Below are positions 1 through 61,396 of a stretch of DNA of 61,396 nucleotides, piece by piece. The translations under genes were made by a program, and so were the position numbers. How positions within the stretch are numbered: the first letter of the stretch is position 1; the number at the start of each line of letters is the position of its first letter. The notes under the pieces are model-generated. The model was not told the origin of the DNA and searched no databases. It saw only the letters and a program-made list of their open reading frames with translations. The stretch is taken from positions 1 to 61,396 of the forward strand of contig NW_026934719.1 of assembly GCF_032062105.1 (NCBI RefSeq), read 5' to 3'. This stretch comes from Saccostrea cucullata (lineage: Eukaryota).

Positions 1-1671
1 TTTTTTAAGCATTTGATATCGTCCCTAAATATACACATTACCTACAAACCAAGTATTCAGTGTTGTGTTATTTTTTTAACAGTCTGAAAATTTCTTTTCC
101 CAGTGGATATTGTGCCATATAAGCGGTTATCCATGAAGAATCTTTTTTTTCCTGCAAAATCTGGTATTTAGAGCGCCGGCAGAGTGAATAGGACGAGCAA
201 AAATAATACATATATAAACTGTGAATGATGTCATCACCAGAATGTTTTTGTGGGTGTGCACAATTTTCTAATATTGTTAAAAGATTGGACACTCTAAAAT
301 GCACCTAAAAACTGATTTAAATAATAATATAGAGTGAAATATTTAAGACAATCGAAGATTTGTAGAATTGCATTAGCGTTTTGTAATTCGTAGGTAACAC
401 GGTGGAACACCGACTTTGATAGTTATCGCAAAAGTTGTACAGTAACTGGGTCTCAACATAAGTAATGTCAGTCCTACATATTTAGTTTTTGTTGACGTAT
501 TATACAAAGACCAATATATTGTCATTATTTTGATATTTAATTTTATTTTGTCATTTTCCATACACCAGTCAATGAATTAATCGAATAATTCTCAGAATAT
601 CAATATTACCCTTTTCTCCTAACGCTGTACGTACGTAGAATATTTTTGTACATGACAAACCGCATCTCGGATCAAGACGAATTTTCAGGATATTGTAGTC
701 AAAATGCTAAAGAAACTTTCTGAAAAGTTTGATTGTGATTGGTCCATGTACCTAGGAATTATAGATTTTATCGGCAAGAACTTCAAATTCGTCAGAGGTC
801 AAAATTTCTCCATGAAGAAGAGAGAAACAAAATAAACTTTTTTATCTGGATTTTCTTCACATTTAATGATGGCATTTGATTCCCCCGATATTATTTGATA
901 TTTTATTGTCATGTATTCATTTCTCATAATGTATGTGGAATTGATTTTAATTTTATTTCAAATAGTTTATCATGAAAAAATCATCGATTTTCCTTCGATA
1001 TCTAGTATAATAGCTGTAAAGAAAAAAAAAAAAAAAGCAAACTATGAAATAAAACGAATATCGCTTTCAAAATGATCGAACTCGCAAGTCGCGACCCCCC
1101 CCCCCTTTTTTTTTTCTTTTCCTACTTTTTTTTCTTGCTGCAAGAAAGCGAAAGCAGGCTTTAAGGAGGCAGACATTGTTTGTGACACAAAGTTGTATAG
1201 AGAGGAAAATAGTTTAAGAAGACGGGATTGGTGTATAATAAATATGTTGATATTTTGATAACCGCTTGGTTGAGGCGTTGAACACTTTGAATGAGTTGAA
1301 ATAAATAAAATAAATATATTGAATGCGATTAGAACATACATAAAATGTAGAGCGAGCTTCTTTGGCACATTGCAAAGCCAGGAGTGGATCATAAGTGGTA
1401 TATCTGGAAGGAAGTTCAAAGAAAAGGGGAGAGGGGGCGGGTTCAGATCTGCCTTATAAATATGGAAATTATTTTGCTATAGTATATGTTTCAAAGGGAC
1501 CAAGTTCCTATTATGCTATAGATATAGGTAAGTTAGCGGTATTGCAGTGTACATACGTGTAGCATCATTCATGCAAACATTGGAGGACATATCGCACGGT
1601 ATCTGCAGTCATTTCAAGGTTCGGCATGGAACGTTATGATCTCAAAGAGACACAAAACGTCACAATATGGA

Positions 1672-1750
1672 TGACGTCATAAAAGTGAGATGTCATACTT
1701 TCTCAGTTGTCAAGGAACACTGTAGTGAAGGAAAAGGCAGCAAACATTTG
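1672..1750 (+). promoter_or_regulatory. Putative core promoter and non-coding exon 1 of the array gene (repeated in every unit)
   Basis: CRE palindrome TGACGTCA 1672-1679 overlaps TATA-like CATAAAA 1678-1684. Initiator-like TCAGTT at 1703-1708 (A at 1705) is at a plausible spacing. Donor TTG|GTAAGA at 1750/1751. These motifs are kept in all 8 units. Confidence 0.6.
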
Positions 1751-2008
1751 GTAAGAATTTCCATAGCTTTTATTCTAAGAAATTTGTCCTTAATCCGTAA
1801 AATGAAGTAGAGAACCTGTTTCGTATCTTCCAAATGATAGAAATCGACATGTTCCGCATATTCCATTTATTAATTTTGACTTGACAATAAATAATTAAAA
1901 GGATTAAGAAAAGTGGAAGGGCGGTTGAAATGAAATTGCAAAATAAACATTTTTCTCTATTTTTTTTTGCAATGTGAGATTTTTTTTTTCCTTCTTATTT
2001 TAGAAAAC

Positions 2009-3715
2009 ATGGAGGATAAGTTACAAATACTGAAGTTCGACAAGCCGTGGTATGTTATGGTGGAAGACCATGAAATGTGTCAGGTAATTTCAAATTAAAT
2101 ACTACATGCACGTGTCTCATGCATTCTAACACAAGAACAGTGTTTACAAACTTGGAGACTTTTTTGTCGTTTAATGACGAGTGAGTGAAATAGATCACAA
2201 ATGCCCAGTTCAACGGTCAGTCATATTAGATTAAATCAAATATAAGCGCTCGAATAACTTAGTAGACCTTTCTTAATTTTCACTTGATGGGTTGTAGTTA
2301 ATATTAAGCTGTCCTAAGTTTTCACAAGTATCGTGCAGAATATTCGAAAAGTATAGAGTGGTCTTTTGACCATCACCTAACTGTTTGACGCGATGCTGCA
2401 TGTCCGAAATAAATTGACAGTTTTCACTGTATGTTTACAGCTGTGTGTTTAAGAACAAAGCTTTTTTGTGAAGCAGATAGGTTCTACAGAGTACCAGTTT
2501 AGAATTGTAAATTCAATCAATTGATTAACATTAATTGTCGCATTTTCTTCATTCTAGAGCATTTTTGACGATCTTCTTGAAAAAGTGGATAGAGAGATTG
2601 CTATCAAAAACAAACTGGACGCTCTAATGGCAAGAGCGCAGGTATTCATATGTTACATGCCTTTGTATATTTATAAATTGCATTTTGATTGGAAATATGT
2701 CGATTTGGCAATTTTGTCTTTTCGATTCTGAACTTAAAAAAATTTTATGTGTTTTTAAAAAAATATTTACATTAATTTTAGGAAAGGCAAAGGAGGTATG
2801 AAATTCTCAAGTTTGATAGACCGTGGTGCGAAATGGTGGAGGAACCAGAAATATGCGAGGTAAGCACGGAAAATGAACGTTTTCATCAATGTGCATTTTT
2901 TAAGTTTTAATGCTCTACCAGAAATCTTTAAGCATGCGCTCAGTTGTATAAATACACCCCTTATATAGAATGTCAAACACTTTTAAATCGAAATAAATGT
3001 ATCCAATAAGTACATCAGTGTCGGACAACAATCAATTTACTTGACTTTATTCTAGGATATACTCGATGACTTGACCACGGGAGTGGAGACAGAGGATGAC
3101 ACACGACATTTTAAACACGTGATGGCTACCGTTCTTGATGAGTTAAAGGTAGGTTGTCATCTGAAAATTTGCTTTAAAAACATTGTTATCTTTTTTTTAA
3201 TGGAAGCTACAAAAATCTGCAGAACTGAGAATAATGTAGTTTGTGTTCAACTAAGTGACACAAAGGCAACGAAATGCAAAGATTTCATTTTAAATAAGTT
3301 ATCTTTTTTTCCTCAAAAAATTAATTCCTTCTTTTTAGTCGAAAATACCCGTTCTTCAAGAACAAGAGACGACCTCGTTAAAGAAAGATGCTTCAATGAA
3401 AGACACAAACGCTGATATAAAGAAGACAGATAATACTTCTAGTGTCGTAAGTCTCTCACAATTTTACCCCCCCCCCCCCCCCCCCCCCGCCAATAATGTA
3501 AAGCAAATATTTAGAGATTTTATTTCTTAAACTATAACATTCGAATTAATCTGACTAATTGATTTTATTTATTTCTTTATTTTATTTTCTAACTTTTTTT
3601 CCCTATTTACTTGCAGGTCACTCGTAGAACATTTTTCCAGAACATGAAGAAAAGGCTCCGCAAGATGTTCTTCAGTTGTTGTATGAAGCAAGGAGAAGAC
3701 TGTGATACTTGTTAA
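2009..3715 (+). CDS. Array gene copy 1: 178-aa uncharacterised protein, 6 coding exons (2009-2083, 2558-2641, 2782-2859, 3056-3148, 3339-3446, 3617-3715)
   Basis: All introns are GT..AG and phase 0, with pyrimidine-rich acceptors. The spliced ORF is open: MEDKLQILKFDKPWYVMVEDHEMCQ|SIFDDLLEKVDREIAIKNKLDALMARAQ|ERQRRYEILKFDRPWCEMVEEPEICE|DILDDLTTGVETEDDTRHFKHVMATVLDELK|SKIPVLQEQETTSLKKDASMKDTNADIKKTDNTSSV|VTRRTFFQNMKKRLRKMFFSCCMKQGEDCDTC*. Start context is AAAACATGG. Confidence 0.88.
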
Positions 3716-5759
3716 ATATCTGTTCCTGTCTTTCGAATTTGAACGTTTTGTAATTTTTTTAAGCATTTGATATCGTCCCTAAATATACACATTACCTACA
3801 AACCAAGTATTCAGTGTTGTGTTATTTTTTTAACAGTCTGAAAATTTCTTTTCCCAGTGGATATTGTGCCATATAAGCGGTTATCCATGAAGAATCTTTT
3901 TTTCCTGCAAAATCTGGTATTTAGAGCGCCGGCAGAGTGAATAGGACGAGCAAAAATAATACATATATAAACTGTGAATGATGTCATCACCAGAATGTTT
4001 TTGTGGGTGTGCACAATTTTCTAATATTGTTAAAAGATTGGACACTCTAAAATGCACCTAAAAACTGATTTAAATAATAATATAGAGTGAAATATTTAAG
4101 ACAATCGAAGATTTGTAGAATTGCATTAGCGTTTTGTAATTCGTAGGTAACACGGTGGAACACCGACTTTGATAGTTATCGCAAAAGTTGTACAGTAACT
4201 GGGTCTCAACATAAATAATGTCAGTCCTACATATTTAGTTTTTGTTGACGTATACAAAGACCAATATATTGTCATTATTTTGATATTTAATTTTATTTTG
4301 TCATTTTCCATACACCAGTCAATGAATTAATCGAATAATTCTCAGAATATCAATATTACCCTTTTCTCCTAACGCTGTACGTACGTAGAATATTTTTGTA
4401 CATGACAAACCGCATCTCGGATCAAGACGAATTTTCAGGATATTGTAGTCAAAATGCTAGGGAAACTTTCTGAAAAGTTTGATTGTGATTGGTCCATGTA
4501 CCTAGGAATTATAGATTTTATCGGCAAGAACTTCAAATTCGTCAGAGGTCAAAATTTCTCCATGAAGAAGAGAGAAACAAAATAAACTTTTTTATCTGGA
4601 TTTTCTTCACATTTAATGATGGCATTTGATTCCCCCGATATTATTTGATATTTTATTGTCATGTATTCATTTCTCATAATGTATGTGGAATTGATTTTAA
4701 TTTTATTTCAAATAGTTTATCATGAAAAAATCATCGATTTTCCTTCGATATCTAGTATAATAGCTGTAAAGAAAAAAAAAAAAAAAGCAAACTATGAAAT
4801 AAAACGAATATCGCTTTCAAAATGATCGAACTCGCAAGTCGCGACCCCCCCCCCCCCTTTTTTTTTCTTTTCCTACTTTTTTTTCTTGCTGCAAGAAAGC
4901 GAAAGCAGGCTTTAAGGAGGCAGACATTGTTTGTGACACAAAGTTGTATAGAGAGGAAAATAGTTTAAGAAGACGGGATTGGTGTATAATAAATATGTTG
5001 ATATTTTGATAACCGCTTGGTTGAGGCGTTGAACACTTTGAATGAGTTGAAATAAATAAAATAAATATATTGAATGCGATTAGAACATACATAAAATGTA
5101 GAGCGAGCTTCTTTGGCACATTGCAAAGCCAGGAGTGGATCATAAGTGGTATATCTGGAAGGAAGTTCAAAGAAAAGGGGAGAGGGGGCGGGTTCAGATC
5201 TGCCTTATAAATATGGAAATTATTTTGCTATAGTATATGTTTCAAAGGGACCAAGTTCCTATTATGCTATAGATATAGGTAAGTTAGCGGTATTGCAGTG
5301 TACATACGTGTAGCATCATTCATGCAAACATTGGAGGACATATCGCACGGTATCTGCAGTCATTTCAAGGTTCGGCATGGAACGTTATGATCTCAAAGAG
5401 ACACAAAACGTCACAATATGGATGACGTCATAAAAGTGAGATGTCATACTTTCTCAGTTGTCAAGGAACACTGTAGTGAAGGAAAAGGCAGCAAACATTT
5501 GGTAAGAATTTCCATAGCTTTTATTCTAAGAAATTTGTCCTTAATCCGTAAAATGAAGTAGAGAACCTGTTTCGTATCTTCCAAATGATAGAAATCGACA
5601 TGTTCCGCATATTCCATTTATTAATTTTGACTTGACAATAAATAATTAAAAGGATTAAGAAAAGTGGAAGGGCGGTTGAAATGAAATTGCAAAATAAACT
5701 TTTTTTTTCTTTTTTTTTTGCAATGTGAGATTTTATTTTTTTTTCTTATTTTAGAAAAC

Positions 5760-7460
5760 ATGGAGGATAAGTTACAAATACTGAAGTTCGACAAGCCGTG
5801 GTATGTTATGGTGGAAGACCATGAAATGTGTCAGGTAATTTCAAATTAAATACTACATGCACGTGTCTCATGCATTCTAACACAAGAACAGTGTTTACAA
5901 ACTTGGAGACTTTTTTGTCGTTTAATGACGAGTGAGTGAAATAGATCACAAATGCCCAATTCAACGGTCAGTTATATTAGATTAAATCAAATATAAGCGC
6001 TCGAATAACTTAGTAGACCTTTTTAATTTTCACTTGATGGGTTGTAGTTAATATTAAGCTGTCCTAAGTTTTCACAAGTATCGTGCAGAATATTCGAAAA
6101 GTATAGAGTGGTCTTTTGACCATCACCTAACTGTTTGACGCGATGCTGCATGTCCGAAATAAATTGACAGTTTTCACTGTATGTTTACAGCTGTGTGTTT
6201 AAGAACAAAGCTTTTTTGTGAAGCAGATAGGTTCTACAGAGTACCAGTTTAGAATTGTAAATTCAATCAATTGATTAACATTAATTGTCGCATTTTCTTC
6301 ATTCTAGAGCATTTTTGACGATCTTCTTGAAAAAGTGGATAGAGAGATTGCTATCAAAAACAAACTGGACGCTCTAATGGCAAGAGCGCAGGTATTCATA
6401 TGTTACATGCCTTTGTATATTTATAAATTGCATTTTGATTGGAAATATGTCGATTTGGCAATTTTGTCTTTTCGATTCTGAACTGAAAAAAAAATTTTTA
6501 TGTGTTTTAAAAAATATTTACATTAATTTTAGGAAAGGCAAAGGAGGTATGAAATTCTCAAGTTTGATAGACCGTGGTGCGAAATGGTGGAGGAACCAGA
6601 AATATGCGAGGTAAGCACGGAAAATGAACGTTTTCATCAATGTGCATTTTTTAAGTTTTAATGCTCTACCAGAAATCTTTAAGCATGCGCTCAGTTGTAT
6701 AAATACACCCCTTATATAGAATGTCAAACACTTTTAAATCGAAATAAATGTATCCAATAAGTACATCAGTGTCGGACAACAATCAATTTACTTGACTTTA
6801 TTCTAGGATATACTCGATGACTTGACCACGGGAGTGGAGACAGAGGATGACACACGACATTTTAAACACGTGATGGCTACCGTTCTTGATGAGTTAAAGG
6901 TAGGTTGTCATCTGAAAATTTGCTTTAAAAACATTTATCTTTTTTTTAATGGAAGCTACAAATCTGCAGAACTGAGAATAATGTAGATTGTGTTCAACTA
7001 AGTGACACAAAGGCAACGAAATGCAAAGATTTCATTTTAAATAAGTTATCTTTTTTTCCTCAAAAAATTAATTCCTTCTTTTTAGTCGAAAATACCCGTT
7101 CTTCAAGAACAAGAGACGACCTCGTTAAAGAAAGATGCTTCAATGAAAGACACAAACGCTGATATAAAGAAGACAGATAATACTTCTAGTGTCGTAAGTC
7201 TCTCACAATTTTACCCCCCCCCCCCCCCCCCCCGCCAATAATGTAAAGCAAATATTTAGAGATTTTATTTCTTAAACTATAACATTCGAATTAATCTGAC
7301 TAATTGATTTTATTTATTTCTTTATTTTATTTTCTAACTTTTTTTCCCTATTTACTTGCAGGTCACTCGTAGAACATTTTTCCAGAACATGAAGAAAAGG
7401 CTCCGCAAGATGTTCTTCAGTTGTTGTATGAAGCAAGGAGAAGACTGTGATACTTGTTAA
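5760..7460 (+). CDS. Array gene copy 2 (subtype A, spliced, 178 aa)
   Basis: Same six exons and splice sites as copy 1; ATG 5760, TAA 7458-7460. The indels I noticed lie outside exons. Confidence 0.87.
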
Positions 7461-9509
7461 ATATCTGTTTCTGTCTTTCGAATTTGAACGTTTTGTAATT
7501 TTTTTAAGCATTTGATATCGTCCCTAAATATACACATTACCTACAAACCAAGTATTCAGTGTTGTGTTATTTTTTTAACAGTCTGAAAATTTCTTTTCCC
7601 AGTGGATATTGTGCCATATAAGCGGTTATCCATGAAGAATCTTTTTTTCCTGCAAAATCTGGTATTTAGAGCGCCGGCAGAGTGAATAGGACGAGCAAAA
7701 ATAATACATATATAAACTGTGAATGATGTCATCACCAGAATGTTTTTGTGGGTGTGCACAATTTTCTAATATTGTTAAAAGATTGGACACTCTAAAATGC
7801 ACCTAAAAACTGATTTAAATAATAATATAGAGTGAAATATTTAAGACAATCGAAGATTTGTAGAATTGCATTAGCGTTTTGTAATTCGTAGGTAACACGG
7901 TGGAACACCGACTTTGATAGTTATCGCAAAAGTTGTACAGTAACTGGGTCTCAACATAAATAATGTCAGTCCTACATATTTAGTTTTTGTTGACGTATAC
8001 AAAGACCAATATATTGTCATTATTTTGATATTTAATTTTATTTTGTCATTTTCCATACACCAGTCAATGAATTAATCGAATAATTCTCAGAATATCAATA
8101 TTACCCTTTTCTCCTAACGCTGTACGTACGTAGAATATTTTTGTACATGACAAACCGCATCTCGGATCAAGACGAATTTTCAGGATATTGTAGTCAAAAT
8201 GCTAAAGAAACTTTCTGAAAAGTTTGATTGTGATTGGTCCATGTACCTAGGAATTATAGATTTTATCGGCAAGAACTTCAAATTCGTCAGAGGTCAAAAT
8301 TTCTCCATGAAGAAGAGAGAAACAAAATAAACTTTTTTATCTGGATTTTCTTCACATTTAATGATGGCATTTGATTCCCCCGATATTATTTGATATTTTA
8401 TTGTCATGTATTCATTTCTCATAATGTATGTGGAATTGATTTTAATTTTATTTCAAATAGTTTATCATGAAAAAATCATCGATTTTCCTTCGATATCTAG
8501 TATAATAGCTGTAAAGAAAAAAAAAAAAAAAAAAAGCAAACTATGAAATAAAACGAATATCGCTTTCAAAATGATCGAACTCGCAAGTCGCACCCCCCCC
8601 CCCCTTTTTTTTTTCTTTTCCTACTTTTTTTTCTTGCTGCAAGAAAGCGAAAGCAGGCTTTAAGGAGGCAGACATTGTTTGTGACACAAAGTTGTATAGA
8701 GAGGAAAATAGTTTAAGAAGACGGGATTGGTGTATAATAAATATGTTGATATTTTGATAACCGCTTGGTTGAGGCGTTGAACACTTTGAATGAGTTGAAA
8801 TAAATAAAATAAATATATTGAATGCGATTAGAACATACATAAAATGTAGAGCGAGCTTCTTTGGCACATTGCAAAGCCAGGAGTGGATCATAAGTGGTAT
8901 ATCTGGAAGGAAGTACAAAGAAAAGGGGAGAGGGGGCGGGTTCAGATCTGCCTTATAAATATGGAAATTATTTTGCTATAGTATATGTTTCAAAGGGACC
9001 AAGTTCCTATTATGCTATAGATATAGGTAAGTTAGCGGTATTGCAGTGTACATACGTGTAGCATCATTCATGCAAACATTGGAGGACATATCGCACGGTA
9101 TCTGCAGTCATTTCAAGGTTCGGCATGGAACGTTATGATCTCAAAGAGACACAAAACGTCACAATATGGATGACGTCATAAAAGTGAGATGTCATACTTT
9201 CTCAGTTGTCAAGGAACACTGTAGTGAAGGAAAAGGCAGCAAACATTTGGTAAGAATTTCCATAGCTTTTATTCTAAGAAATTTGTCCTTAATCCGTAAA
9301 ATGAAGTAGAGAACCTGTTTCGTATCTTCCAAATGATAGAAATCGACATGTTCCGCATATTCCATTTATTAATTTTGACTTGACAATAAATAATTAAAAG
9401 GATTAAGAAAAGTGGAAGGGCGGTTGAAATGAAATTGCAAAATAAACATTTTTTTCTTTTTTTTTTGCAATGTGAGCTTTTATTTTTTTTTTTTCTTATT
9501 TTAGAAAAC

Positions 9510-11213
9510 ATGGAGGATAAGTTACAAATACTGAAGTTCGACAAGCCGTGGTATGTTATGGTGGAAGACCATGAAATGTGTCAGGTAATTTCAAATTAAA
9601 TACTACATGCACGTGTCTCATGCATTCTAACACAAGAACAGTGTTTACAAACTTGGAGACTTTTTTGTCGTTTAATGACGAGTGAGTGAAATAGATCACA
9701 AATGCCCAGTTCAACGGTCAGTCATATTAGATTAAATCAAATATAAGCGCTCGAATAACTTAGTAGACCTTTCTTAATTTTCACTTGATGGGTTGTAGTT
9801 AATATTAAGCTGTCCTAAGTTTTCACAAGTATCGTGCAGAATATTCGAAAAGTATAGAGTGGTCTTTTGACCATCACCTAACTGTTTGACGCGATGCTGC
9901 ATGTCCGAAATAAATTGACAGTTTTCACTGTATGTTTACAGCTGTGTGTTTAAGAACAAAGCTTTTTTGTGAAGCAGATAGGTTCTACAGAGTACCAGTT
10001 TAGAATTGTAAATTCAATCAATTGATTAACATTAATTGTCGCATTTTCTTCATTCTAGAGCATTTTTGACGATCTTCTTGAAAAAGTGGATAGAGAGATT
10101 GCTATCAAAAACAAACTGGACGCTCTAATGGCAAGAGCGCAGGTATTCATATGTTACATGCCTTTGTATATTTATAAATTGCATTTTGATTGGAAATATG
10201 TCGATTTGGCAATTTTGTCTTTTCGATTCTGAACTGAAAAAAAAACTTTTATGTGTTTTAAAAAATATTTACATTAATTTTAGGAAAGGCAAAGGAGGTA
10301 TGAAATTCTCAAGTTTGATAGACCGTGGTGCGAAATGGTGGAGGAACCAGAAATATGCGAGGTAAGCACGGAAAATGAACGTTTTCATCAATGTGCATTT
10401 TTTAAGTTTTAATGCTCTACCAGAAATCTTTAAGCATGCGCTCAGTTGTATAAATACACCCCTTATATAGAATGTCAAACACTTTTAAATCGAAATAAAT
10501 GTATCCAATAAGTACATCAGTGTCGGACAACAATCAATTTACTTGACTTTATTCTAGGATATACTCGATGACTTGACCACGGGAGTGGAGACAGAGGATG
10601 ACACACGACATTTTAAACACGTGATGGCTACCGTTCTTGATGAGTTAAAGGTAGGTTGTCATCTGAAAATTTGCTTTAAAAACATTGTTATCTTTTTTTT
10701 AATGGAAGCTACAAAAATCTGCAGAATTGAGAATAATGTAGTTTGTGTTCAACTAAGTGACACAAAGGCAACGAAATGCAAAGATTTCATTTTAAATAAG
10801 TTATCTTTTTTTCCTCAAAAAATTAATTCCTTCTTTTTAGTCGAAAATACCCGTTCTTCAAGAACAAGAGACGACCTCGTTAAAGAAAGATGCTTCAATG
10901 AAAGACACAAACGCTGATATAAAGAAGACAGATAATACTTCTAGTGTCGTAAGTCTCTCACAATTTTACCCCCCCCCCCCCCCCCCGCCAATAATGTAAA
11001 GCAAATATTTAGAGATTTTATTTCTTAAACTATAACATTCGAATTAATCTGACTAATTGATTTTATTTATTTCTTTATTTTATTTTCTAACTTTTTTTCC
11101 CTATTTTCTTGCAGGTCACTCGTAGAACATTTTTCCAGAACATGAAGAAAAGGCTCCGCAAGATGTTCTTCAGTTGTTGTATGAAGCAAGGAGAAGACTG
11201 TGATACTTGTTAA
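9510..11213 (+). CDS. Array gene copy 3 (subtype A, spliced, 178 aa)
   Basis: Same exon set; ATG 9510, TAA 11211-11213. Confidence 0.87.
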
Positions 11214-13255
11214 ATATCTGTTCCTGTCTTTCGAATTTGAACGTTTTGTAATTTTTTTAAGCATTTGATATCGTCCCTAAATATACACATTACCTACAAA
11301 CCAAGTATTCAGTGTTGTGTTATTTTTTTAACAGTCTGAAAATTTCTTTTCCCAGTGGATATTGTGCCATATAAGCGGTTATCCATGAAGAATCTTTTTT
11401 TCCTGCAAAATCTGGTATTTAGAGCGCCGGCAGAGTGAATAGGACGAGCAAAAATAATACATATATAAACTGTGAATGATGTCATCACCAGAATGTTTTT
11501 GTGGGTGTGCACAATTTTCTAATATTGTTAAAAGATTGGACACTCTAAAATGCACCTAAAAACTGATTTAAATAATAATATAGAGTGAAATATTTAAGAC
11601 AATCGAAGATTTGTAGAATTGCATTAGCGTTTTGTAATTCGTAGGTAACACGGTGGAACACCGACTTTGATAGTTATCGCAAAAGTTGTACAGTAACTGG
11701 GTCTCAACATAAATAATGTCAGTCCTACATATTTTGTTTTTGTTGACGTATACAAAGACCAATATATTGTCATTATTTTGATATTTAATTTTATTTTGTC
11801 ATTTTCCATACACCAGTCAATGAATTAATCGAATAATTCTCAGAATATCAATATTACCCTTTTCTCCTAACGCTGTACGTACGTAGAATATTTTTGTACA
11901 TGACAAACCGCATCTCGGATCAAGACGAATTTTCAGGATATTGTAGTCAAAATGCTAAAGAAACTTTCTGAAAAGTTTGATTGTGATTGGTCCATGTACC
12001 TAGGAATTATAGATTTTATCGGCAAGAACTTCAAATTCGTCAGAGGTCAAAATTTCTCCATGAAGAAGAGAGAAACAAAATAAACTTTTTTATCTGGATT
12101 TTCTTCACATTTAATGATGGCATTTGATTCCCCCGATATTATTTGATATTTTATTGTCATGTATTCATTTCTCATAATGTATGTGGAATTGATTTTAATT
12201 TTATTTCAAATAGTTTATCATGAAAAAATCATCGATTTTCCTTCGATATCTAGTATAATAGCTGTAAAGAAAAAAAAAAAAAAAAGCAAACTATGAAATA
12301 AAACGAATATCGCTTTCAAAATGATCGAACTCGCAAGTCGCGACCCCCCCCCCCTTTTTTTTTTTCTTTTCCTACTTTTTTTTCTTGCTGCAAGAAAGCG
12401 AAAGCAGGCTTTAAGGAGGCAGACATTGTTTGTGACACAAAGTTGTATAGAGAGGAAAATAGTTTAAGAAGACGGGATTGGTGTATAATAAATATGTTGA
12501 TATTTTGATAACCGCTTGGTTGAGGCGTTGAACACTTTGAATGAGTTGAAATAAATAAAATAAATATATTGAATGCGATTAGAACATACATAAAATGTAG
12601 AGCGAGCTTCTTTGGCACATTGCAAAGCCAGGAGTGGATCATAAGTGGTATATCTGGAAGGAAGTTCAAAGAAAAGGGGAGAGGGGGCGGGTTCAGATCT
12701 GCCTTATAAATATGGAAATTATTTTGCTATAGTATATGTTTCAAAGGGACCAAGTTCCTATTATGCTATAGATATAGGTAAGTTAGCGGTATTGCAGTGT
12801 ACATACGTGTAGCATCATTCATGCAAACATTGGAGGACATATCGCACGGTATCTGCAGTCATTTCAAGGTTCGGCATGGAACGTTATGATCTCAAAGAGA
12901 CACAAAACGTCACAATATGGATGACGTCATAAAAGTGAGATGTCATACTTTCTCAGTTGTCAAGGAACACTGTAGTGAAGGAAAAGGCAGCAAACATTTG
13001 GTAAGAATTTCCATAGCTTTTATTCTAAGAAATTTGTCCTTATTCTGTAAAATGAAGTAGAGAACCTGTTTCGTATCTTCCAAATGATAGAAATCGACAT
13101 GTTCCGCATATTCCATTTATTAATTTTGACTTGACAATAAATAATTAAAAGGATTAAGAAAAGTGGAAGGGCGGTTGAAATGAAATTGCAAAATAAACTT
13201 TTTTTTTCTTTTTTTTGCAATGTGAGATTTTATTTTTTTTCTTATTTTAGAAAAC

Positions 13256-14953
13256 ATGGAGGATAAGTTACAAATACTGAAGTTCGACAAGCCGTGGTAT
13301 GTTATGGTGGAAGACCATGAAATGTGTCAGGTAATTTCAAATTAAATACTACATGCACGTGTCTCATGCATTCTAACACAAGAACAGTGTTTACAAACTT
13401 GGAGACTTTTTTGTCGTTTAATGACGAGTGAGTGAAATAGATCACAAATGCCCAGTTCAACGGTCAGTCATATTAGATTAAATCAAATATAAGCGCTCGA
13501 ATAACTTAGTAGACCTTTCTTAATTTTCACTTGATGGGTTGTAGTTAATATTAAGCTGTCCTAAGTTTTCACAAGTATCGTGCAGAATATTCGAAAAGTA
13601 TAGAGTGGTCTTTTGACCATCACCTAACTGTTTGACGCGATGCTGCATGTCCGAAATAAATTGACAGTTTTCACTGTATGTTTACAGCTGTGTGTTTAAG
13701 AACAAAGCTTTTTTGTGAAGCAGATAGGTTCTACAGAGTACCAGTTTAGAATTGTAAATTCAATCAATTGATTAACATTAATTGTCGCATTTTCTTCATT
13801 CTAGAGCATTTTTGACGATCTTCTTGAAAAAGTGGATAGAGAGATTGCTATCAAAAACAAACTGGACGCTCTAATGGCAAGAGCGCAGGTATTCATATGT
13901 TACATGCCTTTGTATATTTATAAATTGCATTTTGATTGGAAATATGTCGATTTGGCAATTTTGTCTTTTCGATTCTGAACTGAAAAAAAAAATTTTATGT
14001 GTTTTAAAAAATATTTACATTAATTTTAGGAAAGGCAAAGGAGGTATGAAATTCTCAAGTTTGATAGACCGTGGTGCGAAATGGTGGAGGAACCAGAAAT
14101 ATGCGAGGTAAGCACGGAAAATGAACGTTTTCATCAATGTGCATTTTTTAAGTTTTAATGCTCTACCAGAAATCTTTAAGCATGCGCTCAGTTGTATAAA
14201 TACACCCCTTATATAGAATGTCAAACACTTTTAAATCGAAATAAATGTATCCAATAAGTACATCAGTGTCGGACAACAATCAATTTACTTGACTTTATTC
14301 TAGGATATACTCGATGACTTGACCACGGGAGTGGAGACAGAGGATGACACACGACATTTTAAACACGTGATGGCTACCGTTCTTGATGAGTTAAAGGTAG
14401 GTTGTCATCTGAAAATTTGCTTTAAAAACATTTTCTTTTTTTTAATGTAAGCTACAAAAATCTGCAGTACTGAGAATAATGTAGTTTGTGTTCAATTAAG
14501 TGACACAAAGGCAACGAAATGCAAAGATTTCATTTTAAATAAGTTATCTTTTTTTCCTCAAAAAATTAATTCCTTCTTTTTAGTCGAAAATACCCGTTCT
14601 TCAAGAACAAGAGACGACCTCGTTAAAGAAAGATGCTTCAATGAAAGACACAAACGCTGATATAAAGAAGACAGATAATACTTCTAGTGTCGTAAGTCTC
14701 TCACAATTTTACCCCCCCCCCCCCCCGCCAATAATGTAAAGCAAATATTTAGAGATTTTATTTCTTAAACTATAACATTCGAATTAATCTGACTAATTGA
14801 TTTTATTTATTTCTTTATTTTATTTTCTAACTTTTTTTCCCTATTTTCTTGCAGGTCACTCGTAGAACATTTTTCCAGAACATGAAGAAAAGGCTCCGCA
14901 AGATGTTCTTCAGTTGTTGTATGAAGCAAGGAGAAGACTGTGATACTTGTTAA
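13256..14953 (+). CDS. Array gene copy 4 (subtype A, spliced, 178 aa)
   Basis: Same exon set; ATG 13256, TAA 14951-14953. A 10-nt duplication (tacttgttaa) follows the stop. Confidence 0.87.
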
Positions 14954-17002
14954 TACTTGTTAAATATCTTCCTGTCTTTCGAATTTGAACGTTTTGTAAT
15001 TTTTTTAAGCATTTGATATCGTCCCTAAATATACACATTACCTACAAACCAAGTATTCAGTGTTGTGTTATTTTTTTAACAGTCTGAAAATTTCTTTTCC
15101 CAGTGGATATTGTGCCATATAAGCGGTTATCCATGAAGAATCTTTTTTTCCTGCAAAATCTGGTATTTAGAGCGCCGGCAGAGTGAATAGGACGAGCAAA
15201 AATAATACATATATAAACTGTGAATGATGTCATCACCAGAATGTTTTTGTGGGTGTGCACAATTTTCTAATATTGTTAAAAGATTGGACACTCTAAAATG
15301 CACCTAAAAACTGATTTAAATAATAATATAGAGTGAAATATTTAAGACAATCGAAGATTTGTAGAATTGCATTAGCGTTTTGTAATTCGTAGGTAACACG
15401 GTGGAACACCGACTTTGATAGTTATCGCAAAAGTTGTACAGTAACTGGGTCTCAACATAAATAATGTCAGTCCTACATATTTAGTTTTTGTTGACGTATA
15501 CAAAGACCAATATATTGTCATTATTTTGATATTTAATTTTATTTTGTCATTTTCCATACACCAGTCAATGAATTAATCGAATAATTCTCAGAATATCAAT
15601 ATTACCCTTTTCTCCTAACGCTGTACGTACGTAGAATATTTTTGTACATGACAAACCGCATCTCGGATCAAGACGAATTTTCAGGATATTGTAGTCAAAA
15701 TGCTAAAGAAACTTTCTGAAAAGTTTGATTGTGATTGGTCCATGTACCTAGGAATTATAGATTTTATCGGCAAGAACTTCAAATTCGTCAGAGGTCAAAA
15801 TTTCTCCATGAAGAAGAGAGAAACAAAATAAACTTTTTTATCTGGATTTTCTTCACATTTAATGATGGCATTTGATTCCCCCGATATTATTTGATATTTT
15901 ATTGTCATGTATTCATTTCTCATAATGTATGTGGAATTGATTTTAATTTTATTTCAAATAGTTTATCATGAAAAAATCATCGATTTTCCTTCGATATCTA
16001 GTATAATAGCTGTAAAGAAAAAAAAAAAAAAAGCAAACTATGAAATAAAACGAATATCGCTTTCAAAATGATCGAACTCGCAAGTCGCGACCCCCCCCCC
16101 CCTTTTTTTTTCTTTTCCTACTTTTTTTTCTTGCTGCAAGAAAGCGAAAGCAGGCTTTAAGGAGGCAGACATTGTTTGTGACACAAAGTTGTATAGAGAG
16201 GAAAATAGTTTAAGAAGACGGGATTGGTGTATAATAAATATGTTGATATTTTGATAACCGCTTGGTTGAGGCGTTGAACACTTTGAATGAGTTGAAATAA
16301 ATAAAATAAATATATTGAATGCGATTAGAACATACATAAAATGTAGAGCGAGCTTCTTTGGCACATTGCAAAGCCAGGAGTGGATCATAAGTGGTATATC
16401 TGGAAGGAAGTTCAAAGAAAAGGGGAGAGGGGGCGGGTTCAGATCTGCCTTATAAATATGGAAATTATTTTGCTATAGTATATGTTTCAAAGGGACCAAG
16501 TTCCTATTATGCTATAGATATAGGTAAGTTAGCGGTATTGCAGTGTACATACGTGTAGCATCATTCATGCAAACATTGGAGGACATATCGCACGGTATCT
16601 GCAGTCATTTCAAGGTTCGGCATGGAACGTTATGATCTCAAAGAGACACAAAACGTCACAATATGGATGACGTCATAAAAGTGAGATGTCATACTTTCTC
16701 AGTTGTCAAGGAACACTGTAGTGAAGGAAAAGGCAGCAAACATTTGGTAAGAATTTCCATAGCTTTTATTCTAAGAAATTTGTCCTTAATCCGTAAAATG
16801 AAGTAGAGAACCTGTTTCGTATCTTCCAAATGATAGAAATCGACATGTTCCGCATATTCCATTTATTAATTTTGACTTGACAATAAATAATTAAAAGGAT
16901 TAAGAAAAGTGGAAGGGCGGTTGAAATGAAATTGCAAAATAAACTTTTTTTTCTTTTTTTTTTGCAATGTAGATTTTATTTTTTCTTCTTATTTTAGAAA
17001 AC

Positions 17003-18741
17003 ATGGAGGATAAGTTACAAATACTGAAGTTCGACAAGCCGTGGTATGTTATGGTGGAAGACCATGAAATGTGTCAGGTAATTTCAAATTAAATACTACA
17101 TGCACGTGTCTCATGCATTCTAACACAAGAACAGTGTTTACAAACTTGGAGACTTTTTTGTCGTTTAATGACGAGTGAGTGAAATAGATCACAAATGCCC
17201 AGTTCAACGGTCAGTCATATTAGATTAAATCAAATATAAGCGCTCGAATAACTTAGTAGACCTTTCTTAATTTTCACTTGATGGGTTGTAGTTAATATTA
17301 AGCTGTCCTAAGTTTTCACAAGTATCGTGCAGAATATTCGAAAAGTATAGAGTGGTCTTTTGACCATCACCTAACTGTTTGACGCGATGCTGCATGTCCG
17401 AAATAAATTGACAGTTTTCACTGTATGTTTACAGCTGTGTGTTTAAGAACAAAGCTTTTTTGTGAAGCAGATAGGTTCTACAGAGTACCAGTTTAGAATT
17501 GTAAATTCAATCAATTGATTAACATTAATTGTCGCATTTTCTTCATTCTAGAGCATTTTTGACGATCTTCTTGAAAAAGTGGATAGAGAGATTGCTATCA
17601 AAAACAAACTGGACGCTCTAATGGCAAGAGCGCAGGTATTCTTATGTTACATGCCTTTGTATATTTATAAATTGCATTTTGATTGGAAATATGTCGATTT
17701 GGCAATTTTGTCCTTTCGATTCTAAACTTTAAAAAATGGCGAATTTTATGTGTTTTAAAAAATATTTACATTAATTTTAGGAAAGGCAAAGGAGGTATGA
17801 AATTCTCAAGTTTGATAGACCGTGGTGCGAAATGGTGGAGGAACCAGAAATATGCGAGGTAAGCACGGAAAATGAACGTTTTCATCAATGTGCATTTTTT
17901 AAGTTTTAATGCTCTACCAGAAATCTTTAAGCATGCGCTCAGTTGTATAAATACACCCCTTATATAGAATGTCAAACACTTTTAAATCGAAATAAATGTA
18001 TCCAATAAGTACATCAGTGTCGGACAACAATCAATTTACTTGACTTTATTTAGGATAGGATATACTCGATGACTTGACCACGGGAGTGGAGACAGAGGAT
18101 GACACACGACATTTTAAACACGTGATGGCTACCGTTCTTGATGAGTTAAAGGTAGGTTGTCATCTGAAAATTTGCTTTAAAAACATTGTTATCTTTTTTT
18201 TAATGGAAGCTACAAAAATCTGCAGAATTGAGAATAATGTAGTTTGTGTTCAATTAAGTGACACAAAGGCAACGAAATGCAAAGATTTCATTTTAAACAA
18301 GTTATCTTTTTTTTCTCAAAAAATTTATTCCTTCTTTTTAGTCGAAAATACCCGTTCTTCAAGAACAAGAGACGACCTCGTTAAAGAAAGATGCTTCAAT
18401 GAAAGACACAAACGCTGATATAAAGAAGACAGATAATACTTCTAGTGTCGTAAGTCTCTCACAATTTTACCCCCCCCCCCCCCGCCAATAATGTAAAGCA
18501 AATATTTAGAGATTTTATTTCTTAAACTATAACATTCGAATTAATCTGACTAATTGATTTTATTTATTTCTTTATTTTATTTTCTAACTTTTTTTCCCTA
18601 TTTACTTGCAGGTTTTTTTCAATTTTCTTGACCTATTTACTTCAGGTCAGTAGAACATTTTTCCAGAACATGAAGAAAAGGCTCCGCAAGATGTTCTTCA
18701 GTTGTTGTATGAAGCAAGGAGAAGACTGTGATACTTGTTAA
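17003..18741 (+). CDS. Array gene copy 5 (A/B mosaic, two duplicated splice acceptors, possibly impaired)
   Basis: ATG 17003, TAA 18739-18741. The acceptor near 18050 reads tttagGATAG|gatatactc, and the last acceptor is duplicated (AG ending 18611 and 18645). Only the downstream AGs keep frame, giving VSRTFF instead of VTRRTFF. Confidence 0.65.
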
Positions 18742-20764
18742 ATATCTGTCTTTTCCTTCTTTTATTTGAACGATTTGTAATTTTTTTAAGCATTTGATAT
18801 TGTCCCTAAATATACACATTACCTACAAACCAAGTATTCAGTGTTGTGTTATTTTTTTAACAGTCTGAAAATTTCTTTTCCCAGTGGATATTGTGCCATA
18901 TAAGCGGTTATCCATGAAGAATCTTTTTTTCCTGCAAAATCTGGTATTTGGAGCGCCGGCAGAGTGAATAGGGGGAGCAAAAATAATACATATATAAACT
19001 GTGAATGATGTCATCACCAGAATGTTTTTGTGGGTGTGCACAATTTTCTAATATTGTTAAAAGATTGGACACTCTAAAATGCACCTTAAAACTGGTTTAA
19101 AAAATAATACAGTGTGAAATATTTAAGACAAGCGAAGATTTGTAGCATTGTATTAGCGTTTTTTAATTCGTAGATAACACGGTGGAACACCGACTTTGAT
19201 AATTATCGCAAAAGTTGTACAGTAACTGGGTCTCAACATAAATAATGTCAGTCCTACATATTTAGTTTTTGTTGACGTATACAAAGACCAATATATTGTC
19301 ATTGTTTTGATATTTAATTTTATTTTGTCATTTTCCATACACCAGTCAATGAATTAATCGTATAATTCTCAGAATATCAATATTACCCTTTTCTCCTAAC
19401 GCTGTACGTACGTAGAATATTTTTGTACATGACAAACCGCATCTGGGATCAAGACGAATTTTCAGGATATTGTAGTCAAAATGCTAAAGAAACTTTCTGA
19501 AAAGTTTGATTGTGATTGGTCCATGTACCTAGGAATTATAGATTTTATCGGCAAGAACTTCAAATTCGTCAGAGGTCAAAATTTCTGCATGAAGAAGAGA
19601 GAAACAAAATAAACCTTTTTATCTGGATTTTCTTCACATTTCATTGATGGCATTTGATTCCCCCGATATTATTTGATATTTTATTGTCATGTATTCATTT
19701 CTCATAATGTATGTGGAATTGATTTTAATTTTATTTCAAATAGTTTATCATGAAAAAATTATCGATTTTCACTTGATAACTAGTATAATAGCTGTGAAAA
19801 AAAAAAACAAAACAAAAACAAAAAAACTATGAAATAAAAGGATTATCGCTTTCAAAATAATCGAACTCGCAAGTCGCAACCTTTTTTTTCCCTACTTTTT
19901 TTCTTGCTGCAAGAAAGCGAAAGTAGGGTTTAAGGAGGCAGACATTGCTTGTGGCAGAAAGTTGTATAGAGAGGAAAATAGTTTAAGAAGACGGGATTGG
20001 TGTATAATAAATGTGTTGATATTTTGATAACCGCTTGGTTGAGGCGTTGAACACTTTGAATGAGTTGAAATAAATAAAATAAATATATTGAATGCGATTA
20101 GAACATACATAAAATGTAGAGCGAGCTTCTTTGGCACATTGCAAAGCCGGGGGTGGATCATAAGTGGTATATCTGGAAGGAAGGTCAAAGAAAAGGGGAG
20201 AGGGGGCGGGTTCAGATCTGCCTTATAGATATGGAAATTACTTTGCTATAGTATATGTTTCAAAGGGACCAAGTTCAAAGATATATGTAAGTTAGCGGTA
20301 TTGCAGTGTACATACATGTAGCATCATTTATGCAAACATTAGAGGACATATTGCACGGTATCTGCAGTCATTTCAGGGTTCGGCATGGAACGTTATGATC
20401 TCAAAGAGACACAAAACGTCACAATATCGATGACGTCATAAAAGTGAGATGTCATACTTTCTCAGTTGTCAAGAAACACTGTAGTGAAGGAAAAGGTAGC
20501 AAACATTTGGTAAGAATTTCCATAGCTTTTATTCTAAGAAATTTGTCCTTATTCTGTAAAATGAAGTAGAGAACCTGTTTCATATCTTCCAAATAATAGA
20601 AATCGACATGTTCCGTATATTCATTTATTCATTTTGACTTGACAATAAATAATTAAAAGGATGAAGAGAAGTGGGAGGGCGGTTGAAATGAAATTGCAAA
20701 ATAAACTTTTTTTTTCTCTTTTCTGTAATGTGAGATTTTATTTTTTCTTCTTATTTTAGAAAAC

Positions 20765-22481
20765 ATGGAGGATAAGTTACAAATACTGAAGTTCGACAAG
20801 CCGTGGTATGTTATGGTGGAGGACCATGAGATGTGTCAGGTAATTTCAAACTAAATACTACATGCACGAGTCTCATGCATTCTAACACAAAAACAGTGTT
20901 TACAAACTTGGAGACTTTTTTGTCGTTTAATGACGAGTTAGTGAAATAGATCACAAATGCCCAATTCAACGGTCAGTCATATAAGATTTAATCAAATATA
21001 AGCGCTCGAATAACTTAGTAGACCTTTTTAATTTTCACTTCATGGGTTGTAGTTAATATTAAGCTGTCCTAAGTTTTCACAAGTATCGTGCGGAATTCGA
21101 AAAGTAGAGAGTGATCTTTCGACCATCACCTAAATGTTTGACGCGATGCTACATGTCCGAAATAAATTGACAGTTTTCATTGTATGTTTACAGTGTGTTT
21201 AAGAACAAAGTTTTTTGTGTGAAGCAGATAGGTTCTACAGAGTACCAGTTTAGAATTGTAAATTCAATCAATTGATTAACATTAATTGTCGTATTTTCTT
21301 CATTCTAGAGCATTTTTGACGATCTTCTTGAAAAAGTGGATAGAGAGATTGCTATCAAAAACAAACTGGACGCTCTAATGGCAAGAGCACAGGTATGCAT
21401 ATATTACATGCCTTTGTATATTTATAAATTGCACCTTGATTGGAAATATGTCCATTTGGGAATTTTGTCTTTTCAATTCTGAACTGAAAAAAATGGCAAA
21501 TTTTATGTGTTTTTAAAAATTATTTATATTAATTTTAGGAAAGGCAAAGGAGGTATGAAATTCTCAAGTTTGATAGACCGTGGTGCGAAATGGTGGAGGA
21601 ACCAGAAATATGCGAGGTAAGCACGGAAAATGAACGTTTACATCAATGTGCATTTTTTTTTTTAAGTTTTAATGCTCTACCAGAAATCTTTAAGCACGCG
21701 CTCAGTTGTATAAATACACCCTTTATATAGAATGTCAAACACTTTTAAATCGAAATAAATGTATCCAATAAGTACATCGGTGTCGGACAGCAATCAATTT
21801 TCTTGAGTTTATTCTAGGATATACTCGATGACTTGACCACGGGAGTGGAGACAGAGGACGACACACAACATTTTAAACACGTGATGGCTACCGTTCTTGA
21901 TGAGTTAAAGGTAGGTTGTCATATCTGAAAATTTGCTTTAAAAACATTGTGATTTTTTTTTTAATGGAAGCTACAAAATTGAGAATTGAGAATAATGTAG
22001 TTTGTGTTCAATTAAGTGACACAAAGGCAACGAAATGCAAAGATTTCATTTTAAACAAGTTATCTTTTTTTTTCTCAAAAAATCAATTCCTTCCTTTTAG
22101 TCGAAAATACCCGTTCTTCAAGAACAAGAGACGACCTTGTTAAAGAAAGATGCTTCAATGAAAGACACAAACGCTGATATAAAGAAGACAGATAATACTT
22201 TAAGTGTCGTAAGTCTCTCACAATTTTAACCCCCCCCCCCCCCCCCCGCCAATAATGTGAAGCAAATACAATGTATTTAGAGATTTTCTTTCTTATACTA
22301 TAACATTCGAATTAATCTGACTGATTGATTTTATTTATTTCTTTATTTTATTTCTAACTTTTTTTTCCCTATTTACTTGCAGGTCACTCGTAGAACATTT
22401 TTCCAGAACATGAAGAAAAGGCTCCGCAAGATGTTCTTCAGTTGTTGTATGAAGCAAGGAGAAGACTGTGATACTTGTTAA
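20765..22481 (+). CDS. Array gene copy 6 (subtype B, spliced, 178 aa)
   Basis: ATG 20765, TAA 22479-22481, splice sites intact. Versus subtype A: synonymous GAA>GAG (twice), GCG>GCA and GAT>GAC; replacements R>Q, S>L and S>L. Confidence 0.87.
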
Positions 22482-24492
22482 ATATCTGTTCCTGTCTTTC
22501 GTATTTGAACGATTTGTAATTTTTTTAAGCATTTGACATTGTCCCTAAATATACACATTACCTACAAACCAAGTATTCAGTGTTGTGTTATTTTTTTAAC
22601 AGTCTGAAAATTTCTTTTCCCAGTGGATATTGTGCCATATAAGCGGTTATCCATGAAGAATCTTTTTTCCCCTAAAATCTCGCATTTGGAGCGCCGGCAG
22701 AGTGAACAGGGGGAGCAAAAATAATACATTTATAACCTGGAATGACGTCATCACCAGAATGTTTTTGTGGGTGTGCACAATTTTCTAATATTGTTAAAAG
22801 ATTGGACACCCTAAAATGCACCTTAAAACTGATTTTAAAAATAATATAGAGTGAAATATTTAAGTCAAGCGAAGATTTGTAGCATTGTATTAGCGTTTTT
22901 TAATTCGTAGATAACACGGTGGAACACCGACTTTGATAATTATCGCTAAAGTTGTACAGTAACTGGGTCTCAACATAAATAACGTCAGTCCTACATATAT
23001 AGTTTTTGTTGACGTATACAAAGACCAATATATTGTCATTGTTTTGATATTTAATTTTATTTTGTCATTTTCCATACACCAGTCAATGAATTAATCGTAT
23101 GATTCTCAGAATATCAATATTACCCTTTTCTCCTAACTCTGTACGTACGTAGAATATTTCTGTACATGACAAACCGCATCTGGGATCAAGACGAATTTTC
23201 AGGATATTGTAGTCAAAATGTTAAAGAAACTTTCTGGAAAGTTTGATTGTGATTGGTCCATGTACCTAGGAATTATAGATTTTATCGGCAAGAACTTCAA
23301 ATTCGTCAGAGGTCAAAATTTCTGCATGAAAAAGAGAGAAACAAAATAAACCTTTTTATCTGGATTTTCTTCACATTTCATTGATGGCATTTGATTCCCC
23401 CGATATTATTTGATATTTTATTGTCATGTATTCATTTCTCATAATGTATGTGGAATTGATTTTAATTTTATTTCAAATAGTGTATCATGAAAAAATTATC
23501 GATTTCCACTTGATAACTAGTATAATAGCTGTGAAAAAAAAAACAAAAAAAAAAAAACTATGAAATAAAAGGATTATCGCTTTCAAAATAATCGAACTCG
23601 CAAGTCGCAACCTTTTTTTCCCTACTTTTTTTCTTGCTGCAAGAAAGCGAAAGTAGGGTTTAAGGAGGCAGACATTGCTTGTGGCAGAAAGTTGTACAGA
23701 GAGGAAAATAGTTTAAGAAGACGGGATTGGTGTATAATAAATGTGTTGATATTTTGATAACCGCTTGGTTGAGGCGTTGAACACTTTGAATGAGTTGAAA
23801 TAAATAAAATAAATATATTGAATGCGATTAGAACATACATAAAATGTAGAGCGAGCTTCTTTGGCACATTGCAAAGCCGGGGGTGGATCATAAGTGGTAT
23901 ATCTGGAAGGAAGGTCAAAGAAAAGGGGAGAGGGGGCGGGTTCAGATCTGCCTTATAGATATGGAAATTACTTTGCTATAGTATATGTTTCAAAGGGACC
24001 AAGTTCAAAGATATATGTAAGTTAGCGGTATTGCAGTGTACATACATGTAGCATCATTTATGCAAACATTAGAGGACATATTGCACGGTATCTGCAGTCA
24101 TTTCAGGGTTCGGCATGGAACGTTATGATCTCAAAGAGACACAAAACGTCACAATATCGATGACGTCATAAAAGTGATGATGTACTTTCTCAGTTGTCAA
24201 GAAACACTGTAGTGAAGGAAAAGGTAGCAAACATTTGGTAAGAATTTCCATAGCTTTTATTCTAAGAAATTTGTCCTTATTCTGTAAAATGAAGTAGAGA
24301 ACCTGTTTCATATCTTCCAAATAATAGAAATCGACATGTTCCGTATATTCATTTATTCATTTTGACTTGACAATAAATAATTAAAAGGATGAAGAGAAGT
24401 GGGAGGGCGGTTGAAATGAAATTGCAAAATAAACTTTTTTTTTCTCTTTTCTGTAATGTGAGATTTTATTTTTTCTTCTTATTTTAGAAAAC

Positions 24493-26206
24493 ATGGAGGA
24501 TAAGTTACAAATACTGAAGTTCGACAAGCCGTGGTATGTTATGGTGGAGGACCATGAGATGTGTCAGGTAATTTCAAACTAAATACTACATGCACGAGTC
24601 TCATGCATTCTAACACAAAAACAGTGTTTACAAACTTGGAGACTTTTTTGTCGTTTAATGACGAGTTAGTGAAATAGATCACAAATGCCCAATTCAACGG
24701 TCAGTCATATAAGATTTAATCAAATATAAGCGCTCGAATAACTTAGTAGACCTTTTTAATTTTCACTTCATGGGTTGTAGTTAATATTAAGCTGTCCTAA
24801 GTTTTCACAAGTATCGTGCGGAATTCGAAAAGTAGAGAGTGATCTTTCGACCATCACCTAAATGTTTGACGCGATGCTACATGTCCGAAATAAATTGACA
24901 GTTTTCATTGTATGTTTACAGTGTGTTTAAGAACAAAGTTTTTTGTGTGAAGCAGATAGGTTCTACAGAGTACCAGTTTAGAATTGTAAATTCAATCAAT
25001 TGATTAACATTAATTGTCGTATTTTCTTCATTCTAGAGCATTTTTGACGATCTTCTTGAAAAAGTGGATAGAGAGATTGCTATCAAAAACAAACTGGACG
25101 CTCTAATGGCAAGAGCACAGGTATGCATATATTACATGCCTTTGTATATTTATAAATTGCACCTTGATTGGAAATTGTCCATTTGGGAATTTTGTCTTTT
25201 CAATTCTGAACTGAAAAAAATGGCAAATTTTATGTGTTTTTAAAAATTATTTATATTAATTTTAGGAAAGGCAAAGGAGGTATGAAATTCTCAAGTTTGA
25301 TAGACCGTGGTGCGAAATGGTGGAGGAACCAGAAATATGCGAGGTAAGCACGGAAAATGAACGTTTACATCAATGTGCATTTTTTTTTTTAAGTTTTAAT
25401 GCTCTACCAGAAATCTTTAAGCACGCGCTCAGTTGTATAAATACACCCTTTATATAGAATGTCAAACACTTTTAAATCGAAATAAATGTATCCAATAAGT
25501 ACATCGGTGTCGGACAGCAATCAATTTTCTTGAGTTTATTCTAGGATATACTCGATGACTTGACCACGGGAGTGGAGACAGAGGACGACACACAACATTT
25601 TAAACACGTGATGGCTACCGTTCTTGATGAGTTAAAGGTAGGTTGTCATATCTGAAAATTTGCTTTAAAAACATTGTGATTTTTTTTTTAATGGAAGCTA
25701 CAAAATTGAGAATTGAGAATAATGTAGTTTGTGTTCAATTAAGTGACACAAAGGCAACGAAATGCAAAGATTTCATTTTAAACAAGTTATCTTTTTTTTT
25801 CTCAAAAAATCAATTCCTTCCTTTTAGTCGAAAATACCCGTTCTTCAAGAACAAGAGACGACCTTGTTAAAGAAAGATGCTTCAATGAAAGACACAAACG
25901 CTGATATAAAGAAGACAGATAATACTTTAAGTGTCGTAAGTCTCTCACAATTTTAACACCCCCCCCCCCCCCGCCAATAATGTGAAGCAAATACAATGTA
26001 TTTAGAGATTTTCTTTCTTATACTATAACATTCGAATTAATCTGACTGATTGATTTTATTTATTTCTTTATTTTATTTCTAACTTTTTTTTCCCTATTTA
26101 CTTGCAGGTCACTCGTAGAACATTTTTCCAGAACATGAAGAAAAGGCTCCGCAAGATGTTCTTCAGTTGTTGTATGAAGCAAGGAGAAGACTGTGATACT
26201 TGTTAA
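24493..26206 (+). CDS. Array gene copy 7 (subtype B)
   Basis: ATG 24493, TAA 26204-26206; exons match copy 6. Confidence 0.87.
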
Positions 26207-28226
26207 ATATCTGTTCCTGTCTTTCGTATTTGAACGATTTGTAATTTTTTTAAGCATTTGACATTGTCCCTAAATATACACATTACCTACAAACCAAGTA
26301 TTCAGTGTTGTGTTATTTTTTTAACAGTCTGAAAATTTCTTTTCCCAGTGGATATTGTGCCATATAAGCGGTTATCCATGAAGAATCTTTTTTCCCCTAA
26401 AATCTCGCATTTGGAGCGCCGGCAGAGTGAACAGGGGGAGCAAAAATAATACATTTATAACCTGGAATGACGTCATCACCAGAATGTTTTTGTGGGTGTG
26501 CACAATTTTCTAATATTGTTAAAAGATTGGACACCCTAAAATGCACCTTAAAACTGATTTTAAAAATAATATAGAGTGAAATATTTAAGTCAAGCGAAGA
26601 TTTGTAGCATTGTATTAGCGTTTTTTAATTCGTAGATAACACGGTGGAACACCGACTTTGATAATTATCGCTAAAGTTGTACAGTAACTGGGTCTCAACA
26701 TAAATAACGTCAGTCCTACATATATAGTTTTTGTTGACGTATACAAAGACCAATATATTGTCATTGTTTTGATATTTAATTTTATTTTGTCATTTTCCAT
26801 ACACCAGTCAATGAATTAATCGTATGATTCTCAGAATATCAATATTACCCTTTTCTCCTAACTCTGTACGTACGTAGAATATTTCTGTACATGACAAACC
26901 GCATCTGGGATCAAGACGAATTTTCAGGATATTGTAGTCAAAATGTTAAAGAAACTTTCTGGAAAGTTTGATTGTGATTGGTCCATGTACCTAGGAATTA
27001 TAGATTTTATCGGCAAGAACTTCAAATTCGTCAGAGGTCAAAATTTCTGCATGAAAAAGAGAGAAACAAAATAAACCTTTTTATCTGGATTTTCTTCACA
27101 TTTCATTGATGGCATTTGATTCCCCCGATATTATTTGATATTTTATTGTCATGTATTCATTTCTCATAATGTATGTGGAATTGATTTTAATTTTATTTCA
27201 AATAGTGTATCATGAAAAAATTATCGATTTCCACTTGATAACTAGTATAATAGCTGTGAAAAAAAAAAAAAAAAAAAAAAAACTATGAAATAAAAGGATT
27301 ATCGCTTTCAAAATAATCGAACTCGCAAGTCGCGACCTTCTTTTTTTTTTTCCCTACTTTTTTTCTTGCTGCAAGAAAGCGAAAGTAGGGTTTAAGGAGG
27401 CAGACATTGCTTGTGGCAGAAAGTTGTACAGAGAGGAAAATAGTTTAAGAAGACGGGATTGGTGTATAATAAATGTGTTGATATTTTGATAACCGCTTGG
27501 TTGAGGCGTTGAACACTTTGAATGAGTTGAAATAAATAAAATAAATATATTGAATGCGATTAGAACATACATAAAATGTAGAGCGAGCTTCTTTGGCACA
27601 TTGCAAAGCCGGGGGTGGATCATAAGTGGTATATCTGGAAGGAAGGTCAAAGAAAAGGGGAGAGGGGGCGGGTTCAGATCTGCCTTATAGATATGGAAAT
27701 TACTTTGCTATAGTATATGTTTCAAAGGGACCAAGTTCAAAGATATATGTAAGTTAGCGGTATTGCAGTGTACATACATGTAGCATCATTTATGCAAACA
27801 TTAGAGGACATATTGCACGGTATCTGCAGTCATTTCAGGGTTCGGCATGGAACGTTATGATCTCAAAGAGACACAAAACGTCACAATATCGATGACGTCA
27901 TAAAAGTGAGATGTCATACTTTCTCAGTTGTCAAGAAACACTGTAGTGAAGGAAAAGGTAGCAAACATTTGGTAAGAATTTCCATAGCTTTTATTCTAAG
28001 AAATTTGTCCTTATTCTGTAAAATGAAGTAGAGAACCTGTTTCATATCTTCCAAATAATAGAAATCGACATGTTCCGTATATTCATTTATTCATTTTGAC
28101 TTGACAATAAATAATTAAAAGGATGAAGAGAAGTGGGAGGGCGGTTGAAATGAAATTGCAAAATAAACTTTTTTTTTCTCTTTTCTGTAATGTGAGATTT
28201 TATTTTTTCTTCTTATTTTAGAAAAC

Positions 28227-29934
28227 ATGGAGGATAAGTTACAAATACTGAAGTTCGACAAGCCGTGGTATGTTATGGTGGAGGACCATGAGATGTGTCA
28301 GGTAATTTCAAACTAAATACTACATGCACGAGTCTCATGCATTCTAACACAAAAACAGTGTTTACAAACTTGGAGACTTTTTTGTCGTTTAATGACGAGT
28401 TAGTGAAATAGATCACAAATGCCCAATTCAACGGTCAGTCATATAAGATTTAATCAAATATAAGCGCTCGAATAACTTAGTAGACCTTTTTAATTTTCAC
28501 TTCATGGGTTGTAGTTAATATTAAGCTGTCCTAAGTTTTCACAAGTATCGTGCGGAATTCGAAAAGTAGAGAGTGATCTTTCGACCATCACCTAAATGTT
28601 TGACGCGATGCTACATGTCCGAAATAAATTGACAGTTTTCATTGTATGTTTACAGTGTGTTTAAGAACAAAGTTTTTTGTGTGAAGCAGATAGGTTCTAC
28701 AGAGTACCAGTTTAGAATTGTAAATTCAATCAATTGATTAACATTAATTGTCGTATTTTCTTCATTCTAGAGCATTTTTGACGATCTTCTTGAAAAAGTG
28801 GATAGAGAGATTGCTATCAAAAACAAACTGGACGCTCTAATGGCAAGAGCACAGGTATGCATATATTACATGCCTTTGTATATTTATAAATTGCACCTTG
28901 ATTGGAAATATGTCCATTTGGGAATTTTGTCTTTTCAATTCTGAACTGAAAAAAATGGCAAATTTTATGTGTTTTTAAAAATTATTTATATTAATTTTAG
29001 GAAAGGCAAAGGAGGTATGAAATTCTCAAGTTTGATAGACCGTGGTGCGAAATGGTGGAGGAACCAGAAATATGCGAGGTAAGCACGGAAAATGAACGTT
29101 TACATCAATGTGCATTTTTTTTTTAAAGTTTTAATGCTCTACCAGAAATCTTTAAGCACGCGCTCAGTTGTATAAATACACCCTTTATATAGAATGTCAA
29201 ACACTTTTAAATCGAAATAAATGTATCCAATAAGTACATCGGTGTCGGACAGCAATCAATTTTCTTGAGTTTATTCTAGGATATACTCGATGACTTGACC
29301 ACGGGAGTGGAGACAGAGGACGACACACAACATTTTAAACACGTGATGGCTACCGTTCTTGATGAGTTAAAGGTAGGTTGTCATATCTGAAAATTTGCTT
29401 TAAAAACATTGTGATTTTTTTTTAATGGAAGCTACAAAATTGAGAATTGAGAATAATGTAGTTTGTGTTCAATTAAGTGACACAAAGGCAACGAAATGCA
29501 AAGATTTCATTTTAAACAAGTTATCTTTTTTTTTCTCAAAAAATCAATTCCTTCCTTTTAGTCGAAAATACCCGTTCTTCAAGAACAAGAGACGACCTTG
29601 TTAAAGAAAGATGCTTCAATGAAAGACACAAACGCTGATATAAAGAAGACAGATAATACTTTAAGTGTCGTAAGTCTCTCACAATTTTAACCCCACCACC
29701 CCCTCCCGCCAATAATGTGAAGCAAATATTTAGATATTTTATTTCTTAAACTATAACATTGGAATTAATCTGACTAATTGATTTTATTTATTTCTTTATT
29801 TTATTTCTAACTTTTTTTTCCCTATTTACTTGCAGGTCACTCGTAGAACATTTTTCCAGAACATGAAGAAAAGGCTCCGCAAGATGTTCTTCAGTTGTTG
29901 TATGAAGCAAGGAGAAGACTGTGATACTTGTTAA
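28227..29934 (+). CDS. Array gene copy 8 (subtype B, terminal copy)
   Basis: ATG 28227, TAA 29932-29934; exons match copy 6. About 600 nt of 3' flank remain before the array ends. Confidence 0.87.
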
Positions 29935-30694
29935 ATATCTGTTCCTGTCTTTCGTATTTGAACGATTTGTAATTTTTTTAAGCATTTGACATTGTCCCTA
30001 AATATACACATTACCTACAAACCAAGTATTCAGTGTTGTGTTATTTTTTTAACAGTCTGAAAATTTCTTTTCCCAGTGGATATTGTGCCATATAAGCGGT
30101 TATCCATGAAGAATCTTTTTTTCCTGCAAAATCTCGTATTTGGAGCGCCGGCAGAGTGAACAGGGAGCAAAAATAATACATATATAACCTGGAATGACGT
30201 CATCACCAGAATGTTTTTGTGGGTGTGCACAATTTTCTAATATTGTTAAAAGATTGGACACCCTAAAATGCACCTTAAAACTGATTTTAAAAATAATATA
30301 GAGTGAAATATTTAAGTCAAGCGAAGATTTGTAGCATTGTATTAGCGTTTTTTAATTCGTAGATAACACGGTGGAACACCGACTTTGATAATTATCGCTA
30401 AAGTTGTACAGTAACTGGGTCTCAACATAAATAATGTCAGTCCTACATATATAGTTTTTGTTGACGTATACAAAGACCAATATATTGTCATTGTTTTGAT
30501 ATTTAATTTTATTTTGTCATTTTCCATACACCAGTCTGAAACTTATTTTAACCTCCGATTTCAGTAGTCAAACGTCCGGTACTTCTCTTTGACGCTTTTT
30601 GGCTTTCAAAGTCTCTTAATATTTTATAATATTCAGATTTCTTCAGAAAACACACAATATCAATTTTAATAAAAAACAAAAATACAAAAGAAAA

Positions 30695-30805
30695 AGAGTG
30701 AAAGAGATAGAGTGAGAGAGAAAGAGAAAAGAGACACAGAGAGAGAGGGCACACAGTGGGAAAGAGAGAGAGAGGCACACAGAGGGAGAGAGAGAGAGAG
30801 AGAGA
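30695..30805. repeat. (GA)n-rich microsatellite in family-B intron
   Basis: Interrupted GA run; equivalent runs sit in the same intron of B2 and B3. Confidence 0.9.
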
Positions 30806-31189
30806 TTCTTACCCCTATGCTCTTTGTCGCTCTTCTGCTTCCTCACTCATCCTCTCCACATTTTCAAAGATGTCATCCTCTGTTTCAATGCTTCGTCTGA
30901 AACATTAATGTCGAAAATATTATATTAGAAACAAAGGAACAATATGGTTTTCAAAAAAAGGTAGATAAAAGAAATCCCAGGAAATAACTACAGAGTACCA
31001 AAAAATCATTTATTGCATAAAAATCATATTAAGGTAATATTACATTCAAACAAATCATATAAATGCATAATGTACATGCATCAGCAATTTAAAGGCTATG
31101 ATTAATTGCATTCCTGTTATATGCAAAAAATACAAATAAAAATGGTTATCTCAATCTTATTCACATAACAATAGTAAGTTACGAAAACA

Positions 31190-31490
31190 GATCGGGGGGT
31201 CGTGACTTTGAATCTCGGCCAAGACTGATTTAAGACCATAAAAATGGGCAGCAACTGTTCCCTCGGCAAGTGGAAATTGCGGGTCCTTCGGATGAGACCT
31301 TAAAAACCGAGGTCCCGTGTCAAGGCTGACGTTAGCACAATAAAGATCCCTTACTGCTCAATAGCCCTGAGTGCCCAAGTTAAGGTAAAAAAAAATTGCA
31401 GCCCTTCACTGATATATTGTGACATCTCTATATACATGAGTGAATTATTCTCGAGTAGGACGTTAATTAAACATACAATTAATCAATCAA
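31190..31490 (+). mobile_element. 5'-truncated tRNA-derived SINE with V-domain-like core
   Basis: Degenerate B-box-like start, core 'ttcggatgagaccttaaaaaccgaggtcccgtgtc...taaagatccc' and (TCAA)n tail. Flanked by a near-identical 10-bp direct repeat, tacgaaaaca / tacaaaaaca. Absent from the paralogous B2 intron near 41500. Confidence 0.8.
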
Positions 31491-34400
31491 TACAAAAACA
31501 AAAAGTTTCTACATTTTCCTATAGCTTTAAATTATATAAATGAAAGCAAATTATGTAGATCTTAATATTGTCATAAAACTAAAATATAAAGTTTATAAAG
31601 TGATAAAGTATCACGTAGTATGTCTGTGATAACCACAGTGAGCTGACTTAGCAGAAATCCTGTGGATAAGGTATAAACCAAGCACGGCAACGCTGAGGGC
31701 GAGGAGGTTCATCTGCTAAAGCATGTAAGAGCAGTGACACCACAAATACAAATAAACTTAATACCTGAGATTATCAATTTTGTTTCTTTCTCAGTTTTTG
31801 TCTTGAGTTTAACACAAACAGGAACAATTTAATGCGTCATGTTCTTGAGGAGATATATTTTGCGTCAGTATAACATAGCATGCTATGACAACACAGTATG
31901 ATACATGTTGTAATAATGAATTGAGCATTAAAAAATATAAAAATGTCAGTGTAAATATGTATTAAGAAAAAAGCAAACATATAGCTATTAAGTTTTTGTT
32001 ACAGTAGATTATTTCTTAGAAACTGAACTTCTTCATATTTGTAATTGAACAAGTTTAAGATTTAAAGAATCTAGGTATGTATTTTTTGCTAATTTAATAC
32101 AAAAAAATGAATATATATACCTTAAAAGTAAACATTTTGGTCCCAGTATTTTCCCTTAAAAAAGAAAATCTCACAAATCTACAAATAATATTTCTGTAAC
32201 TGTGGTTATATAAATATCAAGATCTGAATATGCATACACGAAACTTTGTTTTTAACTGTTTTATCTTATATATAAAATTCTTGAAATTAAAAAAAACACT
32301 GTGATATTTAAACGCCATTTCTGTCAATGGTCAATTAGAATTAGAAAAACTTAAAGTACGAAAGCAATAGGTTCAGTAGAGTGAACAAGTGGGTCAGAAT
32401 AAATTTTCACATCAGAAATCTCTTATGTATGAATGTCTACAAAATAGAAAAAAATCAAAATATGCGACAAAAAGAAAGAACATCGAAGAAAAAGCCATTG
32501 ACGACTTGGACTTCGACTGAATAGAAAGACATTATAGATATTTATAAAAGGCGGATTTCAAGTTTATGTTCTATATCAAATTCATGAATTAAATTGAAAC
32601 AAATCTTGTATATGTTCAATCTGCTCTAGCAGTTAAAAATTGATACTAAAAATTACAGCTCTTCAATGGTGCTGTGCGCCATTACGAACTCCAAAACATT
32701 TGTTCTTGATGATAAAAATGATAATTGAAATGCATAGCGTTAATATTTACGGATTGAAAAAGTGCCCCTTTCCTTTACAATTTTAAAGTAGAGTTAAGTT
32801 TGTGATCAGGCATAAAAACTGCTTTGAATGCGGACTTTACCCTCACATTGACCAAGTCAAGGGCATGTAAAAAAAAAATCTGAAAACTTTCCTTTTCATG
32901 ATTGTTTTCATTGCATCCAAACGCTACAAGTTATATATACCTTCAATGTATTATCTTGCTGCTAACACTTTGCAGCGATTACTTATTTAATTTCTAACTG
33001 TTTAAAAGACGTATAAACGAGCCGTTTTTAAACTCAGTAAGTATTTTGTTTGACCAGGATTGAAAACTGAGACGTCAGAGCAATGGCGCACAAAATATGC
33101 AAATTGAGAAATTCAAACATTGATTCGGTAGTAAAACATCCAAAAAAAAAAAAAATTTCCTGGATAAGAATTTTCATGGAGAATTTTAACAGCCTGTAAA
33201 ATTTTTCATATGAAAAATCTATCAGACATAATAACAAAAATTATTATAATAATATTTCACGTTAAAGTTTAAACCTTTAGAGAATCAGGGATCAGTCAAT
33301 CAAATCAGGGTTTTTATATTAATTATCATTTGTAACATATGCGGAGTGGTTAATGCGTTCGCTCTAGAGTCGAGCTGTGAGGATATACCAGGGTCATTCA
33401 AAAAATACGTAGACAATGTCCTCCATCATCATATTATTCTTACAAAATTTTAGATCAACACATTTTTAAATGTAAAAACATTTATTTTATCAGTAAGTAA
33501 AGTTTCATTATCGTGTTAGACAATTTTAAAAGTAACATGTTTTGTCACCACGAAGCACGGTTAACAACACTGTGACGTCAAAAACAAGATTTTTTTCTTA
33601 AAATTACTCTGCCTTTTCATTACATCCACGGTTTGTTGCTTCTGAATTCATGAATCTATAGCCCTTTACACCTAGTTTGCTAACAATTGTTTGAGTACCT
33701 TACGTTAAATTGTCAATGTTTTCAAATTCTTCATTGCGTAACTCCCCGCAAAAGCGAATCGCACATCACGTTTGATGACGTTACTAACTCTTTGACACGA
33801 CTTTTTACTATAACTTGTTTTTTTCGCACACCGTTCATGGTCCGATTCCTAGTTTAAACAATAGTCATTCCCATTATAAACAAATGCATAGCACATTTTT
33901 ATCTATTTCCTGGTTTACCAAGATGTTATGATATTATGTTATTATGATATTATAAAAATAGTACAACATAATCTTTATGTCAAACTGCAATATGCAGCAT
34001 TTGAAATAAGAGTCAAAATAGAACACATGAAAAATGAAGTACAACTGCTATTCATTCCCTAACTTAAAAGCTAAACTCAAAAATGTTCCAAAATTTCAAA
34101 GCTTAGAAATGTTTTGTACGCTCAGTTATTGAACTAATTTGAAAATTAATCATTAATTAAATTAATAAAATTAAAACTAATTAATAATGCGAATGTTTTT
34201 TTTTTCGTATTAACTTTTAATATTTACTCACCAATTTTTGGTAAGAAGAAAATATCATGAGTGCAGATAAATCATTGAAATGTCTGTCTTAATTCATTGA
34301 AAAAACAGCCATTTATCTTCAAGGGCATACATTTTACTAAAACTTGTTAAAATGGGTTTAGGCTGCAGCAACAATCTAAAGTCGAAGTTTCGAGTTTGAA

Positions 34401-35993
34401 TACTGGTGTATTCAATAAAATGATGAAATACATATTTATTCCTTCACTATTGCTTCTCCAAGCAATGACAGCAGGGTCACATTGATAAGTGAGTTACCCG
34501 GTTTTCTTTCGGCATTCTCATATACTAATTTTTACTATGAAAAATGCAGTTCTGTACATGATCGATACAGCGGTCTTGAACACGATATGCGAGATCAAAA
34601 GTTGTTAACTTCAACTAGGTTCTGAATAACACGTTTGGGGATTTTTCAGTGATTTTTTTGTTCCTTTTATGATTCCCTATATATTCTATTTACCAATAGG
34701 TCGCTGTAGATCTGCAGGAAAAAAAAATAAATTATACATTGTTTGTCTTATTTATGCACGATTTACTTACATTATTCGACGAGTTAAAAATATTTGTGTT
34801 ATTTAGTAAGAGAAGGGGAAATCAGGATAAAAGTATAGGTCTTGCGTGGAATAGAACGCAAGTCCTCTGCAATACATACATGTAAGATGCACGTTGAGCT
34901 ACATGTACTCAGTATGATAAATGCTGTACAAAACCAAAACACTGCCACATTTTAACTTCTGATTCATATTGTCTTTAAATACATATATTTTTTGGTTTTG
35001 TATGGGCTTATTAATTAAAATATAATCCCCCCCTTCCCCCAAAAAGAAAAAGGAATCCGAAGGAAAAACGAATAGATGAGAGAAGAACGAAAATATAAGC
35101 TTGGGCGGGAAATTTAACACGAGGCTCCTGACTTTTACTCAGTTGTTTCATCAGGGAGCTATGGAGACTGATTTATTTACGATTCAAAGCCTTATTTAAT
35201 CTTCTAGAGCCGTAAAAGGAAAATTAATGTAGATATAGGTACTAAATGTCGGTCTAAGACTTTTTTGACGATGAAAATACACAAATGCAAATTATCACGT
35301 ACTCCTCTGACCGATATCATAAGATAACATAACGCATGTAAGTTCAGAATTTATATTCAGCAGAATATGAAATGATACCTAATAGCGGATATAATTAATA
35401 TTCGCGTATAAAACATTTAAAATTATTTAATAAAACAACAGCTTCCCGGATATCCAATAATTTTATGCATTGCATATCTATAGTAATGCATCGAAAAGCT
35501 ATAACATAAACAAAAAATGGTATTTGAAGAAAAATAGTAATAATATGCATGCAAAAATATCCAATCCTTTTTTGATCCCTAATTTAAATGTGATTTGTAA
35601 TCAACTTAAGTTGAAAAAAATATAGTTAAAGTGCTCCAATTTTCAGTAATGTTAAAAGTTACCTTTGGCAATATTCAATTCATTTTTAACATGTTCCCAG
35701 ACCATGTGGTCTATATGTTGTAAAAAGTCCTTTCATTAGTCATAGAGCAAACTCAAATTGTTCTTATTCTCAGCAAAAATATATTAAAACTTTTCGATTA
35801 AAACCTGTTTTTACATTGATTTTCACATTTTGCGTAATAAGCATGTAATACTGTACCTTCCAGATGCTGCATGTGTCATAATATAAATATAATAAACTCT
35901 GTTCATTTATGCTGACTGATATTTATTCCACTGATATCCCTATGCGAAAAGGTAATCTATATACAGTATTTGACCGCATCTCCAGGTATATAG

Positions 35994-36493
35994 ATAATAA
36001 TACATACCCTTTTCCACATCACATCCTGTATCAGTCCGAGACACCAATATCAGCCAGAGGGCTGATATTGGTCAAGGGCTGAAACAGGATGTGATGTGGA
36101 AAAGGGTTTGTTTTATTATGTTTATTACATACTAAGTAATCATGCACGGTCTTTTTTACATGTACAAATACACGGTCTACTGTCTCATACGGTTTTGGTT
36201 TGTTTCTACTTCTATTTCAAATGTACTTAATCCGTAATTTGAAAATATAATCTTTTATATGTCAATTCGATTATCCTTACATCCGAAACGCTTTAATAAA
36301 AAAATTATGTAACCTCAAACTATGTGTATGATCACAAGTACTGTTTTTGAGGTTTAAATAACTAGGGGGTGATATAGATCCGTATCAGCTCCGCAAATCC
36401 ATATTACTTCCTTGAGGGCTGATACGGCTATTGTGACGTCAGGCATATTGCATATGCAAAAATTCTGTTTGTATTACTAAGAATGTAATAAAT
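35994..36493. mobile_element. Non-autonomous element with a-a'-b-b' inverted-repeat layout (Crypton-like)
   Basis: A ~125-nt hairpin at 35994-36119 (cccttttccacatcacatcctg...aatatcagcc agag ggctgatatt...caggatgtgatgtggaaaaggg) abuts a second IR pair, 36121-36140 and 36473-36492 (18/20 match). Family assignment is from architecture only. Confidence 0.6.
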
Positions 36494-36561
36494 AGAGATA
36501 TTTCATTTTGAAAGAGAAATAAATGCATGTACACACAAGTATATCAAATGATTTCTTGTAG

Positions 36562-37489
36562 ATGAAATCGGTATTGTTTATGGTTCTCCTGTTGGTCCTC
36601 TATTGTGTGATGGAAGCAGAAACTACCACCACCACTTCTTCCACCACTACCACTTCTACCAATTCTACCAATATTACGATCCCCGTACAACGTTGTCGCT
36701 GTCGTCACCGATGGCGTTGGTGGCGTTTGCGATGGCGATGGTGTCGCTGCTATCGCTTTCTCAGAGTGAGCAAAAATATCTTGTCTCATTTTTCTCATTA
36801 TATAAAATCTCACAGTTATCTAATTTAAGTACAATGTGCCTATGTTCTCAATACAACGTTACTAAAAGGAGAGGCAAACAAATCATTTCTTAAAATTTGA
36901 AGGTGATGATAAAGAAATTAGAAATTCATTCAATTGGATAAAAAAAAAATCAGGGCAATGGTGCATTATTATTTTAAAAGGTAAAATGATTAAAAGTGAC
37001 ATGTAAATTTTGCATCTTGAAATGAAAAATATACTCGCGAAACGTAACAAATATGTTTTGAAAGGAGAAACAATTTTTTTTTTCTGTGATATGTATAGTA
37101 ATATTAAATAGATACATAGTGATACTAAAATAAGGCGGCATTCAGTTTGATCAAATCAAAATTTATATGTTGGAATAAAGGTCATTTAACTATTTTATTG
37201 AAGAATATTTCGATTTAAAAGTATTTGACCCTTAGATATATGATTTCTTTTCCTTTTTAAATATGTAAATATTTTGTTCTTATTTAAATTTTATTGAAAC
37301 AAAGAAGAGGAAAACATAATTTTTGCATCAATCTATAATAGTTTCAAATCTTTTGGCGCTATGTTTTCTTTTTCAATTTTTGTTTCTAAATTCAGAAGAA
37401 ATACATTTAAACTTAACAGTATTCATCTTTTTTGTTTGTTTATTTAGATGGACAAATTATCCGACACAGAGCTCGAATCAGCTGAATAG
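36562..37489 (+). CDS. Family-A gene A1: 81-aa secreted precursor of an Arg/Trp-rich CxC..CxC hairpin peptide (candidate antimicrobial); exons 36562-36765 and 37448-37489
   Basis: ttcttgtag|ATG, then MKSVLFMVLLLVLYCVMEA (signal-like) ETTTTTSSTTTTSTNSTNITIPVQRCRCRHRWRWWRLRWRWCRCYRFLR|gtgag ... tatttag|MDKLSDTELESAE*. AATAAA at 37540. Same exon layout as A2. Confidence 0.85.
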
Positions 37490-38323
37490 AATTCCCTATC
37501 TTCCAGAGAAATGCTTTCCTGGTTTCTCAAAGATTAAAAAATAAAAATGTTGGCTTTTTTCCATTCTGGGTTTATTTTGACTGAATCCGTATACAAATTG
37601 GTTATAAATGCAAGGGTCAAAATGCAACCCCAAAGTAGGTTATTGTTTCTGACAAGGTCATAATTGTACCACCATGGAATTTTGAAATGTGAATTTAAAA
37701 ATTAAGCATGAAAATTAAAATCAGCAGTCACATTATAGGTCGCATATGAAAGGGTTTGCACATGGATCTTGAACATGCTTCGAAGTATTGAATGGGTTGT
37801 GAGACGTCTTCAGTATACACATGTGACAGATGAAGATAACGCAATAAATAGGGAGACTTGAGTGTAGAAAGAGCGATTTAATCTAGTAAAGTCATTATAG
37901 GTGGTCCTTTTGGCATGTTACCTACAATAATCAAAACAATTCATGAATATAAAAAAAAACTAATCATACATAAAATGAGATTGTTTGTTTGAGGTCCTTG
38001 AATGGTTTCCAATCAACCGTGAGGATGACATTGACACCTATTTAGTTGTAGCCTTAGTACCACAAAAACTGCTATTAATAGAGTAGGTTATCATAATCAT
38101 TACATTAACCATCAAAATGAAAGACACCGATTGCACAATTTGAATTTTTGAGCAAATCAACTTTACTTTTCTGTTCCCTTCACTGGCGCATGAGTGAGCC
38201 GTTTAACCAACTTTTTCGGTGTGTTTACCCGTAGCCCAATATAGCTTGAGTTTGTCAAGACTTTCTCGCAAACGATCACATTTACCCATTCGAATAGTCT
38301 TCTTAAGGTTTATCTTTTACTTA

Positions 38324-38916
38324 CTGTATAGGGAATTAATTTCACGGGTTGTAATTTTCACGTTTTTCTCTCATCTGACAAGATCGCGGTTTCTTGAATT
38401 CGTGGAATTGGTACATAATAAAAGTTACCTCCCTTGTCTATATCCATTTATCCATACCATAGCTACATGTAAACGATATTGATAATCAGTGTTATGACTT
38501 TATTTCACGAACAACAGGGTTGGTTTAAATAAAATAATTAGATTTGATATAAAAAAAAATTGACGATTAATTAAAACAAGTGCGGTTATCAAAAATCCTT
38601 GACTCTAGACATCAAATGTCTTTCCTATATGCTATTACAATGAGTGCGTGTACACCCTAAGATCTTCGATACAACGCAACGAAAAAGCACTGGACGTAAA
38701 GCGTGATAATTAAATTAATTGAATGACGAGTACTACTCGTAATTACCCCGAAATCATGTTCATGTACTGAGTTATGTAGAATGATTGTTATTAACTCAAA
38801 TTCCAAATAAAACCTGGAGATTATGAAAATTTATTCACTGTTTCAAATACAGGGACATTATTAACACCGTGAATATAGCGAATATTAACACCGCGAGTTA
38901 TTTTCCCCCTATACAG
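38324..38916. mobile_element. Tc1/mariner-type MITE with TA target-site duplication
   Basis: TA|ctgtataggg ... ccctatacag|TA terminal inverted repeats. The paralogous site near 58290 is empty with a single TA (atcttttacttattgaacatctgtggg). Confidence 0.88.
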
Positions 38917-39169
38917 TATTCAACATCTGTGGGACAGAGTGGAAGATAAAATTTTGATAACTCTTGAAATATGAGACAAAATCAAATGGGATTTGGGCTA
39001 CACTTACAGTAAAAGAATTTAAACTTAAGATAAGAAAATTTGAATTTTCATATGGAAAAATAAAATTTTAACTAAAAAAATTACCCTGCTTTTTTTTCTT
39101 TTAATATATATATGGATATTACGAACAGTATCCAAGCTCAAAAGACCTTCAAACAATAAAAAATTGTAG

Positions 39170-39930
39170 CAGAGCAATCACAGATCCTCAAAATATCAGA
39201 GGTTGGATAAGGTGCCATGGAGGAGTGAGCATCCCCTGGCATGCTCCTTGTCATGATCGATAAATAACGAAAAACCATTTGTCAATTCAGTTTGTAAATA
39301 ATGGTCTTAAAGTCAGTATGAAAAACGCTAGTAAACATTTAGCTTAGAAATGTAATCGCTGACAAGATCATTGTATGGACAACAGAATTTTTAAAAATGA
39401 TAGCACAAAACGAGAATGCTGATATTCTTGTTTCACCAACTTGTTTGTGAAAAGGTAAAGTCATTTTAGAAACTGTCCATAGGTAGAGCATGTTCTTGTG
39501 TATATCGAATCAACTGAGATATCAACACAGAATGCAGGTGATGAAGTTAAATTGCTGCATAAGTAAGGGATGTTGACAATAAAAAATTGTAAGTGATCAC
39601 TTTAATCATAAACTTAAATTGTTAGATTACTATTAATGTCTTTTTCCGTTAAGTGTCTCAATATGAAACAGATGTGTGAGACTAGGGAATCTTTTATTTC
39701 AAGCTCACTTGGATATGTCGTTTTGATTTTAGAGGTGAAATAACCATTTTTAATTGACAATACGTCGTCGATATATCTTAATGTCGAGTTGAAAGCCATA
39801 GCAAAAATTTTCTTCTTTTCATGTATAAGATTTTGGATAAATTTTGCTTCAAATGAATACAAAATAGGTCTGCTAACAACGGGGTATAATTGGTACCAAT
39901 ATTAATGGAATTCTAATAGAATATTGGAAG
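39170..39930 (-). mobile_element. Decayed 5'-truncated Penelope-like retroelement (RT C-terminal part)
   Basis: Reads GTNYTPLLADLF...YSFEAKFIQ...FNSTLRYIDDVLSI...YPSELEIKD, containing the RT YIDD motif, with frameshifts and stops. Confidence 0.85.
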
Positions 39931-40322
39931 ACGTTCAGTTGTGTGTATTATGTTCAATAGCGTAGCTGCTAACATAAAACATAAACCAAGATTTTGAATG
40001 GGCATCTAGACTATCTCTACGTAGGGTGAGTTTGCATAAACATTTGATGCTAAGTACCAAATCCAAGATGGCTACCTAAATAACGACATCGGTATTTTAA
40101 CAAAATAGTATAGGGAACTATTTTCTATATTTAAGGGATTGAAATACCGGTAGTTAACAAATATATTTCCAGTGGAAATAAACAAGTTCTGCTCAAAAAT
40201 AAATTTAAATAGATATGTTTTTTTTAATCTGACACTCGGCTTAGATAGCTATCCGTTCAATAGAGACAAATATCTACCACAAAGCTGCTAAGTTATCCTC
40301 TACGATCTTGAATGGAGCCTTG

Positions 40323-40522
40323 AGGCCGGTTTTACAAAAGAACTTACAACTAAGACCAAAAACTTAAGTTGATTGTTGAATTTTGCCAAATGTATTATTC
40401 TCTTTCAAATTGCCAGCTTTAAAACATATTTCTAGATTCCCTTTTAAATAGATTAAAACATTTTCAATTCAATGTAAATTAGAAAGTAACAAGCAGAACT
40501 TAGTGTTGGTCTTAATCGTACG
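40323..40522. mobile_element. Small MITE remnant, right end truncated
   Basis: About 200 bp present here but absent at the paralogous site near 60595. Inverted pair tacaactaagacca / tggtcttaatcgta. Confidence 0.6.
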
Positions 40523-52271: not shown

Positions 52272-55200
52272 GAGGAATTATAGTTTATAATGCATTATTA
52301 AGAATATTTATTTGCAATTAAAAGATAACGGAGTAGAATTTACTTTTCCGTAGAATTTTAAATGTAATATACAAAATTTTAATTGCTAATTGCAACTTTT
52401 GGGTACAGCACCGCCTTCTTACACAAGAGAATGAAAGGCAATATTTAAATTTAAATAGGGCTAATTTATGTAGTTATTCGATATTAAGTTGTACAAGCAA
52501 TGAGTGTCATCATTCATCTATTTCAGTTCAGTAGCTCCATTATTATATAGCTCAAACATCTTCCATTATATTATTAATTGATTAAATACTACAAATAAAA
52601 TTTGTATCGGTATTTCAGGTAACCTATGCCCTGTTCGTGTTCAATATTACATCAATCTAATGACCCTAGAAACATTATGAAATGCTTATTGATGCTATAT
52701 AAAGGCTAAAATGTATAAATTCATTAATTATGTAATAATTTTGACTTACGTGAAAAGAGACGCAGCTGTATAAGCTTCCACTTTCTATCAAAAATTTGCC
52801 TTTGACTTGAGAGACTAACCAGAGAACATTTTTGTTTACAACGGGGCGTTCCATATGTAACGCTCGTATTTGAAATACCTTGGGCATACTCATATAACAC
52901 GTACTTTGTACGTAAAACAAATTTATCGTTTTGTAAAGCACCAATATATTGAATGCGAAAATTATTTCGCGTTTTAGTATAGTTTTTTTTTTTATTATCA
53001 ATTACAAGTACTTAACTAGCAATACATGTATAATATAAATATTTTATTTTTGCTCTTCCATGTTTGAAAATGAAATTTGAAACACTCTTTTATGGAGATA
53101 TTTCAGACTGAAGTATTTCTAATAAAGTCGGTCAAGTTAAGCCGTTTTTTAGATGTTGATGGAATAGACTTTCGATGAATGATGTTCTAATTTGCGCTTA
53201 ACTAATAATGCATAATTGGTTCTGAGGTTATAGAATTGATTTGATGAACAAGAAGATTCGATCAAGTACACGTCATGCAAAATTGAGACAAATAAGCATT
53301 TATTAATTCATATTAGATATCATAAACTCATAAACCTTTCTACTTGTTTGTAAAAGATCCTATACTTATTCATTATACATTTTAACAATCGGAACTACTC
53401 GAACCTTGCAGGCTAGTGGAAAAACAATCTCAAATGCTTTAAGAAGACGCCATAACACCCCACCCCCCATTTTGCACGATCTTTGATATAAATGCATGGA
53501 GACCTTTTATATGTGAAATATGAAGTTTAACTTTATTTATTGTAATGATATCACCAAAGATATACAATAGAAGGGACATCTAAATCCTTTATTCTTATAC
53601 AGGAAATATAAAATTTTTAACATCTGGTGATGTTAATACATTCAAGATTGTTTTCCGACCTCTAACGGAAAGATCCGAGATGAGGTGATTGACAATTTAA
53701 TAAAAAGGAGTTGCATCAGGTATTATTCCACCTGTATATCTTTAAAGTCTTTTCAGGTATTAAACTTTTGTATTTTTCATGAATTGATTGCATACGCAAT
53801 GTCCAAGAAGCAAATTTTTGAAAATGGACATCTCAGATAGTGTAAAATATATTCTGAATAAAATGTCGGCAAGGTTCCCCAAATTTTGAAGGAGATTAAT
53901 ATATAACAGTTTTGATTTTGTTTAATAAAATTGTAATGTTTTAATCGTATTGAATCAAACGTTTTAATGACCATATTTGTCCTGGTAAATGGTTGACCTG
54001 ACACCCCTTACAAATAGAACACCCTGTGTGTATATAGACTCGGGATGTTGTGAATCTGTGTCTTTCTTGTAAACGTTATGAGGGTGAAGAAGCTGTATAG
54101 TAAGTAACTAAGTATAAGGGTCAATTAAGGGTTCTAAGTGTTAGGAAAGATAAGAAGGCGATCAATTCAGTGGCCCGAATAGAGCTGAAGCTGCTTTGGT
54201 TGTCTGTGTATCTTATTATTTTCCTTGGTGGTCGTCCACTGTGACTGACCATAGCACTGACAAATTCAATCAGGAAAAATAGCTACTGTTGGGGATAGTG
54301 GCCCGAATAGAGCCGACCTGTCTCTGGAACTAGTCTATTTAATTAGGACACATAGCAGTTACTTATTGAAGGTCTTCCATTTATTTTTGATTCACTTCTT
54401 GATTTAACCCAAGGTAAGGACATTCAAATATATAATATAAATCTAATCAGTGATTGACGAAAAGTATTAGTTTGTCAGGCAAAGATGTTCTTACGAACTC
54501 GTTATAAAGATTGACGGCAATATAGTGCCGTTACACAATCAAAGTTGACAGTTTTGTTTGAATCAAAATTTTCATGTTTTATGTTCATTGAAATTAACTG
54601 GTTAAACTTGCATTTAATATTCTTCAACAGAGATTGTGATTTGTACATTTATTCATCTGATATATAATGTACGAGCTAAGAAAGCAATCGTTTGATAATT
54701 GCATAAATATATGTTATGTCCTCTCATCTTAAGTTGTTCGCTTATTGTATCCATGCACTCATTGGCACTTCATTGTATCTTTACGTAAATTCATGTATTT
54801 TTGTTTAGACAACCATATTCTCATAATGAATGTAAAAAGCTATACTTTTCAACGAAATGAATCAGTAAGCAACTGCTTTTGAGATTTTTTTTTCAACAAA
54901 ACTATATCATCATATGAACAGAGCAAAATCGTGGGAAGGGAGGCAATCTGATTTTGTTAAATATCAACCTTAATACATTATTATTTCGTCAACTTTTATA
55001 CCCTATAATCAATATTTACACTGTTTTTTGATTAGTCATTGAAAACTGTACCTACGATTGCTGAATAAGGACTTTGAACCCTTTCGTGATCTTTTTGGGG
55101 TTTTTATTTCGGATATGTCCTACAGTTTGTATAGACTTGTGAAATGAGACCAATCAGATATTGTAGTCGTATTAGTCGGCAAACATTCCATAAATCCCAA

Positions 55201-57419
55201 CCAGAACATTAAACAGAAAGTTTACTTCGAGAGGTTTTGATATTTTACATGTTAGATCACAGCACAGTTAAGGTTACAAATGGAAATATAGACGATTTCT
55301 TAAGATAAAAAATATATATTTTACTAGGATGGGCGATTCTTTTTAGGACTTCACTGATATCGAAAAAAATGAAATGTGGTTTAAATCTACATGTTGGGGA
55401 CATTTAGATTTTTTATTAAGACTTGCCACGTGATGGCGACGTCACATGATTTTAGCAATTATATTTGTAGTTTAGAGGTCATTTATAAATTCCAATATTG
55501 CAAGTGCATAACCAAGTTAAATATCTCATTTTCATTTATAATCCTTTTCAACACTATATGTAGTTTGTGAAAAGTGCTGCGAACCTATATACATTCTCTT
55601 TTTTAATTGCTAAACTTTAATTTGTTGGACGGCAGGTTGGATATTTTGCTGGTCAACTACATTAAATGTAGCTATAATTAATTTATTTGCAAGATTTCAT
55701 GAGGTTAGCAGCACTTTTCGTACATCTTAATGCTTCTTGAGTTTATGTGTAAAAACTTGACAAGATACATTGATAGTATGGCCTTGCAATAAATCGATTT
55801 ATTAGGACCCTTCCATTACTTTTTCAATGATTCTGCATACAAACACACGACAGTATCACTTGTCTGGAGAACGTACGGACAGTTTATAAATAAAATACTA
55901 AAATAGACATCGCATCCAAGTTTACGGCCTTTTATTTAAATGCATAGAATATTTCATTTGAGAAAAAAGACATTTTCATTGTTTCAAATGTGACTTGATC
56001 AGCTTTCACTGTGTACAAACTGCACCATTTTTGCGAGAGGACGTCACATTGACAAGTGCATTGCGATCGATGCATCGTTTAAAAACTGTTGTGTGGAATT
56101 TAACAAACGACAAAACTGCATGTAATAGTAAGTTTGATTGTAGTATACAGCTATCCAGCTGTTTGAAATAGCAAATGATTTCATTTTGTGGTATTTTGAA
56201 GACCTTATATTATGTGTGACGTCATAGTAAATATTTCCCGTACAAATTAGGCCCCGCCTCCTTACTTTAACCTTAACTGTGCTGCGATGCTACTCTGCCA
56301 AATAATTCTTTAAACAAAGTATTTGTTTTTCTATAAAATACAGCAGGGTTCTCCATCATTTGAAATTTAACTGTGGCGCAAGAATTTCCCGAAGTACTGA
56401 TATTCGCGGTCATTTTACGACCAATTCACGAAGGAATCACAAATTAAATTGAAAAACACACAGCACATATGCATCCATATTCCAATACAAATAACATTAT
56501 TTTTTTGGCAAAATGTTTGATGAATTTAAGAATAATAATTTAAAAAATGATATCGTTTTAATTTAGTGTAGTGATATCGTTTTAACATAGTGTAGAACAA
56601 AAATTAAATTATTTCCACAATATATTAACTCTGAATTAAAGATCCCCCCTTCCTAAACACACATAAGAACTAAATAAAGAGATTTTTGCTTATAGAATCA
56701 AAAAAAGTATCAGTCATAACAGGTTTTAAGTATTTAACCCTAATTTAATAAAAGATTGTTTTCAAAAGGTAAATATACACATGCAATGTTCATTAAATAT
56801 CGACAGAGGAAATTCGGGTATGTTACATTAAAAACAGAAAGATGTGGGAGAGTAGTGAGAACGACAACTCTGTATAGAGAATAATTAGACCTATACGATG
56901 TTTTGACTCTCGGCGCAAATGTAATGTTCGAGACATTGTTAACTGTAAAACTATTTAAGCATGAACTAATTTATATTTTAAATTGCCTTTGTAATTATCG
57001 TGAAGTGTGAAAAAACGGCTTCCTGTGTCCAGCGAGGTCTCAGAGATAATTGATTGTGCAAGCCAAACAATGGGCCCTAATTAGAGTAAATTTACAGATT
57101 AGCATTAGAAACTGAAATCGGTACATAGTTAGTATGTTTCAAAATTATTATTATGACAAAAAGGTCATTTAACTATTTTATTGAAGAATATTTCAATTTA
57201 AAAAGTATTTGACAGTTAGATGTATGTTTTTTTTTTCTTTTTTAGATATGTAAATAGTTGGTTCTTATTTAAATTCTATTGAAACAAAGAACAGGAAGAC
57301 ATTATTTTTGCATCAATCTATAGTAGTTTAAAACTTTTTGGCGCTATTTTTTTTTTCATTTTTTTTCTAAATTCAAAAGAAATACAGTTAAAATTATTCC
57401 TCTTTTTTTGTGTATTTAG

Positions 57420-57461
57420 ATGGACAAAATATCCGACACAGAGCTGGATTCAGCTGAATAG
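57420..57461 (+). pseudogene. Orphan terminal exon of a family-A gene (A3): MDKISDTELDSAE*
   Basis: Acceptor tatttag is intact and the exon is paralogous to 37448-37489. I found no signal/hairpin exon in 49-57 kb, and AATAAA is changed to GATAAA. Confidence 0.65.
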
Positions 57462-58499
57462 AATTCCCAGCATTCCAGAGAAATGTTTTCCTGGTTTCTC
57501 GAAGATTACAAGATAAAAATGTTGGCTTTTTCTATTCTGGGTTTATTTTGACTGAATCCGTATACAAAATGGTTATAAATGCAAGGGTTAAAATGCGACC
57601 CTAGAGTAGGTTATTGTTTCTGACAAAGTCATTATTGTACCATTATCTAATTTTGAAATGTGAATTTAAAAATTAATCATGAAAATTAAAATCAGCAGTC
57701 TGATTATCTATCGCATACGAAAGGGTTTGTACTTGGATCTCAAGCATGCTTCTAAGTATTAAATGGGTTGTGAGACGTAATCAGTATATGCACGTGACAG
57801 AGGACGATTACGTAATAAATAAGGAGATTTGAGTGTGTAAAGAGCGATTTGATCTGGTAAAGTCGTTAGTTTGTCCTTTTGGCATGTTACGTACAATAAT
57901 AAAAACAATACATGAATATAAAAAGAAACTTATCATACATAAAATGAGATTGTTTAATAGAGGGCTTTGAAAAGTTTTCAATCAACCGTGAGGATGACAT
58001 TGACACCTATTCAATTGCAACCTTAGTACCACAAAAACTGCTATTAATAGAGTAGGTTTTCATAATCATTACATTAACCATTTAGATGAAAGAAACCGAT
58101 TGCACGATTTGGATTTTTAAACTGATCATCTTTACGTTTGTGTTCTTCTCATTGGCGCATGAGCGAGCAGTTTAACTTATTTATTCGGTGTGTTTACCCC
58201 TAGCCCAATGCAGCTTGGGTTTGTCAAGACTTTCTCGCGAACAAGCACATTTACCCACTGGACTAGTCTCCTTAATGTTCATCTTTTACTTATTGAACAT
58301 CTGTGGGACAGAGAGGAAGATGCGGTTTTAATAACACTTGAATTTTGAGGCAAAATCAAATGGGATTTGGGATACATTTACATTTTAAAATATTTAAGCG
58401 TAAGATAAGAAAATTTGAAAATACATATGGAAAATGAAATTGTACACCTAAAGATTTTACCCTTTTTTTCTTTAAGTAAATATATTCATTACGAACGTT

Positions 58500-59270
58500 A
58501 TCCGAGCTCAAAAGACCTTCAAACAATACAAATTTGTAGCAGAGCATTTACGGACCTGCGAAATATCAGAGGGTGGATAAAGTGCCATGAAGGATTGAGA
58601 TTCCCCTGTCAACCGGTCACACCCGCCGTGTGCTCCTTGTCATGATCATAAAAAACGTCACCTAACATAAATTTTAGCTTAATGATAAATTGTAATCGCT
58701 GACAAGGTCATTGTATCGACCATAGAACTAAGAAAATGATAACTTTAGACGAAACTGCTTATATTCCTGTTTTTTAAACTTAATTGTGAATAACTAAAAT
58801 CATTTTAGAAATTGTTCGTACGTAGAGCATGTTCTTGTGTATATTAAATCAACTGAGATATGAACCCTGTATGCAGGAGATGAGGGTAAACTGTTGCATA
58901 GGAAAAGGATGTTGACAATTAAAAAGTTTCAGTTATCACTTTAATCATAAACCTTAGTTGTTAGATTACCAAAAAGATCTTTTTCCGTTAAAATATCCAA
59001 ATATGAAACTGATGTGAGAGACTCTGTGGTATCTTTTATTTTAAACTCACTTGGATATATCGTGTTCATATTAGAATTGAAATTACCATTATTAATTGAC
59101 AATACGTCGTCCACATATCTAAATGTCGGGTTTAAGGTCACAGCAAGTGTTTTCTTCTTTTCATGTATTTTGGATAAATTTTGCTTCATATGAATACAAA
59201 ATATATTTGCTCAAGTCTAGGCGCAATTGGTACCAATATTAATGGAATTCCAATACAATGTTGGCAGACG
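58500..59270 (-). mobile_element. Decayed Penelope-like RT remnant (duplicate of 39170-39930)
   Basis: ORF 58941-59189 reads TFRYVDDVLSINNGNFNSNMNTIYPSEFKIKDTTESLTSVSYLDILTEKD...LTTKVYD. Confidence 0.87.
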
Positions 59271-59513
59271 GGGGAGTGCGTTCAATAGCGTAGCTCCCAC
59301 GTAGCCGAAACGTGTAGCCACGATCTTAAATAAACAGCTAGCCTAGCCTCTACGTAGGGTGAGTTTGCTTAAATATTAATGCTTAGTACCAAATCCAAGA
59401 TGTTAAATTACAACATCGCAACACACTCGATTTTAAAAAAAATAGGGTACTATTTTCAACATTATAGAGAGTGAAATAGAAATTAACACACTAGTATGTA
59501 TAAAAATACATAC

Positions 59514-60458
59514 ATGTCCAAGAACGAATTCGATGTCGATATCAACGATATCGAAAATTTTATGTCGATATCGTATCGATATCGATCGTGATCAGCACTA
59601 TTAATTGGAAATACCTGGTGCCAAATTTGAGACACTATATTACGTCGATGTCGTCGATATCGACGATATCATGACAATATCGTATCGATATCGATCCTAT
59701 TTGCATAATCTATCTTCACATTGAGGTATAACATTATTTTACAAAGTCAAAAGTGAAGTCAAAATTGATTCATTATTGGCATGAATATGAAAATAAATTA
59801 TGATTAAGAAATTTTTCAGGTTGTTATTGTTTTAGATTAGATTTAGAGTAAGATGTTGGGTTAGGGTGAAAATTCTTGAAAATGTTTTAACAATCATGAT
59901 TCGATATCGATACGATATCGTCGATATCGACGATATCGAGAGTAAGGTAAACTTATTAAACACAGAAGTCTTGTAAAAATAAATTTCTTGTATTAAGGTG
60001 AAGGTTGGTAAAATAATATGCTTTTAACAATCATGTTTCGATATCGATACGATATCGTCGATATCGACGATATCAATGGCAGGTAAAATCTTCGTAAAAG
60101 GAAAGTAATTAAACATAAAACATTCAAAGTAGCAGGGAAGGTATAAACAAAGGTTGAGCGAACATGATTCGACATCGAAGCGATATAGTCGATATCGACG
60201 ATATCGACACTTCAGGGAAAGATTTATAAAGAATGTTTTAAGTAACAGTTGTTAAAAACAGCATATAAAGGATGGAAACCATAATTCTTGAAACAATCAT
60301 GATTCGATATCGGCACGATATCGAGAACACTAACAGTAAGAAAATAGTCTTAAAACAGGAAGCATTGTTATAAACACACGAGAATAGTGAAATATTATAG
60401 AAAACTATAAAAAAAAAAGTCATGTGTCGATATCGTAACTACATCGTGTCTTGGACAT
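59514..60458. mobile_element. TIR element with internal arrays of palindromic GATATC/TCGA motifs
   Basis: Ends atgtccaagaacga / tcgtgtcttggacat. About 7 clusters resembling cgatatcgatacgatatcgtcgatatcgacgatatc, in both orientations. Absent from the paralogous position near 40150-40195. Confidence 0.8.
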
Positions 60459-60905
60459 AACTCTAAAAATAAGTTTAAACAGAAACGTTTTTTATCAAAA
60501 ATCTGACACTTGGCAACTTAGCTAGCTCTCCGTTCGATAGAGACAAATATCTAACATCAAGCAGCTAGATTAGCCTCTACGATCTTGAATGTATTCCTGG
60601 TCTCCAAAACACAACATAGATATTGTCAAGCAGAAAAGATTAATGACCAAGTCTTATAATGCAGATATTTTTATTTCATTTTCAACAGAAATGTTAGAAT
60701 GGTTCCTTTGTATGTCCTTCATTCAACTAGTTCCCTATGACTACAAAAAAATTAATGAAAGTTAGTCTGATAAGTTGAAAAACATAATAGTATGTTGAAT
60801 GAATGAGTAAGAATAAATTAAAATCTCAAAACTTCAATAAATAAAAATTACTCAAAATATAATATATGATTAAGGAACAATGTAACGTCCAATTTGCTAC
60901 TTACT

Positions 60906-61286
60906 TTAAGCTTCAATTTCAGTAGTCAAATATCCAGTGCTTCTCTTAGACGCTTTATGGCCATCAATGTCTCTTAGTATTTTACGATATTCAGATTCCT
61001 TAAAAAACAAAATGCACAATATTAATTCAGATAGAAGAAATAAATACAAGATAAAGGGAAAGACTGAGAAAAAATGAGAGATAAAGAGAGACAGAATGTG
61101 TGAGAAAGAGTAAGAGAGAGGCGGTGAGAGAGAGAGGGGGGGGGAGTCACAAAGAGAGAGGGAGAGAGACACCCAAATCCACACACACCCTTTCTTACCT
61201 CTACACTCTTTGTTTGTCTTTCCTCTGCTTTATTACTGCTCCTCTCCACTTTTTCAAAGACGTCATCGTCTGTTTCAATGCTTCTT
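60906..61286 (-). CDS. Family-B gene B3, 3' coding exons only (61286-61199, 60998-60906); 5' exons would lie beyond the window
   Basis: RSIETDDDVFEKVERSSNKAEERQTKSVE|ESEYRKILRDIDGHKASKRSTGYLTTEIEA*. The 88-nt and 93-nt exons have intact splice sites, and a gtaagt donor lies 1 nt after the stop. Confidence 0.78.
61064..61190. repeat. GA-rich microsatellite in B3 intron
   Basis: Direct observation. Confidence 0.85.
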
Positions 61287-61396
61287 CTGAAACATTTATG
61301 AGGAGAAAATATTAATAGAAACAAAGTGCTCAGTAATATTATGGTTTTCCAACAAAGCTGATGACAGAAAAGTAAGAATGATTCCTTTGTATGTCC

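What the first reader, a model, noticed from the sequence alone, without database searches (positions are those of the whole stretch)
1..30536. Macrosatellite in which every unit is an intact multi-exon gene of unknown family (at least 8 copies)
Seen: near-identical 3.75-kb units each splice to a 178-aa ORF. Outside copy 5, the indels I noticed fall in introns or spacers, and 4 of 7 codon differences between subtypes are synonymous, which fits coding constraint. Established: gene-bearing macrosatellites such as D4Z4/DUX4 and TSPY are copy-number variable and often germline-associated. Inference: a recently amplified, dosage-selected lineage-specific gene. Repeat masking would hide it.
Basis: partly seen in the sequence, partly recalled or inferred. 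Interest (0 to 1): 0.8.

Follow-up and report, generated by a model that had tools for sequence, protein, structure and literature searches.

The report
Tandem array of an oyster orphan gene
A 30-kb stretch of the hooded oyster genome is a head-to-tail array of 3.75-kb units, each holding a small, spliced, transcribed gene under purifying selection that has no detectable relative outside this species; NCBI already lists it as "uncharacterized" and partly mis-models it.

Summary
Window 1-30536 holds 8 full units plus one partial unit, with a period of 3725-3781 bp. Each unit carries a 6-coding-exon, all-phase-0, GT-AG gene. It encodes 178 aa in seven copies. Copy 5 has a duplicated exon-6 acceptor and gives 177 aa from the second acceptor.

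The organism is Saccostrea cucullata. My spliced models equal RefSeq XP_062579267/8 (subtype B) and XP_062596502 (subtype A), both "uncharacterized protein".

RNA reads from two studies confirm every coding intron and a 5'UTR exon. No read is 99% or more identical to an assembled copy, so the transcripts come from other subtypes or individuals.

Several results point to coding constraint:
- Exons diverge 1.5% against about 4.5% for non-coding DNA.
- omega is about 0.18 between subtypes.
- Exons 1-3 show 7 synonymous and 0 non-synonymous changes.
- Young variants among 12 A-type units avoid exons (0 of 73).

No relative exists outside this species' own models, no Pfam family matches, and there is no paralogue outside the array.

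Across the assembly the array is split over at least 7 contigs, about 21 units in all. At least 13 are intact and at least 7 are broken, three of them by a mobile element in exon 2.

It is a new member of a known kind, the gene-bearing macrosatellite. Dosage selection, copy-number variation and function remain untested. The scan had already noted the protein's module duplication on this same window.

The parts
1..30536 (+). Head-to-tail array of 8 full units and one partial unit, period about 3.75 kb. The contig starts inside the array. The right edge lies at 30536, which is unit position 605.
1583..3715 (+). Gene copy 1, subtype A, from the 5'UTR exon to the stop codon. CDS 2009-3715, 178 aa, intact.
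5334..7460 (+). Gene copy 2, subtype A and the reference model. 5'UTR exon 5334-5500. Coding exons 5760-5834 (this exon begins at 5755), 6308-6391, 6533-6610, 6807-6899, 7086-7193 and 7362-7460. The 3'UTR runs on to about 7541-7560.
9082..11213 (+). Gene copy 3, subtype A, CDS 9510-11213, intact.
12833..14953 (+). Gene copy 4, subtype A, CDS 13256-14953, intact.
16579..18741 (+). Gene copy 5, subtype A, CDS 17003-18741. A 31-nt partial duplication sits at the exon-6 acceptor, about 18612-18650. The first acceptor breaks the frame. The second acceptor gives an in-frame 177-aa protein in which Thr-Arg is replaced by Ser.
20342..22481 (+). Gene copy 6, subtype B, CDS 20765-22481, intact. Its product equals P0001.
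24072..26206 (+). Gene copy 7, subtype B, CDS 24493-26206, intact. It is one of the two RefSeq 178-aa genes, LOC134241214 and LOC134241215; the other is copy 8.
27804..29934 (+). Gene copy 8, subtype B, CDS 28227-29934, intact. It is one of the two RefSeq 178-aa genes, LOC134241214 and LOC134241215; the other is copy 7.
29935..30536 (+). Partial ninth unit, made of 3'UTR and spacer only (unit positions 1-605, 95.7% identity). This is the right edge of the array.
4302..5174 (.). Spacer segment (unit positions 587-1459) that also occurs alone on other contigs at about 84-85% identity. Its core, unit 715-993 (window about 4430-4708), matches more than 15 contigs at 67-70%. It is probably an old dispersed repeat caught in the spacer.

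Best explanation
Shown:
- This is a tandemly amplified, protein-coding orphan gene of the hooded oyster Saccostrea cucullata.
- Each 3.75-kb unit is a complete transcription unit. It has a 5'UTR exon, six coding exons with phase-0 GT-AG introns, and a 3'UTR of about 80-100 nt.
- The gene is transcribed and spliced into a single-unit mRNA of about 0.86 kb.
- The reading frame is under purifying selection. Selection is strongest on the N-terminal pair of duplicated two-exon modules, each carrying an LKFD(K/R)PWxxMVE motif.

Inferred about the array:
- It grew and is kept homogeneous by unequal crossing-over or gene conversion.
- Blocks of subtypes support this (A in copies 1-5, B in copies 6-8).
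- So do the more diverged, degenerate units at the array edges.
- So does a transposon-interrupted unit that is itself present on three contigs.

Inferred with low confidence about the protein:
- It has no signal peptide or transmembrane segment, so it is probably intracellular.
- It has an acidic helical body (residues 1-146, pI 4.7) and a basic C-terminal helix ending in four cysteines (..KKRLRKMFFSCCMKQGEDCDTC).
- That layout suits peripheral membrane attachment by S-acylation plus basic residues.
- The two conserved N-terminal motifs would then serve as binding sites for partners.
- Many copies would raise the amount of one product.
For: - Array and gene model.
- The model is identical to RefSeq proteins of S. 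cucullata encoded on this very contig and on C2929.
- Splicing: all five coding introns and the 5'UTR intron (5500>5755) are seen as GT..AG joints in raw oligo-dT RNA reads of three samples. An 859-nt contig from another study joins 5'UTR-E1-E2-E3-E4-E5-E6-3'UTR.
- Constraint, exons against non-coding DNA: 8 differences in 537 exon bases against 144 in 3170 non-coding bases between subtypes, Fisher p=3.7e-4.
- Constraint, subtype A against B: dN/dS about 0.18, with dS about 4.5%, the same as intron divergence.
- Constraint, pooled: 12 synonymous and 10 non-synonymous changes, p=1.7e-4.
- Constraint, by region: exons 1-3 have 7 synonymous and 0 non-synonymous changes, p=4e-6. Exons 4-5 have 4 and 10, which is near neutral.
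- Constraint, young variants: among 12 A-type units, 0 of 73 substitution columns fall in exons, p=1.7e-5, once the copy-5 duplication is set aside.
- The expressed haplotypes carry no frameshift.
- Orphan status: (only S. cucullata models), and no paralogue outside the array contigs.
- Internal module duplication: 51% identity over 35 aa.
- Protein features. Helical prediction.
Against: - No RNA read was 99% or more identical to the reference unit. The expressed variants are absent from every assembled copy, so it is not shown that the window's own copies are the transcribed ones.
- Expression in the three raw-read runs is very low, 5-14 reads per 11-13 million reads.
- The 172-nt 5'UTR holds five upstream ATGs.
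- At least 7 units elsewhere in the assembly are broken. Several of these lie on short contigs that may be error-rich.
- There is no protein-level evidence.
- The fold model has low confidence (pLDDT 49).
- The membrane-anchor idea rests on composition only.
- Non-coding variant counts may be inflated by assembly errors in low-complexity DNA.
Confidence: 0.75

Rival explanations
1. The amplification is neutral, satellite-like. One or a few copies, possibly unassembled ones, are the working gene. The assembled array copies are silent passengers on their way to decay, so copy number is not selected.
For: - All laid RNA reads are 95-99% alike and none reaches 99%.
- The expressed variants match no assembled copy.
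- At least 7 broken units exist, including a transposon-interrupted unit present on three contigs.
- Expression is low in three samples.
Against: - Young substitutions among 12 near-identical A-type units avoid exons entirely, 0 of 73, p=1.7e-5. This is unexpected if the copies were free to decay.
- 13 units keep the identical-length open frame.
- The RNA runs probably come from other individuals of a highly polymorphic species, which explains the mismatch by itself.
Confidence: 0.2
2. The units are exons of one long gene, as in RefSeq's 340-, 394- and 448-aa models named 'myosin heavy chain, non-muscle-like'. Read-through transcripts would splice exon 3 of one unit to exon 2 of the next.
For: - RefSeq models P0007, P0009 and P0010 have exactly the form E1 + n x (E2+E3) + E4-E6.
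- All introns are phase 0, so such joins stay in frame.
Against: - The only full-length transcript seen is a single-unit mRNA (X5 contig).
- E3>E4 joints occur in all three raw-read runs, and no backward E3>E2 joint was listed.
- Pfam finds no myosin motor or myosin tail in P0009.
- Read depth was too low to exclude rare chained forms.
Confidence: 0.08
3. The transcript is non-coding, and the 178-codon frame is open by chance or by recent origin.
For: - There is no homologue and no domain.
- The fold model is of low confidence.
- The 5'UTR holds five upstream ATGs.
Against: - Synonymous changes are in significant excess, and exons 1-3 show 7 synonymous against 0 non-synonymous.
- Exons diverge about three times less than introns.
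- The frame stays open in four diverged subtypes.
Confidence: 0.05
4. The unit is an internal part of a transposon, or the array is an assembly artefact of a single-copy gene.
For: - A spacer segment is a dispersed repeat.
- The array breaks the assembly into many small contigs.
Against: - The gene part occurs only on the array contigs and at their edges.
- The unit has no transposon protein domain and no RNA gene.
- Copies carry their own substitutions, indels, subtypes and a private duplication, which a collapsed or duplicated artefact would not produce.
Confidence: 0.03

Closest known systems
Gene-bearing macrosatellites of mammals (TSPY, D4Z4/DUX4, CT47, GAGE arrays). This comparison rests on my own knowledge of those loci and was not tested here.
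   Same: Kilobase-scale units lie head to tail. Units are nearly identical, introns and spacers included. Each unit holds one complete small gene. Subtypes occur in blocks and edge copies are degenerate, as expected from unequal exchange. As with GAGE and CT47, the product is a small acidic protein with no known domain.
   Different: There is no sequence relationship, the animal is a bivalve, the gene has six coding exons, and neither copy-number variation between individuals nor germline expression was tested. This is an analogy of organisation, not family membership.
RefSeq models of S. cucullata: LOC134241214/LOC134241215 (XP_062579267/8), LOC134257939 (XP_062596502), and the chained 'myosin heavy chain, non-muscle-like' models
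   Same: The 178-aa models are letter for letter my spliced subtype B and subtype A products.
   Different: RefSeq gives no function. It chains copies 1-6 of this window into one 448-aa model under a misleading name. The RNA seen here supports single-unit mRNAs instead.
Tandem lineage-specific gene expansions of bivalves, for example the oyster MIEAP-domain array noted earlier in this scan
   Same: Co-oriented tandem copies of one gene in an oyster genome, evolving under purifying selection.
   Different: Those arrays are old, their members are diverged, and they belong to known domain families. Here the units are 95-100% identical over the whole 3.75 kb, and the protein has no family.

Membership tests
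Gene-bearing macrosatellite | Head-to-tail repeat with a unit of about 1 kb or more and high identity between units | tested here: met
   Period 3725-3781 bp, 8 full units plus one partial. Units differ by 0.3-0.9% within a subtype and about 5% between subtypes.
Gene-bearing macrosatellite | Each unit holds a complete gene or open reading frame | tested here: met
   In the window, 7 of 8 units have the 178-aa frame and copy 5 has a 177-aa frame through a second acceptor. Genome-wide, at least 7 further units are broken.
Gene-bearing macrosatellite | The unit's gene is transcribed | tested here: met
   Spliced reads in three raw RNA runs and an 859-nt contig from a second study. These come from subtypes other than the assembled ones.
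Gene-bearing macrosatellite | Copy number varies between individuals | not tested
The array is split over at least 7 contigs, so even the reference copy number is unknown.
Non-muscle myosin heavy chain (RefSeq name of the chained models) | Myosin motor domain and myosin tail | tested here: not met
   The Pfam scan of P0009 lists no myosin motor or tail family. It gives mostly weak matches to unrelated families; DUF4476 and DUF6005 score above their cut-offs on this repeat-chained model.
Internal part of a transposable element | Copies dispersed over the genome and transposon protein domains | tested here: not met
   The gene part is found only on array contigs and edge fragments. Spacer ORFs have no Pfam family at or above threshold.
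Known tandem RNA gene units (5S, snRNA, tRNA) | A match to an RNA family inside the unit | tested here: not met
   Rfam found nothing at E up to 0.1 and ARAGORN found no tRNA.
Secreted cationic-peptide precursor (weak Pfam hint 'Latarcin precursor', E=0.16) | N-terminal signal peptide ahead of an acidic propiece and a cationic peptide | tested here: not met
   The N-terminus MEDKLQ.. is polar. The highest 19-residue hydropathy mean is 0.53, so there is no signal or transmembrane segment. A stop codon lies in frame just upstream of the ATG.

The most novel reading that the evidence does not exclude
The array could work as a length-variable gene. All introns are phase 0, and the ends of exon 1 and exon 3 are homologous. 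Read-through transcripts could therefore splice exon 3 of one unit to exon 2 of the next. That would yield proteins with n repeats of the conserved LKFDxPW-helix module, with n limited by array copy number. RefSeq's 340-, 394- and 448-aa models have exactly this form. Macrosatellite copy number would then set protein architecture, not only dosage.
Probability: 0.07. Interest if true: 0.7.

Novelty: new member of a known kind. Interest (0 to 1): 0.4.

Why it matters
The locus is a clean invertebrate example of a macrosatellite whose unit is a working, multi-exon, species-restricted gene. Selection is visible even on variants that arose after the amplification. That makes it a usable case for asking three things: how young genes gain copy number, whether dosage or mere unequal exchange drives such arrays, and how annotation pipelines mis-chain them. 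Here a 178-aa gene became a 448-aa 'myosin heavy chain-like' model. On its own it does not overturn anything. Tandem arrays of lineage-specific genes are common in bivalves, and the genes are already in RefSeq.

Tried and rejected
- TRF cannot see a 3.75-kb period, so I used the repeat finder instead.
- My first guess for the 5'UTR was a TATA-like site near 5205 with a donor at 5278. The RNA refuted it: the real 5'UTR exon is 5334-5500.
- The exon-by-exon Pfam scan found nothing.
- I did not type the joined spliced protein into any search tool. The exhaustive search with exon 6 by reference returned the full-length RefSeq protein P0001. A script showed it to be identical to my joined model, and I used it by id afterwards.
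- These searches found no relative or family for the full-length protein: Pfam, PDB sequences, the ESM Atlas, and two word-index searches covering candidates of 98-690 aa.
- The AlphaFold single-sequence model has pLDDT 49. I ran no fold search because matches to such a model are meaningless.
- Exon 6 gave two weak hits, P0002 and P0003. They are repeat proteins from marine metatranscriptome and metagenome data that share an LRKxxxxCCxxxGEDC motif. I did not take this as homology.
- Literature searches for the locus names and for oyster macrosatellites found no paper on this locus.
- I found no full-length source copy for the expressed haplotypes in the assembly.
- Rfam, tRNA and spacer-ORF scans were negative.
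Full report
**1. What is there**

The window is the whole 61,396-base contig C16856 of a 1.17-Gb assembly with 23,869 contigs. From base 1 to 30536 it is a head-to-tail array. The repeat finder gives 8-9 in-register copies spaced 3725-3781 bp apart. The ninth unit is partial: 29935-30536 equals unit positions 1-605 at 95.7% identity. TRF missed the array only because its longest period is 500. The contig begins inside the array, so 8 is a lower bound.

**2. The gene model**

In copy 2 the + strand carries six coding exons: 5760-5834, 6308-6391, 6533-6610, 6807-6899, 7086-7193 and 7362-7460.
- All introns have GT-AG borders and are phase 0.
- The exons sum to 537 nt, which is 178 codons plus a stop.
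- Projected onto every unit, copies 1-4 encode one protein (subtype A). Copies 6-8 encode a second (subtype B) that differs by R96Q, S123L and S144L.
- Copy 5 has a 31-nt partial duplication of the exon-6 acceptor region. The first acceptor breaks the frame. The second gives an in-frame 177-aa product.
Exons have no gap columns outside copy 5, and 7 codons differ between the subtypes, 4 of them synonymously.

**3. Identity of the organism and the gene**

- Exon 6 was given by reference to the exhaustive search of 1.84 billion representatives. It returned a 178-aa protein, P0001, matching at residues 147-178.
- P0001 is RefSeq XP_062579267/XP_062579268, 'uncharacterized protein LOC134241215/LOC134241214 [Saccostrea cucullata]', encoded on a 61,396-base contig.
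- A script showed that P0001 equals my subtype-B model. P0006 (XP_062596502, on contig C2929) equals subtype A.
- So the genes are already annotated, without a function.
- RefSeq also holds chained models of 340, 394 and 448 aa, the last on this window. They have the form E1 + n x (E2+E3) + E4-E6 and are named 'myosin heavy chain, non-muscle-like'.
- Pfam finds no myosin domain in them.

**4. Transcription and splicing**

Three raw-read oligo-dT RNA-seq runs of the same species label, and one older run from another study, were laid on window 3716-7900.
- All five coding introns appear as GT..AG joints.
- A 5'UTR exon, 5334-5500, is spliced to 5755.
- An 859-nt contig in run X5 (word depth 29.6) joins 5'UTR-E1-E2-E3-E4-E5-E6 and ends at 7541.
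- Spacer positions 3716-4975 have no coverage on either strand; upstream of the 5'UTR exon only run X5's contig piece at 5107-5181 gives coverage.
- Depth in the raw runs is very low: 10, 5 and 14 reads.
- Every laid read is 95-99% alike and none reaches 99%.
- The variant bases are absent from all assembled copies, apart from three shared with subtype B and a few shared with old edge fragments.
- The transcripts therefore come from at least two further subtypes, most simply from other individuals of a polymorphic species.
- These subtypes carry substitutions only in the coding sequence, with no frameshift.
- Transcription of the window's own copies is therefore not shown.

**5. Coding constraint**

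- Between subtypes, exons differ at 8 of 537 bases (1.5%). Introns differ by about 4.8% and spacers by 4.2-5.3%. Fisher p=3.7e-4.
- dS is about 4.5%, the same as intron divergence. dN is about 0.8%, so omega is about 0.18.
- Pooling subtype and RNA variants gives 12 synonymous and 10 non-synonymous changes. About 81% non-synonymous would be expected by chance (p=1.7e-4).
- By region, exons 1-3 have 7 synonymous and 0 non-synonymous changes (p=4e-6). Exons 4-5 have 4 and 10, which is near neutral.
- Among 12 near-identical A-type units from three contigs, 73 substitution columns lie outside exons and none inside, once the copy-5 duplication is set aside (p=1.7e-5).
- That last result suggests selection acts on many copies. 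Assembly errors in low-complexity non-coding DNA could inflate the contrast.

**6. The protein**

- Residues 4-38 and 57-91 are 51% identical. Exons 1-2 and 3-4 are therefore a duplicated two-exon module, each with an LKFD(K/R)PWxxMVE motif followed by a helix.
- The body (residues 1-146) is acidic, pI 4.7. The last exon is basic, pI 9.5, and ends in four cysteines.
- No hydrophobic segment could serve as a signal peptide or membrane span. An in-frame stop precedes the ATG.
- AlphaFold without an alignment predicts helices at low confidence, pLDDT 49. I ran no fold search on it.
- No relative or family was found by Pfam, PDB sequences, the ESM Atlas or two word-index searches covering 98-690 aa. 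Those searches found only S. cucullata models.
- A six-frame search of the oyster's own genome finds the exons only on the array contigs and edge fragments.
- My functional reading is inference from composition alone: an intracellular protein held at membranes by a basic, S-acylated tail, with two conserved binding motifs.

**7. The array in the whole assembly**

Further units lie on these contigs:
- C5128: 20.7 kb, entirely array, 5 intact genes plus a partial one.
- C2929: left flank plus 3 units.
- C13241, C15662, C15309, C13724 and C3947.

Together with the window this comes to about 21 units. Thirteen genes have the intact 178-aa frame, and copy 5 may add one more.

At least seven units are broken:
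- a 10-nt insertion in exon 3 (C2929, unit 2);
- a truncation inside exon 6 (C2929, unit 3);
- frameshifts (C13241 and the first, partial unit of C5128);
- three units split in exon 2 by a 2.2-2.3-kb element with inverted ends.

That element occurs at 88-95% identity on dozens of contigs, so it is a mobile element. Some of the short contigs look error-rich, so part of this damage may be artefact.

The left edge on C2929 matches C3947 at 98-99%. A more diverged edge ends contig C12887.

Three features fit growth and homogenisation by unequal exchange (inference): subtypes lie in blocks, edge copies are degenerate, and an interrupted unit has been propagated.

**8. Rivals**

- A transposon origin is excluded.
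- A known tandem RNA-gene unit is excluded.
- A pure assembly artefact is excluded by the private differences of each copy.
- A non-coding transcript is unlikely, given section 5.
- The chained long gene of RefSeq is not supported. E3>E4 joints occur in all three raw runs, the only full-length transcript is single-unit, and no backward joint was listed. Depth was too low to exclude rare chained forms.
- The live rival is that amplification is neutral and most assembled copies are silent.

**9. Verdict**

Recent amplification, constraint, transcription and lineage restriction hold. Dosage selection, germline association and copy-number variation are untested.

This is a new member of a known kind, a gene-bearing macrosatellite or tandemly amplified orphan gene. 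It is already present in RefSeq as uncharacterized, and no paper found here mentions it.

Noticed in passing
L015:1409-3644 (contig C15309), and likewise C15662:479-2817 and C13724:563-2895: A 2.2-2.3-kb element with short inverted ends (CAAGGGCGGATCCAG...CTGGATCCGCCTATG) splits exon 2 of three array units at the same site. The same element occurs at 88-95% identity on dozens of other contigs, so it is a fairly young non-autonomous mobile element. The interrupted unit itself seems to have been amplified, or assembled three times.
   Followed up: partly
window 1-22481 (RefSeq model P0010): RefSeq chains exon 1 of copy 1, exons 2-3 of copies 1-6 and exons 4-6 of copy 6 into one 448-aa protein named 'myosin heavy chain, non-muscle-like'. 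This is probably an annotation artefact, made possible by phase-0 introns and the homologous ends of exons 1 and 3.
   Followed up: partly
window 30541-31180 against 40827-41504 and 60899-61370: The DNA just right of the array is 72-73% similar to two other stretches of the window. A local paralogous family therefore abuts the array edge.
   Followed up: no
window 5334-5500 (5'UTR exon of copy 2): The 5'UTR holds five upstream ATGs and a perfect TGACGTCA palindrome at 5423-5430. The X5 transcript contig also carries 5107-5181 joined to 5334 across a 152-nt skip with non-canonical GA..TG ends. That is more likely an indel difference between haplotypes than an intron.
   Followed up: no
P0002 and P0003 (marine metatranscriptome and metagenome proteins): These proteins are built of 6-7 repeats of a motif, ..LRKSHxxCCEADGEDCP.., that resembles the C-terminal LRKMFFSCCMKQGEDC of the oyster protein (9 of 16 identical per repeat). 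It could be a shared Cys-rich short motif or chance.
   Followed up: partly
window 4430-4708 (unit positions 715-993), repeated in every unit: This spacer core matches more than 15 unrelated contigs at 67-70%. The larger segment, unit 587-1459, occurs alone on C22536 and C7966 at about 84-85%. It looks like an old dispersed repeat embedded in the spacer.
   Followed up: no
window 46730-46912 and 59884-60207: Two small tandem repeats lie outside the array: a 91-nt unit x 2.0 and a 137-nt unit x 2.4.
   Followed up: no
G000:C13126:174260-174676 with 200407-202888, and G000:C11177:10967-12382 with 34083-34661: Two other contigs each hold an 84-87% copy of exons 5-6 and, 22-26 kb further on, a copy of unit positions 4-592. 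In the array these two pieces are adjacent. They may be old duplicates of an array end split by later insertions.
   Followed up: no

Follow-up and report, generated by a model that had tools for sequence, protein, structure and literature searches.

The window analysed here, a stretch of 61,396 nucleotides of the Saccostrea cucullata genome, contains two interleaved families of small genes for putatively secreted precursors, denoted A and B. They are arranged in the order B1 pseudogene (-), A1 (+), B2 (-), A2 (+), A3 fragment (+), and B3 (-). An earlier note on this DNA had given this order together with the strands, exon borders, and pseudogene states; all six elements were located as it described them, with three corrections. 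All exons of families A and B have AG/GT flanks, and the phase-0 intron that the note had placed after the Cys exon is present in both families. The features are the following:

30541–31712, minus strand: B1 pseudogene, a decayed copy
35880–35896, plus strand: TATA-like element of A1, within a promoter-proximal block at 35880–35951
up to 35951, plus strand: non-coding first exon of A1 with a presumed transcription start, donor GT at 35952
35952–36561, plus strand: first intron of A1
36562–36765 and 37448–37489, plus strand: coding exons of A1
36562–36765, plus strand: main coding exon of A1, 68 codons, ending in phase 0
37448–37545, plus strand: last exon of A1, coding at 37448–37489, then AATAAA at 37540–37545
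37156–41297, no strand: segmental duplication, copy 1, with 74–86% identity to copy 2
40828–43557, minus strand: whole coding span of B2
40828–40911, minus strand: fifth coding exon of B2, 28 codons (ESEY...TTEI), followed by a GTAAGT donor
41100–41187, minus strand: acidic exon of B2, 88 nt, followed by a (CT)n microsatellite intron
41674–41747, minus strand: third coding exon of B2, 74 nt, ending in phase 2, with a conserved NG-x-x-LYY segment and RRTK
42246–42422, minus strand: signal and Cys exon of B2, 59 codons
43543–43557, minus strand: upstream mini-exon of B2, 15 nt, with an in-frame ATG (MASLK, the annotated start)
48140–48982, plus strand: whole coding span of A2
48140–48262, plus strand: main coding exon of A2, 41 codons, signal peptide and CxC-x5-CxC
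48738–48773, plus strand: middle exon of A2, 36 nt, 12 codons, ending in KR
48950–49032, plus strand: last exon of A2, coding at 48950–48982 (10-aa acidic tail), AATAAA at 49027–49032
57139–61396, no strand: segmental duplication, copy 2, of about 4 kb
57420–57461, plus strand: A3 fragment, which copies nothing but the final exon of A, 93% identical to the A1 last exon
60906–61286, minus strand: B3, 3' half with two coding exons, both open

The genes of family A share a plan in which a short non-coding exon is followed by an exon that opens with the ATG and holds the signal peptide and a CxC-loop-CxC module, in some genes with a Thr-rich linker between them. Some genes then have an exon of 27–36 nt ending in Lys-Arg, and the last exon encodes an acidic tail of 10–13 aa; precursor lengths are 63–81 aa. 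The A1 main exon is composed of the signal peptide, a 24-aa linker that is rich in Thr and Ser and bears NST and NIT sequons, and a 25-aa CxC-x13-CxC module of net charge +11 that includes 11 Arg and 5 Trp. The Thr-rich linker is probably glycosylated. The 13-aa acidic tail of A1 (MDKLSDTELESAE) is encoded by 37448–37489 and ends with the stop codon. A1 has lost the KR middle exon, and its hairpin has no flanking dibasic site; the A1 promoter-proximal block and AAAAG|GTAA donor are kept in the paralogue A4 and in both S. echinata A genes. The exons listed earlier for A2 stand as described, except that the 36-nt middle exon had been overlooked. Four paralogues share this exon at 94–100% identity, its TTTCAG and GTAAGT flanks are conserved, and when it is counted the A2 precursor comprises about 63 aa instead of 51. 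The A2 peptide is mildly cationic (+4).

An ATG directly after a splice acceptor, attributed previously to both families, is found in A, whereas the start of B lies five codons earlier in the upstream mini-exon. The B2 mini-exon, followed by a 1.1-kb intron, is kept in S. echinata and is used by the RefSeq proteins P0008 and P0014. In the B2 Cys exon, an ASA|H motif precedes a C-x12-C-x4-C-x10-C module that is rich in Tyr and His and carries an NST sequon at its turn. The first base of the acidic exon completes the Lys codon of RRTK, and the codon that follows encodes the R of RTKR. The RefSeq B2 protein has one extra residue from a further exon beyond the fifth, and family B has at least five coding exons. 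In the B1 pseudogene, the signal/Cys exon remnant (31590–31712) contains two stops, TGA and TAA, while the remainder of that exon and the whole next exon are deleted; the acidic exon (about 30823–30896) carries a 4-nt deletion, and the last coding exon lies at about 30557–30640. B3 is represented by an acidic exon (about 61199–61286) and a last coding exon (about 60906–60998, stop at 60906–60908), its 5' half being beyond the contig end at 61396.

A3 and B3 are the products of the segmental duplication 37156–41297/57139–61396, the breakpoint of which (37156/57139) falls within the A intron. The duplication also carries a reverse-transcriptase remnant. The earlier suggestion of a birth-and-death cluster of small secreted-precursor genes is supported, because pseudogenes, a gene fragment, the 4-kb duplication, and haplotype differences are all seen.

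Several lines of comparison bear on whether family A consists of genes at all. Among the paralogues of A2, exons are 92–100% identical without indels and intron 1 is 68–78% identical; the mature core shows 0 non-synonymous versus 3 synonymous changes. In S. echinata, A exons are intact at two loci adjoining B, where the 5' non-coding exon, the TATA-like element, and the splice donor are conserved and an analogous 27-nt exon ends in KR. Between S. cucullata and S. echinata, dN is 0.22 and dS is 0.80 (dN/dS about 0.27), while the mature part has a dN of 0.20 with dS saturated. B and A are placed tail to tail in both species, and the blocks that still align between them are mainly A and B exons. 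Alignment also extends to the upstream/promoter region of B2, a single intron segment, and some stretches that look like repeats. A regular expression for the A design matched A1 and A2 only in the 61-kb window and gave 0 matches in about 140 kb of other loci scanned; elsewhere its matches were all family members or the newly found C23659 gene. Exon versus intron identity, the S. echinata alignment blocks, and the specificity of this expression place the gene-like signal in the cluster above chance.

It is very improbable that the A reading frames are chance or decaying ORFs rather than expressed genes. Such a reading would fit the lack of annotation, a listing of sequencing runs for 36500–42450 that gave no RNA run, and the state of some copies that clearly decay: A2b is marked by a Cys-to-Ser change, a frameshift, and a weakened donor, the acceptor of A2d is gone, and the exon of A4 ends with a 1-nt shift. 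Against it, S. echinata has kept the orthologous exons intact, together with their splice sites, the 5' exon, and the poly(A) signals, at a dS of about 0.8, and the paralogue exons are far better conserved than the introns. The possibility that A is an internal exon of a larger gene was considered and rejected. In O. edulis and C. angulata, the roughly 10 kb of sequence around the B genes showed no A-like exons, and none was found on the ENA contig.

The two families differ in annotation. B2 is the RefSeq “uncharacterized protein LOC134241216” of S. cucullata, its exons with AG/GT flanks translating piecewise to P0014, and its homologues are LOC133178836 and LOC133176421 (S. echinata), LOC128182079 and LOC128182080 (C. 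angulata), and LOC125673455, LOC125673456, and LOC130052643 (O. edulis). The A1 exon query found no match in the protein collection that does hold the RefSeq B2 protein, and family A thus appears to consist of unannotated microgenes. Accordingly, the expectation that standard annotation would miss this cluster is apparently right for A and wrong for B. The queries for A and for its 4/6-Cys relatives were single exons. A word-based protein search with a length filter returned a blank for the 60-aa B2 exon against proteins of 147 aa, and the unfiltered HMMER search found the B family.

In that search (phmmer, 1.84 billion proteins), the B2 exon matched with E = 5e-21 in S. echinata and 7e-4 to 9e-4 in C. 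angulata, O. edulis, and ENA sequences. B2 is 68% identical to the full-length S. echinata protein and 32–39% identical to the C. angulata and O. edulis proteins. The exon plan is the same as that of B2 in the homologues that were checked, and the exon blocks align with the S. echinata locus L027. The ASA|H cleavage motif is conserved, and the invariant columns are C31, Y33, H34, N45, Y52, Y53, Y57, G58, C60, G64, N75, and Y80. Four mature Cys had been proposed for both families; this is true of A, and in B the outer pair alone is invariant, the inner pair being missing from the S. echinata and C. angulata proteins and from one ENA sequence. The joint loss of the inner two Cys in three lineages, with the outer two kept throughout, suggests that the inner two pair with each other and the outer two likewise. 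The conserved part of B runs through the next exon to the RRTKR site, forming a domain of about 55 aa, instead of a cationic peptide of 36 aa, with about 11 Tyr, a modest net charge, and a beta-strand prediction. The C-terminal exons are conserved between Saccostrea and Ostrea and contain several KR sites, some of which are not kept in Ostrea. By these alignments, B is a slowly evolving family of three oyster genera (Saccostrea, Crassostrea/Magallana, and Ostrea). The C. angulata B genes adjoin a MUC4-like gene. No name, Pfam family, structure, or paper was found for the B homologues.

Searches with A and B against Pfam, NCBIfam, PDB sequences, and the ESM Atlas returned compositional noise only, e.g., New_glue from the Thr run; in Pfam there was no match at E up to 10 for exons or up to 1 for full-length B. 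The lack of a Pfam, NCBIfam, or PDB family match agrees with the claim that these Cys spacings are outside the known bivalve families. Bivalve defensins, big defensins, mytilins, and myticins have six to eight Cys in a family pattern, whereas A has four and B has two or four; membership in the defensins was rejected on these counts and on the absence of a Pfam match. A literature search on the LOC numbers, on Saccostrea antimicrobial peptides, and on “cystine ladder” with oyster found nothing relevant.

The design of family A is nevertheless comparable to several known peptide systems. With the protegrins (pig cathelicidin) it shares a short Arg-rich peptide in which two CxC flank a loop, with ladder disulfides that are predicted for A; the spacing is CxC-x4-CxC in protegrin-1 and CxC-x5-CxC in A2, while the A1-type loops are Trp-rich and have 11–13 residues. 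Protegrins are preceded by a cathelin pro-domain, whereas in A only the signal peptide and Thr-rich linker come before the peptide, which is followed by the acidic tail; there is neither an amidation signal nor sequence similarity, and the animals are unrelated. Tachyplesins and polyphemusins of horseshoe crabs also combine a signal, a cationic two-disulfide hairpin, a basic site, and an acidic C-terminal extension. Tachyplesins have the spacing C-x3-C-x4-C-x3-C and a Gly-Lys-Arg amidation/processing site; A has CxC-x5/11-13-CxC, no GKR, and a multi-exon gene with a separate tail exon. The hairpin peptides arenicin, capitellacin, and alvinellacin derive from precursors with a BRICHOS domain, unlike the A precursors of 63–81 aa that are devoid of a Pfam domain; the BRICHOS-derived family and the protegrin-class hairpins are described in PMC13001179. 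The gene organisation of the myticalins and modiocalins of mussel gill is similar to that of A in its non-coding exon 1, the ATG opening an exon 2 that holds signal and mature peptide, the KR site, the anionic tail in the last exon, and multigene clusters with pseudogenes and presence/absence variation (PMC5577615). Myticalins are, however, linear and Cys-free cationic peptides by definition (PMC5577615, PMC12294457), restricted to mussels, with a phase-1 intron and tails of 35–75 aa, while A has four Cys (CxC...CxC), a phase-0 intron, and tails of 10–13 aa. No significant similarity of A to the published myticalin signal consensus was found, and myticalin membership was rejected because of the four Cys and the phase-0 intron.

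Contig C23659, the other haplotype of part of the window, contains about 10 further genes with a six-Cys CxCxC-loop-CxCxC pattern. In about 11 further exons of the genome, a conserved signal precedes a variable CxC(xC)-loop-CxC(xC) module and KKR; the middle exon and acidic tail exon are common to the three to four relatives that were checked. In these 4- and 6-Cys relatives, the signal is 68% identical and the mature part 41% identical outside the Cys. Gene plan and linkage, the two grounds for the connection, suggest that A and this family are related, hhalign giving a probability of 6% and no statistical support. The C23659 relatives, and not the window genes, share with theta-defensins such as rhesus RTD-1 only the Cys spacing, that of a CxCxC-x4-CxCxC three-rung ladder in an Arg-rich 18–20-mer. 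Theta-defensins have three disulfides (PMC13001179). They arise when two nonapeptides from alpha-defensin-like precursors are ligated head to tail, unlike the products of the oyster six-Cys genes, in which one exon holds the whole ladder, followed by KKR and the acidic tail.

AlphaFold predicts the hydrophobic N-termini of both families as helices (residues 2–24 and 3–23), with low confidence for the A1 module (pLDDT below 50) and a pLDDT of just 64 for B2, values too uncertain for a fold search; secretion of A and B is inferred from these N-termini. After removal of the signal peptide, the two CxC of A may pair as a two-rung disulfide ladder (C1-C4, C2-C3), producing a beta-hairpin, and a convertase and a carboxypeptidase cutting at basic sites would take off the acidic tail. 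The A1 type (+11, Arg/Trp-rich) might then act as a membrane-active host-defence peptide. In B, the signal peptide would be followed by the Tyr/His-rich domain of about 55 aa, which carries an N-glycosylation sequon and may be closed by the outer disulfide, and further by a furin-type RRTKR site, split over the splice junction, and an acidic/basic tail. An antimicrobial role of A is suggested by composition only, the A1-type peptides (+11, Arg/Trp-rich) being good candidates for it. A simple register analysis predicts no clean amphipathic A1 hairpin, and A has no amidation signal. A classical antimicrobial role is less likely for B than for A. B has more the look of a secreted glycoprotein that is conserved and rich in Tyr, and its conservation in three genera, its sequon, and its Tyr content would suit a structural or carrier protein as well as defence.

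The explanation we consider best, to which we give an even chance, is that the window covers the terminal part of a more extensive S. cucullata cluster of genes for small secreted peptides, in which unannotated A genes would encode hairpin peptides, those of the A1 type with a host-defence role, next to a B family of the LOC134241216 type. The earlier note treated both families as host-defence peptides, i.e., a cationic disulfide peptide freed from an anionic pro-region. We regard this as unlikely: both families do possess a signal, a basic Cys module, a dibasic site, and an acidic tail, and A and B are linked in two species, but the B domain reaches into the next exon, has an invariant sequon, about 11 Tyr, and a modest charge, and is conserved across three genera, at 35–39% identity, without a hypervariable mature part. 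A stronger competitor, though still with the balance somewhat against it, is a non-immune role for B as a Tyr/His-rich glycoprotein, which might cross-link shell, periostracum, ligament, or cement through Tyr/DOPA, bind metals in the plasma, or serve as a prohormone-like precursor with signalling tail peptides. The invariant Tyr, Gly, and Asn positions, the conserved NxT sequon, the dispensable inner disulfide, the C-terminal exons kept from Saccostrea to Ostrea with several KR sites, and the MUC4-like neighbour in C. angulata favour such a role, whereas B resembles none of the known families of matrix proteins, adhesives, or neuropeptides, loses some C-terminal KR sites in Ostrea, and is tightly interleaved with the antimicrobial-like A genes in Saccostrea.

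For A, secreted hairpins of a signalling, gamete-recognition, or toxin-like nature would accommodate the A2 core, which at only +4 is strictly conserved and not diversifying among paralogues, as well as the KR sites and acidic spacers that are also typical of neuropeptide precursors. We doubt this alternative, since the Arg/Trp-rich modules of A1, A4, and the S. echinata orthologues are a hallmark of membrane-active peptides, the amidation signal is missing, and the 4/6-Cys relatives combine a conserved signal with a variable mature part, as in antimicrobial and toxin families. More speculatively, Saccostrea may possess a cystine-ladder superfamily in which two-rung hairpins (A1, A2, and A4) occur together with three-rung hairpins of theta-defensin spacing that are not cyclised, some with a mucin-like glycosylated stalk, and in which conserved A–B gene pairs, inherited together, include B as a secreted Tyr-rich partner or carrier. 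This tentative scheme, which we would not yet favour, would make these peptides the first natural mollusc beta-hairpin antimicrobial class. Natural families of disulfide-cyclised beta-hairpin antimicrobial peptides number only 25 in a 2026 review (PMC13001179), which for molluscs includes no natural family, only laboratory fragments of the larger proteins myticin C and myticodefensin.

If the A genes are expressed and their products active, oysters would add a new natural beta-hairpin family with short, easily synthesised scaffolds. The extreme Arg/Trp hairpin and the six-Cys ladder type would then be of interest to the design of peptide antibiotics and to work on disease resistance in oysters. 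The cluster also illustrates that microgenes of 60–80 codons, when divided among three or four exons, go unannotated even in genomes with good annotation. Family B represents an uncharacterised family of Tyr-rich secreted proteins in three oyster genera, on which studies of expression and knock-down could now begin.

Sequence reading, comparison of the exons with the window and self-comparison recovered the gene order proposed in the earlier note, namely B1 pseudogene (-), A1 (+), B2 (-), A2 (+), A3 fragment (+) and B3 (-), along the window, which is the complete contig C16856 (61,396 bases) of a 1.17-Gb oyster assembly. That observation is confirmed as a whole, with three corrections. The features are arranged as follows:

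35880-35896, TATA-like element of A1, within the conserved upstream block
35951/35952, end of the non-coding first exon of A1 (AAAAG/GTAA, AAAAG exonic), within the same block
36562-36765 (+), A1 main exon, 204 nt, ATG directly after TTGTAG, phase 0 end at GTGAGC
37448-37489 (+), A1 last exon, coding for 13 acidic residues; AATAAA at 37540
43543-43557 (-), B2 mini-exon, 15 nt, MASLK start, 1.1 kb upstream, conserved in S. echinata
48140-48262 (+), A2 main exon, built like the A1 exon
48738-48773 (+), A2 middle exon, 36 nt, twelve codons with KR at the end, flanks TTTCAG and GTAAGT conserved
48950-48982 (+), A2 last exon; AATAAA at 49027
57420-57461 (+), A3 fragment, a copy of the A last exon only
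37156-41297 and 57139-61396, 4-kb segmental duplication, starting inside an A intron

The A2 middle exon had been overlooked and came to light from the alignment of the A2 copies. B1 has two stop codons and a 4-nt deletion in its acidic exon, and has lost the following exon as well as the remainder of the Cys exon; B3 is open, the contig holding only its two 3' coding exons. Both copies of the segmental duplication contain reverse-transcriptase remnants with the motif ..RY(I/V)DDVLSI.. (39614-39862 and 58941-59189, both on the minus strand), and such remnants are present too in the S. echinata locus L027.

The expectation that standard annotation would miss these genes fails for family B. B2 is identical, exon by exon, to the RefSeq "uncharacterized protein LOC134241216 [Saccostrea cucullata]" (P0014), which bears out the exon borders, including the RTKR site split across a junction, and begins translation five codons earlier than had been read. 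An unfiltered HMMER search of 1.84 billion proteins recovered further members in S. echinata (LOC133178836, LOC133176421), O. edulis (LOC125673455, LOC125673456, LOC130052643) and C. angulata (LOC128182079, LOC128182080), as well as genomic ORFs of an ENA assembly. Every RefSeq member is named "uncharacterized"; no relative was found in Pfam, NCBIfam or PDB, and a literature search for the members found no paper naming them.

In a nine-sequence alignment, the outer two Cys are the only invariant Cys of family B; invariance extends to several Tyr, to the Asn of an NxT sequon where the turn is predicted and, in the next exon, to one Gly and one Asn. In the S. echinata, C. angulata and ENA sequences both inner Cys are replaced together, which argues for outer-outer and inner-inner disulfide pairing as a hairpin ladder. 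Because conservation continues across the next exon as far as the dibasic site, processing is predicted to yield a Tyr/His-rich domain of about 55 aa and not a 36-aa peptide, and this domain is probably glycosylated. AlphaFold gives it three strands at low confidence (pLDDT 64). A defence peptide would fit the conservation pattern no better than a structural, metal-binding or carrier glycoprotein or a prohormone. Family B, a candidate secreted protein family, is already annotated and occurs in three oyster genera.

Several local features accompany the B genes. The acceptor-proximal stretch of about 55 nt 5' of the B2 signal exon recurs as a direct repeat some 85 nt farther upstream (42423-42640, minus strand), the duplicated copy being without AG-ATG. 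A (CT)n microsatellite makes up most of the intron between the acidic and last coding exons and keeps its place in the two Saccostrea species, judging from the copies checked: B2 and B1 (window 40983-41088 and 30763-30805) and both S. echinata genes (L027:14343-14390, L030:14366-14415). At least three tandem B copies lie within 10 kb in O. edulis (L028, OX387706.1, 10001-20100), of which one seems to be disrupted by stops in its signal/Cys exon. In C. angulata, two tandem B genes sit directly downstream of a MUC4-like gene with NIDO, AMOP, VWD and C8 domains (L029:1-820, CM046779.1).

For family A, the expected annotation miss appears to hold. A1, A2 and the 4/6-Cys family described below were searched as single exons, and the A1 exon shared a word with no protein in a collection of 5.8 billion, which does contain the RefSeq B2 protein of the same contig. 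In S. echinata, an A gene lies about 6.4-8.7 kb downstream of B at both B loci, tail to tail as in A1-B2, and is absent from the called genes of its locus. This A gene encodes an intact signal followed by a Thr-rich linker and an Arg/Trp module of the form CxC-x11-CxC; a middle exon of 27 nt, which ends in KR, and an acidic last exon of 13 aa complete it. Compared with this gene, the A1 middle exon is decayed (acceptor and donor gone, stop present), so that in A1 exon 1 must be spliced straight to the last exon. Between the species dN is 0.22 and dS 0.80, and in the mature part dN is 0.20 with dS saturated (small counts in both cases).

The genome also contains an allelic A1 copy (94% aa) and the A4 paralogue (63%) with a Trp-rich CxC-x12-CxC module; dN/dS of the mature part between A1 and A4 is about 1.5 (small counts). 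A2 has three further copies. Among the A2 copies, exon identity is 92-100% without indels, against 68-78% and many indels for intron 1; all three changes in the mature core are synonymous. A block about 600 nt 5' of the A1 ATG is common to A4 and both S. echinata A genes, and the conserved exon end within it indicates that the ATG-after-acceptor plan is real for family A, with a non-coding first exon. On these comparisons, family A appears unannotated but consists of real genes. The upstream block also contains a C/EBP-like motif, TTGCGTAAT (35831-35839), a consensus match only, some 45 nt before the TATA-like element; it may point to regulation of A1 of an immune or acute-phase type.

Copies in other contigs of the genome illustrate how the cluster changes. 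C23659 terminates in the allelic haplotype of window 30537-37291 (identity 92-98%), with A4 some 6 kb upstream of its B pseudogene, where the window has a tandem array (1-30300, eight copies, period about 3.75 kb, periodic GC skew). The array was not found on C23659 within the searched stretch 100000-123883, and this difference reflects either structural variation or an assembly problem. C22316 is the other haplotype of window 47854-58782 and runs on into a complete B gene and, head to head with it, another A2-like gene; the cluster therefore extends beyond the window. Several A copies are decaying: A2b shows a Cys-to-Ser change, a frameshift and a weakened donor, A2d has lost its acceptor and A4 has a 1-nt shift at its exon end. 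Decaying copies, haplotype differences, pseudogene, fragment and duplication together support the proposed birth-and-death evolution, probably with presence/absence variation, for which assembly error is the alternative.

The regular expression "Met, hydrophobic start, CxC, loop, CxC" had A1 and A2 as its only matches in the window and none in about 140 kb of other loci scanned; the remaining matches were all family members, plus a new gene at C23659:112649. Searching with this exon and a profile revealed about eleven related exons, with C23659 holding five more of them:

C23659: 27324, 31053, 89383, 98833, 104215, 112649
C9250: 74841, 231531
C14384: 45167
C7733: 25184
C14915: 3057

Most have six Cys, CxCxC-x4 to x7-CxCxC, with KKR or RKR after them. 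Their Cys spacing equals that of rhesus theta-defensin. The signal is conserved (68% identity), in contrast to the variable mature part (41% outside the Cys). Of the seven loci checked, three to four have in common a middle exon with KR (EQIAKRFPQPDD-like) and a last exon that is acidic (LEDL...LRD). A TGA occurs in one copy, and haplotigs account for two identical pairs. Homology of this 4/6-Cys family to the window A genes was not supported by hhalign, and a relation, based on gene plan and linkage, is possible only.

The A1-type module, 25 residues long, has a net charge of +11 and includes 11 Arg and 5 Trp. Arg/Trp-rich cationic composition, a two-rung Cys pattern and an acidic tail are hallmarks of membrane-active beta-hairpin host-defence peptides, and we infer that the A1-type modules are candidates for this class. 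Against such a role, the AlphaFold model of A1 is uninformative, no dibasic site flanks the A1 hairpin on either side, A2 is conserved with a charge of only +4, and a simple strand-register analysis gave no clean amphipathicity. A 2026 review (PMC13001179) lists no natural mollusc family of the beta-hairpin antimicrobial class. The reading of the cluster as an undescribed host-defence locus thus stands in part: the genes are real, as is the birth-and-death cluster, but B was already annotated. In Saccostrea, family A appears to form a candidate beta-hairpin antimicrobial family that is neither described nor annotated.

What the first reader, a model, noticed from the sequence alone, without database searches (positions are those of the whole stretch)
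36562..37489. A1: extreme Arg/Trp amphipathic hairpin RCRCRHRWRWWRLRWRWCRCYRFLR
Seen: 11 Arg and 5 Trp in 25 residues with no acidic residue. CRC...CRC brackets a 13-residue loop where Arg alternates with W/H/L around a central WW. It is flanked by a Thr/Ser tract with two N-glycosylation sequons (NST, NIT) and an acidic tail (5 D/E). Established: CxC..CxC is the protegrin disulfide pattern, and RW-rich peptides are typically membrane-active. Inference: a strong natural antimicrobial or cell-penetrating peptide, held inactive by a glycosylated pro-piece and an anionic tail.
Basis: partly seen in the sequence, partly recalled or inferred. Interest (0 to 1): 0.88.

Follow-up and report, generated by a model that had tools for sequence, protein, structure and literature searches.

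The report
Oyster arginine-tryptophan disulfide-loop defence peptide
An intact-looking small gene of a rock oyster encodes a secreted, strongly cationic Arg/Trp loop closed by two likely disulfides, built like the precursors of spider and mussel antimicrobial peptides and lying in an undescribed cluster of similar genes; neither its expression nor its activity has been shown.

Summary
In detail: 11 Arg and 5 Trp in 25 residues, CxC-13-CxC, two N-sequons, an acidic tail. It is a spliced oyster gene (signal peptide + Thr/Ser tract + loop + RxxR ending at a GT donor, 36562-36765; 13-residue acidic exon 37448-37489), far beyond chance (0/150 shuffles). It has an intact allele-like copy and paralogues (A2 at 48140, A3 elsewhere) with the same splice sites, next to a larger CxC-hairpin family; no relative was found in any database searched. 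Best reading (0.6): a lineage-specific host-defence peptide precursor that works like gomesin/tachyplesin/myticalin precursors. Corrections: the Cys register puts Arg opposite Trp, so both faces are mixed, not classically amphipathic; two low-confidence models give a Cys stem with an open 9-residue loop; the tail (net -4) cannot cancel +11; the Thr tract has no conserved cleavage site and probably stays attached; it is not a protegrin. The scan had noted A2 and the cluster on this same window, not on other DNA.

The parts
35882..35888 (+). TATA-like box upstream of the presumed non-coding first exon
   Evidence: only TATA[AT]A[AT] match in 35800-35960; region aligns with the upstream region of paralogue A3 (score 113 vs shuffled max 72); function inferred
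35910..35951 (+). presumed non-coding exon 1 (start approximate), GT donor at 35952
   Evidence: donor and preceding ~50 nt conserved in paralogue A3; no transcript evidence
35952..36561 (+). presumed intron 1, with a 138-nt palindrome at 35988-36125 (MITE-like insertion; the A3 intron is only ~105 nt)
   Evidence: AG directly before the ATG
36562..36618 (+). signal peptide M1-A19 (cleavage after Ala19 inferred from the A-x-A / V-x-A ends of paralogues, all followed by E/Q-T)
   Evidence: hydropathy 3.6 over 10 residues; alignment; no SignalP run
36619..36687 (+). E20-V42: Thr/Ser tract encoded by ACY repeats, sequons N34 and N37; no basic cleavage site before the loop
   Evidence: two sequons also in the allele-like copy and in A3
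36688..36756 (+). Q43-R65: CxC-13-CxC Arg/Trp loop (C45 36694, C63 36748); DNA is a degenerate 6/9-nt repeat
   Evidence: strands predicted at 43-49/59-65 and 44-49/59-64; identical at all 69 nt in the allele-like copy
36754..36765 (+). R-F-L-R, convertase-type RxxR motif ending exactly at the splice donor
   Evidence: RxxR kept in the allele-like copy (RFPR) and in A2-type copies (RLVR, RLLR); cleavage inferred
36766..37447 (+). intron 2, phase 0, GT..AG
   Evidence: donor context shared with A2 and A3; diverges 30-33% from A3 against 17-19% for the exons
37448..37489 (+). last coding exon: 13-residue acidic tail and stop
   Evidence: best pyrimidine-tract acceptor in the interval; homologous exon behind every paralogue
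37540..37545 (+). AATAAA polyadenylation signal
48140..48262 (+). paralogue A2, signal + CxC-5-CxC + RxxR exon (41 codons); its tail exon is 48950-48982
   Evidence: DNA alignment puts the second CRC, the RxxR and the donor in register with A1; 3 more A2-type copies in the assembly
57420..57461 (+). orphan copy of the A1 tail exon (93% identical), no matching upstream exon found in the window

Best explanation
A1 is a lineage-specific secreted host-defence (antimicrobial) peptide precursor of a rock oyster. Shown: gene anatomy, paralogues, composition. Inferred steps: a three-exon transcript gives an 81-residue precursor; signal peptidase cuts after Ala19; the two sequons and the Thr/Ser tract are glycosylated; C45-C63 and C47-C61 close a short antiparallel stem carrying a 9-13-residue Arg/Trp loop; a furin-type convertase cuts after RFLR and removes the acidic tail, which serves for sorting or partial shielding during transit. 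The released cationic loop (+11) binds anionic microbial surfaces (LPS, teichoic acids, phospholipids) through Arg, and Trp anchors it at the membrane interface, giving permeabilisation or uptake. The glycosylated stalk probably stays on and keeps the peptide soluble or held in mucus. The long loop and the stalk arose from a short A2-like gene by slippage of coding repeats.
For: Architecture not reproduced by chance. Intact allele-like copy with the loop unchanged over 69 nt while introns differ by 3.6-3.9%. Exons diverge less than introns between A1 and A3 (17-19% vs 30-33%). All four Cys kept in A1, its allele-like copy, A3 and most A2-type copies while the loop changes. Same layout (signal, cationic peptide, basic site, acidic tail on its own exon) as myticalins (PMC12294457) and gomesin-like peptides (PMC11678162). 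Neighbouring genes on the overlapping contig C23659 encode a second family of cationic CxC(xC) hairpins with KKR and acidic tail exons, 11 places at E<0.001. Birth-and-death pattern with broken copies, as described for myticalins. Both structure models place strands symmetrically about the Cys register.
Against: No homologue with a known function. pN is about equal to pS in the few codons available, so purifying selection on the protein is not demonstrated; loop identity between the two alleles is only suggestive (about P=0.07 by my arithmetic). Models are low confidence and fold searches are uninformative. Several sister copies are broken. Function rests on composition and layout alone.
Confidence: 0.6

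Rival explanations
1. A real secreted peptide with a non-killing role: a binder of polyanions or aromatic surfaces (LPS or chitin sequestration, mucus, shell matrix or cement cross-linking through Arg-Trp cation-pi stacking), or a receptor ligand.
For: Register gives cross-strand Arg-Trp pairs, suited to stacking or self-assembly; glycosylated stalk is unusual for lytic peptides; weak similarity of signal+Thr tract to Drosophila new-glue proteins (Pfam PF21827 E=0.5, A3 E=5e-4, both under cut-off; Atlas 0.82); A2 is only +4.
Against: The glue-like hits cover only the low-complexity signal/Thr part; no Gly/Tyr, DOPA-type or acidic mineral-binding domain in the mature part; convertase site plus acidic tail and the cluster of diverse cationic Cys peptides fit defence peptides better.
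Confidence: 0.22
2. A recently silenced copy: the frame is intact but the gene is not expressed, the extreme composition being run-away repeat slippage in a decaying paralogue.
For: Sister copies are damaged: A3 has a one-base frame difference near the exon end and no stop at the usual place, an orphan tail exon sits at 57420, other copies have altered acceptors; palindromic insertion in intron 1; all four allele differences in the exon change an amino acid.
Against: ATG, frame, both splice sites, stop and AATAAA are intact; the copy on C23659 is intact as far as the contig runs although its introns differ by about 4%; indels in the exon between these two copies are in frame; Cys, two sequons and RxxR are kept.
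Confidence: 0.14
3. Not a gene: a degenerate microsatellite (CGN-TGN and ACY repeats) that reads as Arg/Cys/Trp and Thr by accident.
For: The loop DNA has 6- and 9-nt periodicity (0.57, 0.56); a common repeat of this genome reads as Cys/Arg runs (loci L006, L007, L009).
Against: Signal peptide, splice sites, tail exon and upstream exon are conserved in paralogues, including A2, which has no such repeats; 0/150 shuffles; control loci reach only 12 R+W and never the architecture.
Confidence: 0.04

Closest known systems
Gomesin and tachyplesin/polyphemusin (chelicerate two-disulfide beta-hairpin AMPs)
   Same: Signal + cationic 4-Cys peptide + basic processing site + acidic C-terminal piece; C1-C4/C2-C3 ladder expected (PMC11678162; PMC10608444).
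   Different: Those are 17-18 residues, amidated, with a tight turn and the mature peptide directly after the signal. A1 has a 13-residue Arg/Trp loop, no amidation Gly, a 23-residue Thr/Ser stalk with two sequons, and no sequence match.
Protegrins (porcine cathelicidins)
   Same: CxC...CxC spacing and high Arg content (protegrin features from own knowledge).
   Different: No cathelin domain, loop 13 vs 4 residues, no C-terminal amide signal, acidic tail absent in protegrin; an oyster gene. Resemblance by convergence at most.
Myticalins (Mytilus) and modiocalins
   Same: Three exons with a non-coding first exon; signal, hypervariable cationic peptide rich in Arg (Trp in some), basic site, anionic extension; clustered genes with many pseudogenes (PMC12294457).
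   Different: Myticalins have no Cys, a dibasic KR/RR site, a phase-1 second intron and 37-70+ residue extensions; A1 has 4 Cys, RxxR, a phase-0 intron and a 13-residue tail.
Myticins / mytilins / MGD defensins (mussel CS-alpha-beta peptides)
   Same: Signal + Cys-rich cationic peptide + anionic C-terminal extension (PMC5484132; PMC3390580). The neighbouring C family touches the Myticin-prepro profile weakly (E=0.002, 18.7 bits, cut-off 28.5), and the G-x-C-x-C of A2 recalls the mytilin C-terminal hairpin (by eye).
   Different: 8 Cys and a helix in mature myticins/mytilins; 4 Cys, no helix here; no Pfam match for A1 or A2.
Arenicin, capitellacin, alvinellacin (polychaete BRICHOS hairpin AMPs)
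   Same: Long Arg/aromatic hairpins of marine invertebrates; capitellacin is likewise not markedly amphipathic and acts non-lytically (PMC7761999).
   Different: They are released from the C-terminus of a BRICHOS precursor; A1 has no BRICHOS domain and has a C-terminal tail.
Known oyster AMPs (Cg-Def, Cg-BigDef, Cg-Prp, Cg-BPI)
   Same: Multi-copy, variable secreted cationic peptides of oysters.
   Different: None is a 4-Cys loop; Cg-Prp has its anionic piece before the peptide (PMC3390580).

Membership tests
Protegrin (cathelicidin) | N-terminal cathelin domain | tested here: not met
   No Pfam match; only 23 Thr/Ser-rich residues lie between signal and loop
Protegrin (cathelicidin) | CxC-4-CxC, 16-18 residues, C-terminal amide | tested here: not met
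   CxC-13-CxC, no Gly before the basic site; protegrin spacing from own knowledge
Gomesin / tachyplesin family | Signal + peptide + acidic C-terminal piece | tested here: met
Gomesin / tachyplesin family | 17-18-residue amidated peptide, PAM site, sequence homology | tested here: not met
   No Gly-basic site; no hit in PDB sequences or protein databases
Two-disulfide beta-hairpin AMP (structural class) | Four Cys paired C1-C4, C2-C3 | tested here: inconclusive
   Strand positions in both models are symmetric about that register, but pLDDT is 60-66 and S-S distances were not available
Two-disulfide beta-hairpin AMP (structural class) | Two strands joined by a tight turn | tested here: inconclusive
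   Models leave R50-W58 without strand; no Gly/Asn/Pro for a tight turn; low confidence
Two-disulfide beta-hairpin AMP (structural class) | Net cationic with aromatic/hydrophobic residues | tested here: met
   +11, 5 W, Y, F, 2 L in 25 residues
Two-disulfide beta-hairpin AMP (structural class) | Antimicrobial activity | not testable with these tools
   needs assay
Myticalin | Cys-free mature peptide | tested here: not met
   4 Cys (definition PMC12294457)
Myticalin | Three exons, second intron in phase 1 | tested here: not met
   Three exons inferred, but intron 2 is phase 0
Myticalin | Basic site followed by an anionic extension | tested here: met
   RxxR (not KR/RR) and a 13-residue acidic tail
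Myticin / mytilin (CS-alpha-beta) | Eight-Cys array with helix; Pfam PF10690 | tested here: not met
   4 Cys; no Pfam hit for A1 or A2; genome-wide PF10690 search blank but without a working control
BRICHOS-derived hairpin AMPs | BRICHOS prodomain with the peptide at the C-terminus | tested here: not met
   anatomy

The most novel reading that the evidence does not exclude
A1 is the extreme member of an undescribed oyster cluster of disulfide-ladder peptides (A, B, C families) and is secreted as a glycopeptide: an N/O-glycosylated mucin-like stalk that is not cut off, carrying an Arg/Trp loop clamped by two disulfides. It would be the first two-disulfide hairpin-type antimicrobial class from a bivalve, a mucus-tethered one, with loop and stalk generated by slippage of coding microsatellites on a fixed CxC..CxC-RxxR scaffold.
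Probability: 0.25. Interest if true: 0.78.

Novelty: new variant of a known kind. Interest (0 to 1): 0.6.

Why it matters
Oysters are described as having few antimicrobial peptide families (defensins, big defensins, proline-rich peptides, BPI; PMC3390580), and a 2023 review lists hairpin AMPs only from polychaetes and horseshoe crabs among marine invertebrates (PMC10608444). A multi-family cluster of short Cys-laddered cationic peptides that is missing from the protein databases searched would fill part of that gap and is easy to test, since the peptides are short. A1 itself would be a natural counterpart of the (RW)n motifs known from designed antimicrobials, working in seawater salt, and A1/A2/A3 show how a loop can grow from 5 to 13 residues on a fixed scaffold.

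Tried and rejected
The spliced model was searched exon by exon by reference; the joined 81-residue product was not submitted anywhere, and the 13-residue tail is too short for protein searches. Homologue searches were blank: A1 exon, A-family alignment, C-family alignment; these see only proteins of 0.55-1.75 times the query length. The 1.84-billion library gave one hit, a tandem-repeat protein matched by composition, rejected. Pfam/NCBIfam: only low-complexity hits under cut-off. ESM Atlas: 0.82 to a glue-like cluster for the whole exon, nothing for the loop. PDB sequence, Foldseek and VIA searches: nothing significant, best Z 3.6. Metagenome and viral contigs: no relatives. A codon pattern for the loop found only the three known places plus chance-level matches. 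Paper searches for protegrin-like bivalve peptides found none. A-family versus C-family homology: only the signal aligns (hhalign probability 6%), so common descent is not shown. Opposite-strand ORF 36544-36813 (Pro/Thr-rich) has no signal, splice support or counterpart in A2; rejected. Unspliced read-through (88 codons) rejected as main product because the part after the donor is not conserved in frame among paralogues.

Full report
Setting. The window is AT-rich eukaryotic DNA (GC about 0.32) from a 1.17-Gb assembly of 23,869 contigs. The first 30.5 kb are a 3.75-kb tandem gene array; the rest holds partial duplications of about 10 and 20 kb.

Observation. The exon at 36562-36765 starts directly after an AG acceptor and ends at a GT donor at 36766; the next good acceptor opens a 13-codon exon at 37448-37489 followed by AATAAA at 37540. 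A TATA-like box at 35882 and a donor at 35952, both conserved in paralogue A3, point to a non-coding first exon.

It is a gene family. The assembly holds an allele-like copy (C23659:133697, 94% identical protein, flanks 96-98%) and a paralogue A3 (C23659:117693, 63%). A2 (window 48140-48262, tail 48950) has a 5-residue loop and no Thr tract, but its second CRC, its RxxR, the donor and the first 40 intron bases align in register with A1; three further A2-type copies exist. The tail-exon pattern finds ten places with up to two mismatches, nine on the four contigs that carry the family and one on a fifth, against almost none for the reversed control. Between A1 and A3, coding exons differ at 17-19% of sites and intron 2 at 30-33%. 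Between A1 and its allele-like copy the loop is identical over 69 nt while introns differ by 3.6-3.9%; the exon differs by one extra Thr codon and four amino-acid changes outside the loop, one of which (RFLR to RFPR) keeps RxxR. pN and pS are similar wherever they can be counted, on few codons, so protein-level purifying selection is not shown. Several copies are damaged (A3 has a one-base frame difference near the exon end and lacks the usual stop; an orphan tail exon lies at 57420; some acceptors are altered), the pattern of a birth-and-death cluster. A1 itself has every element intact.

Cluster context. On C23659, which overlaps the window from 30537 to 37291 at 92-96%, the genes upstream of A3 encode another family: signal, cationic CxC(xC) hairpin with a short Gly-containing loop, KKR, then two short acidic exons; it has 11 places at E<0.001 on five contigs. 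One member touches the Myticin-prepro profile below cut-off. In the window, a third family (B, 42246-42422 and a broken copy at 31712, minus strand) encodes a 4-Cys Tyr/His-rich peptide. Homology between the A and C families is not demonstrated.

No known relatives. Searches of 5.8 billion proteins with the exon and with family alignments, of 1.84 billion representatives, Pfam, NCBIfam, PDB sequences and folds, the ESM Atlas, and metagenome and viral contigs gave nothing credible. These collections cover spliced oyster microgenes poorly, so the blank does not fix the family's range.

Structure. If C45 pairs with C63 and C47 with C61, the register is i+j=108: R44-Y64, R46-R62, R48-W60, H49-R59, R50-W58, W51-R57, R52-L56. 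Because the loop is odd, the Arg/Trp alternation flips phase at the WW, and each face carries Arg from one strand and Trp from the other. That is a cation-pi ladder, not a polar face and an apolar face. Capitellacin is a precedent for an active, non-amphipathic two-disulfide hairpin (PMC7761999), and cross-strand cation-pi stabilisation is described for hairpin AMPs (PMC10608444). Two AlphaFold runs (mean pLDDT 65.5 and 59.7) put strands at 43-49/59-65 and 44-49/59-64, symmetric about that register, and leave R50-W58 open. A3 has a 12-residue loop with fewer Arg, so exact parity is not conserved. The loop DNA has 6- and 9-nt periodicity and the stalk is an ACY repeat with in-frame indels among copies, which fits growth by slippage from an A2-like gene; the direction of change is inferred, not rooted.

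Processing. Signal cleavage after Ala19 fits all paralogues (each followed by E/Q-T). RxxR at the exon end is kept in A1, its allele-like copy and the A2-type copies, so convertase removal of the tail is likely (inference; the same logic is proposed for myticalins, PMC12294457). There is no RxxR or dibasic site in front of the loop, and R44 is Trp in A3, so the stalk is more likely part of the mature product than a pro-piece. Both A1 and A3 have two sequons, at partly different places. The tail is -4 against +10 for residues 20-68, and -3 against +4 in A2: it does not scale with the peptide's charge and cannot neutralise A1 alone.

Comparison. The layout is that of gomesin-like precursors (PMC11678162), myticalins and mussel defensins, but defining features of each family fail (membership table). 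Reviews list no hairpin AMP from a mollusc and none of this type among oyster AMPs; paper searches for protegrin-like bivalve peptides were blank, within a library that lacks most subscription journals.

Verdict. Real feature, probably a real gene (about 0.8), most likely a host-defence peptide (0.6 overall). It works like a two-disulfide cationic loop AMP; it is not a member of the protegrin, gomesin, tachyplesin or myticalin families.

Noticed in passing
G000:C23659:98833 (L030:8834-8986), 112649 (L012:2649-2810), 104215 (broken), 27324, 31053, 89383; also C7733, C9250 (2), C14915, C14384: Larger family of precursors: signal, cationic CxC(xC) hairpin with up to six Cys around a short Gly loop, KKR, two short acidic exons. 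The 98833 member looks like a three-disulfide ladder. No database relative; weak Myticin-prepro hit below cut-off. Arguably as interesting as A1.
   Followed up: partly
window 42246-42422 (minus); broken copy at 31712; copies at C22316:82351 and C23659:125983: B family: signal ending like mussel mytilin signals (by eye, from memory), 4-Cys Tyr/His-rich peptide, further exons downstream; no Pfam match.
   Followed up: partly
G000:C22316:69379 (L025:2380): Another signal + 6-Cys peptide exon (C-CC-C-C-C spacing) ending at a GT donor, about 7 kb from A2-type copies; no Pfam or NCBIfam match.
   Followed up: no
window 1-30536: Tandem array of about eight 3.75-kb units, 94-98% identical, each a multi-exon gene for an acidic protein with a duplicated two-exon module and a basic/Cys-Cys C-terminus suggestive of membrane anchoring.
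   Followed up: no
window 35988-36125 and 36121-36140/36473-36492: 138-nt palindrome and a 20-nt inverted pair inside A1 intron 1, absent from paralogue A3: MITE-like insertion.
   Followed up: partly
G000:C15010:30562-30589 (L047): A2-type tail exon on a fifth contig, with no matching peptide exon within 1.5 kb upstream.
   Followed up: no
G000:C10137:310006-330580 (L037, L038): Two near-identical copies of mitochondrial COX1 with neighbouring mitochondrial genes inside a nuclear-size contig, 16 kb apart: NUMT or mis-assembly.
   Followed up: no
L016 (C22316:96348-96470): One A2-type copy has the second Cys replaced by Ser, leaving three Cys.
   Followed up: no
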